A DNA stretch of 63,218 nt, filler included, from Reclinomonas americana ATCC 50394 (Eukaryota), in NCBI GenBank assembly GCA_048213135.1. It is 5 parts of 5 records of this genome, joined end to end, with 100 filler letters (N's around TTAATTAATTAA, not from the genome) between each part and the next. Parts side by side here need not be neighbours in the genome. Positions count along the whole stretch, not along the records: positions 1 to 29,117 come from PS015703.1; positions 29,218 to 38,192 come from PS015704.1; positions 38,293 to 49,123 come from PS015705.1; positions 49,224 to 59,156 come from PS015706.1; positions 59,257 to 63,218 come from PS015707.1. One strand, given 5' to 3'. A model generated the notes under the pieces. That model was given only the letters and a program-made list of their open reading frames with translations, was not told where the DNA came from and made no database searches. The position numbers were made by a program, and so were the translations under genes. Positions within the stretch are counted from its first letter, which is position 1. The number at the start of each line of letters is the position of its first letter. Positions 1 to 63,218 of the stretch are shown in pieces.

Positions 1-103
1 ACACACACACACAACTCACTCACTCACTCACTCACTCACTCACTCACTCACTCACACACACACACTCTCTCACACACTCACTCACTCACTCTCTCACACA
101 CAC

Positions 104-390
104 CTCGCGGATCAGGCAGCTTCGGATCAGGCTTGCGATCAGTCGAGTCACAGTCTCCGGGAATCGCCTGAGGATGCGTCTGCACACACACAAACACAGA
201 GAAAGTCAGTCTCAAGTCTCTCTTACACACTCACTCTCTCTCACTCTTCTCTTCTTACCTTGTAACACTGCACTTGAGTGCCATGGCGTCGACACGGCTT
301 GTACACTCCGCGAAGGGCCGCACTCAATGACGCGCATGCGAGGAGAGTGAGCAGTGTGAGGAGGAGAAAGTGTGTGCAAGAGGCTCTCAT
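104..390 (-). CDS. 5' part of a secreted protein of unknown function (continues off the left edge)
   Basis: Exon 390-259 (MRASCTHFLLLTLLTLLACASLSAA..., hydrophobic signal-like) has a GTAAGA donor. Exon 179-104 (THPQAIPGDCDSTDRKPDPKLPDPR) is in phase, with CAG acceptor and GTGTGT donor. Confidence 0.5.
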
Positions 391-667
391 GTGGTCGTCG
401 CTCGCACGCAAGAGGCAAGAGGTGAAGAATGCCACGTGGCACTTACGTCATATTAGCGACTCTCGACGTTTGTCCCGATTGGAGTAGTCTTGCAACTGGC
501 GATGATGCTTTTTCCTTTGCAGCAGCTTGTAGTTGAGTAGGTTATTACAGTGGGTTGAGTTTTGTCAGTGCCTTTGACGGTGCAGTCGACGTCGTGAGAG
601 ATTTGCACCATTTGCATGAAATACCGGAACCGGTATTTGCAGCGATTTTCTTCTTCACGATCGTTGC

Positions 668-1185
668 CAACAACAAATTCATTCACCAGCAAACAAGCGA
701 CAGCTGTCTTGATGACCAAGTTCAACCGTATCCAAAACATCAACACAAACACCAATCTTGAGGCAGCAGCAGGTTCGAATTCCTTCACTCTCGGAGCTCC
801 AAACAAGTCGAGAACTGCGATCTTCACTGCATCAGTGTGCTTGACCAGTGGATTTGACGCACTTGCATTGACGCATAGTGTTTTCAGCGATCGTATCACG
901 GCACATCAAATTCGGGAAAAGGGTTGAACTTGGTACCATGGTCATCAAGACAGCTGTTGCTTGTTTGTTGGTGAATGAATTGTTGTTGTTGTTAAGCCAG
1001 GCTCCGAGAAGCAGGCAAAGTAAAAACAGTGGAGGCGTCGTAGTTGGTGGTGTGGCTGAACACATCTCGACTTTTTGCTCGTTTTCCGGGTTGTCTGCAG
1101 ATCTGAGTTTCTGGTGCTCACTCAAGATGGTGATCATCATGCAGCTGTGTTGCTGTTTGGATTAGTATAAAGTTGTTGTTGTTGT
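668..1185. repeat. Two back-to-back, opposite-orientation fragments of a dispersed repeat; third copy at ~10273-10617
   Basis: ~668-922 is the diverged reverse complement of ~10273-10535. ~923-992 and ~1127-1185 match ~10479-10540 and ~10548-10617 directly (shared core ggtcatcaagacagctgttgcttgtttgttggtgaatgaatt). Confidence 0.85.
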
Positions 1186-1346
1186 CGTTGTTGTTGTAAA
1201 GAGAACTTGTTTCCCCAGCGCAGACCTCTGCTCGTTCATTCAACGATGCGATATAAAAAACATTTCACCATAACACGCAGCGTGTTTCGCACAAGATTGT
1301 CTCCTCCTCCTCCTCCTCCCCTCCCACTCTCCGTGCTGGAACCACT

Positions 1347-4340
1347 TCAGGCCAGCAGAGAGTACATGGCGGCCGTGGAGATGGCGGTCATTGTCGCAAA
1401 CGACAGGAATTTCTTCGCCTCGCGCTCCTTTTGCGCTGCCACGGCCTTGCGATCCAGCAAAAAGTCGAAACGCGTGCAAATGTACTTCCAGTGGCTGCGC
1501 CTGTTGTGCCACACGTGGAGTAAGCCTCCTTTTTCCACACACCTCCCCTTCTCCCTCGCAACCACTCACCAAATCAGCGCGTACATGCGGCCAAAGTCGG
1601 TGAGGAAGCGGCAAATGTAGCTCTCGGCCCACACTTTCGGATTCCAGATGCTCTTCTGCACGGCCACGCGTGACGCTTCCCAGCAAAAGTCGGCAAACAG
1701 GATGCCCACGGCCGACAGCAGGAGCGAGGCGACGGAGAAGGCCAGGCCTGTGTGGCACACAACATTGTGTTGGTCAACTTCTCTCTTGCAAAGAAATTGG
1801 CGAAGTAACGCACCACCACCAAACACAAAGCTCAAGGCAAAGGCGGCCACGAGGAACGAGATGAGCTCGACCGCCGACGGCAGCACGCGGAAGGTGAGGT
1901 GCGGGTGCGCAATGTTGAGGCAGCCGTCGCCAAAGGCCCAGCCGAAAAAGTGGCGATAGCACTCGCGGCGACAGGCGGCACCGTTGACGGCGGCATTGCC
2001 ATCGTCACACGAGGTGGCACCCCAGTACGGGTGACTGATGCGAGCCTCGGGCGCCGAGCGGAAGCGGCGACCATCGCAGCGCTGCACCAGCTGCAGGCAG
2101 AATTCGACATCCTCGCCACCACCTGCATCACAAACAAAAGAAGATCATCAGCGCCGGAATCATCATCACTGGTGTCTCCTCATTGATCACCCACCAGTGT
2201 TGGGGAAGAGCGGGGAGAATTCCAGCACGTTGCCGTGGCGTGGATCGTCTTTGGGGAAGCAGGTGCCCTCGACGACGGCGCGGCGCACCGCAATGTTGGC
2301 CGTCACGCCCCAAGGGCAGTACGGGCCCTTCAGTGACCAGGCCCAGCAAGCGGAAATGTCGCTGGCCACAAAGCCGCGCGTGAGCGACGTCTTGGGGTTG
2401 GGGAAGGCGGCGAGGCCGACAAAGCCCGGGAATGGCTTGTTGGGGCGGCGACTCATCTCGGCCTCGGCGCCGCGAAAGTAGGCAGCGTAGCGCTCCAGGA
2501 GGTCCTCATCGGGAATCACGTCGTCGTCGAGGAACACGATCCAGTCGCCGCTGCCGGCTTGCATGCCGCGGGTGCGGCTGCCAGAGGCACCGAGGTTGCG
2601 CTCGTTGACGAGGATGTGGAGGCGGTTGCCGCCTGGGGAGGGAAGGGAAAGGGAAAGTGAGGGGAAAGGGAAGGGCGATGTGAAAGAAAAGTCGGCAAGA
2701 GAAGGCTTCAGAGAATGAGTGAAAGAGAGAGAGAGAGAGAGAGAGAGACTGAGAGGCTGAGAGAGAGAAAGAGAGAGAACATCAACTCGCAGTAACACAC
2801 CCGTGCTCATGTCAACATGAATGAAGTTCGCATGCACAAGAGCATGGAGGCCCCTATCAGAGTGGCTCATGCAACAAGGACACAAAGAAATGGATGGAAA
2901 CTGGGCATGCAGGGATGGCGAGAGAAGAAGAACGCATCCATTCTGCGAGAGAGGACAGATCTGACGCAACAAGAGTGGAAAGAAGCGGGGCAAGCATGTG
3001 CAAGATAGGAGAACGAGAGTGCTCTCTTCTTACAACTGAGAGTGCAAAGAGAATGGCAACAAGAAGAAAGAAACGGAAGCACGGCAGAGGGCTTCACGAA
3101 GAGCGTGAGAAGGAAAAGGAAGAAGCACTACTGAGATCGGCTACTAAAAAGGACAGCAGATCACGGCGGATCAGACTGCCTCAGAGCAAGAACACGAGAA
3201 GATAGGGGCAGCAAGACAAGGCTGTCGTGCCAAGGACATGCTTTACAGCGGAGGGAGAGATGGGATCAGGAACACAGAGAGGCTTTACAACGGGACCAGC
3301 CAGATACTCTCAGAATGACAAAGGCGAAGAGTGCACTGTAGCCTCCTGGACGCGAGTCGTGACATGAGCACGGAGGAGGAGAGAAGGCGGATGACGGATA
3401 GAAGGAGAGACAGAGCTGTCTATGCTTTACAGTGGAGAGAGAGAGAGGAGGGGATCAGGAACACACAGAGGCTTTACGATGGGACACCTGAGATGAGAGG
3501 GAAGAGCACGAGATACTGTGGCCTCTAGGCTCACCACATGTGCACTGAGGAAGAGAGAGGACGGAAACCGGACAAGACGGATCGAAGGGGAAAGGCAAAG
3601 ACATGATGATCCGCGTCACAAGGACAGCGCAATTCGCAGAGATTCTCGCGCCAACCTGCGATACTCCCTCTCAGCCCTCCTCTCCCTCCCTTCCAACGTC
3701 AAGCCACAGCCTCGACCACCATTGTCTTTCTCTGATGCTCAGGCAAAAGCGCAAAGAACCTTCTCGTGCTCTCAAATTCAGATGAAGATCTCTTGCTCTC
3801 CTTTCTCGCTTGCCACGACACGCGCTGAGGTGCTGCAAGGCTCGTGCAACAACTGAGATCAACTCCCTCTCTCGCCCACTCTCTTGATTGCTCCCAACAA
3901 CTGCCTCTGCGCGAGTGTAGTCACTCTCGCTCTCTCTCTCTCTTCTCCTCTCTCCGCTTCCCTCCCCTCTCCCCTTGCCCCCTCCACGCACCCTGCAACT
4001 TCCCCCAGCTCTTGATCTCCGCCGGCAATGGAATGTGCGGATTATCAATCACCAAGTAAAAGTTGACATCCATCATGGTGTCGACTCCACCGCCCCGCTC
4101 CCGCCGATCCTCATCATCCAACGGCACATCGACGCGTCCATTTCGAATGCGCAGAATGTCGCGCAGGCGATCGAGGCGCACGCGATACGAGGGAACCACC
4201 ACGTCCATGCGAATCATTGCACCACCACTGTTGTTGTTGCGTGCTGGTCGCTCGTGGTTGAAGTCGTCGTCGTCGTCGTCCTCTGATGACGACGACCAGG
4301 TGGTCTCGTCGAACCACTGGCGTTGTTGGTGCGCTGTCAT
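1347..4340 (-). CDS. GT2-family (GT-A fold) glycosyltransferase with C-terminal membrane segments; multi-exon
   Basis: MDVVVPSYR start; NLGASGSRTRG; WIVFLDDD (DxD); TANIAVRR; TGGGEDVEF after splicing; hydrophobic C-terminal helices; one ~1.3 kb GA-rich intron. Confidence 0.85.
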
Positions 4341-4661
4341 TCTTTTTTATTTCTCGTTTGTTGTCTTTGCTCGCCACAAGGTTGAGGAAATTGACCGTTA
4401 CGAATCATGACCAAAATGTGCGGCGTCGTTGCCGTTTCCGTGGTGAGATGCACGCACCGCCACTGTGACTGTGCGTGTGAAACCAAAACAACCGCAGGCG
4501 AAGAGAGACTGTCGGTGGTCTGCCACTGCTTTGTCCCATTGCAGAGGGGCTTGCACTCGACTTGTTCCGATGCATGATCATGCCGAGAGCAGCAGACAGC
4601 GATGATCGTTCATTACAACCAAGCGTTAGCATCCTGGCGAAGATCTGATGGACAGCAGCAT

Positions 4662-7600
4662 TCAGTACAAGGCCCCAGAAAAATGGGGCATCAGCTCGGA
4701 ATTCCGCTCGCGCAAGCCCCCTTGGTGTCTGCGGAGTTCGCGATCCTCTGTATCAGAATTCTGGACGTTGAGCTCGACGGTGAAGACGAGCTCGCCAGCT
4801 GCGAGAACGAGGAGTACTCGAGAGTCTCGTCGTGCATCTCCGTTTGCCTCCACATCGCTGTCGCTCAGAGTAAGCTGATTCACCAAAGTGACAGCGACAG
4901 AAAGCACACCACTAGTGTGTCCTCTAAGCAGGCGCACATGTTCTCCGCTTACCACCGACCACACTCGCACAGTCATGTCATGACTCCCACTCGCAACATA
5001 CTGACCATCGGGAGTGACGGCGACTGTCCACACCACATTTGTGTTGCCAGTACATCGTCGGACTTCCTCCCCAGTTGCCAGTGACCACACTCGTACTGTC
5101 TTGTCATAACTCCCGCTCACTACATGCTGTCCGTCGAGAAAGACTGCGATAGACGACACGCCCATCTCGTGCCCTTCCAGCCGTCGCACCTCGTCGCCAC
5201 TCGCCACCGACCACACTCGCACTGTCGTGTCCTCACTCCCACTCACCACATGCAATCCATCGGGTGTCACGGCGACAGACGTGACCGCCCCCGCGTGTCC
5301 CTCAATGTGTCGCACCACTTCTCCACTCGTCAGTGACCACACTCGCACTGTTCTGTCCCCACTCCCGCTTACAACATGCTGACCATCGGGAGTGACGGCA
5401 ACGGAGTTCACCACCGAAGAATGCCCCACACAACGTCGCACTTCCTCACCGCTCGCCAACGACCACACACGCACAGTTTTGTCCCCACTCCCACTGACGA
5501 TAAACCGAGAGTCGGGAGTTACAGCGACAGACTGCACCGGCGCAGTGTGTCCCTCAAACCGTCGCACTTCTGCTCCACTCACCAGAGACCACACCCGAAC
5601 TGTCTCGTCCTTACTTCCACTCACAACGTGCTGACCATCGGGGGTGACGCCAACAGTATTCACCAAGCGACCATGACCCATAAACGGCTTCCTCGGCCAC
5701 TTCACGCCCGTCACATCCGCCTCTCTGAAGTCTGCCGCAATCGAATTCACCATGCACACATTCACCCCTCGCAAATCCGCACCCCTCCACACCGTCCTGT
5801 GCATCACCGCATCCCTCAGATCCGCACCCCTCACCCGCACACCCGACAGATCTCGCCCACTGAACGACACTTGTGCCATACACAACACCGTCGCTGCATT
5901 CGCCGCAGCCGTCACCACTCGCTCCTCATCCACCTCTTTCGACAACTCAATCACCTCCCACAGTCTCTCTTGCAACCGAGACGATCGTCGCACCACCTCA
6001 GCCATCTGCCCTACCAACGATGGTCGATCATTCAGCAGGCGCACAGCCAGCACATGCTGCTGCACATCTTGCATCGTCAATCTTCTCTCCTCATCCCAAG
6101 TCTCCCACGCAAACACATGTCGAGACACACAGTGCTCCAGCAACGACAGATGCACGAATCCCCACTGTGTCGTCCCATAGCGTCGCACAATCGGGCAGCA
6201 CACTCGCACGTGCTGGTTCTTGTGCCCGAGGAACTTGTCAAATGGTCCCTCTTCCACTCGTCGCACGGAGAGTGGCGCACCACCAAAGTCGTCCTCCTCT
6301 TCCTCTCCGTCATCACCTGCTCGATTCTCTATCACAGACACCCGCACCACATTCCTCTCATGCATCAACCGTGCCAGTCCCTCACAGAATGAGATACACA
6401 AGTCCTCACTCGGTACACGCTTCGCACCAAGGCGCGTCTGTCTCTCCTGCTCTCTCGCAATCCACTGTCGAATGAATCGGTCAAACACATCACACCGAGT
6501 TGGTCGCTGCACGCCACTCGCCACCAACTCCGGCAACACACGAGCCACCACAGCTAACAGGAACGGGTTCGATACCAGCACATCCAGCCCTCGAATACCC
6601 ATCAGCGCACGCATGTACTCCTCGGCTGTTGACCACCGCACCTCACCATCGTCATCGCTCACTCGTGACACCAGTCGCTCAATGTACTTTTCGATCTGCT
6701 CCTTGTTGAACGGCGCAATGTGTCGCTCCATCAGCTGCTGCATGCACAACTGTCCACGTGCATCCACCGGTGCAAAGTACCGTCGATATTGTGCCACACC
6801 ACCCAGCGCCGTCAGTGCGTAATCAGCGCGACAGGTGATAATCACCTTCACATCGCGGCACACATCCAGCTGGTTCTTGACAAACAGATTCACCCCACGG
6901 TACAACTCATCGTATCCGTCAAGCAACACCAGTAGTGGCTCCTCCTTCAATCGTCGCACATCCGCCTCACTGAATCCCAACTCGGGAGACAGTCGCTCCA
7001 ATGCCTCCTCCAACAGTCGCTCATCTGCATTGCGGAGAGCACCAAGAGGCACGCGCACAGGCACTCGTCTGCTCTCTCTCGCCTGCCACTGTCGCCATGC
7101 TCGCTCAGCCAGCACCGACATGGTGGTGGTCTTGCCGGCTCCGCTGTTGCCGAATAAAACCAGCACACGCTGCATGGTGTTCTTGTCGGAGAGGAAAGCA
7201 TCCACCTCCGCTAACAGGTCTGTCATCTTGTCTCTCGCGGAGACATCGCGCTCACGCGAGCACAGCAGCGGAACATACATCTGCATGTCCTTGCGCACAC
7301 TTTCATCGTGTTGGTAGAACGAGAGCTCACGAAAAGCCAGTCGATGAAGTCGCTCCTCGAAGGTGCTGACGCTGAAGTCGAGATGGCGTGCCTCACGAAT
7401 TCGCGTCGCAAATCTGGCGACTGCACCGACAGGAATGCGCAGCTTCACCAACAGGGAGAGGAAGATACCAGCGTCACCGAGATATTCGTACACAGTGGAC
7501 TCGTCCCATCCCAACGATCCATGAGCCAACTCATTCCGTACCTCACGCACCAGTTCCACAGCCTTGCGCTCTTCAGCGTCGTCAATTAGCCGCAGCTTGC

Positions 7601-8483
7601 GACCATCATCTTCAACAAAGCCACCAAACAGCAGGATCGACACCAACGCCGTCACGTCCAATGCGTCACAGGGAGGGTCGGATGACGGGTCAGCGTCAAA
7701 CACAGATCTCCATTCCAGCACGTGCTGCTGCTGTGGCTCAAATAACTTGACTCGTCCGGGATGCAGCGGTGCATGTCGATCGTACCACGCTTTTATCGCC
7801 AATGGAAGCAAGCACAACGGTGGCGTCCACACGTCAGGAGTCCATGCCCGCACATCAAAGTCGGCATGATCGCGACTGAACTGCGCCAGAGCGCATTGAC
7901 AGCGCAAACGCAATGCATCGACTACTGACTCCCACGCCACATCAACGCGATTCGAGTGCACCATTCTGTGCAAGGCGTTGCGTGAGCAACATCAACTGCA
8001 GCGCCTCGGCAGACAACAAACCGCTCTGACAATGCCGAAGCACTGGACATGAAGAATGCACTTGGATTAGCAAAACGCATCCTCTCTCACACAAGAGACA
8101 GCAGCTTCGCACGCAGAATCACCTTGGAACTCCGTTTACGGTGCCAGCTGCAGAAGCAGGCGACATGGCCACTCGCACAACCAACGGAGTGTCGCTGTTG
8201 ATGCCCAGATCGTCCAGCTCCATTCCGCCAACCTTGGCGATCTTGAACTCTGATGGCTTCTCCACCCCCACAATCTCCACTCCCTCATCACCACTCTTCT
8301 CACGCAACCGACGCGTGGCCTCGCGCAGCAAGTCCGCGAGTGTGGACGCGGCCGACATGCCCTCCACGAACACGACGAGCGCTGAATCGTGTGAGGCCAC
8401 GACACGGACAGAGAACTGCGTGTGCGATGGTCAGCACACAGTGAAAGCACACACAGCACAGAGGGAACCCGCACCGTTGACAT
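4662..8483 (-). CDS. NLR-like STAND NTPase: ubiquitin-like? N-terminus, HEPN, NACHT, pentapeptide repeats, WD40 repeats
   Basis: RNELAH (Rx4H) at 7521-7538; Walker A GNSGAGKT; Walker B LLVLLDGYDE; VIITCR; NPFLL; GFVHLSLLEH; AAANAATVL followed by xDLxG pentapeptides; ~6-7 GH...VAVTPDG..VVSGS.D.TVRVW repeats. The link to upstream exons (ATG 8483, exon ~8415-8122) is inferred from splice sites and is less certain. Confidence 0.88.
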
Positions 8484-8568
8484 TGTGCTTGCGTCGTGTG
8501 AAGCAAGGCAAGTGTGATTAGAATGCGGATGAATGAAAAAGACGACGAACCATACCACAGCCGGCGCC

Positions 8569-9985
8569 ATGCTTGGTGAGTGTGCCTGTGCGCCTCTCTC
8601 CTCTGTGTGCGACTGTCGTTCACTTGAGTGTTTGCATGTGCGTGTTTGAACAGGCAATCCCGATGTGCCGAGCATGGTGTGTGAGAATGAGAATGAGAAA
8701 GAAACACGCGTGGATGCGCATACATACACACACACGCGCGCGCACGCACGCACACGTACGCACACACGCACACACGCATACAGGGAGAGAGAGACAAGAG
8801 AAATCGAGACTCAAGAGACGTCTTCTCTCTCCCTCCTTCCCTTCTCCTCTCTCACTTCCCCTCTTTCAGACCCTCCCCGGCCACACCGGCCGCATCCGCT
8901 GCCTGACCACCTCCCTCGACTGCCGCCGCCTGGCCAGCGCCGGCGACGACCGCATCGTGCGCATCTGGTCGCTGGACAGCGGCGACCTCTTGCACGCCTC
9001 ACACCGTCGCGACCACCCTTCCCCGATCCAGTCGGTGGCCTTTGTCGACCCCGAGGGCACGCGAGTGGTCACCGCCAGCAAGGACGGCAAGGTGCGCCAC
9101 TGGTCGCCTCTGGAGAAAGTTTTCAGTACCGTCACCGACCTCTGCCACTGCCACGTGACGGCAGTGTATGCGGTGGCGGCGGCGGTGGCGCCTCGGCACC
9201 GATTCCGACAGTGCGTCAGTGGCGGTGGCGATGGGCGTGTAATCATGCAAGGAAATCGACACAGGGCGCGATGCCAGCATTCGCATCGTGTGTGCTCGGT
9301 GGCCATCACGAGAGATGGGTCGCGCACAGTGAGCTACGACCGCAACGGCACCATTTGTGTGTGGAACACGGAGACGGAACAGTTGACGTGTCGCATGTCG
9401 CATGTGGAGGACGCGGCAAGGCGGCACCATGTTGAGTGCGTGTTGACGTTGACCCCGGACGAGCAGTGCATTGTCAGCACGGGTTACGACGGGAGGCTGC
9501 GCGTGTGGAACTTGGCGACGGGCGTGCAGGATCCGCTTCTGGCGCGAAGGTGTAGCTCTTTTTCGCACTCGGTGGCCACAGCTCTCCGCGGCGACACGGT
9601 ATTGGTGATGACCAGTGAAGACAGCGGCGTGACACTGTGGGCTCTGGATCGCACACCCGTTGTCATGCAGTTGACTGTGTACTGGCCCGGGGAAGGGGTC
9701 CGCAGCGTGACGGCGGCGGCCATGACGGCAGATGCAACTGCCATTGTGATGGGGCGTGATGACGGCGTCATTTTGGTTTGGCGTTCGCGACTGGGTGCGG
9801 CGATGGCCGAGCGAGAGGCGGCGCGGAGGGCGTGGGAGGCGCTGGCGGAAGTGGAGGGCGAGCGAGAGGAGGAAGAAGGAGACGGACAACCGCTGCCGAT
9901 GCTGGTGCTCCGGTGCTTTCTGCTGGAGGACGCCGAGGTGCAGGTGTGGAGGGTGCAGAGTGATCACGAGGTGTTGTGGTGGTGA
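8569..9985 (+). CDS. WD40-repeat protein, divergently transcribed from the NLR-like gene
   Basis: GH...LASAGDDRIVRIW, VTASKDGKVRHW, VSTGYDGRLRVW repeats. Predicted start ATG CTT G|gtgagt, then an 11-nt exon (GCAATCCCGAT) and the main exon from ~8870, giving MLGNPDTLPGH. Confidence 0.8.
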
Positions 9986-10272
9986 CGGATGGATGCGGTG
10001 CGGCGGCGTTGCTATGTGGTTCAGTGGCTGTGGCTGTCGTTTATGTCATAGATTCGCTTGTGGGTCGATCGGATCTTTTGCTCTTCATGCGAGCCGAGTT
10101 GTGAGCAGGTTGATGTGGCTTCATGTGTCACTGTCAGTGAATGCACTGCTATTCATTGTTGATAATGTTGCCAGCACTCGACTCGGGGGCGTCCAGAACT
10201 CGGAAGTGGTTGTTAACGACTTTGACCTCGAGCTCCATGGCCAATAGCCCTGTTCTCCTTGGATATCAAGTT

Positions 10273-10617
10273 TCCTTTTCCCGAATTCGATGTGCCGTGT
10301 ACGATCGCAGAAAACGCTATGCGTCTATGCAAGTCGTCAAATCCACTGGTCAACCACGCTTATGCGGTGAAGATCGCAGTTCTCGACTTGTTCGGAGCTC
10401 CGAGAGCGAAGACACACACACACACAAGAAACCTGCTGCTGCCTCAAGATTGGTGTCTGTGTTGATGTTTTGAATACGGCTGAACTTGGTCATCAAGACA
10501 GCTGTTGCTTGTTTGTTGGTGAATGAATTTGTTGTTGTTGCTGTGGTGATGGGTATCATCGATATCATGCATCTGTGTTGCTGTCTGGCCATGAATCAGT
10601 AAAGTTGTTGTTGTTGT
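10273..10617 (+). repeat. Dispersed repeat copy related to 668-1185
   Basis: Direct sequence similarity as described for 668-1185. Confidence 0.85.
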
Positions 10618-10763
10618 GGCACAACCTTGACCCTTGTCAAGACACGTACGCTGCGAGGTCAAGCTTGCTCTGTCTCCACTCTTGTTCCTTTCATCCATGA
10701 CCCATGACCTTTTCAAGTCGAAAGTTGCAGGACGCACGCAAGCTTCCTCTTCATCGTCTATCA

Positions 10764-11603
10764 ATGAGCGTGCTGTGGGCGTTTCTCCGAGAGAGTGTAA
10801 TGGGCCTTCTCGCCTCCGCATTCCCACCTCCACCGACGTTGCCCGAGAGTGCCGTGTTGCAGAGTGTGTGCATGCAAACACACAGTCGTCACTAAGTCAC
10901 TGTCCTCACTCTGCGAGTCACAGCTCGCCCCAACACTGCTCTGAGCATCGCCGCTTCCTCTTCCTCTTCTTCTTCTTCTTCCTCCTCCTCTGCTGCGCAT
11001 CGCTCCTCCGCATCGTGGCAATGTCGCAAGTGCCTGAGCACTGTGTTCACTGTGGGCGAGATGAGCGAGTGTGGCAGTCTGCTCACCAAGATTCTCAACG
11101 TGCAAGACCGTCGCTTTGTGACTGTGACGTGCGAGGAGTGTGGTGAGTGATGNNNNNNNNNNNNNNNNNNNNNNNNNNNNNNNNNNNNNNNNNNNNNNNN
11201 NNNNNNNNNNNNNNNNNNNNNNNNNNNNNNNNNNNNNNNNNNNNNNNNNNNNNNNNNNNNNNNNNNNNNNNNNNNNNNNNNNNNNNNNNNNNNNNNNNNN
11301 NNNNNNNNNNNNNNNNNNNNNNNNNNNNNNNNNNNNNNNNNNNNNNNNNNNNNNNNNNNNNNNNNNNNNNNNNNNNNNNNNNNNNNNNNNNNNNNNNNNN
11401 NNNNNNNNNNNNNNNNNNNNNNNNNNNNNNNNNNNNNNNNNNNNNNNNNNNNNNNNNNNNNNNNNNNNNNNNNNNNNNNNNNNNNNNNNNNNNNNNNNNN
11501 NNNNNNNNNNNNNNNNNNNNNNNNNNNNNNNNNNNNNNNNNNNNNNNNNNNNNNNNNNNNNNNNNNNNNNNNNNNNNNNNNNNNNNNNNNNNNNNNNNNN
11601 NNN

Positions 11604-11682
<79 letters not shown>

Positions 11683-12047
11683 TCTCTCTCTCTTCTCTCT
11701 CTCCTCTCTCTCTCTCTTCTTCTTCTTCTTCTTCTTCTCTTCTTTCTTCTTCTTCTCCTTCTTCTTCTTCTCCTTCTCCTTCTCCTTCTTGTTCTTCTCC
11801 TTCTACTTATTGTTCTTGTTCTTCTTCTTCTTCTTCTTGTTCTTGTTCTTGTTCTTCTTCTCCTACTCCTCCTTCGTCTCCTCCTCCTCCTCCTCTTCCT
11901 TCTTCTTCTTCTTCCCTTCCCCTTCCCCTCCCTTTCCCCCTCCCACCCTTCCCCTTCCCCACCCTTCCCCCCTACCCAGGCTTCACCCAATACTGGGAAC
12001 GCCGACAACCATGGATGACCAACGCCATCGACATGCTGATCCGCTAA
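10764..12047 (+). CDS. Zinc-ribbon protein resembling prokaryotic DUF2082/COG3478, with a Ser-rich N-terminal extension; 3 exons, intron 2 spans an N gap
   Basis: Spliced product ...WQCRKCLSTVFTVGEMSECGSLLTKILNVQDRRFVTVTCEEC|GFTQYWERRQPWMTNAIDMLIR* (donor GTGAGT 11143, exon 11980-12047). Matches the family pattern as I recall it: CxxC...GE...L.K..dVQ...F..V.CxxCGyTe.Y...N..D. Confidence 0.8.
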
Positions 12048-12079
12048 TCATTCACCCCTCCTCGGTTCACTCCATTCTA

Positions 12080-15000
12080 CTAGCAATCACCCGCCCCGGG
12101 GCGAGGCCCGCGAGGTGACTGACGCTCGCCAAAAATCTTCGAGTCCCACATTGCCGACGACGAGAGCGACACCGACCGCTGCATGTCACTGTCTGTAGCC
12201 GCCGTGGCGTCGCCCGAGACAACCGAAGCGATGGAGTCGATGCGAACAACGACCGTGTCGGGGTCTTCAGGTTCCGAGACCGCCACCGTGTCGGGCGCAA
12301 GATCTCCTTGCAGCAGTCGCTTAATGGCGGGCGAAAGTACCTGCTTCGACTTTTTGGCGCGCTTCTCGGCCATCTCCAGCGGCGTCTGCCTCTCGTGTGT
12401 GTCGCTCATGGTCACCATGTGCGGGAAACGCTCCACCAGCATGCGAATGATGGTCTACGCCGGTGTAGCGGTGTGAGTGCGAGGCAGAGCGTGTGCGTGT
12501 GTGCGACTGGACACGTGCACTCACCTGGCGGGGGCGAACGAAGGCGGCCGAGTGAAGCAGAGTAAAACCCCACCCAGTGACCTGCTGAAAGATCTCGGGC
12601 GGAATCACGTCGGGTGGCGATTCGAGGAAGACCTTCAGCACCTCACAGTTGCCGGACGCAGCTGCAGTGTGCACTCTGTGTGCATGGTGAGATGCTGGGC
12701 AGTGAACACCCAGCAACGGCGCGTGTGCACGCAACGGAGTACAGTTCTTGCTGTCGGGGATGCAGACAAGTGGCGGTGATCCAGGCGGCGGCGGCAAGTG
12801 CAGCAACCACTGCGCCAAATCACGGGAGCCTTTCCTCGAAGCCGCGCAATGCAGCAGTGTGCGCTCATCAGCCGCACTGTGACGAGCATTGTAGATGGCC
12901 TCTGGTCCAAAGCGCGGATGCTCGGCCACCGCCTTGTGCAGCCGAGGTCCGCACCGATAGCTGGCCAGCACAAGCAACCGATTGATGTTGGTGGCGTCGG
13001 GGTAGTCTTCGTGCGGCCGCTGCTCCATGTGCTCCAGCAGGGAGAATGTCATGCGCGGCTGACCCACTGTGTGTTGCGAGGCAGCGGGTAAGATGAGAAG
13101 ACGAGGTGATAAGTGATGCACGCAGTGCGCAACTGCCAGCCGCCCAGTCAATCGGCAACTCAAGCTCCGGACTAGCGTCGAATTGGCTCTGCGAGCGAGA
13201 AGCTGCACCTGGTGAAGCCAAGACACCAACTGGAGCCCCCTTCAGCGGCGGAGTGTTTGGCGGTCGTCGAGCATACAGCAGATTCGGATCGATCCGCAGC
13301 AACAGGTTCATCGTTTGCAGATTGCCATCGGTGTCCCACCCAGCGCACAAGTGTGCCGCATTACGCGACAGCATGTCACTACAAATACACGCGAAATGGT
13401 AAGGTATTTGCCAAGCAAAAGCGATCTCTCCAGTGTCGACGTACCGCTCATGCAATGCTGTCACCAGCAGGTCGCGCCTGTCGACTTGTTCACTCGAAAG
13501 GAAGGCGTCTACCGACCGGATAATGCACTCGCGACCTAAAATGCGCGGTGAGTAAGTGGTCACGCACGCACACAAAGAAACAGACGCTGCAACACACCCC
13601 ACATCGAGGCAACCGAGATCACATTGTGACCGCGCAAGTTGCACACGGTCATCAACTGGGGATCCGTCCGCAGCAGCTCCATCACCACATCGACGTGGCC
13701 TTGTCGAGCGGCCAAGTGAACTATGTGTGCGGCGCACGCAAAACGATGAGTACCAGAACAGGTAGAGGGTGCAGATGACACATGCACGCACTCGGCAAGT
13801 TGCCGGATGTGTTTGGTTCGCGAACACTTGCGCCGTGTCTAATGAGTGCCCGCACGGCTTCCACATGACCACTGCCAATGTAAAAGTCAGTACTCACAGT
13901 CTATCCAGGGAAAGGGGCAGGCGATGGGAAGCGCAACTTGGTGGCCGCCACGTGCAGCGGCGTGTCACCACTGTTGCCGAGTTTTGCATGCAGCAAGGAT
14001 AGACGCGGATCCGCTGGCGCCTCCATTCCCTCAACAACGGCGTGCAATGACGCAGAGGGAATGGTCGCGATCAGCGCGTCGATCATCTGCACATGGCCAT
14101 CGAAGGCGAGCCAATGCAGTGGAGTGTAGCCGAGCTTGTAGTCTTCACAGATGCGGAACTGGTGGCCGGCATACTGCAACAGGGTGATAAATGCCGCACT
14201 GTCGACTGGCAAATCACGCCAACGAGCAAAGGAGCGCGCAGCCATCGGGAACTCCTCCAGGAACGAACTGAGCACTTTGCAGATGCTGTTGCTGACGGAT
14301 GCCGTAAACGGTTCCATGAGCAGCAGAAACTCGTCCAGTTGATCAATCCACAGATCGTCATCGCCCTCCGGTGCTGCAATGTCTCGTCCAGGTCAGTAGA
14401 GCGACAAGAGACACAGAAATGGACCAGACATGTAACGCACGTGGAGTGCAGCACCACGCATAGACTCCAAACGGAATGAGCATTGCTTCGAATTCGCTGC
14501 AGAGAAGATCAGTGCTGTTCGCGTTCAGTTGGGGCGACCGCATCTTCAGCTTCCAGATATCGACCAGAACTTGTGCCTGTACACGAGAGTGAGGCGCGCT
14601 TCAATGACTGTGCGGCTGTTGATCGCCAGTCATCAAGCCATCAAACGTACCATGGATCTCCAGTATCCAGCAGGCTCACCGGCGCCACTTGACGACGAGG
14701 CTGTCGGCGACGATGCCCCTTGTGGCTGCCGTGGGTCCAATGCGGCCATGCGGAAAAGGTCGACCCTCGCGTCATGCAAGAATGGAAAGCGCGTCAAGTA
14801 CGAGCGACCGCGCAGCTCGACGTAGCGGGCGGCGGCATCCACAAGCTTTCGCTGCAATCAACCAACACGACGCTTGGTGAGACTGATACAACGGGAGTGA
14901 GACACACGGCAGCAGCGCGCAGCAAACCGATTTCTTCTCCCAGTGGTTGAACCAACGGTCGCAGAACTGATGCCACAGAGCAGAGACCAATGCTTGGCAC

Positions 15001-18000
15001 AACTGCCCAGAAGGATGCAAGAAACAGTAGTATTCATGACCACGGTCGAGCTCCGACAGCCAGCGAGCGAGAGGAGGCACAATCCGCAGGGTCTCCACAG
15101 ACTCCTACACAAAAGCCAAGGGTCAGCGGGAGCGCATTAACAACATGCGTGGCTGTGGCGCAGGCGCACCGAGCACACAACGCCGAGATCGTCAGAGGAT
15201 CGGCGAATCAAAAACCGCTCAGTGTACGAGAGGCAACGCTTCAGGCTCCTGGCGTCCCAGCGACTTCTCGGCTGAAGCATGAACAATGCGTCGAGCAGTT
15301 CCTTTTCCGACAACGGTGTTGGCGATGCTGTCACAAAAACAAATGACGGTCAGCTCCCTCGCGCATGGCGCTGATAATTGCGGCTGTGGTGCCTCACGCA
15401 ACTCAGCAGCACTTCGAACATGGGTTGCACTTCAGCGAATGAAACCCTGCTGGGATCCAGTGCGAGTGATGGAGACAAATCTGCAATGGGCACTGGCGAC
15501 GGCGCCGGAGTCGATGACACGCATCGAGAAAGCCGCTGCACAATTTCCTCAACAAGAAGTGCTTGTGGAGTGCGGAGTCCAATTCCCAGCTTCTCGGCAA
15601 TCTTCTTGCACTGTCCAACTTTCGAGTAGTCAGCAGCAAACAGTGCCGGTGGCTCCTCAATCTCGTTGAGTTTCTCCGACATTTGGTCCATACGAGCCGG
15701 ATCGAGACCGAGACCACCCAAGACGTCAAGCCATGAGATGCCTGGCACCTCGCTCTCGTCCTCAAAGCTGAAGTTGGAAAACGACTGCACAAACATTTCT
15801 TCGTAGATGGTATCGAGCTGCACAAAGAGAATCAGCACTGATCAATGCGGACAGACAGTGTCACACACATACCTCCTTTGGCAGGTGCTTCAGATCGGAC
15901 GTGGAACTGGCCACAATCTCCAGAATCTTGCTCAGGTAACGGAAGTTGTGGTTCGCCACGCGGCACAATTCGCACTGGCCGAGACGCACTCGCAACTCCT
16001 GTGTGGCTGCTGATGAGTCTCGTGAATTGTTGGCTTTCGGTGCCCACTTTTTGACGGCGTGGCGCAGCCGAGGGTCTTCATCAACGGTGTGCCGGACGAA
16101 TTCCTCCGCATCCGATCGACTCTCCTTGTCTTTCGGATCACCCAGTGCCTTCGCGGTGAATGTCACCTGTAATGCACGGCGGTCAGAAAGCCATTGGTAT
16201 GTCGACTGACTCGCAAAAACGGTGACTCACCGATGGAGCTGCATGCAAGTACGAATGCGCCGCGGCTGACGATGAGGAAGCCGCGTCACAACGTAATAAG
16301 TTGTGCAGGAGTTCCATGTAGTCATCGGCCACAGTGAACACCAATCGGATCCACTGCGGAAAGTCGGCAACCCTGCACAACAGAGTGAGAGAGCAACGAT
16401 GAGCATACGCACAAGAGAAAGACGGGGACAAGGAAGAGTGCAAACGAACATTTGACGCATGAGCCTCAACAGCTGCTTGTACGATTCACGCGCTTCTTCG
16501 GGCACCCTGTCCTCGGCCACGAGTCCATCAATGACAAGAATCATGGGCTGTGTGCGCACATACACAAACAGAGTGAATTAGTCCATTGGATGGCGCGCCA
16601 AGCACACTGCAGCTAGGTACCTGTCGACGCGTGTCTGGTAGGTAGGCGAGAGGGTCCTTGACGAGCCACGTCCAGTCTGCAGAACGCTCATTGTCGTACA
16701 CGTCACCATTCTCGCGGAGAACGGAGGCCAGAGTTTCACGGAAGTTGGGAACGGTGCGAAGAAACATGGAGGTCACGCTCCGAATGAACATGTCGGTTGT
16801 CAGTGAGCGCGTCTCGCTGGCGTTCACAATGTAGAAACCCGCGATGCGATCCACCGGAACGACAATGTTATCGTAGAAGAAATCACCCTGCAAATGCGTG
16901 CATTAGCAATAGACAGCGAGTGTTCTGCCGAGTACAGGACGACCACGCACCTCAACATCGGTGTCGACACCTGGATACTTGTTGTGGACCAGAAACTTGT
17001 GGGCGATCTCGCACACCAACGCCGTCTTGCCGACGCCAACACCACCGTGCAACAGCAAGACGGGTCGTGGTCCATCCGCACACGAGGCTGATGCCGACGG
17101 GTGAGACGACGACGGGAGAGGCGACTGGTCGCCAGTGCGGAAGTCTTCGATGGCGGCAAACACTGATCGACGACCGAAAAACGCGTTGCCTCGCCATCGC
17201 AGCAGATTCTTCTGGTACAACACAGCCTGCGAGTGACCATCCATGTTCTGTGACACCCTGTCGCTGCGCAGCGGAGGGCTAACGCGGATGTAATATGATG
17301 TGGGTGGTGATGCGAGTATCGTCGCGGTTGAGAGAAACACGAAGAAGCTCACCATGCACGATAGGCACTCGTCTCATACTCGCCGCGCACCACTGAAATG
17401 AATGGATGCTTCAAGAGCTCGTCCACCGTGGCCCGCTCCGATCTGGCACACGAGTGAAAATGAATGAGGCACGCATGAGCGAGATAGGCGGGGGCGCGGA
17501 CGCAACGGTTCTTCAACGAAGCACCGACTCAAAAAGCTCTTGGCCTCATCGCTAATGTCGTCGGGGATCTCAGGCAGAGCATTGGGCTCCGGGATGTTCA
17601 TGTTGCCGTTGGTGAGCATCTGCATACAAAGAAACGTGTTTGTCAGCGAATGATTGACGGCGCAGCACTCAGATAAGCGGGAAAACTGCAGTACCTCGAC
17701 AACAATGAAGCCGAGCGACCAAATGTCACTGAGCACCGTCGCACTGTGTTGCTTGCGAACCTGGAGAGAGTCACAGGTAAGGCATCACTGGGGAAGTGCT
17801 TGTGAGTCGACAAACAGTAGATGCACCTCTGCCAATACAAGAGATTTGAGTGAGCAAGTCACTAGCAGAAAGCAAGTATGTTATGCAGACAAACCTGGCG
17901 CCATGGCAAACGGGGATCCGCGGAACGTTTGGCGGGCATTGTAGGCTGCAGTTGGAATGGTCTTGCTCGTACCTGCCCACTGCGATGAGACGACAGAGCG

Positions 18001-19364
18001 AGGCGAAAAAGGAGACATTTCGAACACACCGAAGTCAAGCAGCCGCAATCGCACGACGCTCTTCAGCTTAGAGCCTTGCCTACGCGCTCGCTCCGATCGC
18101 CTGACGTACTCGACTACCACATTCTCGGACTGCAGGCGACATAGGATCAGTTGACATTGCAGGTGGAAACATTCGTCGCAGGAGTATTGCACCTTCAAGT
18201 CTCGATGCTGTCGTCAACGAAAGGGGTGAGATTATGAGGCACTGCACGAGAGGAAGAATCGAGTGGGGAAACAACACGAACCACCAGCTTCAGCTCCTGC
18301 AAGTGATGCAGCGCTTTGAGAAGCTGCCAAGTGAAGTGCGCCTGCAGCAGCAGCAGCAGAACCGATGCAAAGATGAGATACGAGACAGGAAGGGTGAAGA
18401 AAATCGTCACAGTGCTCACCGCTTGTCCCTCGTCCATTTCGTACCGCTGGATGAAGGAGAAGAGACTGCCCCCTTCGTAGAGCTCCGTCACTGTGCATCG
18501 CACAACGTCAGATCCACCACAACTGAACAGTGCGTGCTCAACCAACATCACCCGCACCGAGATAAGAGACTCCGGATCTGGCACGCAATGGCCGCTCCAG
18601 AATGTACGAGTCGCACAGATTCTCCTGTGGGCACTCCTGCAGCTTCTGTAACGCCTCCCGCTCCCTTTCCACATCCTCCGGTCGTGTCTACGCGCAATCG
18701 TTACACGAAAAGGAAAGGAAGAAGGTCCACAGAAGCAATCGTCGCCAACGTACCCCTGTTCGTGCCTGCGGACTGTTGTCCACCAGAATACGCTTGACCA
18801 CTGCCCATCGCGGAGGCTCGCCCGGTGGCATGTGATGATGCATTGGCGACGCAACGGCCTCCATGCGAGAAGGCGACGGAGCAGCCGCGGACGACGAAGA
18901 AGAGCCCATGGAGGACGGAGACAGGGGTGATGGATCGGGAATTATCACTGCCGAGGGCGCCCATGCCACTCCCTCTGATGCAGACTTGAATTCGGCAGTC
19001 CTCGCAGCTGCGTCCGTGGCCGAGGGGAACACGGGAGGTGGTGCGCACGCGTAGGAGGAGGATGCGGGTGGGGAGGAGGACGAGGAGGCGCCGGAGAGGG
19101 AGGCAGGGTCGACCCAGCGAGGTTCGCCAACCACGGGGACTTTGAAGACGGTGCCTATGGTGTGCGCATGTGATCAGAGCAGGGAGAAAAGAGAGAGAGA
19201 GCGAGAAGGGGAAGAGGAGAGACACACACCGAACTGGCCACCGTCGAGGTTTATCCACTTCTTGTCGTCTGTGCATGGAGTGAGAGTGAGAATGCGCAGG
19301 GAGCACAGAGAGAGTGTGCGTGTTGAGAGAAAGCACCATCTTCCAAGTGAACGACCCACGGCAT
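12080..19364 (-). CDS. Ser/Thr protein kinase - NACHT/TANC-like P-loop NTPase - ankyrin repeat fusion protein, many exons
   Basis: Kinase: DGGQFGTVFK, AVVK, HRDLK|SEN, DFG, APE, DIWSLG, LLKHPF. In-frame GT-AG splice (AYRAC-PPLRSD) into FFGRRSVF, Walker A GGVGVGKT, Walker B MILVIDGL, FPQWIRLVFT, NFRYL. Ankyrin repeats: YTPLHWLA, DTPLHVAA, HLAARQG, TLLHCAA, TPVHTAAASG. Confidence 0.85.
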
Positions 19365-19478
19365 TGTCTGACCGCTTCGTGTGCGTGCGTAATGCCGGAT
19401 TTGCTCCGTTCATGTCCTGTCATCATGTCGCGTTTCATTTTGTGTGGAAAACGCTTTCTCTCTCTCTTGCTTTCTTTC

Positions 19479-20045
19479 TCAAGGGTAATAGTCGACATCG
19501 GCGTCGAAACCACAGCCGTTGGTCAGGTGGTCGTCGTACTGCTTCATGGCCGGTTGAGACCAGCCCTGCATGGTATCAAACATGATTGTGTAAGCAAATC
19601 AGACGTGTCGGCGGATTGCATGCATGTGGCGAGTGTGCAGACGCAACTCCGAAGGCGTGGAAGTTGTTGTAATTCTGCGTTGGGAACACACGTGAGAGAT
19701 TAGTCTCGGTGACTGCAAAGAGAGAATGTGCGGACGGAGTCACCTGCTGCCCATCCCACGCCGCGTACCACAACGGGTGGCTGCTCACGCTGGTGCAGCT
19801 TTTGCCCGGAATGCGGCCCCACATGTATGTGGAGGCGTACACACCTGCGGTGGGAAGATGGTCAGTCGAAACCCATGAGGAAGGGGGAAAAGAGAGGTAA
19901 ACGAACCGACTTGACGGCCATGAGCGCCAATAGCGTTGGCCAGGTCGGCCAGGTACTCGCAGTTGGAGGCGTAGTCGGTGCCCCAGCCGCAGTTGTCGCT
20001 TGGGTTGTCCTCAATGTCGAGCCACACCATGCCGTACTTGATCTG
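19479..20045 (-). CDS. GH25-family lysozyme (protist/nematode type), 3' exons; 5' part lost in the gap
   Basis: YGMVWLDIED, GVYASTYMW, PLWYAAWDG, NF..FG|GWSQPAMKQY, CGFDADVDYYP*. Confidence 0.88.
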
Positions 20046-21179
20046 GGATGGAAAAAGGGAATGTGAGTGGAGGCCAAGAGGGGAAAGGGAAGGGGAGGAA
20101 GAGGGGAAAGGGAAGGGGAGGGAAGGGAGTGCACAAAGAGGAGCGACAAGACTGCCACTGGAATGCGCATGGAACAGCACAGAGGAGAGGGAGGGGGTAG
20201 GGGAGGGAAGGGAGGGGAATGCAAGCGGACGACACCACGAAGCATGAACGGCAGAGCACACAATCGAGAGCAACAAGGCTGCCACTGGAATGTGCATGGA
20301 ACAACAGAGGTGAGGCAACCGAGGTGACACGAGAAGAGAGGGAGGAAGAGCGAAGAGTGCAAGTGGAGAAAGACGAAGTCTGGCAAACGACGGAACGAAG
20401 AGAGGATGACAGAGCACACAACTGGGAGAAGCAAGGATGCCACTGAGGAGAGGGAGGGGGGAAGGAAGGGAGGGAGAGAGGCATGGTGGCTGATGGGGAA
20501 TAGAGCACACAAAGAGGAGCGACAAGGCTGCCACNNNNNNNNNNNNNNNNNNNNNNNNNNNNNNNNNNNNNNNNNNNNNNNNNNNNNNNNNNNNNNNNNN
20601 NNNNNNNNNNNNNNNNNNNNNNNNNNNNNNNNNNNNNNNNNNNNNNNNNNNNNNNNNNNNNNNNNNNNNNNNNNNNNNNNNNNNNNNNNNNNNNNNNNNN
20701 NNNNNNNNNNNNNNNNNNNNNNNNNNNNNNNNNNNNNNNNNNNNNNNNNNNNNNNNNNNNNNNNNNNNNNNNNNNNNNNNNNNNNNNNNNNNNNNNNNNN
20801 NNNNNNNNNNNNNNNNNNNNNNNNNNNNNNNNNNNNNNNNNNNNNNNNNNNNNNNNNNNNNNNNNNNNNNNNNNNNNNNNNNNNNNNNNNNNNNNNNNNN
20901 NNNNNNNNNNNNNNNNNNNNNNNNNNNNNNNNNNNNNNNNNNNNNNNNNNNNNNNNNNNNNNNNNNNNNNNNNNNNNNNNNNNNNNNNNNNNNNNNNNNN
21001 NNNNNNNNNNNNNNNNNNNNNNNNNNNNNNNNNNNNNNNNNNNNNNNNNNNNNNNNNNNNNNNNNNNNNNNNNNNNNNNNNNNNNNNNNNNNNNNNNNNN
21101 NNNNNNNNNNNNNNNNNNNNNNNNNNNNNNNNNNNNNNNNNNNNNNNNNNNNNNNNNNNNNNNNNNNNNNNNNNNNNNN

Positions 21180-24100
21180 CTGCTCACCGATCGATGTCGA
21201 CTGTGGTGGTGGCAGCGTCGACATCGACTGGCGGCGTCGGAGTGCCTCGAGTGGCTCTTTGTCGTGCACGTCAGACGAGTTTCGCGCATTGTTGTTTTTT
21301 TCGCGCGCGATCACTGCTCATTACGCTGTGCAGTTGTGTGCTGGTGAGCGGCGACAGTGGCGAGTGTGGTTTGCGAGTGCGTCGGAGGCGCCGGAGTGGT
21401 TGCAGGAGTTTGTGGGCGGTCGATTGGGAGTGCACAAGGCGGCGCAGTGGCAGCGGTGGGCGCGACGGGCGGTGGTGGAGTGGCAGGAGGCGGAGGACAA
21501 GTTGCGTGGGTGCGGTGTATGCAGCAGAGGTCGAGAAGGAGGTGCTGCTGAACGAGGTGAGCAGGGAGCGTCATATCGTGGACAAGTGGTTGGCTCCTGT
21601 GGAGGCGGCGATGGCGTGCTTGTCGCCTGGTGCGTTTCTCGTCTTGTGGTATGGTGTCGACGGGTTGATGCCTGACGAGTGTGGTTGTGCAGCGGTCACT
21701 GTGTATGCTGCGTCGTTGCGGAGGCACTTGTTTCGCCGTCGTCTCGTCTCGTCGTCGGCGTCACCGCTGGCGGATCGTGTGTTGCGGTGGCCGCCCCCGC
21801 AGAGCTCCTCTATAAGCGTGGCACGGCAGGTGGAGGTTGTGCAAGGTCCGTGCTTGCCTCTCTGACGAGCCCTCGTTGCTGCTCATCCTCTCATCCCAGA
21901 CGTCGGAGATGGAGACTCTTCCGATTCTGATAGACAACGGCTGATGGATCGCCTGTCGCAGCTGCCTCGGGGCAGTGGAGCGATCGGTTTGCTGTCTCTT
22001 TTGCAGTCGCTGAACAAGCCGGCGACGGATGCTGCAGAGGTGGAAAGAAAGGTGGTCGTCGCCGATGAGCTGCCGTTGAAGGAGTGGCTGCAGTCGGTGC
22101 TCGACACGGAGCTGGCGCACTGGCAGAGGTCAGCTGCCCTTGTCCTCTTCTAATTCCCCCAAAGGCTGACTGTGCCGCACAGTGGCGATCTCGTTGTGAC
22201 GTCGTCGGATCTGCAGCAGTACGCTGTCGCTCGCATTCGTGAGCGAGTGGCACGGGGTGCGTGCGTGTCGCAGGCAAGAGTTACGTCGCGAGGCATATGT
22301 GTGCGCAAGCACGCCCGTGCGCTCACCGCCGCACAGGTAGCGGCTCCTGGTGCCGCCTTGCAGACAGTGAGCACGTTTCTGCCTGATGTGCCGCCGACAC
22401 CGACAAATGCCGTGGCTGCCAGTGTGATGGGTCGTTTTCGTGCCGCACTGCCGGTACTGTTGACCGATCGCCGAAAACGGTCGGCAAAGCAGGAGTCTCG
22501 CCTTGGAGCGCGTTTCCTCAGACCACGCATCCCGCGATCTGTGCAATCTCGCGCGCGCGCCGTTGCACTTCGCAGTGACTCGCTGCTAAAGGACGTGTCC
22601 GCGGCGCAGGCCAAGGGTGAGTCTGTGGCGTGTGCACCATCTTGCTCTTTATTCTCTAATTCTCCTTGACAGTGTGGCCCAGTGTGCGTCAGGCGATGCT
22701 GCGTCGCTCGGACTTGGTCTTGCAAAGTGAGTGGTTCGCGGCATTTCGGCAACGGGAGGCAGCACGACATCGGGCGTGGATCGCGAATGACGAAGTGCAC
22801 AATGCGCCGCTTGCAGAAGATGGTTCGCATCTCGTTGCCTGCCTTTCTTCACGTAGTTTCATGTTACTGAGGGTCGTGCAGCTGTCGAACGGCTGACTGG
22901 CATGTTGGCGAGCCGGTGGACGCAGCGAATCTACACGACCATGCAGTACTGTTGCGGCTCGCATACGTCTCCCTTTCCAACTGCTGCCATTCACTCGCTG
23001 GCGACTGCAGTTGAGTATGTGGTGGAGACTGCCGAGGAGGGCGGCTTGGGTGAGGCGTTACGTGAGGCGTCGGTTGTCTCGTTGCAGGCGACCAAGTTAC
23101 GGCACACGTTTTTTGGACTGCTTTTCCACCATTCTCACTCGTGTGCAGTGCTGCTGCTCGTCTTGCGCGAATGGCCGACAATCTAGATCGGTTGCGTGCC
23201 CTGGTGTCCCAGTGGGCGTCGTCGTGCACCGTCTGGCGATCGAGGCCGCCATTGCCGACGCACGGGTGGCCTTCTGTCTGGCGCGCTTTCGAGGTGGGGG
23301 AATAGGAATGGAGACGAGAGAGTAGTCATGGCACTCACCTTTGTGGCGCCCAGTTGTGTTCGGCACTGTATCCCTCCTTTGATGTGCCGCGTGTGGCGCG
23401 CTTTGCACAATTCCTCTCGGTGGAGTCGGCGGTCGCGTGTTTCGTGCAGTGGGTGCATGAGGCGTCGGTGTTTGAGTGCGTGACGCACGGATGGTTTGTG
23501 ATGGCACGATGCACATTTCTGCCTTCTGCGTCATGGGAGAAGAAGGCTGCGCTGTGGACATTTCTCTTCCAGCTCTCGGCACTTGTGCAAATGCACGAAG
23601 ATGTGGTGGAGGAGAGTGCTCAGTGTGCCGTTGGTGTGTGCGATGCACTGGCTGAGTCGCCAGTTGCCTGGCACGACTGGTTTGTGGACGATCTGGAGAG
23701 GCGGGAGGAAAAGGATGAAAGCAAGGACAATGCTGCTCCGATTACATCATGGTCGCAGTTGTGCGCTCGATGGGATGCAAGGGAACGTGCCGAGTACGCC
23801 GCATTTGAACAGTGGCGGACGGCTCTTTGCATGTGTGCTCTCCCTGATGGGGAGACATTTATGGACGCGAATCATGAACGGGATGCGCAGGGAGCTCATC
23901 GGTTCGAGATCCTGGGACAGCAGGCGGCAGCGGTCAGTGGGGTTCTTGAGTTCTTCTGCACGGTGTATGTATTACATTGACCCACTCTCCTGCGGGTGCA
24001 GTGGATGGGAAGGTCGGAACTGCCGAATGCCGGTGCTGTTGGAAGTGCTCTCCGTTTGCTGATGCTGAGTTTGCACGTATCGGATGCCGAGACGTGGTTC

Positions 24101-27100
24101 GCTCGCAGCTTTGCTGGTTGTGCGGCAGACGATGAAGCGGCTGTGGATGCTTGTTTGGCTCGCTTGTGGAGTACGTATTGTGGTCGCCGACGGTGTCCTT
24201 TTGTTTCTGTTTCAATTCCCTCATCGCATCGACAGTGGATCTGCAGTCGCGAACGGCAAAGGCGCGCGATTTAGAGTTTGTTGAATGGAAGAGCCGACTG
24301 CGCGAGCTGGAAGCCGAGATGGCGGCCTGCGCAGCTCTGTGGGCGGACCGAGAGCAAGAACCAGAAGCTGCAGTGGTAGAATCACTGCACCATCGACTCC
24401 AGCAGCTGGTTGAAGACTTGAAGTACGACCTGCTGCTGCCCGAGGCGTCACTTGAGTGTCTTGAGCTGATTCCCCATTCTTGTGCAGTGCTGTGCATCTC
24501 GTGTCGCCCTCAGCCATGCTGCGCTGCTGCCTGTCTCTCTGCGTGTTGCGACATGCATGGTGTCCCGCTGCTGTGTCCTCCATGCAAGCACCGACACCTG
24601 TCCAGCGGCAACTGTTTGCGGCAGCTCGGCGGCTGGCCACGCAGCCGGTTGGTCATCTCGAGGATGCTGAGCTGTGTCGGTGGGCTCGGGAGCAGTGGCT
24701 TCGAGTGAGCGCAGCAGTTGCGGCGTGACTGCAACTCTGTCTTGGATGGGTGATCGTATTATTGATGCATTCATTCACAGCTTGTTGCACTTGTGGAGCT
24801 GGCGCCGTCAGGACCCGCGGCTGTGGCCAGTCGTCGATTCACTCGAACATCGGAGCAGGTTTGCCTCGCTGGTTCCTCGTCGCCATTGTTTATCTCCATC
24901 GTCATTGTCGTCGTGCTCTGCAGGAGTTGCATGACGCGTTGCAGGTTCATTTTTCTACTGGTATCTTGTCATCGTCTCTTCCGTGTCCGCACTCACCGCC
25001 TTGCTGCAGGAGGAGTTCGATGCACAACGGCGCCAAGAGGCGCTGCGGGTGCTGGCAGCGGCCAATCATGCTGCCGAGAAGCAGTATCTGTCACTGGCGG
25101 AGAAGCTCGCGACTGAGAACCGGGTGAGTTGCGATTCACTGCGTGACGATAGTGGCGATGGCTTACGCGGGTAGTTTCCAGGCTATCGTCGATGTAAACG
25201 TTGAGATCGTGATGGATTATAGCGGACCTCTACCTGGCGATGGAGAAGGTGACTACGGTCATGCAAACGATGCTGATTTCGTTCTCACATCTCCTCAGCA
25301 GTGACAGATGTGCACTCACTTCCTCGCGAGGTCGAGGAGGAGGTGACCTGGCTGATCGAGCGCCAGGCAGAGCGCACCCGCCAGCTGGCCAGCAGCCTGG
25401 AGGAGTATGAACGACGCCGCGCGGCGCGCATGCAGCGGCTGAACACGTCCAGGTGCTGTACTTGTCTGTATCACTCACCCTTTCCGTCTCTCTCTTTCTC
25501 CTTCACTCATTATATTCTCCGTCATTCTCCTCTCCTCTACTCTTGTTTCGCATCCGGCGTGCTGACTGTAGCTGCAGATGGGCACTGGAGACTGTGTCGG
25601 CGTCGAGGCAACGAGCGCGTGCGCGTCTTCACCTGCGTACTCGACGGCGACTGGCCGCTGCATTTGCAGCTCAGCAACGTGTGTGGCTGTGGCAGCATCG
25701 CTTCTTGGCGCGGCACCTGTGGCAATCGGCTTCGGAGAAGTTGCTGAGCGAGGCTGCGCAATACTTGGTGAGTCGGTGTTCCTGTTTGTCTGCTCTGGAG
25801 CCGTGCGCTTACCAGACTCCCTACTATAGCGCGAGCTGGAAGAGGTGACGGCCATGGAAGAGGAGCTGCGACCGCTGACGGCTGTCGACTGGCCGCCTGC
25901 CATGGATGTGGCCGTGGAGGAGGCGATGAGTCGAGAGAAATGGAAGCACGCGCTTGCCCTGGCGAGACCACTCTCTGCCACTGTGGTCGCGCGTGTGGTG
26001 GCTGCTGGTATGCGAGAATGCGTGTGTGCACTCGTTTTGGGTGATTTTACTGATCTGACGTGCAGATGCTCTGGCGGCCGACTTTCTTGACCGCGAGGCT
26101 GGTGAGTCGATCTGCCAACTTTTCTTCCCGTTGACCTGGCGACTCACATGGCTATCGCGAAGCGCTGGAGTTCTGGTTCTCTCCAGACGCGTACAAGACT
26201 CTCTCGCATCCGCTGTTGGTGCTGCCGGTTGCTGCATGGTGGACCCGCGAGGAGGCAGTGCGATCGGAGATTCGTGCGTGGTCCGCCGACAGAGTGCACG
26301 GTCAGGGAACCGGAACACACCACCCGCTGCTGTCATTCGACCACATGCTTGCATGCGAGCGCCTGTTTCACACGTGCCACTACCTCGTGTTTCACGTCGC
26401 CCATCGCGCCGAGTTGGTTTGTTTCTCTAACTTGGCGTGATGCATTGTGTAATCCATCTCACTCTGCTACGCAGCTGTCGGTGCAATTGGGCGCTCGCCT
26501 GTTGTCGCGCTGTCTCCAGCGATGCAGCGCGATTGCGCCGGTGAGTGTCCTTGCCGCACTCAGTGATGCTACTGCAGCTGTGCTCACTTCTCTGCCAGGA
26601 ACTCGTCGAGGTGCTGGCGCAATCCCGCGAACTTGCCGGCGCTGTCACCGACATGTGCGAGGTGGTGTGTGCCTTCGCTGACACGCTGGATAGCATGTCG
26701 CTCGATGCACCGGCCGGTGGTGAGTGATTGACTTGGAGCGCTGAAGTCGGTAAAATCAAATGCTCATGTCCATGCGCAGTCACGCTGCACGGTGCCTTGC
26801 AGACGCAACGCCAGCGCGTCTCCACCATCATGCACGGCTTGTGCGCAGGCGTGGGAGAGGATCAGTGGGCACAGTTGCTGGCTGCGCTGGTGGATGGATT
26901 TGTCGACCACGAGTGTCGCGAGGTGCTGCAGAGTGAGCGACAGGTACTGCTCCGCCAGCCACTCTCCACGCTGCCTCCGGGGCTGGCCATCTTGCGTGAC
27001 CATCACGATCCGCGATGGACGCTGTGGGACCTGGCCGATGCCAGGACGCTGGCGGAGAGCGATACCGAGGAGAAGGAGAAGGAGGTGTCAATGGACGACG

Positions 27101-27733
27101 CGTGGGCGGGATTGCGTGCATGGCGCACGGCCGTGTATGGCTGCGTCGACGCGAGTGGCGCACACAATGCCGCCTTGCAAGCTCGCTTTCTGTCGCAAGT
27201 CGACTACGGTGCCTTGGCGGCGGCCGTGCGTGCAGCTGATGCAGTGGATGGCTCGGCGGCGACCTCGTTTGTGCAACAGGTTTTCCTCGTGTACCTCAAG
27301 TACGTGCCCATTCATCGATTCTCACGCGGGGTGTGCGCAGGTGGCTCTTGTACTGGATCAGTATCCCATTGCCGACGCTCTCGGGGCGTTTGCCAGCGTG
27401 CTGGAACTCGCCGACGCACTCGTCCAACTGCAAGGTCGTCAGCAATCGACGCCTCTCAGCCACCCACAGAGTTGCGTACCTACTGATGGCCCTTGCGCGA
27501 TACGCACCTGACTCCTCCCTACTGCAGACGACGACGAGAAAGCCGCGCTCTTTCTCGGCGACCACATCGACACGGTCACTCGCACACACGTCTGCGATCT
27601 GGTGTGCCACCTCGAAGCCACCATGCCACCGCTGCACCCGATCCTCTGCGAAAACATGCTCGTCGATCTGCAACTGCAGCCATCACCACGCAGCATACCA
27701 CCACTGGCCGACTCGTTACGTCTGCACGCTTGA
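21180..27733 (+). CDS. Large multi-exon hypothetical protein (alpha-helical/coiled-coil character); could be more than one gene
   Basis: Chain of Leu/Ala/Glu-rich exons joined by short GT-AG introns (e.g. EEFDAQRRQEALRVL, ELVEVLAQSRELA, FVQQVFLVYLK|VALVLDQYP), ending ...LADSLRLHA*. No family recognised. Confidence 0.55.
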
Positions 27734-28212
27734 AAGCGACGGAACACCCAATTGCTGATTTTGCTTGTGTTGTGTTGCAGTGCCTGGCAACTTGTCTGCA
27801 ACGTCGCTCGAATGCGCGATCAAGCCGCTTCGTCTACCAGTCGTCCATAATGAACGGTGTGAAAGAGGGAGAGCAGGGGAACGGAAGGGCAAGCGTGACA
27901 AGAAGGGAGCAGACTCCAAAACAAAACAAAACCACATTGCAATAATGCACAAATCCCTTGCCGACAATACATCAACAATATGGATACAATTACTCTTCTC
28001 CAACAGCCATCTTCCCTTTCAGGAGGCAAAGAAAACAACAAAACGCTTCATTCGCCACATTGCAAAATATAATGCGACGAATGGCCAAAGTGTCAAAGTG
28101 CAGGAGAGCGTGCCACAGGAGACAAGTTGAAGAGAAGGGTACATAATAGACAGTGTGGTGCGTGAAGGAGAAAAGAGGTAGAAAAGGAGAACGTCGACGA
28201 AGCAAAGAGGAC

Positions 28213-28414
28213 TAGGGGGGTACGGGTACACCCCTTTTTTTACCCATTGGGGTACGGGGGATCGCGAGAGAAATTTTTGGGGGGATGGGACTTTTTAACG
28301 GTGGGCGCCTGTGCAAGTCGGACGTGCACAGGTTGCGAGACCTGGTGAGGGTTGGGGGACACCTCCGAAACGAGGTGAAAAAATGGGGGACAGTGACAAT
28401 CCTGGGCCCACCTA
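28213..28414. mobile_element. Possible ~200-bp MITE-like insertion or structured element
   Basis: Ends TAGGGGGG / CCCACCTA (7/8 inverted match), flanked by GGAC on both sides; internal hairpins; homopolymer-rich composition unlike its flanks. Confidence 0.25.
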
Positions 28415-29161
28415 GGACTTCATTTCATTGTCAGCAGTCTGTGAGCGCATGCTGCAGTCCATCGCCCGTTTCGTTCCCTCTCGCCTCTCTCTCTCTCTCT
28501 TCTCTGTCACTCTCTGTCTCACTTTTACTCTTTTGGGGGGTTACACAGGGCACCCATGGCGATCGTTCTTTGCGGTGTCGGCCGCAGCAGGCGCTGTGCG
28601 GTACGCGCTGCTGGAGCCTGCTGAGCGCGACGATGTGCGCATTGCCGTGGAGGGCGTGTGGCGATTCGCGCGCACGGCCACTGCTGTTGAGTGTGAGCAG
28701 AAAGAGAGGAGAGAGAGATGTTAAGGAGAAGGAGAAGAGAGGGAGAGAGAGGAGAAAGAAGAAGGGGGAGGGCGACACGCTGCACCTTTTAGTCGCCACC
28801 TAACACGACTTAGGTGTCACCTTCCCCCTCTCTTCTTCGTTCTTCTTATTGTTGTCCTTCCCCTCCTCCTCGTTTCCGCTTCCATTTCCTCTTTCTCCTC
28901 TCCCTTCTCCTTCTTTTTCTGTTGTTGTTGTTGTTCTCGTTCTCCTCCTCCTCCTCCTCCTTCTTCTTCTTTTTCTCCTCTCTCTGCTCTCTGTCTTCTT
29001 CTTCTTCTTCTCTTCATCTCGTTCTTGTTCTTGTTCTTGTTCTTATTCTTCTTCTTCTTCTTCTTTTTCTTCTCCTTCGTCTTCTTCTTCTTCTTCGTCT
29101 TCTCCTCCCCTCCTCCTNNNNNNNNNNNNNNNNNNNNNNNNNNNNNNNNNNNNNNNNNNNN

Positions 29162-29173
29162 TTAATTAATTAA
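29162..29173. other. Artificial gap linker TTAATTAATTAA inside an N run (also 38237-38248, 49168-49179, 59201-59212)
   Basis: Identical 12-mer with stops in all six frames, centred between 44-N runs. Confidence 0.97.
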
Positions 29174-29264
29174 NNNNNNNNNNNNNNNNNNNNNNNNNNN
29201 NNNNNNNNNNNNNNNNNATTCGTCATGTTGTTTAAAATCGATACTGACTGCTTTGTTTGTGCAG

Positions 29265-29911
29265 ATCGTGCGTTGTGTGGAGTGAGCCCTGTGTGTTCGT
29301 GTGTTTTTGCTGACAATGGTGCTCATTCGTGATTTTGTGGTGTTGGACGACAGATCGACCAGTATGCTCCTGAGTTGCGCATTGCTTTTGACACAAGTGC
29401 TCGCTCTTTCATCACATCCCTCACCATCTCTGCAGGATAATCCAGGCCCTTGTCGACAAGGTCGACCCGAAGACGGTAATCTCGCCTCCACCTTCTCCAC
29501 AGGCAATGCGATCCACATGCTCACATTGACGTCGCCACAGCTGTGCAAGGACCTGCAGATCACCAACCCGCTGTGCCCCTACGTCGTGCAGCAGATTGTG
29601 AACGCGCTCAAGAGCAACGCCACCGATGTTGCGTCAAGTCTTGCACGGGTGTGCATTCTTCGGTACTGATGTGTGCTACTCGGTGCAGGAGGAGATCGCC
29701 CACGAGGTGGAGACGGTGTGCCAGAAGCTGCCGAACCCGGCCGGCGAGTCCATTGTTGATTGCAGCAAGCTGTCGACGATGCCGAGCGTGCAGTTCACCA
29801 TCAACGGTTTGTTGAAAGAAGACAGAGATGGGGAGTCAGACACAGTCAGCAGTCAGTCCTTTCAACTCTCTCTCTCTCTCTCTCNNNNNNNNNNNNNNNN
29901 NNNNTCTTCTA

Positions 29912-29966
<55 letters not shown>

Positions 29967-30576
29967 CACACACTTTTGTATTTTGCTCACCTCGTCCCCA
30001 CAGGCAAGTCGTTCAACCTGGACCCTGTCGACTACGTGCTCAAGCTCGGCGTCGAGGGACAGTACGAGGTATGTAAACCGTCTCTTGGTTTCTTGTCCTC
30101 AGGCGCTCATCGTTCTTCTCTTGTGCAGTGCGTCTCTGGCTTCATTGGTCTCGATGTGCCATGTGCGTTGTGCTTGTGCGTTCCATGTGTTTCCCACGCA
30201 TTTACTCACCGGTGTTTTGTTGTGCGTCTCCCACAGCTGCCCCGTTGTGGATTCTGTGCGTATCATCCTCTGTTGCCCTGTTTGATGTTTGATTTCCTCT
30301 TGTTCTAACTTGTTATGAATGCCATTTTCTGTTATGTTCTACAGTGGCGACGTGTTCATGGGCAAGGTACATTGCGCTTGCGTTTCCTTCCCATATTCAC
30401 TTCGTCGTACTCATTCATCGCTCTTCTCCTTTCTGTCGCTCATCAACCTCAGTACTACACCAAGTTGCGTTGCCTTTTCTCTCCCTTTTCTCTACCCAGT
30501 ACTAACTTGTCTTCCCCTCGCCACCCTCAGGTTCGACTACGGAAACAAGCAGGTGTCGTTCGCCACGGCGACCTAA
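29265..30576 (+). CDS. Pepsin-family (A1) aspartic protease with saposin-like insert (phytepsin-like), C-terminal part
   Basis: Spliced: IDQIIQALVDKVDPKTLCKDLQITNPLCPYVVQQIVNALKSNATDEEIAHEVETVCQKLPNPAGESIVDCSKLSTMPSVQFTINGKSFNLDPVDYVLK...[43 protein letters not shown]. Confidence 0.92.
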
Positions 30577-30720
30577 ATCGCTTGAGAATGCACTTTCGCC
30601 AGTGCCACACACGCACACAAACACCCTGTTTTTTCCCAATCATCTGCCAGTGAAATCGCCTAGTGCTTTTCTGCTGATGGTACATTGTCGCGCGCGCGCG
30701 TGTGTGTGAGAGAGTGAGAA

Positions 30721-31150
30721 TTACTGGGGATGCGTTCCCAAGTCTTTCCGCATGGCGCTGAGACGTGGAGAGTCGCGAAACATGGCCGCCACAAACGACG
30801 CATCCATCTCCACCAGCTGATCCACGAGATCACACGTGCGCCGCGTCTCCTGTCGCACCTGCTCACTCTGCAAGCGCAACGTGGTCGTCTCGTCGACAAT
30901 CTTTCGTCGATCCTCTGCTATCCGTGCTCGTTCGTCCTTGGTCTGCACGACTCGCGAGGGAGTGAGTGCTTGGAAAAGGCGCCACACGGGTGAGGCTCAC
31001 TCACCGCCTGCAACTCGCGACGCGCTCGATCCAAATGTCTCAACAACTGCGCCGTCTCTTGTGCCCGCGCGTTGCGATCCGTGTCCAGCTGCCGATACGC
31101 CTCCTCCGACTTTCTTCTGTTCTGCTCCTCTTCACGGCGAAGGCGACTGC
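30721..31150 (-). CDS. C-terminal exons of a coiled-coil protein (partial)
   Basis: RLRREEEQNRRKSEEAYRQLD...RELQA then a GTGAGT intron, then ...ERARIAEDRRKIVDETTTLRLQSEQVRQE...GTHPQ*. Confidence 0.5.
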
Positions 31151-31872
31151 GATGAAAAGAAGGCGTGAGGGAGAAGGGGGGAGAGAGGGGAGAGAGAGAG
31201 GAGGAGTGGAGAGAGAGAGAGGAGGAGAGAGAGAGAGAAGAAGAAGAGAGAGAGAGGCGAGAGAGAGAGAGAGAGAAGAAGAGACGNNNNNNNNNNNNNN
31301 NNNNNNNNNNNNNNNNNNNNNNNNNNNNNNNNNNNNNNNNNNNNNNNNNNNNNNNNNNNNNNNNNNNNNNNNNNNNNNNNNNNNNNNNNNNNNNNNNNNN
31401 NNNNNNNNNNNNNNNNNNNNNNNNNNNNNNNNNNNNNNNNNNNNNNNNNNNNNNNNNNNNNNNNNNNNNNNNNNNNNNNNNNNNNNNNNNNNNNNNNNNN
31501 NNNNNNNNNNNNNNNNNNNNNNNNNNNNNNNNNNNNNNNNNNNNNNNNNNNNNNNNNNNNNNNNNNNNNNNNNNNNNNNNNNNNNNNNNNNNNNNNNNNN
31601 NNNNNNNNNNNNNNNNNNNNNNNNNNNNNNNNNNNNNNNNNNNNNNNNNNNNNNNNNNNNNNNNNNNNNNNNNNNNNNNNNNNNNNNNNNNNNNNNNNNN
31701 NNNNNNNNNNNNNNNNNNNNNNNNNNNNNNNNNNNNNNNNNNNNNNNNNNNNNNNNNNNNNNNNNNNNNNNCGTGTTGTAGCGCGGACTGCACGACGCGC
31801 AAGACTGATTACAAGCGCAATGGCAATTGCAGTAGCGATGAGCATCGCGGACGCAGTTCACTTCAGTTGCGC

Positions 31873-34800
31873 TCAAGGCATCGCCACCGCAGCATGTGGC
31901 ACAGGAGAAGCGTGTTGTAGCGGCCTGCACGACGCGCAAGACTGATTACAAGCGCAGTGGCAATTGCAGCAGTGATGAGCATCGCGGGCGCAGTTGTCAC
32001 TGATGGTCGTCGTCTCCGTTGGAAGCGTCGGTGGTCGATGCAGAAGGTGAGTCGGTAGAGGAGGCCTGTGCAGGAGGAATGCGACCGGAGGGGGGTGCGT
32101 CAGCGTGCGTGCGCTGTTGGCCTGTGGCGGTGGGGGCGGGCGCTCTCGAACCTTCGACCGCACCGCGACCGGTGAATATCGATGCGGAGGTTGCGTGCGT
32201 TGCTGCGTTGCGGTGGAAGAGAGTGAGAGAGGTGCAGGGGCGATGGTAGCGGGGGAAGAAACGCAACATGAACCCAGTGGCTGTGCGGGGAAGACTGTGC
32301 CGCCGAAGCGAGAGCCGGATGCTGCGGTAGCAGCAGCAGCAGCAGAGGCTTGAGTTCCTGTCAGTGTACGTCAGTGAGCAATGTGACTGGGAATGAACAG
32401 CCGTAGTGTACACATACCTGCGGTGGGAGGCTTTGGCAACGAAAACGCGAATCGCGGCTGACTTGCAGCCGTCGCTGACGACGACGATCCCGCCAGCGAC
32501 AACTTGAACGCCGGCTTGGAACCCGACACTGGTGACGACGAGAGACCGAATGGTGCACTGGAGGCGGTGGAGCTGGCGCCGACAACGCCAAATGGACTGG
32601 AAGCCGACATGGCAGCCGAGGCAGAAGGCGGCGTAACGGTCGATGAGTCAGTGGTCTCCGCCGACGCCACTGAACTCTCGGCGGCCGGTCGAGAACCGAA
32701 CGAGGCGGGCAGGATGGAACCAGCGATGGGTGCAGATGCGGCTGCCAGGAGGGAGGCAGATGGTGCTGCAGTTGATCTGGCACCGGCAGCGAAAGGATTG
32801 CTCACAGCCGCGGCATTCGAAGCACCAGCTGCTTTCGATCCGAACGCAAATGTGCCACCTGCACTCGCTGCACTCGATGCTGCCGGTGCAGTCGGTGCGG
32901 CAGCTGGTGCTGCTGGTTTCGAGCCAAATGCAAATGCGCCACCAGCACTCGACGTACTCGATGCTGTTGGTGCACTTGGTGCGGCTGAAGCTGGCGCTGC
33001 TGGTTTCGAGCCGAATGCGAATGTGCCACCGACACTCGCTGCACTCGACGCTGCCGGTGCAATCGGTGCGGCTGAAGTTGGTGCTGCTGGTTTCGATCCG
33101 AATGCGAACGAGCCACCCGCACTCGCTGCGCTCGATGCCGGTGCCGCTGAAGCTGGTGCTGCTGGCTTCGAGCCGAATGGGAATGAACCACCTGCACTCG
33201 CCGGACTCGATGCTGCTGGAGCAATCGGTGCGGCTGAAGTTGGGGCTGCTGGCTTCGAGCCGAATGGGATGCCACTGCCTGCACTCGCCGCACTCGAAGC
33301 TGCTGGTGCTGCTGGTTTCGAGCCAAATGCAAATGCGCCACCCGTACTCGCTGCACTCGATGCTGCTGGTGCAACCGGTGCAGCAGGAGCTGGTGCTGCT
33401 GGCTTCGAACCGAATGCGAATGTGCCACCGACACTCGCTGCACTCGACGCTGCCGGTGCAATCGGTGCAGGTGAAGCTGGTGCTGTTGGTTTCGAGCCAA
33501 ATGCAAATGCGCCACCAGCACTCGCTGCGCTCGATGCCGTCGGTGCAATCGGCGGTGCTACTGGTTTCGAGCCGAATGCGCCACCCGCACTCGCTGCACT
33601 CGATGCCGGTGCCGCTGATGCTGGTGCTGCTGGTTTCGATCCGAATGGGAAGGAACCGCCAGCACTCGCCGCACTCGATGCTGCTGGTGCAGCCGGTGCA
33701 GCAGGAGCTGGCGCTGCTGGTTTCGAGCCAAATGCAAATGCGCCACCCGCACTCGCCGCACTCGATGCTGCTGGTGCTGCAGGTTTCGAGCCAAATGCAA
33801 ATGCGCCACCCGTACTCGCTGCACTCGATGCTGCTGGTACAATCGGCGGTGCTGCAGCAGGTGCTGCTGGCTTCGAACCGAATGCGAATGTGCCACCGAC
33901 ACTCGCTGCACTCGACGCTGCCGGTGCAATCGGTGCGGCTGAAGTTGGTGCTGCTGGTTTCGATCCGAATGCGAACGAGCCACCCGCACTCGCCGCACTC
34001 GATGCTGCCGGTGCACTTTGTGCCGCTGCAGCAGGCGCTGCTGGTTTCGATCCGAACGGGAACGAGACGCCTGCACTCGCCGCACTTGAGGCTACGGGCG
34101 CAATCGGTGCAGCTGAAGCTAATGCTGCTGGTTTCGAGCCGAACGGGAAGGAGCCAGTCGTCGATGCGGCTGTCGACTTGCCACCGGCAGCAAACGGGTT
34201 GACAACACTCGCTGCTGCTGCTGCCGGTGCTGGCTTCGCAGCAAATGGATTACCAGCAATTGGTGCACTGGCTGACGCTGATTTGGCACCGGCAGCAAAT
34301 GGATTTCCGGTAGTCTGTGGTCTCGGTGCTGGCCGGGCCCCGCCCGCCGCACTTGCCTCCGCTGGCGGAGTAACACTGGTCGAAGTTCCTTTGGCGCCGA
34401 GTGCCAGCAACATCTGGGCAACTTGCGCGTTCGCCGACTTTGATTCTTCACGCATTGAAGAAGGCCTCTGTGAGTCAGCGACTGGGTCAGTGGTGCGTCG
34501 TTGACAAGGAACCGGAGCAGAGAAGCATACCGATTCCGGCGACGCAGTCACGCCGGTATCCTCAGCTGCTGCTGACACCCCACCAGGTGCTAGACCGGGG
34601 TTGGATGCTGCCACCAAAAAGAACTATGAACGAAGAGCCATCTTCGCGCCAGCGAGGCAAACCACACGCAAACCTGCCAGCAAGCACACAAATCGCTGTG
34701 CCATGTCACTCCCGTCGGCCACGGCGGCAGCCTCGACGCCACTGCCCGCCAGTCGCCGCGCGCACGTCTCGTTGCCCTCAACCAGGTTGCACAGGAGTGC

Positions 34801-35832
34801 CCAGGCCTCGAAGCGCGTCGACGCATCCTCAGCCGACTGCGCGAGTTGCTGGATCGACAACAGCGTGGCCGAGCCGCGCGACATCACATCCGCCTGCGAA
34901 CGCTCGTGCCCTATCGCCCACGTCTGCGTGAGCACCAACAAATGCATCCACTGCATCTCCCGCATGCATCACGCAACTCCACACCACGTTGCGCAACGCT
35001 GCCAGTGTGACGTGACACAGAACAGAGTCACGTGCCTCTCGTGCGGCGTCCAGCTGCGCGCACAGATCCGACACTGCGCCCAGCGCCTGCACTTGATCCT
35101 GTGCCGCTCGCGATCCTGCGACACGACTACGTGAGGCACAAGAGGAGAGAAAGGGAGGGAGTGAGTGAGTGGTAGTGTTCTTGCTCACCGCAGACGAGGT
35201 TGCGAATGAGCATGGTGGCGCGCGCGCGAACGGCCACTGAGGAGGCCGAGGAACGCGCCAGGTGAATGACAGACTCCAGCAGAGAGTGTGTGGTGAGTCG
35301 CAAGGGTAGGTTGCCTGCACGAGAGTAAGAGAGTGAGGGTAAGAGAGAGAAAATGCAAGTAGGGAGAGAGTGAGAATCAGCACGTAACGATAGACGAGGC
35401 ACAGGATGCATGAGAGCACCAGGAGCAGCTCTTCGGAGGACAGTGCCACGGGTGACTGTAGCAAGCGACCAAGCGACTCCAGCGTGCGGAGCTCTGAGTG
35501 TGTGTGTGTGTGTGAGGAGAGTGAGAACAAAAGACTGATGCATCGAGAGGTTTCGCGCGCTCACACACCATCATCATTTTCAGAGATGACTCTGCTGTCG
35601 AGTCTCTGCTGTCGGCTCACAGCTTGTGCTGCAATGGGATGTGTGAGTGTGTGTGTGTTGGTGTTGGTGAGCGCGCAAGCGAGAGAGAGAGAGAGAGGTG
35701 ACAAGAGTGAGTGAGAGAGAGTGACAAACCATGCAGTGTTTTGAGGGTGGAAGTGAGTGCGGCGGTGATGGAAGGCGTGAGGCCACGCAGACGGGATGAG
35801 ATGGTGTCGGAGAGGGTCGCGGGTGCGCTCAT
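31873..35832 (-). CDS. ARM/HEAT-like N-terminus followed by FxFG-repeat (nucleoporin-like) low-complexity region
   Basis: Small exons from MSAPATLSD (35832) with helical-repeat segments (ATMLIRNLV, AWALLCNLVEGNE), then a ~2.2 kb exon with ~17 (F)xFGSK(P) repeats and 4 NPF motifs. 3' end uncertain. Confidence 0.65.
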
Positions 35833-36583
35833 GGCGACGACGATGACGGAAATGGTGGTGGGACAACTTCACACACATGTCCATGCTCAGTTGCGAGCGG
35901 TGATGCAACGACGCAGAGCGCAGAGAAGACATGTAATGTGCAGTAAAGCAGACACTGGCAGTCGATTGCGATATCCAAAACTGTCAGACTGCGCAACATG
36001 CAGATGACTTCGAATTCGTCCTTGCGATATTGATTGCGCTGACGCCCACAGATTCGTGCCTTGCAGGCATCTGGTTCCTGAAGCGATCATGCGTGACACA
36101 CTGGGTCCGAAGGAGGTTGCAGTACGTACCGTACGCATACACGCAGTCATGCAAACAAACACTTCATTCGCCACATTCCAACAATGCGACAAAGATCAAG
36201 ATCAAGATCTGCAATTTTTGTGCAGTGAACGCACGATCATTCGAAGGAAATGGCAGCAGTGCGTACACGTAGCGTGCATAATGCCGTAACGTATCGCCTC
36301 AATACCTCTTTAGCTACAAAGCGTTGTTTTATGTAAACACACTGTAGACCAATCGATCGTGATTCTTGGACATGCCTCTGCGCGCTTGAAGTGCGCGCAC
36401 GGCGCTCACGTCAGTTTCCAGGCACCCCCACGAGCATTTGCCCACCACTCTGCCCTTAGAAAGTGCGATGCAGCATAGTTTTTCCGGCTGTCGGTTGCGG
36501 AGAGATGATGATCACGAACTGCGAGGCGCTGCGGAGTAATTATTGTTTTTCTGTCGTCGTTTGTGAGCAAATACCACCAGCTC

Positions 36584-38192
36584 ATGAAGTTCCTCGCCAT
36601 CTCCGCAATCTTCCTCACTCTCGTCGCTGCGGCGTACGCTGGCGGCGGTGCATGCACCAACGCAGGAGGCCAATGCAACCCCAACGTTGCGTGGACACAC
36701 AAGCGTCTCTCTCTCCTGTGGTAGGCTTGCTCACCGTTTCTGTATGCGCAGGGCTTCTGCAACGGCGGTGCCTGTGTGTGTCACTCTGTGAGTTTGTCAT
36801 TATTTTTCCGAACACGTCACACCTCATTGCTTTCAAACCACTCACACATGCCACCGCATCCGCACAGAACTGCTTCAACCTCGGCGGCAACAACAACGTG
36901 TGCGCTCAGTGGGCTGGTCCGTTCTGCTCGTGGTGAGTGGCAAAAGAGAGGGAAATGCTTGTTCACTGTTGTTTGCACTTTTCCGATTTCGCGGGTCGCA
37001 CCGCTGAGAAGGACTTCGCACCACCTCTATGTGTGGCCCCACGCCCATTTCTTTGCTCTGTCGCGCTTGCTCGTTTGCACGGAAGTCACTTTTTGTTCGC
37101 TTCTCACAACACTCGTTTTCGCAGCCACCCGCACGTCTCCTGCAACGACCACGGCAACTGCAACGCGGCAGGTGCGTGCGTCTGCAACGCTGGCTTCTTT
37201 GGCGCCTCGTGCTCGGTGGCATGCTCGGTTCGTTTGCTGTTCTTCCTCCCACCGATCTTTCTCGCCACTACTGCTCACCGCACTGCTGCAAACAACAGGC
37301 CGCCACCACCTGCAATGGCCACGGCACCTGCAACAGCAGTGGCGCCTGCGTGTGCACTGGCAACTTCACTGGTGCCAGCTGCAACACCTGCACGGCCAAC
37401 TACTACGGTGCCGGTTGTGACGTGTTCTGCGATGCGGCCGTGACATGCTCCGGTAACGGCTCGTGCGACGCGAGCGGTGCCTGCGTGTGCTCCGGCAACT
37501 TTGCCGGTGCCGACTGCACCTCATGCGCGGCCGACTACTATGGTGCTGCTTGCGACGTGTTCTGCAATGCCGCCACCACCTGCAATGGCAACGGCTCGTG
37601 CGATGCCGCTGGTGCCTGCGTGTGCACTGGTAACTTCACTGGTGCCAGCTGCAACTCCTGCACGGCCAACTACTACGGTGCCGGTTGTGACGTGTTCTGC
37701 GATGCGGCCGTGACATGCTCCGGTAACGGCTNNNNNNNNNNNNNNNNNNNNCGTGCGACGCGAGCGGTGCCTGCGTGTGCTCTGGCAACTTTGCCGGTGC
37801 CGACTGCACCTCATGCGCGGCCGACTACTTTGGCGCTGCCTGCGACGTGTTCTGCAATGCCGCCACCACCTGCAGCGGCAACGGCTCGTGCGATGCCGCT
37901 GGTGCCTGCGTGTGCTCTGGCAACTTTGCCGGTGCCGACTGCAACTCATGCGTGGCCGACTACTTTGGCGCTGCCTGCGACGTGTTCTGCGACGCGGCCA
38001 TGACATGCAGTGGCAACGGCTCATGCAATGCCAGCGGTGCTTGCGACTGCAGCACCGACTTCTACACTGCCGACTGCTCAGTGTCGTGCACGGTGAGTTT
38101 GGCAGATCGAGTGGTCGCCGTCGTCGTTTTCTGTCACTGACTCTGTTTCTCTCACTGAGAAAAGGCTGCCACCACGTGCTCTGGCAACGGCT
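36584..38192 (+). CDS. Secreted cysteine-rich EGF/laminin-EGF-like repeat protein, copy 1 (3' end appears in inverted contig 38307-38614)
   Basis: Signal MKFLAISAIFLTLVAAAYA; 45-aa, 8-Cys repeats (CDAAVTCSGNGSCDASGACVCSGNFAGADCTSCAADYYGAACDVF). Confidence 0.85.
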
Positions 38193-38306
38193 NNNNNNNN
38201 NNNNNNNNNNNNNNNNNNNNNNNNNNNNNNNNNNNNTTAATTAATTAANNNNNNNNNNNNNNNNNNNNNNNNNNNNNNNNNNNNNNNNNNNNGCGTCTCT
38301 CGCAGC

Positions 38307-38614
38307 TTAGCACACCGAAGCGCAGCCGCTCAACAGACCCGTCGAGGTGTTGAACACGGCCACGTTCAGACCCGCAGTCGGGCACAGGATGGAGTCGGCG
38401 CGGCACTCGCAGTGGAGACCAGAGTTGCCCTGCAGGCACTGGCACTGGCCCGACACACACCGACCACCGTCGATCAGGCCACCGTTGCCGGCACGAGCAC
38501 CGAGCGACAGCGCCAGGCAGTCATTGTCGACATTGCAGAAATTGTTAGGCGGCACGCTGCAGTCGGTGCCCGAGAAGCCATTCGAGCACGCACAGGTGCC
38601 GCTGGCGTTGCAGG
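38307..38614 (-). CDS. Last exon of an EGF-repeat paralog, probably the misoriented 3' end of copy 1
   Basis: Encodes ...VPPNNFCNVDNDCLALSLG...LLSGCASVC*, nearly identical to the end of copy 2; bounded by a linker gap and an N gap. Confidence 0.7.
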
Positions 38615-39537
38615 NNNNNNNNNNNNNNNNNNNNNNNNNNNNNNNNNNNNNNNNNNNNNNNNNNNNNNNNNNNNNNNNNNNNNNNNNNNNNNNNNNNNNN
38701 NNNNNNNNNNNNNNNNNNNNNNNNNNNNNNNNNNNNNNNNNNNNNNNNNNNNNNNNNNNNNNNNNNNNNNNNNNNNNNNNNNNNNNNNNNNNNNNNNNNN
38801 NNNNNNNNNNNNNNNNNNNNNNNNNNNNNNNNNNNNNNNNNNNNNNNNNNNNNNNNNNNNNNNNNNNNNNNNNNNNNNNNNNNNNNNNNNNNNNNNNNNN
38901 NNNNNNNNNNNNNNNNNNNNNNNNNNNNNNNNNNNNNNNNNNNNNNNNNNNNNNNNNNNNNNNNNNNNNNNNNNNNNNNNNNNNNNNNNNNNNNNNNNNN
39001 NNNNNNNNNNNNNNNNNNNNNNNAAGTCGGCATTACCTTTCCATTTTTTGATCCCCTTCTGCGAGGCTGTTGTGTTGCAAGTGACGTGTGTCTGTGTCAT
39101 CTGCGCGTACTAATATTGTACGATGTGGTGTGGTGCGGCGCGTTTCTGCGCCTGCCTCGCTTGCACTTGTTGCTGTCGCCTGATGATTATTTGAGTTCGA
39201 TTTAGTCTTACGTGTCCAATGCGCAACCAATCGCTGCGAGAGAAATCACACTCGCAGCGTGCGCTCTGACGCAAAGCACTACGCACACGCTGCGGTGAAT
39301 TCGATCACACGTTTACCTGTCGACAACAGTGCGTGTTTCGACCTCAGTGTCGGGAATCACCAGTGTGCGTGTTCACGGCACAGAATCATACTACATTCTA
39401 AATTTGTTCTGGTTACATTTTGCGATCGTGCACTTTTTTGGATTGTGCCCAGAATGGCTATTGACGCGCGAGCCCCTGTATCATGTCTTTGTTTCGTCTT
39501 ACTTCTCAATCGTCCCGAGAGCGCTAACAACCTCCCC

Positions 39538-41857
39538 ATGAAGTTCCTCGCCATCTCCGCAATCTTCCTCACCCTCGTCGCTGCGGCGTACGCTGGCGGC
39601 GGTGCATGCACCAACGCAGGAGGCCAATGCAATCCAAACGTTGCGTGGTCCACGTGTCTGTGCCGTGACGCAATCGAACTCACCGTCGTCTGTTCGTTCA
39701 TCTCCCTTCCTCTTCTTCTTTTACAGGGCTTCTGCAACTCCAGCCATGTCTGCGAGTGCCATAACGTGAGTAGTCGTCCTCCTCATGTTTCCGAGTCGCG
39801 ATCGCATCGAATCTGCGCATCTTTGTCTGTCTGTCACGCGCAACTCATCACTGTCCTTCCCCCTACTTCATTGCAGAACTGCTACAACCTCGGCGGCAAC
39901 AACAACGTGTGCGCTGTGTGGGCCGGCCCGTTCTGCACTTGGTGAGTGGTGTGTGTTCGGTTTCTCCTGTATTTTTGGCAGCGAGGTCCGTCCACGGCCA
40001 CACACGCACAGACACATCAGCAGTACTTCTGAAGCCGCTCGTTAGACATGATAATACTCTCCTGTCTTCTGGAATACCAACAGTTGAACCACAAACGCCT
40101 TTGGGGCTGTGGTTTCAGTTTTCTCTTCGCATCTTTTGCAATAGTTGCTGACAAGGAAGGAGACAGCAGCGCGTGCTGTTGTCACTGCTGAGGCACAGAG
40201 ACTAAGAAGGAGCATGAGGAAGACATTGCTGTGTTCAGTTTCTTCGGTCTCCCTGTCGTCAGACGTCGACGTCTGTCTTCCCCTCTGTTCTTCTTTGATC
40301 TTTCTTGCTTTGTTCTTCTTCTTATTCTTCTTCCACCGTCACCACCACCGCCACCGCCTCCACCTTGCACTACCTCTCAACCTTTTCTTCCTCTTCCTCC
40401 CTCCTCTTCCTCCTCCTCCTCCCCCTCTTCCTTCCTCCCTCCCTCCCTCCCTCCCTCTCCTCCTCCTCCTTCTCACTCACTTGTCTTCCTCCGGCAGCCA
40501 CCCGCACGTCACCTGCAACGACCACGGCAGCTGCAACGCGGCGGGTGCCTGCGTCTGCAACGCCGGCTACTTTGGCTCTGACTGCAAGACTCTGTGCTCG
40601 GTTCGTCTGCTGTCCTTCCCACCACTCACTCGTCTTCGCCACTGCTGCTCACCGCACTGCAAACAACAGGCTGCCACCACCTGCAACGGCCACGGCACCT
40701 GCAACGGCAGCGGCGCCTGCGTGTGCACTGGCAACTTCACTGGTGCCAGCTGCAACACCTGCACGGCCAACTACTACGGTGCCGGCTGCGACGTGTTCTG
40801 CGACGCTGCCACCACCTGCAGCGGCCACGGCTCGTGCAACAGCAGCGGCGCTTGCGTGTGCTCTGGCCACTTTGCTGGCGCCAGCTGCAACACCTGCGCG
40901 GCCAACTACTTCGGCGCCGGCTGCGACGTGTTCTGCGACGCTGCCACCACCTGCAGCGGCCACGGCACTTGCGACTCGAACGGTGCCTGCGTGTGCACTG
41001 GTAACTTCACTGGTGCCAGCTGCAACACCTGCACGGCCAACTACTACGGCGCTGCCTGCGACGTGTTCTGCGACCCCGCCATGACCTGCAGCGGCAACGG
41101 CTCGTGCAACAGCAGCGGTGCTTGCGTGTGCTCGGGCCACTTTGCCGGTGCCAGCTGCAACACCTGCGCTACCAACTACTTTGGCGCCGGCTGCGACGTG
41201 TTCTGCGACGCTGCCACCACCTGCAGCGGTCACGGCTCGTGCGACTCGAGCGGTGCCTGCGTGTGCACTGGTAACTTCACTGGTGCCAGCTGCAACACCT
41301 GCACGGCCAACTACTACGGCGCTGCCTGCGACGTGTTCTGCGACCCCGCTATGACATGCAGCGGCAACGGCTCGTGCAACGCCAGCGGTGCTTGCGTGTG
41401 CAACGCCGACTTCTACACTGCCAACTGCTCGGTGTCGTGCACGGTGAGTTTGGGAAGATGCAGAGTTCGACCTGTCTTTGTTTGTTGTCACTGATTCTTC
41501 TTCTTGTTTCATCCACTGTAGGCCGCCACCACCTGCTCTGGCCACGGCTCCTGCAACGCCAGCGGCACGTGCGTGTGCTCGAACGGCTTCTCGGGCTCCG
41601 ACTGCAGTGTGCCGCCCAACAACTTCTGCAACGTCGACAATGACTGCCTGGCTCAGTCGCTCGGCGCTCATGCCGGCAATGGTGGACTGATCGACGGTGG
41701 CCGGTGTGTGTCGGGCCAGTGCCAGTGCCTGCAGGGCAACTCTGGCCTGCACTGCGAGTGCCGCGCCGACTCCATCTTGTGCCCGACTGCGGGTCAGAAT
41801 GTGGCCGTGTTCGACACCACGACGGGTCTGTTGAGCGGCTGCGCTTCGGTGTGCTAA
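39538..41857 (+). CDS. Secreted cysteine-rich EGF/laminin-EGF-like repeat protein, copy 2
   Basis: First coding exon nearly identical to copy 1; same intron positions; 135-bp repeats; ends ...TTTGLLSGCASVC* with no obvious TM or GPI tail. Confidence 0.9.
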
Positions 41858-42184
41858 ACAGCGTCCTTTCCTATTTTTTGATCCCCTTTAGCATCACTCC
41901 ACCTTGGCTGTGCCAACAATGTATGGTTGTGATCTGCTCTGCGAAAGTGTAACATGCCGCATCACAAGTTTTATGCCAATGCTGCGACAGATAATACTCG
42001 TTAAACATGCCTTGAAAAGAACAGAAGAACAAACCCCTTCTAGCCAGCTCGACTGCTTCCGCGCAGGAGGACTTCCTCAAATCACTCCGCGCCCACGTGC
42101 ACATCGAACCTCGCAAAAACTCGAAACACAATGCTAAACACAAAAAGACCTCTTCTCCACCCACTTCTCTTCCACTCACTCCCA

Positions 42185-44397
42185 TCAGTAACGTGTGGCC
42201 GATCGCGCATCCATCAGCGGTCTCCGCATCATTACTCCCTGCGGCGATCCGACGCCACCACCGTTGCTGCCACCACTGCCTCCACCACCCGTCAGACTCG
42301 TCAGCAGTGTGGCAACACTCGACGGCGATGTGACACTTCCACCAGCCCCACCGGCCACGGCCGCAGCCACCGCCGCCGAGGTGGGCGTCGTCACAGTGGC
42401 CCCGTTGATGCCGCCACCGCCACCGCCACCCATCAAATGAGATCCCGAGGGCGAGCCGACACCACCGACACCAGTCGCTGTGGACGATGATGACGATGGC
42501 GACGAGGCCACCATGGGTCTTCTGGTGGCTCCTCGCGAACCGATGGCGGAGGGTGGTGGCGGCCGCGGCTTATTCGATGACCAATCAAACGAGTTGATGC
42601 CACCGTAGTGGTGATTCACTGCAACAGCAGCGACACGTGTTGGCCGACCACTCCGACAACATGCAAAATACAAGGCACGCAACTGTAACCAAGATCGTTC
42701 TGGAACGTCTCATACGAGAGCGGTAACAACTGATACTGGCCCACACTCGGGTTCACGCGGTACCGCACAATGACTGCGTCGCCCTTGGCACGAAATGCTG
42801 GCAAAAATCTGTGGATGCATCATCATAGGAATCAGTGACAATGGTAAAGGTGGTGGTGGTATGACAACTCTCGGATCCTCTCACTGTCTCCCACTTCCCC
42901 GCTATTTTACCTCTTGATTCGATGATTCTCCATCAGATTGGCCGTCACCGCCGCCGTGCACAGCATGCGCCGATCATCCTTGTTCTCGCGTGAGTTTGGC
43001 AGCCATGCACGACACTGGAACTTGCCGCCAATCAAACCCTGTACCGCATGTGCATTTACACACATGGTGGGCATGACAGGAACAGCGGAAAGCATGTTGT
43101 GAAATACGCCACCTGCAAATCGCTAATGTGCCGCAGTGTTGTCGTCGTGTGCTCACAAATGGGCACCGACTCATCACTCGGAATGTGCACAATCTCCACC
43201 AGCGTGTTGGAGTCGCACGACAACCACCAGTTTGGATCGTCATCAGCTAACGGGAGGATCAGCAAACAAGGCAACTTACACGAGACATATCTCTCTGTCA
43301 ACTCACCCACAGACGGCAGCGGCACGGCGGGTGCTGGAACCAGTGGAGGCTCCGGCTGACCGCGTCCTCGCGATCCTATTGTCCGCGAACCAACCAGCGC
43401 CGTCGGCGGTCCACTGACACCCGGAGTACTCGGCTTGCCAGTCATGTCGGGTGCTGCTTACAAGCACACAAACGACAAACAATAAACAAACGAGCCATCT
43501 CAATCGACTCTTTCATCAGCCGGCGACACACACACACGCGCACCAGGGATTCCATACGCCATGCTCCGCGCACGCGATGCCATCAAGCCAGGTGGAGGAG
43601 GCGCCGGTGACATGTGACCATTTTCCACGCCACCATTGCCATTCATGCTGGCACCACCGACACCACCGACACCGCCTCCCGCTCCACTCGCTCCCATTCC
43701 GCCTCCGACACCACCAGCACCACCGTTGAGTGGCAACAAGCCGTCTGGCACTGGCGTGCTGCTGGCGTACGGGGAGGATGACGGGTCATTCGCGCCTCCG
43801 TTCGGCTTCATCACATTCTGGAAATGGCGCAGTCCGAATCGTCGTTGTGCGGCAGCCGCCGACGCCCCTTGCGTGTCCACAATCCGACTAGTGTCTGTAA
43901 GCGCAGTGTGTACGTGTGTGGGTAATGGAAATAGAGAGAACTGGCAGAGCAAGCGACTGGCGTACCACCCCGCTGGCGGACATCGGGAGAGTACAATCTC
44001 CTGCAATGCAAGAATGGCAATGTCAGTGGGGAGAACCTAGGTACAGATGGTGGTGGATTCGACGCAACGAAGATGGATACTGCACGCTGGATGCTAGACC
44101 AGCACGCTCCTGACCTCCGGGCGGTAATTTGCTCTGCCGAGCAGCCAAGTGAGGCGACAGACACGAGGGAGAGACAGAGAGACAAGCGAGCAGCAGAGAG
44201 ACAAAGAGAGAAGCAAGCAGGAGAGAACACGCTATACGAAAGCACGCAGGGAAGAGGCTGTGCGTGCGAGAGACAGACGGAGAGAGAGAGAGAGAAAGAG
44301 ACAGAGAGACGAGCAAGCAGCAGAGAGAAGCAAGCAGGAGAGAACACGCTGTGTGACAGCACGCAGGGAAGAGGCTGTGCTTGCGAGAGACAGACAG

Positions 44398-44456
<59 letters not shown>

Positions 44457-44756
44457 TAGAGGACACTACACGAAACACTACGTCGTACGTACCGTACTCG
44501 TCCGTCGTCGGTACCGACGACGACGACACTACTACCACTACGACGGTCCGTTCCNNNNNNNNNNNNNNNNNNNNNNNNNNNNNNNNNNNNNNNNNNNNNN
44601 NNNNNNNNNNNNNNNNNNNNNNNNNNNNNNNNNNNNNNNNNNNNNNNNNNNNNNNNNNNNNNNNNNNNNNNNNNNNNNNNNNNNNNNNNNNNNNNNNNNN
44701 NNNNNNNNNNNNNNNNNNNNNNNNNNNNNNNNNNNNNNNNNNNNNNNNNNNNNNNN

Positions 44757-44791
<35 letters not shown>

Positions 44792-44865
44792 GAGAGACGA
44801 GACGACGACGAGAGAGAGACGAGACGACGAGACGACGACGACGAGCGTACGACGACGACGACGAC

Positions 44866-44934
<69 letters not shown>

Positions 44935-46534
44935 GAGAGGGAGAGAGCGAAAGGATGAATCGATGCATCACTGAACACAATAATACACACAGAAGAAACC
45001 ATGCGGAGATCGACTGCTTCTGCGATGAACAAAACGCACTTCTCCAGCATGGTCCCGGGAGCCTGCGCACAATCGAAAATCAAACATTAGTCCTTCCTAC
45101 AACCACACACTGCTGTTCCTCTCCCACCACTCTCTCCGCCCTCTGTACCTCCCCAGCCACTCACCATCCACAGTCGACGGAGGCGACGCCGGTGAGAAAC
45201 CAGACGACAACGTAGAATTTGTTGTGTCACTGTAGTCGCTGGCATTGAGTGAACCGGCATCCCCATCTCCCGAACCAGCCGCGGCGGCTGCTGCGGCAGC
45301 GGCGGCAGCAGCAGCGCTCGCGGCCGCCGCCTTGGCTTTCCTGCAAAGTGTGCGCACGGCAGAGTGAGAGACTAGGAAAAAACAGACACACGTGTGGGCG
45401 AGGTAAGACCTCTTGGAGCGCGGTTTGCGCACGGCACGAACTTCGGTCGCGAATTTGAAGGGTTGGACAGAGGTCTGTTGCCGATGCGTGTGTCAGCACA
45501 GAAAGATTCGCGGACTACACAAGCCACGCCGCGCGTACCTTCTTCTTTTTCTTCTTCTTGACTGGCAGTGGACCTGGAGGCGAACCAGCATCACTATTCG
45601 CAGCACCTGGTGACCCTCCTCCAGCAGCCGCGCCACTACCTCCACCTGCCGCCGCCGCTGCGGCTGCTGCTGCTGCAGCGGCGGCGGCGGCCTTTTGTGA
45701 ATTCTTTTTCGATTTTGCTTCAACAATTATCGGAGGTTAGCACCTAAGATGATGAGTAGAAACGAGCAGCAACAGGGGGAGAAAGGCTCAACTCTTTGGC
45801 TTTTCTGACGGCGGATGCTCTCCTGATTCTCCTGCGGCTCCACCAGCAGTGGTAGTCGTCGTCGTTGTCGACGACGACGACGCCGATGACCCGGTGGCTG
45901 TAGTGGTGGTTGTCGTGGTTGACGACGATGACGAAGCAGGCGTAGCTGGTGGCTTACTGGAAGAAGACTTTGTTGTCTTTTTCCTGCAGCAGTTTGCCGT
46001 CAGTACAGCACAGGAAACGAGAAGGGAAGGATGTGTCGCAACTTGGGAGGCGAAGCTGCTGAGACGTTGGACGCGGCGGAAGCTGCAGCAGTTGCCGTCG
46101 ACGCCGACGACGAGGATGATTTGCTTGCTGCCGAGGATGCTGCTGCTGTGGTAGTTGACGTCGTTGTGGTGGTAGTGGTGGTGGTGCTTGTGGCTGTGGA
46201 AGAAGATGAAGATGACGACGACGACGACGACGACGGTTGTGATGAGTGGGACACGGATGAACCATTGCCAATGGCCGTGTTGCTACCGCCTCCGAGCACC
46301 GGTTTCCTCCCCGAACCAGGTGGTGAAGGAGCCGCGAGCGCTGCATCACGTCGGTCGGTATCACTGGTGAGGGTTGAGATAAGCAAGCAAGCCAACGAAA
46401 CTCGGCGTCGTCTTGGCGGCGGCAGGAGTTCGTGAACCCACGCGAACGGGTCCCAGTGTCGGAGGCGCACTGGAATCAGACGACGGTTGCAACGTCGACT
46501 GATGATGCTGGTGCTGGTGCTGGTGGTGTTGCTG

Positions 46535-46573
<39 letters not shown>

Positions 46574-48152
46574 ATGTTGTTGTTGTGGTGGCTGGTGATG
46601 TTGTTGCTGCTGCTGCTGGTGTTGCTGCTGTGGGTACTGGGCGGAGCCAATTGATAGTGTTGGAGGTGGTTGTGGAGGTGGTACATGCGCCGGCCCGGAA
46701 CCATCGCCACTGGGCGGTGCTATCAAGTCGTCATCGTCCGACATCAACGCCTGCTGCTGCTTCTGCCGCAAGTGCGAGTGCAGATCTCGTCTCGATTGCG
46801 CCTGTGTTGGTGGCGGTAATGATGGAGATTGCGCCGCCGCCTGCAGCGGTGATTGCAACTGCAGCGGAGGTGGAGGTGGTGGTGGTTGCGGAGGGGCACG
46901 TGGACTCTCCAGCGGTGACGGCGCCGGCGACTTGCCATTGACAGCGGAGACGGGCGGGCGCAGCAGTCGCGGCGACGTCAACGCAGCGGCAGCCAGCGGT
47001 CCGCCCAGCGCACCGTCTGGCATGGCGAGTGGCGTCGCCGGCAACCCTGGTTGCGGTGAGCCGCTGATGACCCTCCTTGGGCCTGCACATTGGGCGAGGG
47101 AGGGGGATGAGAGTGGAGGAGGCAAGGGGAAAGAGAGAGGGAGGCAAAGGGGAAGAGAAGCGGGAAAGAGAGAGGAGGAGGCAAAGGGGAAGAGAAGGGG
47201 GGAGTACATGAGAGGAGTGAAAGGGCACCCGGTTGCATACGCAACAGCGGGTTGGCAAGAAACAGAGAGAGATATATATACACAGAAAGAGGGGAAAAGG
47301 GAAAAACGGAAACTCTGTGTGAGAGACGGAATGGGAGAGGAAGAAGAGAGGCGAGCCGTTGTGTATGCAGCCGGTGTGAAAGCGTGAGAGAGTTAGAGGG
47401 TGTGAGTGTGTGCGTGAGAGAGAGAGAGACAGAAGGAGGAGGGAAAGATAGACTGTGAGCGTATAAGAGAAAACAGTGTGTGAGAGAAAGAGACGAGACG
47501 AGTGGGAACTGAGCAAGAGAGAGGAGAGTGAGAGAGAGAGAGAGAGAGACCAAAAGGAAAAGAGGAAACAGAAAGAGAGAGAGAGAGAGAGAGAGAGAAG
47601 AGAGGAAAGATGAGAGAGTGCTGCAATGAGCCGTCTCGTGTGCAGATGGTGTGGGAGTGCGAGAGAGAGAGAGGGAGGGAGGGAGACAGAAGGAGGGAGG
47701 GAAGATAACGAGTGAGCCTAGGGGGAAGAGTGCAAGAAAGAGGAGAGAAAGATGAGAGGAGTGCACATATGAGCCGTCTCGTATCCAGCTGGTGAGAGAG
47801 AATGAGGGAGTGCGTGCATGTGCGCGCGAGAAAGAGAGCAGAGAGAACAGAGAACCAACACACCTACTCGCATGACGCCGTTGGGTGTCACCGACAAGCC
47901 CGCCCCACCAGGTGCTCCCATCACCGGCGACGCCGCCATCAACGTCGCATGCGGGTTGGGCGTCGGCGGTGGCGCACCAGGCGTCACCTTCTTCGCCGCA
48001 CCACCAACAGACGACGCAATCGCCGTCGACGTCTGCGCAATCTTGGCCAGCGATCCCATCATAGACGAAGAAGAAGACGATGATGCTAGTGACGGTGGTG
48101 GCGGCGGTGGCGGCTGCGACTGCACAGGCGGCGGAGGCGGCGGAGGCGGCGG
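42185..48152 (-). CDS. Large multi-exon low-complexity (poly-Q/P/S/A) protein with an unidentified globular region near the C-terminus
   Basis: Pro/Gln/Ser-rich exons, basic patches (KSKKNSQK, RKPRSKR) and ordered exons at 42700-43330 (LPCLLILP...NWWLSCD, KFQCRAWLP, VIVRYRVNP); GT-AG junctions. Confidence 0.5.
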
Positions 48153-48192
48153 NNNNNNNNNNNNNNNNNNNNCGAGGGAGGAGAGTCTGTCC

Positions 48193-48253
<61 letters not shown>

Positions 48254-48687
48254 CAGTGAGTGTCAGTGTCAGTGATCGTTTTGTGGGGTGTTTCTGTGAT
48301 ACCAACCAGGGCATTCTGCGATCTGAGCAGAGTGCGACTCATGTCTCACTCACTCACGCACACACACACGCACACACACGCACACACGCATGCGCAGAGA
48401 GAGGAGGAGGAGGCAGACAGACAAGACTGTGACTTTGGTCAGTCGATCCACAGTCAATCTCACAATCGTTGCGTACGAGAGAGCAGACGCACTTGCTCAC
48501 TTACACACTCTGTTGCACACACACACACACGTGCGTGGCTTGTGTGTGTGTGTAAGAGAGAGCGCGCGCGTCAGATGTCGCGCATGTCACTCACACACTC
48601 TCACACACACACAGATGCTTGTGCGCTCTCTTGCTCGCCTGTGTGGAGGCGCACCTCGCTCTTTGGGAGTTTTCCACAGCAGTAGGA

Positions 48688-49019
48688 TGATGATGAGCAG
48701 TGATGCAGAGCATGTGCGGCAACGACGTGAGTATGAGGAGCAAATGAGTGTGCTGCGCAAGCGGTTTGGGAGGGAGCATAGTCGGCATTTGGGCGCGGAT
48801 GAGGCGGAGAAGTTGGCGGAGACGGAGAAGTTGAAGGTGAGGAAAAGGGGATGAAATGGGGAGGAAATGGGGATGAAATGGGGATGTTATGGGGAGGAGA
48901 AGGGGATGAAATTGGGATGAGATATGAGAGAGAGAGCAGAGTTGAGAGAGCAGGGAGGGTGAGGAGGGGAGGAGGGCAATGCACAGAACAAGCGATGCTG
49001 TGATTGACTTGTGTGTGTA

Positions 49020-49101
<82 letters not shown>

Positions 49102-49223
49102 AGAGACGGAGGGAAGGGGGAGGNNNNNNNNNNNNNNNNNNNNNNNNNNNNNNNNNNNNNNNNNNNNTTAATTAATTAANNNNNNNNNNNNNNNNNNNNN
49201 NNNNNNNNNNNNNNNNNNNNNNN

Positions 49224-49263
<40 letters not shown>

Positions 49264-50830
49264 GGGAGAGAGGAGGAGGAGGAGAAGGGAGAGGAGGAGG
49301 AAACGCAGAAAACAGGATGGGATTTGCAACACTGGGCGAGATGCTTGAAGCAGTGTGTTTGTGTGTGAGAGAGAGAGAGAGAGCCAGAGAGAAGAGGAGA
49401 AGGATTGAAGAGCACAGGATGAGATGTGCACTGAGCGATGCATGCAGGGGGTGTGTGTGTGTGAGTGAGAGAGAGAGAGGTATGAGGTGATCGATTGCTG
49501 TGAGAGAAGAGATGTATTCTTGTGTATGTGTGTGCGCGAGTGAGAGAGTGAAGGATCTTTTGCGTTTTCACATTGCATCTCTCATCTCATCCTCTTCCCT
49601 CTTCATCGCCTTAAAAAGGGAAGGCTGGTTGCGAGGAAGAGTGCAAGCGAGAGGGAGAGAAGGACGGAGCAGAAATAGGGAATGCTCTTTCTCATTCGCA
49701 CACACATGCACGTCTCTCCTGTGTCATCCTGTTGTCTTCGTTTTCCGTTCTCATAAGGCTGTTTTGGAGGAAGAGAAGGGGTGGAAATGTTGCCTGTGTG
49801 AGGAGAGGGAGATAACTGGTTGAGATATTCGATGCAGATCAGGAAGAGCAGCAGCTGACGTGTCAGGCTGAAAGAAGGAAGGAGAGGAGGTGACAGCTTT
49901 CCTTGTCGCTCCTGTCTCCATTTGTGTGTGTGTCTCTCTCTCTCCTGCGATTACACGCCTGCTGGGAGCACATGGCTCGGATGTTGCGTTCTTTGCTGTC
50001 CTCTCCTCTTCTTCTTCAGTTGCCTCCCTCGCTCCCTGTTTCTCAATGACTCGTTCGAGGAGTGGAGTGTTGCATTCTGGCTTCTCTACTCTTCTACACC
50101 TCTCCCTTTTTATCTCCCCCTTCACTCAACTCTTCCCTCCCTCCCCCCTCCCCNNNNNNNNNNNNNNNNNNNNNNNNNNNNNNNNNNNNNNNNNNNNNNN
50201 NNNNNNNNNNNNNNNNNNNNNNNNNNNNNNNNNNNNNNNNNNNNNNNNNNNNNNNNNNNNNNNNNNNNNNNNNNNNNNNNNNNNNNNNNNNNNNNNNNNN
50301 NNNNNNNNNNNNNNNNNNNNNNNNNNNNNNNNNNNNNNNNNNNNNNNNNNNNNNNNNNNNNNNNNNNNNNNNNNNNNNNNNNNNNNNNNNNNNNNNNNNN
50401 NNNNNNNNNNNNNNNNNNNNNNNNNNNNNNNNNNNNNNNNNNNNNNNNNNNNNNNNNNNNNNNNNNNNNNNNNNNNNNNNNNNNNNNNNNNNNNNNNNNN
50501 NNNNNNNNNNNNNNNNNNNNNNNNNNNNNNNNNNNNNNNNNNNNNNNNNNNNCTGCGATTGAGTTGCAACAGCAGCAGGTGCTGGCGGCACGAGAGCAGC
50601 GACGCGCGGCCGGACTGGAGCGATGGGAGGCCAAGCAAGCCGAGGTACAAGCACGTCGCGAGGCGCAACTGACGCGACTCGTGGAGGCCTCGTCGCAGTG
50701 GGCGGCGACCGACGATGCACTGAGACGAATGATTGACCAGGCCATTATCGATTCCGATCGGCCTCCAATGGTCCCACCAGGCGCAGGCGGCCCTGGCCAA
50801 GGTGGTGGTGGCGGCGGATATCGCAAGTGA
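48688..50830 (+). CDS. Coiled-coil protein resembling mitochondrial ribosomal protein mS26 (partial, interrupted by gaps)
   Basis: ...RREYEEQMSVLRKRF... and C-terminal LVEASSQWAATDDALRRMIDQAI resemble the mS26 Y...LR..F and ES..(F/W)I...L...I..A(L/I) patterns from memory. Confidence 0.45.
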
Positions 50831-50911
50831 GAACACAACGTGCATGGTAACGCATGCCACTCGCGATCCGTCCAGTGAACACCTACAGACAATTACAGTT
50901 TCATTCCTTCA

Positions 50912-53817
50912 ATGAGCGCAGACACAGTCGAGGCCTTCTCACAGCTGTTTGCCTGTGCGCCCACTGTGCGATCATGTGCACCGGGTCGACTCAATGCAGG
51001 TCGGTCACTCAAGCAAGCAAATGATCACATAACAACAACAGCAGAGAAGAGAGACTGACTCTCGCAAACAACAGGTGGCGCACACACAGACTGGAGCAAT
51101 CACTACTGCCTTGGGTGCGCCTTGTCCCTCTCACTCTCTCTTACACACTCATCGTCTCTGATGATTTGCGCGCGAAAATCTCTCTTTATCTTGACAGCTT
51201 CGCCCTGCCTCTGCAAGTCGAATGCCTGGCCTCTCCGCGCACTGATGGACTTGTGCTGGTGTACTCACGCACGCACTCGTCGCGAGAGGGCGTTCCGTCG
51301 ACTCTGAGAGTGGTGAGAGAGGCCGATTCGACGGTGACTGTGCAGGTGCAAGAGGAATCGATCGCAGCTGCTGCTGCTGCTGGTGAGCACTGTGAGAGGG
51401 AGGGAGAGAGAGGGGGGGCGGGGGTGAGGAGGGAAGGGGACCTTCATGAGAGTGTTTTCCCCGATCGCGATCGATATCTCGAGATGGAGACAACTCTGCC
51501 GTCTCATCGTCCTCCTTCTGGTTCTTGCTCATGCTCATCTTCTTCTTCTCCTTCTTTTTCTTCTCCTCCTCCTGCTTGCTTCTTCCTCTTCTTCATGTTC
51601 TTCCTCTTCCTCTTCTTCTTCTTCTTCTTTCTTGTTCCTCTTCTTCTTCTTCTTTTTCTTCTTCTTCTTCTTCTTCTTTCTTTCTTCTTCTCCTCCTCCT
51701 CCTTCTTCTTGTTCTTCTTTTCTCTCCTACTCCTTCTTTTTCTCCTTCTCTGCCTTCTCCTAACTCTTCTCTTTCTTCTTTTCTCCTCCTCCTCCTCCTT
51801 CTTCTTCTTCTTCTTCTCCTTCTCTTTCTCCTTCTCCTTGTCCTCCTCCTCCTCCTCCTCCCTTCCTCCTCCCTTCCTCCTTCCCTTTCCCTTCATTGCC
51901 CCACCCTTTCCCTCTCCTTGTAGATGGGTACCTCGAGTATGTCACTGGCGTCCTTCGTGCCCTATGCACCAATCCCGATCGCGAAGCCGCCAAGGCGATT
52001 GGCGATCTGCTGGCCTCCGAGGGCTGCAACTTGTACGTGTCGTCTGTTGCGTCTCTTTGCCGGTCACCCCTCCCTTCGCTTTGTGCTTTCTCATACCCCG
52101 AGTGTCGCAGACACTGCCGGCGGGACTCGGGCTCTCCTCCAGTGCGGCATTTGAGTTGTCGGTGTGTGCGGCCGTGCTGCGCTGCTTCAATCAGGTGCTG
52201 CACTGCGAGTGGAACACGCACGTGTTGCGAGTGGCGGCGGTGTGTACGCGGGCGGAGCGTGAGTACGTGGGTGTGTCGTGCGGGCCGTTGGATCAGCTCA
52301 GCTCGGCGTTTGGGCGACGCGGTCACTGCGTGCTGATCGACTGCGATCCGGAGAAGGGCGCGCGTGTGGCCAGTGTGTTTTCGGTGTTTGAGTTTCCCCA
52401 CGCAGCGGTCGAGGGCGACGACGATGAGCACAATGCTGCGCGACTGGGTGTGGTGGCCATTGATACCGGCACCTCGCGGCATTTGCGCAAACTGCACACG
52501 CACGACGAGGAGGACGAGAAGCGCGAGGCGCAGGAGCAGTCGCCGCAATCGCCGCAACATGCGCCGTGCGTGTCGGCGTTGGAGGAGAAGCAGCTGGATT
52601 TGAGCAGCTTCAATTCGCGCGTCTTTCGCTACGGCCTCGCCGTGTGCCTGCTGCGCGCGTACGCCAAGGCTCTGCGGCATCCTCTACTGGCGGCCTTTGC
52701 CACGGCGCGCGTGCAACTCAAGCCGTGGGAACTCGTCGAGCTGGTCAACGCGCTGCATGAGAGCAATCACGACGCAGGTGCTCGCGCTAATGCAGCCGCC
52801 TCTCTCTCTCCCTCTGTCTTTCCTTGTCTCGCTCACACTCTTCGCACACAGCCTGTGCCATTTTTGTGGACGACTGCCGGTCGCCACCACCAGCGCTGCC
52901 TTTTGAGATGGCGGTTTCACCCAACGTAGTGCCGGTGATCAGCGTGGCGGCCGCGCATCTCATTGGTTCACAGCCGGCGCTGCTCGGCTGGTGCTCGCGT
53001 CAGTCGCCTGCGGCACCTCTGTACGGCTGCCGACAAGCCCTCAACGTCGCCACATTCCTGTTGGGCGAGGCGTGGCGCATCGAGGCCGTGGCTGCTCTCC
53101 ACGACGCGCACGCCACGCTCACACCGCAGGCGTTTGCCACCGAGCACGACGTGCAGTGGCTGCTGACCGAGTTGCAGAGACACGCGCCGAGGTGGAGCGG
53201 GAGGCGAGCTGCCGTGCTGCAGTCGGCGATCGACTGCATCGCGCAGCACCGTTCGCTGCGCGAGTTGACCGCCGTGCAGCGATGCGTCGTGCAGGGTGCA
53301 CTCGGCGACCTGTCGTGGGAGTCGAAACGCGACCACTTCCGTGGCGATTCCGAGTCGGGCACACTCGACAAGTTGCGGCGCACGCATCAACGCGGGAGCT
53401 CACATCCACTCACTTGCACGCTTGCATGCACACAGAGCGTACCAGTGTGCCGACTTCCTGCAAGACGTGCTCTTCCCCGACCAGCTGGTGGTCTACGGCA
53501 AGCTGTGCCCCGGTGCCGGATGGGCCGGCTCCGCGGCCGTGTGGATGGACACGGTCTCGCAGGCCGCCGACGGCATCACCTACGTTGACGTGCTGCGTGC
53601 GCTTGTCAAAGGCGACGATGCCGACACCATCTCCGCGCTCATTCGCGGTCCCCTACGCGACAACGCCACCGCCCAGCAACGCCTGCGCGAGTGGACACCG
53701 TATGTGGATCGCCACGAGTTGCGCGAGATCGAGGGTCTCGTGCCCGACAAGTGTCGCCTGTGGTTGGCCGAACCCAGCGACGGACTCAGTGTGGAGTCGC
53801 TCCTCGAAGACGAATGA
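50912..53817 (+). CDS. Divergent galactokinase-like GHMP sugar kinase
   Basis: APGRLNAGGAHTDW (motif I), LPAGLGLSSSAA (ATP loop), AEREYVGVSCGPLDQ, C-terminal GKLCPGAGWAG. Confidence 0.85.
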
Positions 53818-53858
53818 ACACACAACGAGCGGCGGAAAGAGTGGACTGTACACTCTCC

Positions 53859-54316
53859 TCATCTGAACGTGCGAGGTGGCGTACGCTTTCGCTGCGTCAA
53901 CCAGCACTCCTTGACGTAGCAAACGGAGGCCAGCATGAAGCCGAGAATCACAAACACGCCAAGGAAGATGCGACTGATGGAGTTCCAGTCGCGTTCCTGA
54001 GCACAGAAAGAAGAGTCATGAGAGGCAGAGGAGAGACAAGAAGAGTGACAAGTGACAGGCATAACTGTGGAGGCAGGCGACTCTGACTTGGGCGCGAACG
54101 CAAAGAAGCCAAAGAGGATGAGTGGAACGAGTGTGGCCACAATGCACACGATGCTGTGCGCAGAAGAGAGAGTGAGTGAGAGAGAGCAGCACAGTGTGAG
54201 GTGTTCACTGACCGCAGATATCGCGTGGAGGAGAAGAGGTAACAGGAGAGGAGGCCGAGGAGGACAAGGATAATGACCACGAGAAGGCCTACACCGATGC
54301 CTAACACGATGGCCAT
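53859..54316 (-). CDS. TMEM218: TMEM218-like small 3-TM protein (ciliary transition-zone family)
   Basis: MAIVLGIGVGLLVVIIL...LLSCYLFS; second TM ending in ...APK; D...ISR before the third TM; 3 exons; size ~110 aa fits the family. Confidence 0.6.
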
Positions 54317-54784
54317 CGCTCAGTGAGTGAGGAGTGAGAGGGGAGTTGTCCGACGGAAGTTTCCACAGGTTGAGCTCTGTTGCGCTGCGTTACGAGTGCG
54401 TTGATGTATGCGTGAGTGTGTACACTATGAGGAGGCGATGGAGGCGCGATGAAGAGAAAGAGAGGAGCACTGATTTTGAACGTCGACGTTCGCCATTCTC
54501 GAACGATCTCTTCGTTGGCGTTGCTGTGTGGCGCGTGCGTTGTGTATACGTGGAGAGCACAGCGTGGAGCTGCATCCAGTGCACTGCAGGAGCGAAGAGG
54601 GCGCGAGAGAAAGAACTTCTGCAGCTCGAAGTTGACGCTCTTGCGAGAAAATCGCCCTCAGATCGCACTCTCGCTTGCAGCACTGTGTCCTCACGCACAA
54701 CAGCAGTCCAGACACACTCAACATCGACCCCAGCTTGCACATACGTCACAGGACACATCTAATCTCACTCTTTTCGCCCTCTCC

Positions 54785-55544
54785 ATGCGCGTTCACTTTG
54801 TGCGACACGCACAGAGCGTGTACAATGCGCAGCTGGAGGCCACTGGCGAGGACCCCATGTCATTCGACGCACCACTCACCGACTTTGGCATCGCACAAGC
54901 CACTGGTCTCACTCACTCACTCTCTCGCTCTATTGCTCCTCATCACTCACTCGTCTCCCCCTGCAGAGGCCCGCTCGCGTGTCTCTCACCTCCGCCCCAC
55001 TCTCATTGTGTCGTCGCCTCTGAGTCGCGCTCTGCAGACCACTCTGCTCATGATGCCGCCGGAAGATCATGCACAGGCCGAGTACCACATGTGGCCCGAG
55101 CATGCAGAGTGGGTCGAGGCCAGCTGCGACATTGGAGCTGATGTTTCGTCCGTCGAGCATCTGCGCTACTATCTGCGACTGTGCCGGGCTGATATATGTA
55201 TGTCGATGTAATACAGCCGTCCGCACTCAAGGAGCGATACGGGCATGTGTTTCGCGGGATTGACGAGTTGTCTGCGGTGTGGTGGTGGGTGCCCGAGGCG
55301 CACCCGCGACAACCGCACGACTCGGCGACATGGGCAGCGGCCTTTCGGGAGCAGCGCTTCATTGAGCCGATGGAGTCGCTGGATGCGCGCGTGGAGAGCT
55401 TTGCAAGGCGGCTGCGTGCAGTGGCCGAGGCGGGGCATGAGGAGGTGGCGGTATTTGGCCATGGGGATTTCCACGATGCGGTGCTGCGGGCACACTTTGG
55501 GCGCGCGGACGACGCGCCGCCCCTGCACAACTGCGAGGTGGTGA
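54785..55544 (+). CDS. Histidine phosphatase / phosphoglycerate-mutase family protein
   Basis: VHFVRHAQSVYN, DAPLTDFGIAQA, IVSSPLSRALQT, EVAVFGHGDF, LHNCEV. Confidence 0.9.
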
Positions 55545-55729
55545 NNNNNNNNNNNNNNNNNNNNAAGGGAAAGTGAGAAGGAGGGAGAAGGGAAAGGGAA
55601 AGGGAAAGGAAAAGGGAGAAGGGGGTAGAAGGGAAAGGGAACGGGAGAGGGGTGGGAGAAGGGAGGGGAGAGAGAGAGAGAGAGAGACGCACACATGCGC
55701 ACACGAGCCAGGAAAAACAGGGCGATAAC

Positions 55730-56603
55730 ATCGAGACAACTCTTACGCAACTGGCCAGGCACGTCGGGCACGAGGAACCGCACCAGAACCATAAAGGTCA
55801 TGAAAACGTGCTCCACCACGATAAAGGCCAGCACCTTGTTCTCCGTTGGCTCCAGATTAATGTTCCAGAATGAGGTGAGAGACGTGGAGGTGATGGTGAT
55901 GAGGTACGAGTTGACGACGACGGAGAATAGCACGATGGACTCCATGACCGTTTGCCAGGTGCCTGAGAGAGAGAGAGAGAGAAGAAGAAGAAGAAGAGTC
56001 AGCACACGCATGACAGAAATTCGAAGACGCGCGATTACTCACCAATGCTCTCGGCACCATCGGCTGGCGGTCGCTGGCACTCGCGCAGAATCTTCGACGC
56101 ATCAATGCGGATCTCAAACAGATTGTTGAGCAGCGCGAGAGCCGGAGCCCAGGGCATGGCAATGGTGAATTGCGTCACGTAGCCGAATTGCACGGCAATT
56201 TCGGCATAGTCGTCCACAGGGCTGGGAAGGAGGAAAGGGGGGAGGGAGAGTGAATGAGGAGAAGGTGGCAAGAACAAAAAGGGAGGAAATCATCACCTCT
56301 CGTACGGCGACAGCGTGTTCTGCTTGTCCAGCGGCGACGCCTTGAGCTGCTGACCAATCTTCTTGGCCGAGCGGCGATCGCTCCAGCCCTTCAGCGTCTT
56401 CTTCAGCCACGGGAGGAAGACTTCCAAGATGTTGCCGACGATCTGGCGGGAAGTGCAAGGTGAGGAAGAGGGAAAAGGGGGAGGGAGAAAAGGAGGAGGG
56501 GAAGGGATTTGTTTGAATGGGGATCACGACTTCGTGTGAAGGAAACCATGCTCAGTGAGAAGCGACGAAAGGGAGGACGATACGCTGACACCATGGTGTG
56601 TGA

Positions 56604-56637
<34 letters not shown>

Positions 56638-59016
56638 CACACAAACAATCCAATACGCGTTAAGAACTGAGTACAGAACACGCTAAAACGGATGTTTCAG
56701 AAGAAGGGAAATACATGCGACAACTTGAGAAGGAAGCAACATGTCGAGACGAATAAACACAAAGTGATAACACGCGTGGTGCAAGAGGAACGAGAGAGCG
56801 ATGAGAGAGAAACGCGACGTCAAGATAAAAGAAAGAAAGAGAGTCAGGGAAGGAGAGAGAGAGAGAGAGAAGAGAAAGAGAGTGAGAAAGACAAGCAGTT
56901 GGAAACGCGAAAGAACAGGCAAAGAAAATAACGCCGAGAACGCGAAGAAGAGAGGAGACGAGAGACGGTGAATGCATGTGACAAATAAGGAACAGAAGCA
57001 CCAAGAGAGAGAGAGAGAGAGAGGAGACGAGAGACGGTGAATGCATGTGACACATAAGGAACAAAAGCATCAAGAGAGAGAGAGGAGGGGGGGGGGGTGG
57101 AAGCGATGGGAGGTGTGGTATGACGACAGGAGAATGGCAAAGCACTCGTCTCACTACACAGAGAGACAGAGAGAGAGAGAGAATTAGCTCACCTGCTTCA
57201 CGGTCAAGTTGATCAGCAGCTGGAAGAAGAGCTCCTGCATGCGAGCCTGTCCGTTGACCTCGTACTTGCACTCTTCGGGGATGCTCTTCAGCGGGAAGGG
57301 CGCTGCGGCGATCAAAAACAGCGCAATGTTGGAGTTGACAAACTGGAAGAGGAAGGCCTTGCCAATGGCCGCGTTCTCCTCGTCGGTCTTGGTGCGGTAG
57401 TTCTCCAGTCGGTTGGCAATGGCGGAGGCGATCTTGTAAATGATGCCAAAGACAATCATGGAGGACACGTTGGCCACGCTGCGAATGCAAAGGGAACAAA
57501 ACGGGTCTGAGTGCCCTGCCAGCACGCCACAGCTTGGACGACGGAGAGACGCAACGCAATAATGACACTCCAGTACGTCGGCAGCTTGCCGTCATATTCC
57601 TCATATAGTCCGTTTCTCCAAACTCTGATAAAGATAGCGACGATAATGGCGCCCGACACCTGTCGATAGAAGGGAGAGTGTGAGGAGAGAGAGAGAGGGA
57701 GAACAGAAGAGGAGAGGCCAGCGACGCAACAATGCAGACAAGCAACGGCACGGTGCACGCGTATGTCATCCAGCGGCGGTATGTGGAGTAGTACTTTTCC
57801 CTGAGCACGGTGCGATCGGCGGAGCCGCTGACACCCTTGATCGTTCGGCGGAACACGCGAATGGGCACTTGGAACAAGAGGTTCTCGTGGTCGAGTTTGA
57901 CGTCGCGCAGGGTAAACTTGAAGTTCTCACGAACTTCCTCCTACGAGGGGAGCAATGGGTGAGCACAGACATTCTATCCCTCCGTGCCTGTGTGTGCAAC
58001 TCACCGTCTCCTCAAACTCGTCCATGCCCCACTCGTGAATGAGCGTGGCCTGCCGCCGTTTCCATGTTTCGTTCAGCAGTGTGGCCCATACTAGCGTGAT
58101 GAATGCTAACGCGGGTGACATGGCATTGTCCCAGCGCGTCTTGTACAGTGTGCCGGTGGGATTGTCGTTGGCCGGTGACGGACAGGCTTGTACTTGCCCG
58201 GAACCGAGACTGTCATCAAACGAGGGTGTGCGTGAGCATCCGTGGGGAGAGGTGATCAGAGTGATGAATCCACGCAACGAATACAAGCCGACAACAATGC
58301 CAATGATCGACAGACTCACGAGCCACGTGGTAATCGAGCCCAGCCAGGCAAAGTACAGCGCCACCTTCTCGCCCAGATACAGACGAATGTCTTGCATCGG
58401 TTGCCACGAGAACATGCGCCTGAACGACGCCCACCGGTCAATCAGATCGCGCCGACGCACATCGCTGTGCAGCGCAATAATCTGCTTCAAGACACCATCC
58501 CTCTTCAGCTTGTCCAGCCCTGCAGCAAAATGAATGGTGTAAGCGTCGTCCCCCGCTGACAGCACAAACAAAAGCACGCCATCCGCAACGAAAACCGCAG
58601 CCGTCCCTGTGCTCAGGCACTGTGAGCTTGAGCAGGGTGAGGGCTTGCCGTTGTGCGGGAGAAAACAGTGAGGTCTGGCCGTGGAAATTGTCTTGCTCTT
58701 GGTATTTCGTGCGCTGGGCCTTTTCAAACGGCGCCGTGCCGCCCTCCTGCGCAGCGTGGTGAGGGCGAGCGCACACAAAGGACCCCAGTGTGTGGAAAAG
58801 AGAGAGAGGGCACGCAACTACGAGCTCCATCTCAAAGCCAATGCGGTCCGCGAAATCCTCCAGCTTGTCGTCGTTAAGGCCGAATGTGACAAACTTCTCG
58901 TCCTCGTCGACCGAGAAGCCCTCCTCCACGTGGAAGCCGCGACGGCAGAGTGAGAAGACGAGTTTTTGTTGGCGTTGCTTGGCAAAGTCGCGTTTGAATT
59001 GTACGTTGCGGTCGGA
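55730..59016 (-). CDS. Anoctamin / TMEM16 family (both ends reach gaps)
   Basis: QPMQDIRLYLGEKVALYFAWLG, WKRRQATL..EWG, ENYRT, KAFLFQFVNS, DDYAEIAVQFGY, PALALLNNLFEIRIDASK, IG|TWQ, PDVP. Confidence 0.93.
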
Positions 59017-59259
59017 GGTGCGGGCTGGGGAAGGGGAAGGGGGGAAGGGGGAGTGGGAGGGGAGGGGAGGGGAGGGGAGGGGAGGGGAGGGGAGGGAGGG
59101 GAGGGGAGGGGAGGGAGGGGAGGGGGAAGGGAGGAAGGGGACGGGAAGGGGGGAAANNNNNNNNNNNNNNNNNNNNNNNNNNNNNNNNNNNNNNNNNNNN
59201 TTAATTAATTAANNNNNNNNNNNNNNNNNNNNNNNNNNNNNNNNNNNNNNNNNNNNCTC

Positions 59260-59345
<86 letters not shown>

Positions 59346-59348
59346 CTC

Positions 59349-59397
<49 letters not shown>

Positions 59398-59793
59398 CTC
59401 CCCTCTCTGCTCTCTCCCCTCTCTGCACCCATTCTTGCATCTCTTCCGCTGTCGAGTCTCTCTGCCATGGGTGCCCTCGTTCCTTACCCTGGTGCCCTTC
59501 TCTTTCTCTCTTCGTTGCTCTCTCCTCCTTTGTCTTTGTGCTCATTGGTAGCCGTGTTTCGGTGTCTTGCGTTCTCAGTCTCCCCTCTCACGGTGAATGC
59601 GAGTCATTCGCACGTTATCTCTCCTCTCCTGCACCCTCTTCGCGTCTCCTCCTTTGCTTCCAGACAACAGCTCTTGACTCTTCGCTGCCCGTTGATTCTT
59701 CGTCTTCTCTGTGGCTTCCTTCGTTGTCCTTCTTCCCTCGTTGTTTGCTCATTCTCCTCTTTATCCCTCTCCTACTTTCCCTCCTCATCGCAG

Positions 59794-62760
59794 AGCCGAA
59801 TTCGAGGGCATGTTCAGCTCCGGCGACATGCAAGAGGCGTTCAAGCGAGCAATGTCGGGCGGACTGCGACAGTCGACCGTGCGCAGTGTTTGCTGGAAGG
59901 TGCTTTTCGAACTGGGGAGTCTGCAAACCATGCTCTCGTTGCTTACGGTCTTGCAGGTCTTCCTCGGCATCCTGCCACCCAACAACGATTTTGCGACATG
60001 GTCGACGGTGCTGCGTGAGACGCGCACCAAGTACGAGCAGCTGCGACAGACGCACATTATCGATCCGTACAAGCTGGTGCGCTCAATTCCTCATTTTATA
60101 TTTCTCTTTCGAGTTTTGTTGCTCACACCGTGTTGGTATGCCAGACGGAGGATCTGGACCCGACGGTTCACAATCCGCTGTCACAGAATGCCGAGGTGCG
60201 CTGCAATACCTCGTGCAACCGCTGCTGCATGCCACTCACCACCCTCTATTTTCTACCGCAGTCTGCATGGACTCGCTTCTTCCAAAACACCGAGGTGGAA
60301 AAGGAGATTCAGCAGGATTTGGAACGATTGTTGCGTGCGCACCATCAACAGAGCTATATTTCTTCAGCTCACAGTCCTCCCCTCACCCTCCCTCCCTCCC
60401 TCTCTCCTTCCTCGTGCAGGTACCCGGGCATGGACTTTTTCCAACAGTCGCATATTCAGGAGAGCATGCTGCACGTGCTCTTCATCTGGTCCAAGGAAAA
60501 TCCGGCGCTGTCGTACCGCCAAGGCATGCACGAGCTGCTGGGCATTATCGTGCTCGTCCTCGACAACGACAAGACCAAGTTGCGTGGTCACGTAGTGAGC
60601 GCGCATCATCTCCTTCGCTGACTTCTGTGTGCAGGAATGCGAGTGGCATCCTCGGCGAGGTCACCAGCGACAAATACTTGGAACACGACGCTTACACGCT
60701 CTTCGATCACCTCATGGACACGATGAGGCAGTGGTTCGACGTACGCCTGCAGTCGCCTCCATCTCCGCGCAGTGCAAGGCGGCGGGGTGGACCGGCTCGT
60801 GAATTGCTTGACGTTGAGTGACACTGTGACACACACAGACACACTCACCCTTTCTCTCTGTCACTTCACCTGCCCCCTTCGTCTTCCCCCTTCGTCTTCC
60901 CCCTTCGGTCTTTCCCTTTCCATCCTCCCCCATCTCCTTCTCCTTCTCTTCCCGCTTCCTCCCCTTTCTCTTGCCCCCAAACCTTTTCCCCTGTTCCTTC
61001 CCCCTGTTCCTTCCCCCTGTTCCTTCCCCCNNNNNNNNNNNNNNNNNNNNNNNNNNNNNNNNNNNNNNNNNNNNNNNNNNNNNNNNNNNNNNNNNNNNNN
61101 NNNNNNNNNNNNNNNNNNNNNNNNNNNNNNNNNNNNNNNNNNNNNNNNNNNNNNNNNNNNNNNNNNNNNNNNNNNNNNNNNNNNNNNNNNNNNNNNNNNN
61201 NNNNNNNNNNNNNNNNNNNNNNNNNNNNNNNNNNNNNNNNNNNNNNNNNNNNNNNNNNNNNNNNNNNNNNNNNNNNNNNNNNNNNNNNNNNNNNNNNNNN
61301 NNNNNNNNNNNNNNNNNNNNNNNNNNNNNNNNNNNNNNNNNNNNNNNNNNNNNNNNNNNNNNNNNNNNNNNNNNNNNNNNNNNNNNNNNNNNNNNNNNNN
61401 NNNNNNNNNNNNNNNNNNNNNNNNNNNNNNNNNNNNNNNNNNNNNNNNNNNNNNNNNNNNNNNNNNNNNNNNNNNNNNNNNNNNNNNNNNNNNNNNNNNN
61501 NNNNNNNNNNNNNNNNNNNNNNNNNNNNNNNNNNNNNNNNNNNNNNNNNNNNNNNNNNNNNNNNNNNNNNNNNNNNNNNNNNNNNNNNNNNNNNNNNNNN
61601 NNNNNNNNNNNNNNNNNNNNNNNNNNNNNNNNNNNNNNNNNNNNNNNTCCCTCTTCCCCGTTTCCATCTTCCCCTTTCCCCTTTTCCAATCTTCTCCCCT
61701 GCAGGTCGGCGTCGACAAGGTGTTTGGCGGATCACACGACTCAGGGAACCAGGCGGAAAGTGTGGTGGTGACTCTCGCACAACACGTGCAAGATGTGCTG
61801 CTGAAGGAGCGTGACCCCGCATTACACCGTCACTTGTCGGCACTGAGCATCGAGCCGCAGCTGTACACGCTGTTGCGTAGCCCCCTCCCCGTCGTCGCCA
61901 TCGCAGTTGTCTTCTTCTCCTCATTCTCCCTCCTCCTTCTCTGTATCTCAGGCGGTGGGTGCGATTGCTGTTCTCTCGAGAATTCCACTTGGAGGACACG
62001 ATGATTTTGTGGGACGCGTTGTTTGCCGACTCGGCCGAATTGACGTTGGTGGAGCACTTTTGTGTGGCCATGCTGCTGTTCATCCGTGGCCAACGTGCGT
62101 TTCCCATTTTCCTGTGCAATTTTATGCTCCGTGCACTCGCTGTCCTCACTCCTTGTTCCGCAGTGCTGCAGATGAACTACGAAGGCTGCATGCGTCGCCT
62201 TCTCAAGTACCCGCCCGTGGAGGACATCTTGCCGTTCATCCGGAAAGCTCTGCAGTCGCGCAACAACAAGACGGACTTGCTGCAGGACACGGATGCGCCG
62301 GCACCGTCGACACCGGTGCAGCGCAGCGGAGCGTCGGTTGCTGCATCAGCGGGCCAACGGGCAACAGTTGCGTCACCCATGTGCGGTGGAGTGGTGTTGT
62401 TTTCATGGACTCAAATGGTATTTTTTTGCAGGCTGCCAGCGCTGCTCCCGCCAGCTCGGCACAATCGTCCCGCTCGCTGGCATCCTCTCGACAGGCCGCC
62501 GCGGTCCCACAGCGGACGCCAGGTGGCGCCTCCCGACCACAAGCACCTGCACAGCACGCGCCAGCGCAGCCACCATCGCATGCGGCTGCCGCTGCAGCAC
62601 GGCAAGGTACTCGGAGATGTGCTTTATTGCTATCTGATTGTCTGCATCTCATTCGCTCTCCGCAGCCGAGTCTGCGGCAATCCAACAAGAGAGCATCCGA
62701 CTGCAAAACGAAGTTAGCGCGCTTCTCGGTCTGCAGAAGCGCATGGGTGCCAAGCTTGAT
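59794..62760 (+). CDS. TBC1D5: TBC-domain Rab GAP, TBC1D5-like (partial)
   Basis: RSVCWKVFLG, NPLSQ..SAW..FF, IQQDLERLYP (Arg finger), SYRQGMHELL (Gln finger), LEHDAY.LF, IEPQLYTLRWVRLLFSREF, LLKYP. Confidence 0.88.
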
Positions 62761-63218
62761 GGTGCGTCTGCGATTCGGAAGGAGGGTTGAGAATTGCACG
62801 CGTTGTTGGAGTGCTCGAGATGTCGCTGCCTTGCAGTTGTACCTGTCGTCTCGTTTGCGGTCGCTCGGATTCACTCCCTTCATGTCGTCTCTCGTTTTTC
62901 ATCTCGCTTTTCATTAGTCTATCTGTTTCTCTCTCTCTCTTTCTCTCTCTCTCTCGCCATCGCACTCTCTCTCCCCCTCCCCCCACTCACTCGTTTCTCT
63001 CTCTCTCTCTCTCTCTCTCTGTGACTTTTTTCGTTCTTGCTGTTGAATTCTCGCGCTTGTCGGCAACGCCACTCGTTACAACAAGGAGTCATGCCGCGCC
63101 ATACCTCCCCTTCTCTCTTCCGCCCTCCTTCCCTCCTTCCCGCCCTTACTTTCTCCGTTCACTCTTTCTTCTCTCTCTCTCTCTCTCTCTTCGTTCTCTC
63201 TCTTTCTCTCTCTCTCTC

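Follow-up and report, generated by a model that had tools for sequence, protein, structure and literature searches.

A NACHT-Pentapeptide-WD40 NLR-Like Gene of Reclinomonas americana with a Candidate HEPN-Like N-Terminal Domain

Introduction

NLR-type receptors that carry enzymatic warheads hold a central place in the immunity of animals, plants, fungi, and bacteria, and to our knowledge, they are scarcely documented in protists. One locus of Reclinomonas americana ATCC 50394 (assembly GCA_048213135.1) raises the question of whether a unicellular eukaryote possesses such a receptor, and whether its warhead is an RNase of the HEPN type. The locus lies in a window (the whole stretch of DNA analysed, 63,218 nucleotides in five joined parts, filler included) on which all positions below are counted. 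A preceding interpretation, hereafter the sequence-only reading, had proposed an NLR-like receptor with a HEPN RNase effector, a NACHT module, and a pentapeptide-WD40 sensor.

Gene Structure

The minus-strand ORF at 4662-7973 runs for 1103 codons without interruption and is the longest in the window, the runner-up being 748 amino acids. Its main exon (Table 1) extends for 3.3 kb without introns, in agreement with the claim of a single-exon stretch of about 3 kb, and over residues 1-285 the frame-0 codon LLR was above 0 in 18 of 18 windows. The end position assigned earlier, 8483, falls in an ATG that is linked to the ORF only via two putative introns, and the ATG is in frame with putative exon 2 only when putative intron 1 is spliced out. 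Putative intron 1 has a branch-like CTGAC about 15 nt ahead of its AG. Codon usage in putative exon 2 gave an LLR of +0.18 per codon in the chosen frame versus -0.14 and -0.36 in the other two, and the donor/acceptor pair of putative intron 2 links this exon to the main ORF while preserving the frame (AG joined to A, giving Arg); within the intron 2 stretch, each of the three frames has stops or a non-positive LLR. An alternative intron 2 acceptor, TCCAG at about 8044, was dropped because the resulting frame runs into a stop. As read from the sequence, the gene probably carries two 5' spliceosomal introns. Rfam gave 0 matches over the whole window. Overall, this is a genuine, intact eukaryotic NLR-like (STAND) gene.

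Table 1. Positions of the predicted features of the gene and its protein within the window.
Feature	Residues	Position	Strand	Basis and remarks
Putative start codon ATG		8481..8483	(-)	Read from sequence; opens a 9-nt first coding exon, 8475-8483
Putative intron 1		8416..8474	(-)	59 nt; GTGCGG...CTGAC...CAG; sequence reading
Putative exon 2		8123..8415	(-)	97 codons; possible ubiquitin-like (beta-grasp) domain
Putative intron 2		7966..8122	(-)	157 nt; GTGATT...CTCAC...CAG; sequence reading
Main exon		4662..7965	(-)	Uninterrupted; TGA stop at 4662-4664; codes for HEPN-like, NACHT, pentapeptide, and WD40 modules
HEPN-like helical domain	~79-177	7443..7739	(-)	Helices predicted alike in two low-confidence AlphaFold runs
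HEPN-like predicted elements	H1 79-93, H2 107-116, insert 117-131, H3 132-151, kinked H4 158-177
DVTALVSIL	106-114	7632-7658	(-)	Sequence
RNELAH, candidate Rx4H catalytic motif	146-151 (R146, N147, H151)	7521..7538	(-)	Sequence
NACHT NTPase	269-434	6672..7169	(-)	Pfam PF05729, 35.0 bits (cut-off 26.7)
Walker A, GNSGAGKTT	275-283	7125-7151	(-)	Motif located in sequence
Walker B, LLVLLDGYDE	347-356	6906-6935	(-)	Motif located in sequence
Sensor-1 Arg, R382 within VIITCR	377-382	6828-6845	(-)	Motif located in sequence
Pentapeptide segment	699-758	5700..5879	(-)	12 five-residue units by reading; Pfam PF00805, 25.8 bits (cut-off 20.2)
WD40 beta-propeller	766-1017 (six clear 42-residue repeats)	4749..5678	(-)	Six clear repeats plus a degenerate seventh

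The peptide encoded by putative exon 2 had been thought probably to be a ubiquitin-like first domain. In the Atlas language-model comparison, where scores below 0.9 are leads only, its neighbours were ubiquitin-like and Rad60-SLD clusters at 0.85-0.88; Pfam yielded 0 relevant families at E<=10, and the best match in the PDB was an unrelated V-ATPase subunit G (E 0.21). The earlier "probably" is thus reduced to a lead.

The NACHT-Pentapeptide-WD40 Body and Its Kinship

The NACHT module is complete, as had been claimed: PF05729 is above its cut-off, and the protein has the Walker A GxxxxGK[ST], the Walker B hhhhDGxDE, the sensor-1 Arg, and the winged-helix His (in FVH, residues 606-608) that characterize NACHT NTPases of the STAND type. 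All 21 of the 21 invariant columns of our alignment of relatives (A1) are retained, and the NACHT motif residues are themselves invariant columns (G25, G28, K31, D102, G103, D105, E106, R132, and H358). The pentapeptide segment is preceded by a conserved AAANA cap (residues 689-697), of which N442 and A443 in A1 numbering are invariant. Pfam PF00400 recognized the WD40 repeats with 213.6 bits (cut-off 27) across six stretches, and TRF found a 126-nt period in their coding DNA (5.8 copies, 69% matches). The repeats are mutually 52-71% identical in amino acids, with the variation clustering at columns 3-5, 7, 23, 25, 41, and 42. A complete seventh blade was sought in a downstream exon, in every frame from 4662 to the start of the GT2 gene near 4340, and was absent; the last repeat was therefore taken as a degenerate seventh. 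The NACHT module is thus followed by the pentapeptide repeats and these by the WD40 propeller, with both repeat types scoring above their Pfam cut-offs; this is the order proposed in the sequence-only reading, and the repeat sequences predict a C-terminus that is a pentapeptide beta-helix followed by a seven-blade WD40 propeller.

The sequence-only reading likened the body to one known from Mortierellaceae fungi and their bacterial endosymbionts, and this kinship is confirmed. Linnemannia proteins and Mycoavidus MAG loci were the top matches to the body, at 27-33% identity; BLASTP gave 2e-82 for a Linnemannia protein (over residues 179-1023) and 3e-81 for one from Cyanophora (residues 202-1029). 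In prokaryote genomes, 206 of 552 pattern matches were relatives, topped by Mycoavidus at 30-32% identity over 510 amino acids, and the nearest prokaryotic relatives are the intracellular bacteria Mycoavidus and Coxiellaceae. An 82-row tree of the NACHT-to-pentapeptide region placed the protein in a 20-row clade (SH-aLRT 97), the equivalent of which was supported at 79/69 in a careful 28-row tree; its other members include sequences of Cyanophora, Linnemannia, and Mycoavidus and one Coxiellaceae MAG. On its sequence, the protein belongs to a NACHT-pentapeptide-WD40 clade that is common to Cyanophora, Mortierellaceae fungi, and intracellular bacteria. The architecture as such has already been published (Ciach et al. 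2024, PMC11291939).

Relatives exchange their N-terminal modules, and the N-terminal position is therefore regarded as the effector slot. Across 55 bacterial N-termini joined to related bodies, we found TIR_2 (13), Mrr_cat (13), ARM_5 (7), NNH5 (3), SIR2_2 (2), PNP_UDP (2), and, once each, Trypsin_2, EAD1, and HD-CE; a HEPN domain occurred in none of the 55. ARM-like/TPR N-termini were present in 7 of the 11 Mycoavidus loci scanned, and the Cyanophora members of the clade bear TIR and SAM.

The N-Terminal Region

Both RNELAH and, ahead of it, DVTALVSIL are where they had been reported, on the minus strand and before the NACHT module. A bare Rx4H is at chance level, with nine copies in the protein and 1.5 per 250 amino acids in the six-frame ORFs of the window; the strict form RNxxxH occurs at 0.05 per 250 amino acids in the same ORFs, and when the N-terminal 250 residues were shuffled 20,000 times, it appeared in 0.8% of the shuffles. 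According to Anantharaman et al. 2013 (PMC3710099), the HEPN Rx4-6H motif has a polar N, D, or H after the arginine and sits where helix 3 ends, and R146-N147-E-L-A-H151 has the form described in section 6 of that paper. In both of two single-sequence AlphaFold runs (pLDDT 41.0 and 45.7), RNELAH forms the C-terminal end of a helix predicted to span 20 residues, with a loop after it, and the predicted helix layout agrees with the description in section 7 of the same paper. The HEPN fold is not demonstrated by the model because both runs were low (pLDDT 41 and 46). Foldseek with the second model found no match to the PDB at E<=0.001, the rows listed being unrelated helical proteins, and homodimer prediction for residues 45-215 gave 0.00 in both runs, on a fold that is itself uncertain, so that it counts neither for nor against pairing. 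A second, acidic Ex3[KR] element had no convincing placement in the N-terminus.

Homology searches with this region were negative throughout. An exhaustive phmmer search with residues 1-250 against 1.84 billion representatives gave 0 matches at E<=0.001; word-seeded searches produced 585 candidates of near lengths and 2316 longer ones, none at E<=10; PDB sequences, NCBIfam, and PADLOC (on the whole 250 amino acids) each gave 0; and none of 317 pattern matches in JGI metagenome DNA was confirmed. With tblastn, there was nothing in the window, and the best match in 80 prokaryote loci had an E of 1.5. Residues 86-150 recurrently gave weak tblastn matches ahead of the NACHT in Actinomadura and Nonomuraea loci; these matches were in or beside TIR domains and were judged to be noise.

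Similarly, no HEPN family model reached its threshold. Pfam HEPN_Swt1, with a cut-off of 27.5, reached 12.3-13.5 bits (E 0.09-0.21) in seven of nine sub-segments, a match no stronger than that of the unrelated DUF3764 (E 0.05-0.23) in six of the same nine; PADLOC CARF_HEPN was likewise sub-threshold (E 0.021). Both HEPN matches fall on residues 131-158, the site of RNELAH, and all HEPN profile matches rest on this one short motif. In the Atlas, the three nearest clusters to the N-terminus were PF18738 (HEPN_DZIP3) at 0.78-0.79, with HEPN_Swt1 at 0.77, and nine of the ten best family-bearing matches belong to one family or clan. PF18738 itself matched neither residues 1-250 (E<=1) nor any of the nine sub-segments (E<=10); because it was unmatched and the Atlas similarity stood alone, the protein was not filed as a DZIP3/hRUL138-like HEPN member.

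A search of plasmids with tblastn returned a 216-residue protein that matches residues 118-177 with 35% identity at a best E of 0.8 and shares an extended motif around helix 3, RK-A-x-E-x-x-R-x-x-RN-x-LAHG, with 22 of 63 positions identical. All 10 sequences of its family keep the R, N, and H of RNxLAHG; five of seven members match Pfam HEPN pEK499_p136 (PF18736; best E 6.2e-5), the member shown itself remaining sub-threshold at 13.4 bits (cut-off 26.6). Aligned with the N-terminus by hhalign, the family gave 43-49% probability over residues 117-170 and a score of 33.7, which is post hoc because the family had itself been picked with this N-terminus as query, at E 0.8; this score was reached in 0 of 60 full shuffles, 0 of 60 that kept RNELAH, and 0 of 60 that kept an 11-mer. 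The family profile found nothing relevant in the PDB. Its genes adjoin ParB-N genes, and on one plasmid, the gene lies directly before one for an "abortive infection family protein".

Taken together, these are convergent but weak pointers to HEPN. Of the HEPN-armed receptor that had been proposed, the intact STAND body with an N-terminal module stands; the HEPN fold lacks a profile at threshold and a confident model.

Proposed Mechanism and Alternative Explanations

We consider it reasonably probable that the gene encodes a ligand-activated RNase NLR with a HEPN head. The WD40/pentapeptide part would bind a trigger, which would free the NACHT module for nucleotide exchange and oligomerization, and oligomerization would gather the N-terminal domains. 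The N-terminal domain would most likely be a divergent HEPN in which R146-N147-x3-H151 closes helix 3, active, as are other HEPN RNases, on the pairing of two copies; the paired domains could then cut RNA without metal, leading to translation shutdown or cell death. A small, possibly ubiquitin-like domain from the upstream exon may stand ahead of it. A more ambitious joint reading, which we hold only tentatively, is that the N-terminus founds an uncatalogued eukaryotic HEPN RNase family, lacking any detectable relative among the 1.84 billion representatives, that was grafted together with a ubiquitin-like cap onto the NACHT-pentapeptide-WD40 chassis after the chassis had passed between intracellular bacteria and eukaryotes.

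The same chassis might instead carry a helical module that is unrelated to HEPN and specific to the lineage, for example an adaptor, a bundle that targets membranes, or a helical domain of the NACHT N-terminal kind, in which RNELAH is coincidental. That no family reaches threshold, no homologues were found, and the fold is not predicted would all fit, as would the nine copies of Rx4H, the equally strong DUF3764 noise match, and the helical N-termini of relatives, e.g., ARM_5 and NNH5; however, RNxxxH is rare in shuffles, its position at a helix end suits HEPN, HEPN and no other fold is indicated by three separate profiles as well as by the language-model neighbours, and the hhalign score exceeded all 180 shuffles, whether full or motif-keeping. 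On balance, we judge coincidence unlikely, if still deserving of weight. A HEPN fold that is not an RNase effector, serving instead to bind RNA or to regulate, or surviving as an inactive relic, is rather improbable: inactive versions, including Swt1 and several fusions, are listed in PMC3710099, and the upstream acidic element is not clear here, but R, the polar N, and H, which are the residues lost in inactive versions described there, are all present at the commonest spacing.

Origin raises a separate alternative, namely that the gene was recently imported from a bacterium or endosymbiont, or that it is bacterial DNA contaminating the assembly. The closest prokaryotic relatives are indeed intracellular, the long main exon has no introns, and the GC3 of the gene (0.61) is below that of four of five neighbouring coding stretches (0.71-0.82). 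Nevertheless, it is close to the fifth neighbour, the GHMP-kinase gene (0.64); the gene is flanked on the same scaffold by GT2 and, further along, DSL/EGF, which are split eukaryotic genes; 5' introns are probable; the best identity is only 32-33%, with a terminal branch of 1.3-1.5 changes per column; and the protein branches outside a Mycoavidus, Linnemannia, and Coxiellaceae subclade supported at 98/98. Recent import or contamination is accordingly very improbable, and the suggestion that the gene was possibly recently acquired is unsupported because of the best identity of 33% and the long branch. An old inter-domain transfer somewhere in the history of the clade is likely, so the vertical eukaryotic phylogeny that had been named as refuting transfer is not borne out either.

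Comparison with Known Systems

HEPN-NACHT fusions are known in animals (PMC3710099, Table 1), and more than 50 oyster NACHT proteins have an N-terminal DZIP3-like HEPN (Takeuchi et al. 2022, PMC9646362). As they are described in these two papers, the DZIP3/hRUL138-like HEPN-NACHT proteins (PF18738 plus PF05729) of bivalves, cnidarians, and other animals resemble the present protein in carrying Rx4H, with Asn next to the Arg, in the N-terminal domain (HEPN-type in them, HEPN-like here), then a NACHT module and C-terminal repeats (WD40 in some), and the role of immune RNase proposed for them is likewise proposed here; their HEPN is the nearest language-model neighbour of the N-terminus under study. 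They differ in that PF18738 is unmatched here even at E<=10, and in that the NACHT body is here of a different clade, has a pentapeptide segment, and is found in a unicellular eukaryote.

The NLRs of Mortierellomycota and Mycoavidus cysteinexigens, as presented in PMC11291939 and by Wojciechowski et al. 2022 (PMC9815663), share homologous NACHT, helical/winged-helix, pentapeptide, and WD40 parts, the same supported clade, and a modular N-terminus. Our protein is only 27-33% identical to them and lies outside their subclade; moreover, their N-termini are ARM-like/TPR, as in 7 of the 11 Mycoavidus loci scanned, and not HEPN-like as is the one studied here. The anti-phage bNACHT proteins (Kibby et al., bioRxiv 10.1101/2022.07.19.500537) follow the same STAND logic, with repeats as the sensor, NACHT as the switch, and an N-terminal effector that can be exchanged. 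HEPN appears among the domain abbreviations of that paper, which also proposes that transfer from intracellular bacteria to eukaryotes took place repeatedly; none of the tested proteins described in it appears to have the present architecture, and the gene here is eukaryotic, with putative introns.

By analogy with the KEN-type HEPN RNases RNase L and Ire1, ligand-driven self-association could join HEPN domains into an RNase site; those enzymes require R, the polar residue that follows it, and H (PMC3710099, section 6). No sequence relation to them was found, however, and they lack NACHT and have a pseudokinase scaffold and a HEPN that is circularly permuted. HEPN pEK499_p136 and the unannotated RNxLAHG family of alphaproteobacterial plasmids have the extended motif around helix 3 in common with our protein, but the similarity spans only 41-54 columns, and the bacterial proteins are stand-alone with unalignable N-terminal halves.

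HEPN-NACHT and NACHT-pentapeptide-WD40 have thus each been published; a HEPN-like head on the latter is a new combination. If the N-terminus is not HEPN, the gene is of course another NLR with an orphan N-terminus. If it is, the HEPN-NACHT design of bivalves and cnidarians reaches a unicellular eukaryote, HEPN is found on a different NACHT chassis, hitherto tied to Mortierella fungi and Mycoavidus endosymbionts, and effector swapping after inter-domain spread of the chassis becomes directly testable. Should the N-terminus also found a family of its own, the RNase-armed NLR of a unicellular eukaryote would combine a bacterial-type sensor with a eukaryote-type warhead, within an NLR clade whose spread takes in three or more distant lineages of eukaryotes. 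Its compact size suits the protein as a workable model of proximity-activated HEPN RNases.

The NLR-like gene and its body domains

The main ORF, which encodes the NLR-like protein, is the longest in the 63-kb window (the runner-up has 748 aa). Three Pfam families pass their curated cut-offs in its product: WD40 at 213.6 bits in six stretches, NACHT at 35.0 bits against a cut-off of 26.7 (residues 251-760 scanned), and pentapeptide repeats at 25.8 bits against 20.2. The NACHT motifs are intact, and Walker A, Walker B, the sensor-1 Arg, and the winged-helix motif all form invariant columns when aligned with ten relatives. We read twelve pentapeptide units. The six clear WD40 repeats correspond to a 126-nt tandem array in the DNA (5.8 copies, 69% identity); as protein they are 52-71% identical, and their variation clusters at columns 3-5, 7, 23, 25, 41, and 42. 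A seventh repeat begins in the usual form before degenerating, and no continuation of it was found between the ORF and the next gene, a GT2 glycosyltransferase gene starting near 4340.

Features of the NLR-like gene, its product, and other parts of the window (residues are those of the main ORF)
Feature	Position	Strand	Details
Main ORF	7973 to TGA 4662-4664	minus	1103 codons
Putative intron	8416-8474	minus	59 nt; GTGCGG...CTGAC...CAG
Putative intron	7966-8122	minus	157 nt; GTGATT...CTCAC...CAG
DVTALVSIL	residues 106-114		
RNELAH	residues 146-151		
NACHT	residues 269-434		Pfam
Walker A	residues 275-283		GNSGAGKTT; read from sequence
Walker B	residues 347-356		LLVLLDGYDE; read from sequence
Sensor-1 Arg	R382		read from sequence
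Winged-helix motif	residues 606-608		FVH; read from sequence
Pentapeptide units	residues 699-758		own reading
GT2 glycosyltransferase gene	2187-4340	minus	at least 3 coding blocks
WD40-repeat ORF	8573-9985	plus	Pfam WD40, 87 bits
748-aa ORF	32371-34617	minus	no Pfam match
Tandem DNA repeats	32828-34156		75-85% identity
DSL/EGF-repeat region, first copy	37121-38192	plus	
DSL/EGF-repeat region, second copy	40494-41549	plus	Pfam DSL, 107.9 bits; Teneurin-like EGF

Within the ORF, the earliest in-frame ATG lies at position 7964; a further ATG, at 8483, taken as the gene end in the sequence-only reading, can be joined to the ORF via the two putative introns. By codon usage, the 97-codon exon between them scores an LLR of +0.18 per codon when read in the frame that this joining requires, and -0.14 and -0.36 when read in the other two; the in-frame value of the main ORF is 0.35 +/- 0.10 and its out-of-frame value -0.31 +/- 0.17. 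A two-intron gene model reaching 8483 is plausible. With a codon table trained on the remainder of the gene, the first 285 codons of the main exon score as coding in 18/18 windows. In Atlas, the source of our protein-language-model neighbour clusters, the exon-2 peptide has neighbours named ubiquitin-like or Rad60-SLD (0.85-0.88); because a ubiquitin-like domain found no match there in Pfam or the PDB, this reading of exon 2 stays a lead.

Kinship of the body

A word-seeded search with residues 1-760 returned 25 proteins at E<=0.001, the best matches being three proteins of Linnemannia (27-31% identity) and five from EukProt; the two EukProt proteins whose source was looked up are from Cyanophora paradoxa. 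Pairwise alignments to relatives span residues 179-1023 and 202-1029, and the N-terminus is never covered. Among prokaryotes, scanned at one genome per species, 206 of 552 pattern matches were relatives; Mycoavidus cysteinexigens MAGs, at 30-32% over 510 aa, head the list along with a Coxiellaceae MAG. Fungal contamination was ruled out for certain Mycoavidus matches because they sit on 2.4-3.0-Mb scaffolds. The closest prokaryotic kin of the eukaryotic NACHT-pentapeptide-WD40 proteins are intracellular bacteria throughout (L006 from the Coxiellaceae MAG, L001-L012 from Mycoavidus MAGs).

In a tree of the 82 rows whose match spans profile positions <=20 to >=335, the window protein falls within a 20-row clade (SH-aLRT 97) together with four Cyanophora, three Linnemannia, 11 Mycoavidus, and one Coxiellaceae row. 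A second tree, of 28 rows under a mixture model, places it outside a Mycoavidus, Linnemannia, and Coxiellaceae clade (98/98), on a terminal branch of 1.49 changes per column; its pairing with Cyanophora is unsupported (56/44). The sequence-only reading had linked this body to Mortierellaceae and their endosymbionts, and correctly so, since NACHT-PPR-WD40 NOD-like receptors common to Mortierellomycota and Mycoavidus are already described in the available parts of PMC11291939 and PMC9815663; these fall in the same clade. Its further suggestion, that the gene was recently acquired, is not supported, because the best identity is <=33%, the gene has probable introns, it is flanked by split eukaryotic genes, and its GC3 (0.61) is near that of one neighbour (0.64), under four others (0.71-0.82).

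The N-terminal position

The N-terminal position of this chassis is an effector slot, and the chassis is modular. The 55 of 80 bacterial loci with a long enough upstream ORF carry N-termini of the families TIR_2 (13), Mrr_cat (13), ARM_5 (7), NNH5 (3), SIR2_2 (2), and PNP_UDP (2), and of Trypsin_2, EAD1, and HD-CE (one each); eight of the 55 are without any family and none has a HEPN domain. Cyanophora members carry TIR and SAM. The N-terminus of the window protein is unique among the relatives seen. ARM_5, often with TPR, occurs in 7/11 Mycoavidus N-termini scanned.

A HEPN RNase effector had been proposed here, and both motifs named with it, DVTALVSIL and RNELAH, are where they had been placed. 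For residues 1-250, Pfam gave nothing except DUF3764 at E 0.23; there was no NCBIfam match, no PDB relative, and no match among 1.84 billion representatives. Two word-seeded searches returned nothing at E<=10, and no relative turned up in JGI metagenomes, the window, or the 80 bacterial loci. Run without an alignment, AlphaFold reached pLDDT 41.0 and 45.7, and Foldseek found nothing with the low-confidence model. The bare Rx4H is meaningless as evidence because the protein has nine copies of it. RNxxxH is rare, at 0.05 per 250 aa in the ORFs of the window and in 0.8% of shuffles. Helix positions agree between both AlphaFold runs: a short predicted helix at 107-116 leads, by way of an insert, to a helix at 132-151 that carries the motif at its C-terminal end, and beyond a loop comes a further helix with a kink (158-166 and 169-177). 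HEPN domains as described in the available part of PMC3710099 have Rx4-6H at the end of helix 3, may carry an insert between the second and third helices, often show a kinked helix 4, and have N, D, or H following the R.

The Atlas neighbours include three HEPN_DZIP3 clusters (0.78-0.79) and HEPN_Swt1 (0.77), scores classed as leads only, and a further cluster with HEPN_DZIP3 in 38% of its members. PADLOC CARF_HEPN matches an N-terminal segment below threshold (E 0.021), as does Pfam HEPN_Swt1, with 12.3-13.5 bits in 7/9 segments, which the unrelated DUF3764 equals in 6/9; with shorter segments, sub-threshold profile matches are confined to residues 131-158.

A possible bridge to bacterial HEPN proteins came from tblastn of residues 79-200 against plasmids, which returned a 216-aa hypothetical protein (E 0.8, 35% identity over residues 118-177). 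Its RNxLAHG family, of ~216 aa and unannotated, occurs on alphaproteobacterial plasmids and chromosomes (L081 2683-3333; L082 2501-3151; L083-L091), with relatives in 6/401 and 4/401 sampled genomes. The genes adjoin ParB-N genes, and on a Shinella plasmid one lies directly before an overlapping gene for an "abortive infection family protein". Across 10 sequences, the most divergent at 27% identity, all three of R, N, and H in the motif are invariant. Pfam HEPN pEK499_p136 is matched by 5/7 members (best E 6.2e-5), and when the family alignment is compared with a true PF18736 member, the match runs over the full length and has a probability of 24%; the family is probably a pEK499_p136-like HEPN RNase. 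Against the window N-terminus, hhalign gave a probability of 48.5% with seven sequences and 43.4% with 10, and a score of 33.7 that was reached by 0/60 shuffles in each of three sets (13.8 +/- 2.5 for full shuffles, 18.0 +/- 2.8 with RNELAH kept, 25.7 +/- 2.4 with the 11-mer kept), a test that is post hoc because the family was picked by the window query itself. On the whole of this evidence, we consider it fairly likely that the N-terminus has a HEPN fold.

Proposed mechanism and precedents

The NACHT switch of the protein is intact, with a repeat sensor on one side and an N-terminal module that can be swapped on the other. By analogy with established STAND and HEPN biology, a ligand would bind the WD40/pentapeptide part and lead to NACHT-driven oligomerisation; the N-terminal domains would then pair, and the paired R-N-x3-H sites would cleave RNA independently of metal, like RNase L and Ire1 (PMC3710099, available part). 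We lean modestly towards this whole scheme of a ligand-activated RNase NLR.

Its two components have precedents. The available part of PMC3710099 describes HEPN-NACHT fusions of the DZIP3-like and CXorf38 families in animals, which have expanded in particular lineages (Nematostella, oyster, Capsaspora), as well as HEPN-STAND proteins of bacteria. Oysters have >50 NACHT proteins with an N-terminal DZIP3-like HEPN, part of them with WD40 (PMC9646362, available part), and oyster TRADD-N proteins combine HEPN and WD40 (PMC8195603, available part). In the former, HEPN precedes NACHT, the place of the HEPN-like candidate in the window protein. The Mortierellomycota and Mycoavidus proteins share its chassis. 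Our literature searches found no HEPN-type head on this chassis, nor the chassis in a protist beyond database entries, although supplements may hold either. Since both parts are published and the combination was not found, what appears to be new is the HEPN-like head on this chassis.

Other features of the window

The GT2 gene, downstream of the NLR-like gene, has one gap of ~1.3 kb between coding blocks, and is the only direct sign nearby of the intron-rich structure claimed in the sequence-only reading. The WD40-repeat ORF and the NLR-like gene are arranged head-to-head, separated by ~380 nt of CA/TG-rich spacer, and the ORF is 31% identical to the WD40 part of the NLR-like protein; there is no in-frame ATG ahead of its WD40 part, and its first exon is unplaced. 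The 748-aa ORF contains the tandem DNA repeats and is overlapped on the opposite strand by a 666-aa ORF. The two copies of the DSL/EGF-repeat coding region are 82% identical; a Delta/Serrate-type ligand domain is present here in a supposed protist. The window has 19 N runs (3640 N), with gaps about every 10 kb, and its low-GC bins are due to these gaps. Trios of 44 N, 12 nt, and 44 N start at 29118, 38193, 49124, and 59157, and other gaps are of 400-650 N and 20 N; the pattern looks like scaffolding.

Follow-up and report, generated by a model that had tools for sequence, protein, structure and literature searches.

Judged from sequence, introns that begin with GTTGCG are confirmed as a real and abundant class in the window, the whole stretch of 63,218 nucleotides of Reclinomonas americana DNA analysed here, and the earlier observation that had drawn attention to them understated their weight. 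Homologue alignments show the predicted cleavage to fall before the first G of the hexamer, and GTTGCG donors coexist in the same genes with G/GTGCGY, G/GTGAGT and looser donors (a slash marks the splice junction throughout). On balance, and with confidence somewhat above even, we favor the notion that introns beginning H/GTTGCG(T>C,G) represent a genuine, major U2-type GT-AG donor class that U1 would pair in a register shifted by a single base. Our literature search found no paper mentioning this donor class.

All 18 introns that the earlier note had assigned to the class indeed begin with GTTGCG on the strand given there, each with a CAG 56-90 nt downstream. Counting both strands, the window holds 76 copies of the hexamer versus 50.95 +/- 6.74 across 100 shuffles that preserve dinucleotides, with 76 never reached; since this surplus (76 vs 51) matches the number of donors, it was counted in favor of real donors. 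The share of GTTGCG among random GT sites is about 1% (74/7112). A spliced protein-to-DNA aligner, guided by two homologues and bound only to GT-AG, started eight of 15 reliable introns with GTTGCG, in the TBC1D5-like and anoctamin genes, which makes it the commonest donor hexamer among homology-defined introns. Five of these eight had been listed before and three (58589, 58278, 57555) are additional; the remaining seven donors read GTGCGC/T, GTGCTT, GTGAGT or GTGATG, with G at exon position -1 in six. The view of GTTGCG as a major intron class, sharing its genes with ordinary donors, is thereby upheld; the label 'atypical' understates what is the commonest hexamer.

The sites in the TBC1D5-like gene are as follows.

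60330..60419, plus strand: GTTGCGTGC intron, 90 nt, ATT/GT...CAG/G; homologues, junction refinement, spliced aligner.
60579..60634, plus strand: GTTGCGTGG intron, 56 nt; refinement, spliced aligner.
61872..61951, plus strand: GTTGCGTAG intron, 80 nt; homologues, refinement, spliced aligner.
62367..62431, plus strand: GTTGCGTCA candidate intron, 65 nt, in the tail of the gene; frames, intron-likeness.

That protein motifs force introns in this gene had been claimed before and was borne out at two junctions: the 60330 intron leaves a gap of exactly 30 aa against four homologues (L/YPG), with a refinement score of 58 vs 31 for the runner-up, and QLYTL/RWVRLLF at 61872 is unbroken in four homologues, with a score of 56 vs 35, the spliced aligner concurring in both cases. 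At 60579 homology support is weak because the surrounding region is variable; here the donor is common to both top solutions and the acceptor alone differs (16 vs 15). Apart from this case, refined GTTGCG junctions lead the next solution by 6-27 score units. The 62367 candidate, flanked by open frames of 162 and 161 codons and with an intron-likeness of 2.4, lies in an unalignable tail, where the aligner picked 62337, a choice discarded as unreliable.

Five further introns of the class were placed in the anoctamin gene.

58747..58818, minus strand: GTTGCGTGC intron, 72 nt; P0092-guided refinement, spliced aligner.
58520..58589, minus strand: GTTGCGGAT intron, 70 nt, absent from the earlier list; refinement, spliced aligner, gene finder.
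58210..58278, minus strand: GTTGCGTGG intron, 69 nt, absent from the earlier list; refinement, spliced aligner.
57660..57730, minus strand: GTTGCGTCG intron, 71 nt; spliced aligner with P0092, intron-likeness 18.1.
57479..57555, minus strand: GTTGCGTCT intron, 77 nt, absent from the earlier list; spliced aligner, gene finder.

Refinement gave 61 vs 55 for the alternative donor 58821 at 58818 (guided by P0092), 31 vs 19 at 58589 and 59 vs 45 at 58278. The spliced aligner concurs at all three, and a donor-agnostic gene finder returned the same intron at 58589. Donors 57730 and 57555 were placed by the spliced aligner and carry no refinement margin; at 57555 the aligner pairs PTYWSVIIAVANVSSMI with PTSLLVATALANTVAMI free of gaps, and the gene finder predicts this intron as well.

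The other listed sites are distributed over further genes.

12676..12735, minus strand: GTTGCGTGC intron, 60 nt, inside an ankyrin repeat; Ank matches on the ORF.
13067..13133, minus strand: GTTGCGCAC candidate intron, 67 nt; frame continuity, donor-agnostic gene finder.
13872..13937, minus strand: GTTGCGCTT intron, 66 nt, inside an ankyrin repeat; Ank Pfam matches on the flanking ORF.
15328..15402, minus strand: GTTGCGTGA candidate intron, 75 nt; frame continuity only, intron-likeness -1.2.
17443..17506, minus strand: GTTGCGTCC intron, 64 nt, at the end of a protein kinase domain; Pkinase profile.
19566..19647, minus strand: GTTGCGTCT candidate intron, 82 nt; donor-agnostic gene finder.
27471..27527, plus strand: GTTGCGTAC candidate intron, 57 nt; frame continuity only, intron-likeness 4.7.
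29628..29688, plus strand: GTTGCGTCA candidate intron, 61 nt, aspartic protease fragment; spliced frame.
30464..30530, plus strand: GTTGCGTTG intron, 67 nt, aspartic protease C-terminus, after a putative 11-nt exon; intron-likeness 11.4.
36686..36751, plus strand: GTTGCGTGG intron, 66 nt, EGF/DSL gene copy A; paralogue alignment A1.
39640..39726, plus strand: GTTGCGTGG intron, 87 nt, EGF/DSL gene copy B; paralogue alignment A1, intron-likeness 14.0.
42619..42683, minus strand: GTTGCGTGC candidate intron, 65 nt; frame continuity only, intron-likeness 2.5.

In the EGF/DSL paralogues (36686 and 39640) the exon is identical at 87/90 positions and GTTGCGTGG and the first nine intron bases are conserved, with a diverged intron body that includes a 21-nt indel. 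Upstream of 17506, exon residues 12-90 of 92 match positions 171-245 of 263 in the Pkinase profile, and the spliced product (...FVEEP/SERATVDELLKHPFI) continues for 15 residues ending in HPFI, which we take to be the end of that profile. Splicing yields GDTPLHVAATN/GHVEAVRALIRHGASV at 13937 and NCTP/VHTAAASGNCEVLKVFL at 12735, the latter with low intron-likeness (-0.5); both presumably fit the spacing of ankyrin repeats, as YYTK/FDYGNKQVSFATAT at 30464, a product closed by a stop codon, presumably fits the pepsin C-terminal consensus. At 29628 the product reads NATD/EEIAHEVETVCQKL, followed by an ORF with a weak Asp match (E 0.014), and 15402 is one of two stop-free solutions. A 'lysozyme' label given earlier to the gene at 19647 could not be reproduced, Pfam and PDB searches of 19648-20010 returning no match.

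Among the listed sites, then, homology forces 60330, 61872, 58818 and 57730, and 60579 less strongly, and seven of the 18 (13133, 15402, 19647, 27471, 29628, 42683, 62367) have frame continuity and modest intron-likeness (-1.2 to 5.7) only. The donor-agnostic gene finder ranked GTTGCG as top donor hexamer in every run (12/92 predicted introns), a census that is unreliable because only 9/22 known introns were recovered. An intron-like body plus acceptor follows 23/74 GTTGCG copies at the 90th-percentile cut, where 7.4 are expected; at stricter cuts the hexamer is not outstanding (8/74 at the 95th percentile, outside the top 14 at the 98th).

Our recount of exon position -1 at the 18 listed sites (A10, T4, C4, G0) agrees with the ten A and the lack of G noted before; for 21 GTTGCG donors the counts are A10, C7, T4 and G0. 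These were set against a small comparison set of ordinary donors (n=7, two genes).

59900..59956, plus strand: ordinary donor AAG/GTGCTT, 57 nt; refinement, spliced aligner.
60077..60144, plus strand: ordinary donor CTG/GTGCGC, 68 nt; refinement, spliced aligner.
60196..60261, plus strand: ordinary donor GAG/GTGCGC, 66 nt; refinement, spliced aligner.
62095..62163, plus strand: ordinary donor AAC/GTGCGT, 69 nt; refinement, spliced aligner.
57941..58004, minus strand: ordinary donor ACG/GTGAGT, 64 nt; refinement, spliced aligner.
56222..56296, minus strand: ordinary donor GAG/GTGATG, 75 nt; spliced aligner.
55963..56042, minus strand: ordinary donor TTG/GTGAGT, 80 nt; six homologue votes, spliced aligner.

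In these seven, position -2 is A4, T2, C1 and G0, and -1 is G in six. G at -1 occurs in 0/21 GTTGCG donors vs 6/7 ordinary donors (1.9e-5), in 0/8 vs 6/7 for the homology-only sets (p = 0.0014), and in 0/21 vs 12/53 when the non-donor GTTGCG copies are compared (p = 0.015). At the intron side, +7 is T in 18/21 GTTGCG donors vs 15/53 other copies (Fisher 1.4e-5) and A in 0/21 vs 13/53 (p = 0.015), so the motif reaches +7. Position -1 of the GTTGCG donors resembles -2 rather than -1 of ordinary donors, as predicted by a one-base shift but not by a simple bulge, and CGU is conserved at +5 to +7 instead of +4 to +6, so the donor signal is read one base 'longer' than that of ordinary donors. Counting against the favored reading, A occupies -1 in only 2/8 homology-forced GTTGCG donors. 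The two classes have introns of 56-90 nt (GTTGCG) and 57-80 nt (ordinary), with CAG acceptors and CTSAC-like branch motifs in common.

Duplex energies were calculated throughout with assumed U1 5' ends. With the standard end, the mean is -1.36 kcal/mol for the GTTGCG class, -6.13 for ordinary donors and -2.89 for 1500 random GT sites, and only 2/21 GTTGCG donors fold in the shifted register. With an ACGUAC-type (Mastigamoeba) U1, the class reaches -5.61 and 15/21 minimum-energy duplexes are shifted (G+1:C9), but this mean is only modestly below that of random GT sites (-4.23, 5th percentile -8.6). A hypothetical ACGCAAC U1 gives -10.81 for the class, -6.83 for ordinary donors with a bulge in the U1 strand, and -5.02 for random sites. 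Because standard U1 forms no stable duplex in either the canonical or the shifted register, the one-base offset, though real, needs a non-standard U1, and the modelled duplexes suggest that intron starts here are probably read by an altered one, in line with the variant snRNA that the earlier note had offered as an alternative. A search of the window for snRNAs found none. The proposition that A/GTTGCGT is AG/GTGCGT shifted by one base thus holds for the -1 and +7 composition and falters on a register that is unstable with standard U1, leaving the overall shifted-donor interpretation partly supported.

Human genes, too, have 5' splice sites in a shifted register, reportedly described by Roca and Krainer in 2009 (reference 10 in PMC4856993). 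There, likewise, cleavage takes place at a GU one base 5' of the site that U1 pairing would indicate, exon -1 acts as the usual -2, and +3 is U. Human shifted sites pair with standard U1, whereas the GTTGCG class does not, and the suggested analogy to human GUUAAGU-type donors on an ordinary U1 fails, the class pairing worse than random GT sites. According to PMC4856993, all validated noncanonical registers together account for 1.5% of 201,541 human donors, as against 8/15 homology-defined introns here.

In the mechanism that we propose, U1 would pair GTTGCG donors one base out of register: either G+1 would face U1 C9, with A-1 at U10, U+3 at A7 and CGU at U1 positions 3-5, or U1 would have a 5' end one base longer. 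This would require a 5' end other than the standard ACUUACCU, with at least a G to pair with the C of CGU, as in Mastigamoeba (ACGUAC). U6/U5 may then place the cleavage at the GU, one additional nucleotide being looped out. Since a G at -1 should be tolerated in the shifted register (as a G.U wobble), its total absence is not fully explained. There is precedent in Archamoebae, where U1 5' ends changed together with the donor consensus in Entamoeba (U1 AACAAAC) and Mastigamoeba (U1 ACGUAC with GUGCGC donors), as reported by Roy and Bowser (10.1101/2022.06.08.495308), in whose text neither 'shifted', 'bulge' nor GTTGCG appears. GTGCGC/T donors also occur in our window; in Entamoeba almost every intron carries the atypical donor and introns are scarce, whereas here two donor lengths occur in intron-rich genes. 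Mamiellales such as Ostreococcus, with strict GTGCG(T/C) donors reportedly described by Irimia and Roy in 2008, likewise have C and G at +4 and +5, together with short introns and an ACTGAC-like branch motif, but differ in their intron-poor genomes, their standard U1 (as given by Roy and Bowser) and their single donor form. Nor does the gene content of the window, as we read it, point to a green alga.

A shifted register would be unnecessary if two U1 populations existed, an ordinary or ACGUAC-like one for GTGCGY and GTGAGT and a dedicated variant fully complementary to GUUGCGU. This is unlikely, yet deserves serious attention: the class is sharp over seven bases, none of the 15 homology-defined donors being intermediate, the -10.81 kcal/mol of a complementary 5' end is far beyond random sites (-5.02), and the lack of G at -1 might follow from an over-strong duplex. 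On the other hand, the one-base-longer U1 also pairs ordinary donors (-6.83), so one U1 may suffice, and both donor classes alternate within genes and have acceptor and branch features in common. A bulged register, keeping G+1:C8 and U+2:A7 with one U (+2 or +3) bulged and GCGU pairing beyond, appears distinctly less probable. GTTGCGT does equal GTGCGT plus one T, and such registers, with one extra U between GU and the paired downstream bases, were experimentally validated in human cells (PMC4856993); but a bulge predicts that G at -1 is retained, a preference lost here (0/21 vs 6/7), and G+1:C8 is kept in only 1/21 minimum-energy duplexes with either U1 tested.

Very doubtful, too, is an origin by intron gain, in which a mobile introner ending in GTTGCGT seeded the introns and only splice-critical bases survived. 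The uniform seven-base start, the similar lengths (56-90 nt) and a distinct exon -1 preference that could reflect a target site would be in line with it, but the sole matches from all-against-all blastn of 28 intron bodies were low-complexity stretches of (CT)n type, 12-17 nt long, arguing that GTTGCG introns are not introner copies; acceptors and branch motifs are the same as in the other class, and the origin would leave spliceosomal recognition unexplained. We give about as little credence to U1-independent recognition, by direct U6/U5 selection or a protein factor binding GUUGCGU, for which we know of no precedent at comparable scale: the poor pairing with standard U1, worse than at random GT sites, would fit, but CGU at +5 to +7 here and at +4 to +6 in ordinary donors points to the same RNA partner. 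Gene-model artefacts, with true donors nearby (e.g. the GT at +6/+7 in GTTGCGTG, created by G at +8 in 9/21 donors) or with sites that are not introns (7/18 resting on frame continuity), are barely credible, as homologue gaps coincide exactly with the GTTGCG...CAG intervals, alternative donors score 6-27 units lower at refined junctions, and splicing at the +6 GT would retain 5 more nt and disrupt the frame at both 60330 and 61872.

At all 18 sites for which the earlier note had proposed an atypical 5' splice site, GTTGCG is present on the expected strand, and the last exon base is A at ten of them, T at four, C at four and G at none, in agreement with that account. The observation of a GTTGCG donor class as such was confirmed, and three anoctamin introns enlarged it to 21 members (site numbers denote the first intron base, G+1). 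The surroundings of the 18 sites resemble short introns of 56–90 nt with CAG at the end. GTTGCG occurs 76 times in the window versus 51 ± 6.7 times after shuffling, a count reached by none of 100 shuffles, and the excess of about 25 lies near the final number of donors. All 21 class introns start with GT and end with CAG, as do U2-type GT-AG introns, and 19 of the 21 carry a YTNAY branch-like motif, likewise a U2-type feature, 3–34 nt from the 3' end. Donors of U12-type introns follow a rigid (A/G)TATCCTT-type sequence, which the class, with 21/21 donors reading GTTGCG, does not match.

Genes of the window recognised by Pfam:
Family-2 glycosyltransferase
WD40 proteins (two genes)
Ankyrin-repeat protein
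Protein kinase
Aspartic protease fragment
EGF/DSL proteins (two genes in tandem)
GHMP kinase
Anoctamin
TBC (TBC1D5-like) protein

Protein continuity colinear with homologues was restored by removal of eight GTTGCG introns. In tblastn comparisons with four TBC homologues, the gap comprised exactly 30 residues over positions 60330–60419 (DLERL/YPG, the slash marking the exon boundary here and below), and QLYTL/RWVRLLF ran unbroken across 61872–61951. Junctions were placed with a custom-written junction refiner and a GeneWise-like spliced aligner, for which GT and AG were the only donor and acceptor rules, guided by homologous proteins of the TBC (P0001) and anoctamin (P0092) genes. The aligner returned 21 introns, six of which were dropped, namely 60741, 61006 and 61720 (around a 617-N gap) and 62337 (unalignable tail) in the TBC gene, and 57201 (478 nt) and 56714 (272 nt) in the anoctamin gene, where the alignment to P0092 was poor. 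Eight of the 15 kept introns start with GTTGCG (60330, 60579, 61872, 58818, 58589, 58278, 57730 and 57555), the new ones relative to the earlier list being the anoctamin introns 58520–58589, 58210–58278 and 57479–57555 (all minus strand), supported by spliced alignment to P0092. The other seven begin with GTGCTT, GTGCGC (twice), GTGCGT, GTGAGT (twice) and GTGATG. The next-best junctions scored 6 to 27 units below the chosen ones, with the exception of 60579, for which both leading solutions use one donor and diverge only at the acceptor. Since GTTGCG makes up only about 1% of the GT sites in the window (74/7112), the eight matches found by the aligner are not attributable to chance. Taken together for both classes, the bodies of the 15 homology-defined introns contain 69% C+T.

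For about five further class introns, protein continuity derives from paralogue alignment, profile arithmetic or motif reading. At the paralogous donors 36686 and 39640, GTTGCGTGG is preserved and the exons on either side are 87/90 identical; the intron body has diverged and includes a 21-nt indel. At 17506, the upstream exon reaches position 245 of 263 of the Pkinase profile at residue 90 of 92, and the final 15 residues, ending in HPFI, come from the downstream exon. By reading of the sequence, 12735, 13937 and 30464 appear to match repeat or family consensus spacing. The sites 13133, 15402, 19647, 27471, 29628, 42683 and 62367 are marked by frame continuity and modest intron-likeness only, so that frame continuity alone applies to 7 of the 18 listed sites, or about 7–8 of all 21. 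The ORF at 19648–20010 (minus strand), which the earlier note had called a lysozyme, gave neither a Pfam family nor a PDB match at E values up to 1. The protein collection searched did not contain the window's own proteins, the best TBC match being 69% identical; the anoctamin search yielded distant animal proteins only, and the kinase exon retrieved no homologues from it. Loci from metagenomes, whose identity over long stretches did not exceed 34%, were left out of the analysis.

In the two well-guided genes the class accounts for 8 of 15 introns. GTTGCG also ranked first among donor hexamers whenever a donor-agnostic dynamic-programming gene finder was run, with 12 of 92 predicted introns, ahead of GTGAGT with 5 and GTGCGT with 3. 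These runs served for hexamer ranking only, the gene finder being weak, with a coding potential of only +1 to +6 nats per exon and 9 of 22 known introns recovered by its best run; a version with self-trained donors recovered 10–11 of the 18 listed sites and 1–2 of 4 verified ordinary donors. In an intron-likeness scan that scored the body and acceptor behind every GT, with the 15 homology-defined introns, GTTGCG and ordinary alike, as training set, 23 of 74 GTTGCG copies passed the 90th-percentile cut versus 7.4 expected, and the sole hexamer ranking higher was the low-complexity GTCTCT. At the 95th percentile the excess was small (8/74), and at the 98th GTTGCG fell outside the top 14 hexamers. 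A scan by pyrimidine content was overwhelmed by low-complexity (CT)n tracts. Between about a sixth and a half of the introns in the window can fairly be assigned to the class, with GTTGCG as the commonest single donor hexamer. Ten extra copies, each followed by sequence resembling an intron body and acceptor, may be donors as well, and G at −1 occurs in none of them.

Candidate extra GTTGCG donors with intron-likeness of at least 5:
2970, minus strand
22951, plus strand
29374, plus strand
31071, plus strand
32267, minus strand
44068, minus strand
49983, plus strand
50669, minus strand
52046, plus strand
52558, minus strand

Positions +1 to +6 of the 21 class donors are invariant through selection of the set. 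At +7, the donors carry T in 18 cases, C in two, G in one and A in none, versus T15, C13, A13 and G12 at the 53 other GTTGCG copies (Fisher 1.4e-5 for T). At −1 they carry A10, C7, T4 and no G. This lack of G stands against 12 of 53 among the other copies (p = 0.015) and 6 of 7 among the ordinary donors, i.e., the GTG-type comparison set from the TBC1D5-like and anoctamin genes (p = 1.9e-5); when confined to the homology-forced sets, the comparison is 0/8 versus 6/7 (p = 0.0014). Position −1 of the class resembles position −2 of the ordinary donors (A4, T2, C1, G0) in being A-rich and G-poor, as a register shifted by one base entails, and the class is offset by one base. In other respects the two kinds of intron are alike: lengths are 56–90 nt for the class versus 57–80 nt for ordinary introns, CAG acceptors and CTSAC-like branch motifs are common to both, and the two alternate inside the same genes.

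Of the origins and geometries that might account for such a class, that of introner copies is rejected because the 28 intron bodies compared share only low-complexity (CT)n-type matches of 12–17 nt. Intron sliding from AG/GTGCGT through a G-to-T change at +1 is rejected by reasoning, since it would also have moved the 3' boundary, which would then not read AG. A simple bulge of U+3 would keep the preference for G at −1, a base seen in 0/21 class donors versus 6/7 ordinary ones; the composition at −1 thus speaks against such a bulge, and it fits a one-base displacement. The shift does not fully explain the absence of G at −1, which might, speculatively, reflect avoidance of an over-stable duplex.

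To which U1 the displaced donors could pair was approached by folding 14-nt windows around the donors with several assumed 5' ends of U1. The standard end was taken as AUACUUACCUG, as printed in PMC4856993 (also written ACUUACCU); the others were the Mastigamoeba ACGUAC end in the same frame and a hypothetical ACGCAAC end longer by one base. Both donor forms share CGU, at +4 to +6 in GUGCGU and at +5 to +7 in GUUGCGU.

Mean duplex energies (kcal/mol) of donor windows with assumed U1 5' ends:
Standard end: class −1.36 (n = 21), ordinary donors −6.13 (n = 7), 1500 random GT sites −2.89
ACGUAC end: class −5.61, ordinary donors −8.07, random GT sites −4.23
ACGCAAC end: class −10.81, ordinary donors −6.83, random GT sites −5.02

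With either the standard or the ACGUAC end, G+1 lies opposite C8, the canonical register, in only 1 of 21 minimum-energy duplexes. The standard end gave the shifted register (G+1:C9) in 2 of 21 class duplexes and no consistent register overall, which argues that an ordinary U1 is not what marks these sites. With the assumed ACGUAC end, the shifted register was adopted in 15 of 21 minimum-energy duplexes, with G+1:C9, A−1:U10 and U+3:A7 pairs and CGU opposite positions 5–3; with the hypothetical ACGCAAC end, duplexes of the ordinary donors would contain a bulge in the U1 strand. The interpretation given in the earlier note is partly supported: the displacement by one base stands, but pairing of the displaced donors to an ordinary U1 is weaker than that of random GT sites (−1.36 versus −2.89 kcal/mol); in silico, a standard U1 would thus fail to account for the class. 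Rfam gave no family at all in the window at gathering scores, and no spliceosomal snRNA at E values up to 1 either, the latter giving chance sub-threshold matches only (microRNA-like, isrG, n-myc IRES, snoR125), mostly in low-complexity DNA.

From these models we infer that an altered or additional U1 would be required to read the class; the choice between the two pairing geometries, and the tolerance of U6 for one extra base that the class would demand, are to be taken in the same conditional sense. In a joint reading, one spliceosome would handle two donor lengths at comparable frequency. The U1 5' end would have gained a base or changed, being like ACGCAAC or else like ACGUAC, with two registers in use; one core that pairs with CGU would read both GUUGCGU and GUGCGY, one base being looped out on either strand, and the U6 ACAGAGA interaction would have to accommodate an equal slack of one base during catalysis. 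We put this forward tentatively, as a possible rather than a probable account. We place the class among lineage-specific donor consensus systems whose U1 pairing is noncanonical or co-evolved.

In human, shifted and bulged registers are well established but account for 1.5% of 201,541 donors (PMC4856993). Roy and Bowser report U1 5' ends altered to suit atypical donors in Entamoeba (AACAAAC) and Mastigamoeba (U1 5' end ACGUAC, GUGCGC donors), and C at +4 together with a standard U1 in Thecamonas and Mamiellales (10.1101/2022.06.08.495308). The Mastigamoeba balamuthi genome has 60.7% GC, with 3.4 introns in each gene and an average intron length of 137 nt (PMC8136499), and its EST-defined introns show a 'clear preference for GUGCGC'. 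Gene density and the GUGCGC donors of that species agree with the window, but its GC content, its intron length and this donor preference match it poorly. In Entamoeba-type systems the atypical donor is nearly universal, whereas 7 of the 15 homology-defined donors are of other types here. The running text of 10.1101/2022.06.08.495308 contains neither 'shifted' nor 'bulge' nor the GTTGCG motif, and GTTGCG does not occur in the covered portion of one supplementary file of PMC8136499. A whole-word full-text literature search for GTTGCG, GTTGCGT, GUUGCG and GUUGCGU returned no splicing paper.

Studies of spliceosome evolution have yet to settle how much drift is possible in the pairing of a 5' splice site with U1 or U6, the known cases being either rare exceptions within one genome (human, 1.5%) or wholesale replacement of consensus and U1 (Entamoeba). 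A genome whose genes mix two donor forms, 1 nt apart and about equally frequent, would offer a natural experiment bearing on register flexibility, on the way U6/U5 set the cleavage site without reliance on U1 and on the spread of a new consensus. If the joint reading above is true, this would be the first organism with a noncanonical 5' splice site/U1 register as a main mode of recognition rather than a 1–2% exception. Gene finders trained on donors of the GTRAGT type would mis-model a large share of its genes.

Donors other than GTTGCG seem quite degenerate in the window. In the tandem paralogues encoding secreted EGF/DSL/teneurin-like repeat proteins (36400–38200 and 39200–41900, plus strand), whose first exons match at 87/90 positions, the donors that follow read TCT/GTGAGT and AAC/GTGAGT, ordinary donors without G at −1. 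The kinase gene contains a 63-nt in-frame stretch, GTCCAG...CTGCAG (about 18130–18192, minus strand), between HRDLK and SENVVV with CAACTGAT inside; this stretch is a probable intron whose donor, GTCCAG, is loose. Between an AAG/GTGCAC-type intron and the GTTGCG intron at 30464 lies a putative micro-exon of 11 nt, TACTACACCAA (YYTK; 30453–30463, plus strand); on frame reading, the pepsin-like C-terminus GDVFMGK-YYTKFDYGNK would lose its frame without it.

Excluding its 19 N runs, the window has a G+C content of 57.1%. A six-frame-stop linker, N44-TTAATTAATTAA-N44, occupies positions 29118–29217, 38193–38292, 49124–49223 and 59157–59256; these four linkers show that five or more contigs have been chained artificially into the window, so that genes on opposite sides of a linker may not adjoin in the genome. 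Two genes begin at contig ends, namely the protease fragment (after 29218) and the TBC gene (after 59257). Microsatellites of (CT)n/(GA)n are extremely abundant throughout, with GAGAGAG/CTCTCTC occurring about 474 times; they adjoin most N runs and read as SLSLSL when in open frames.
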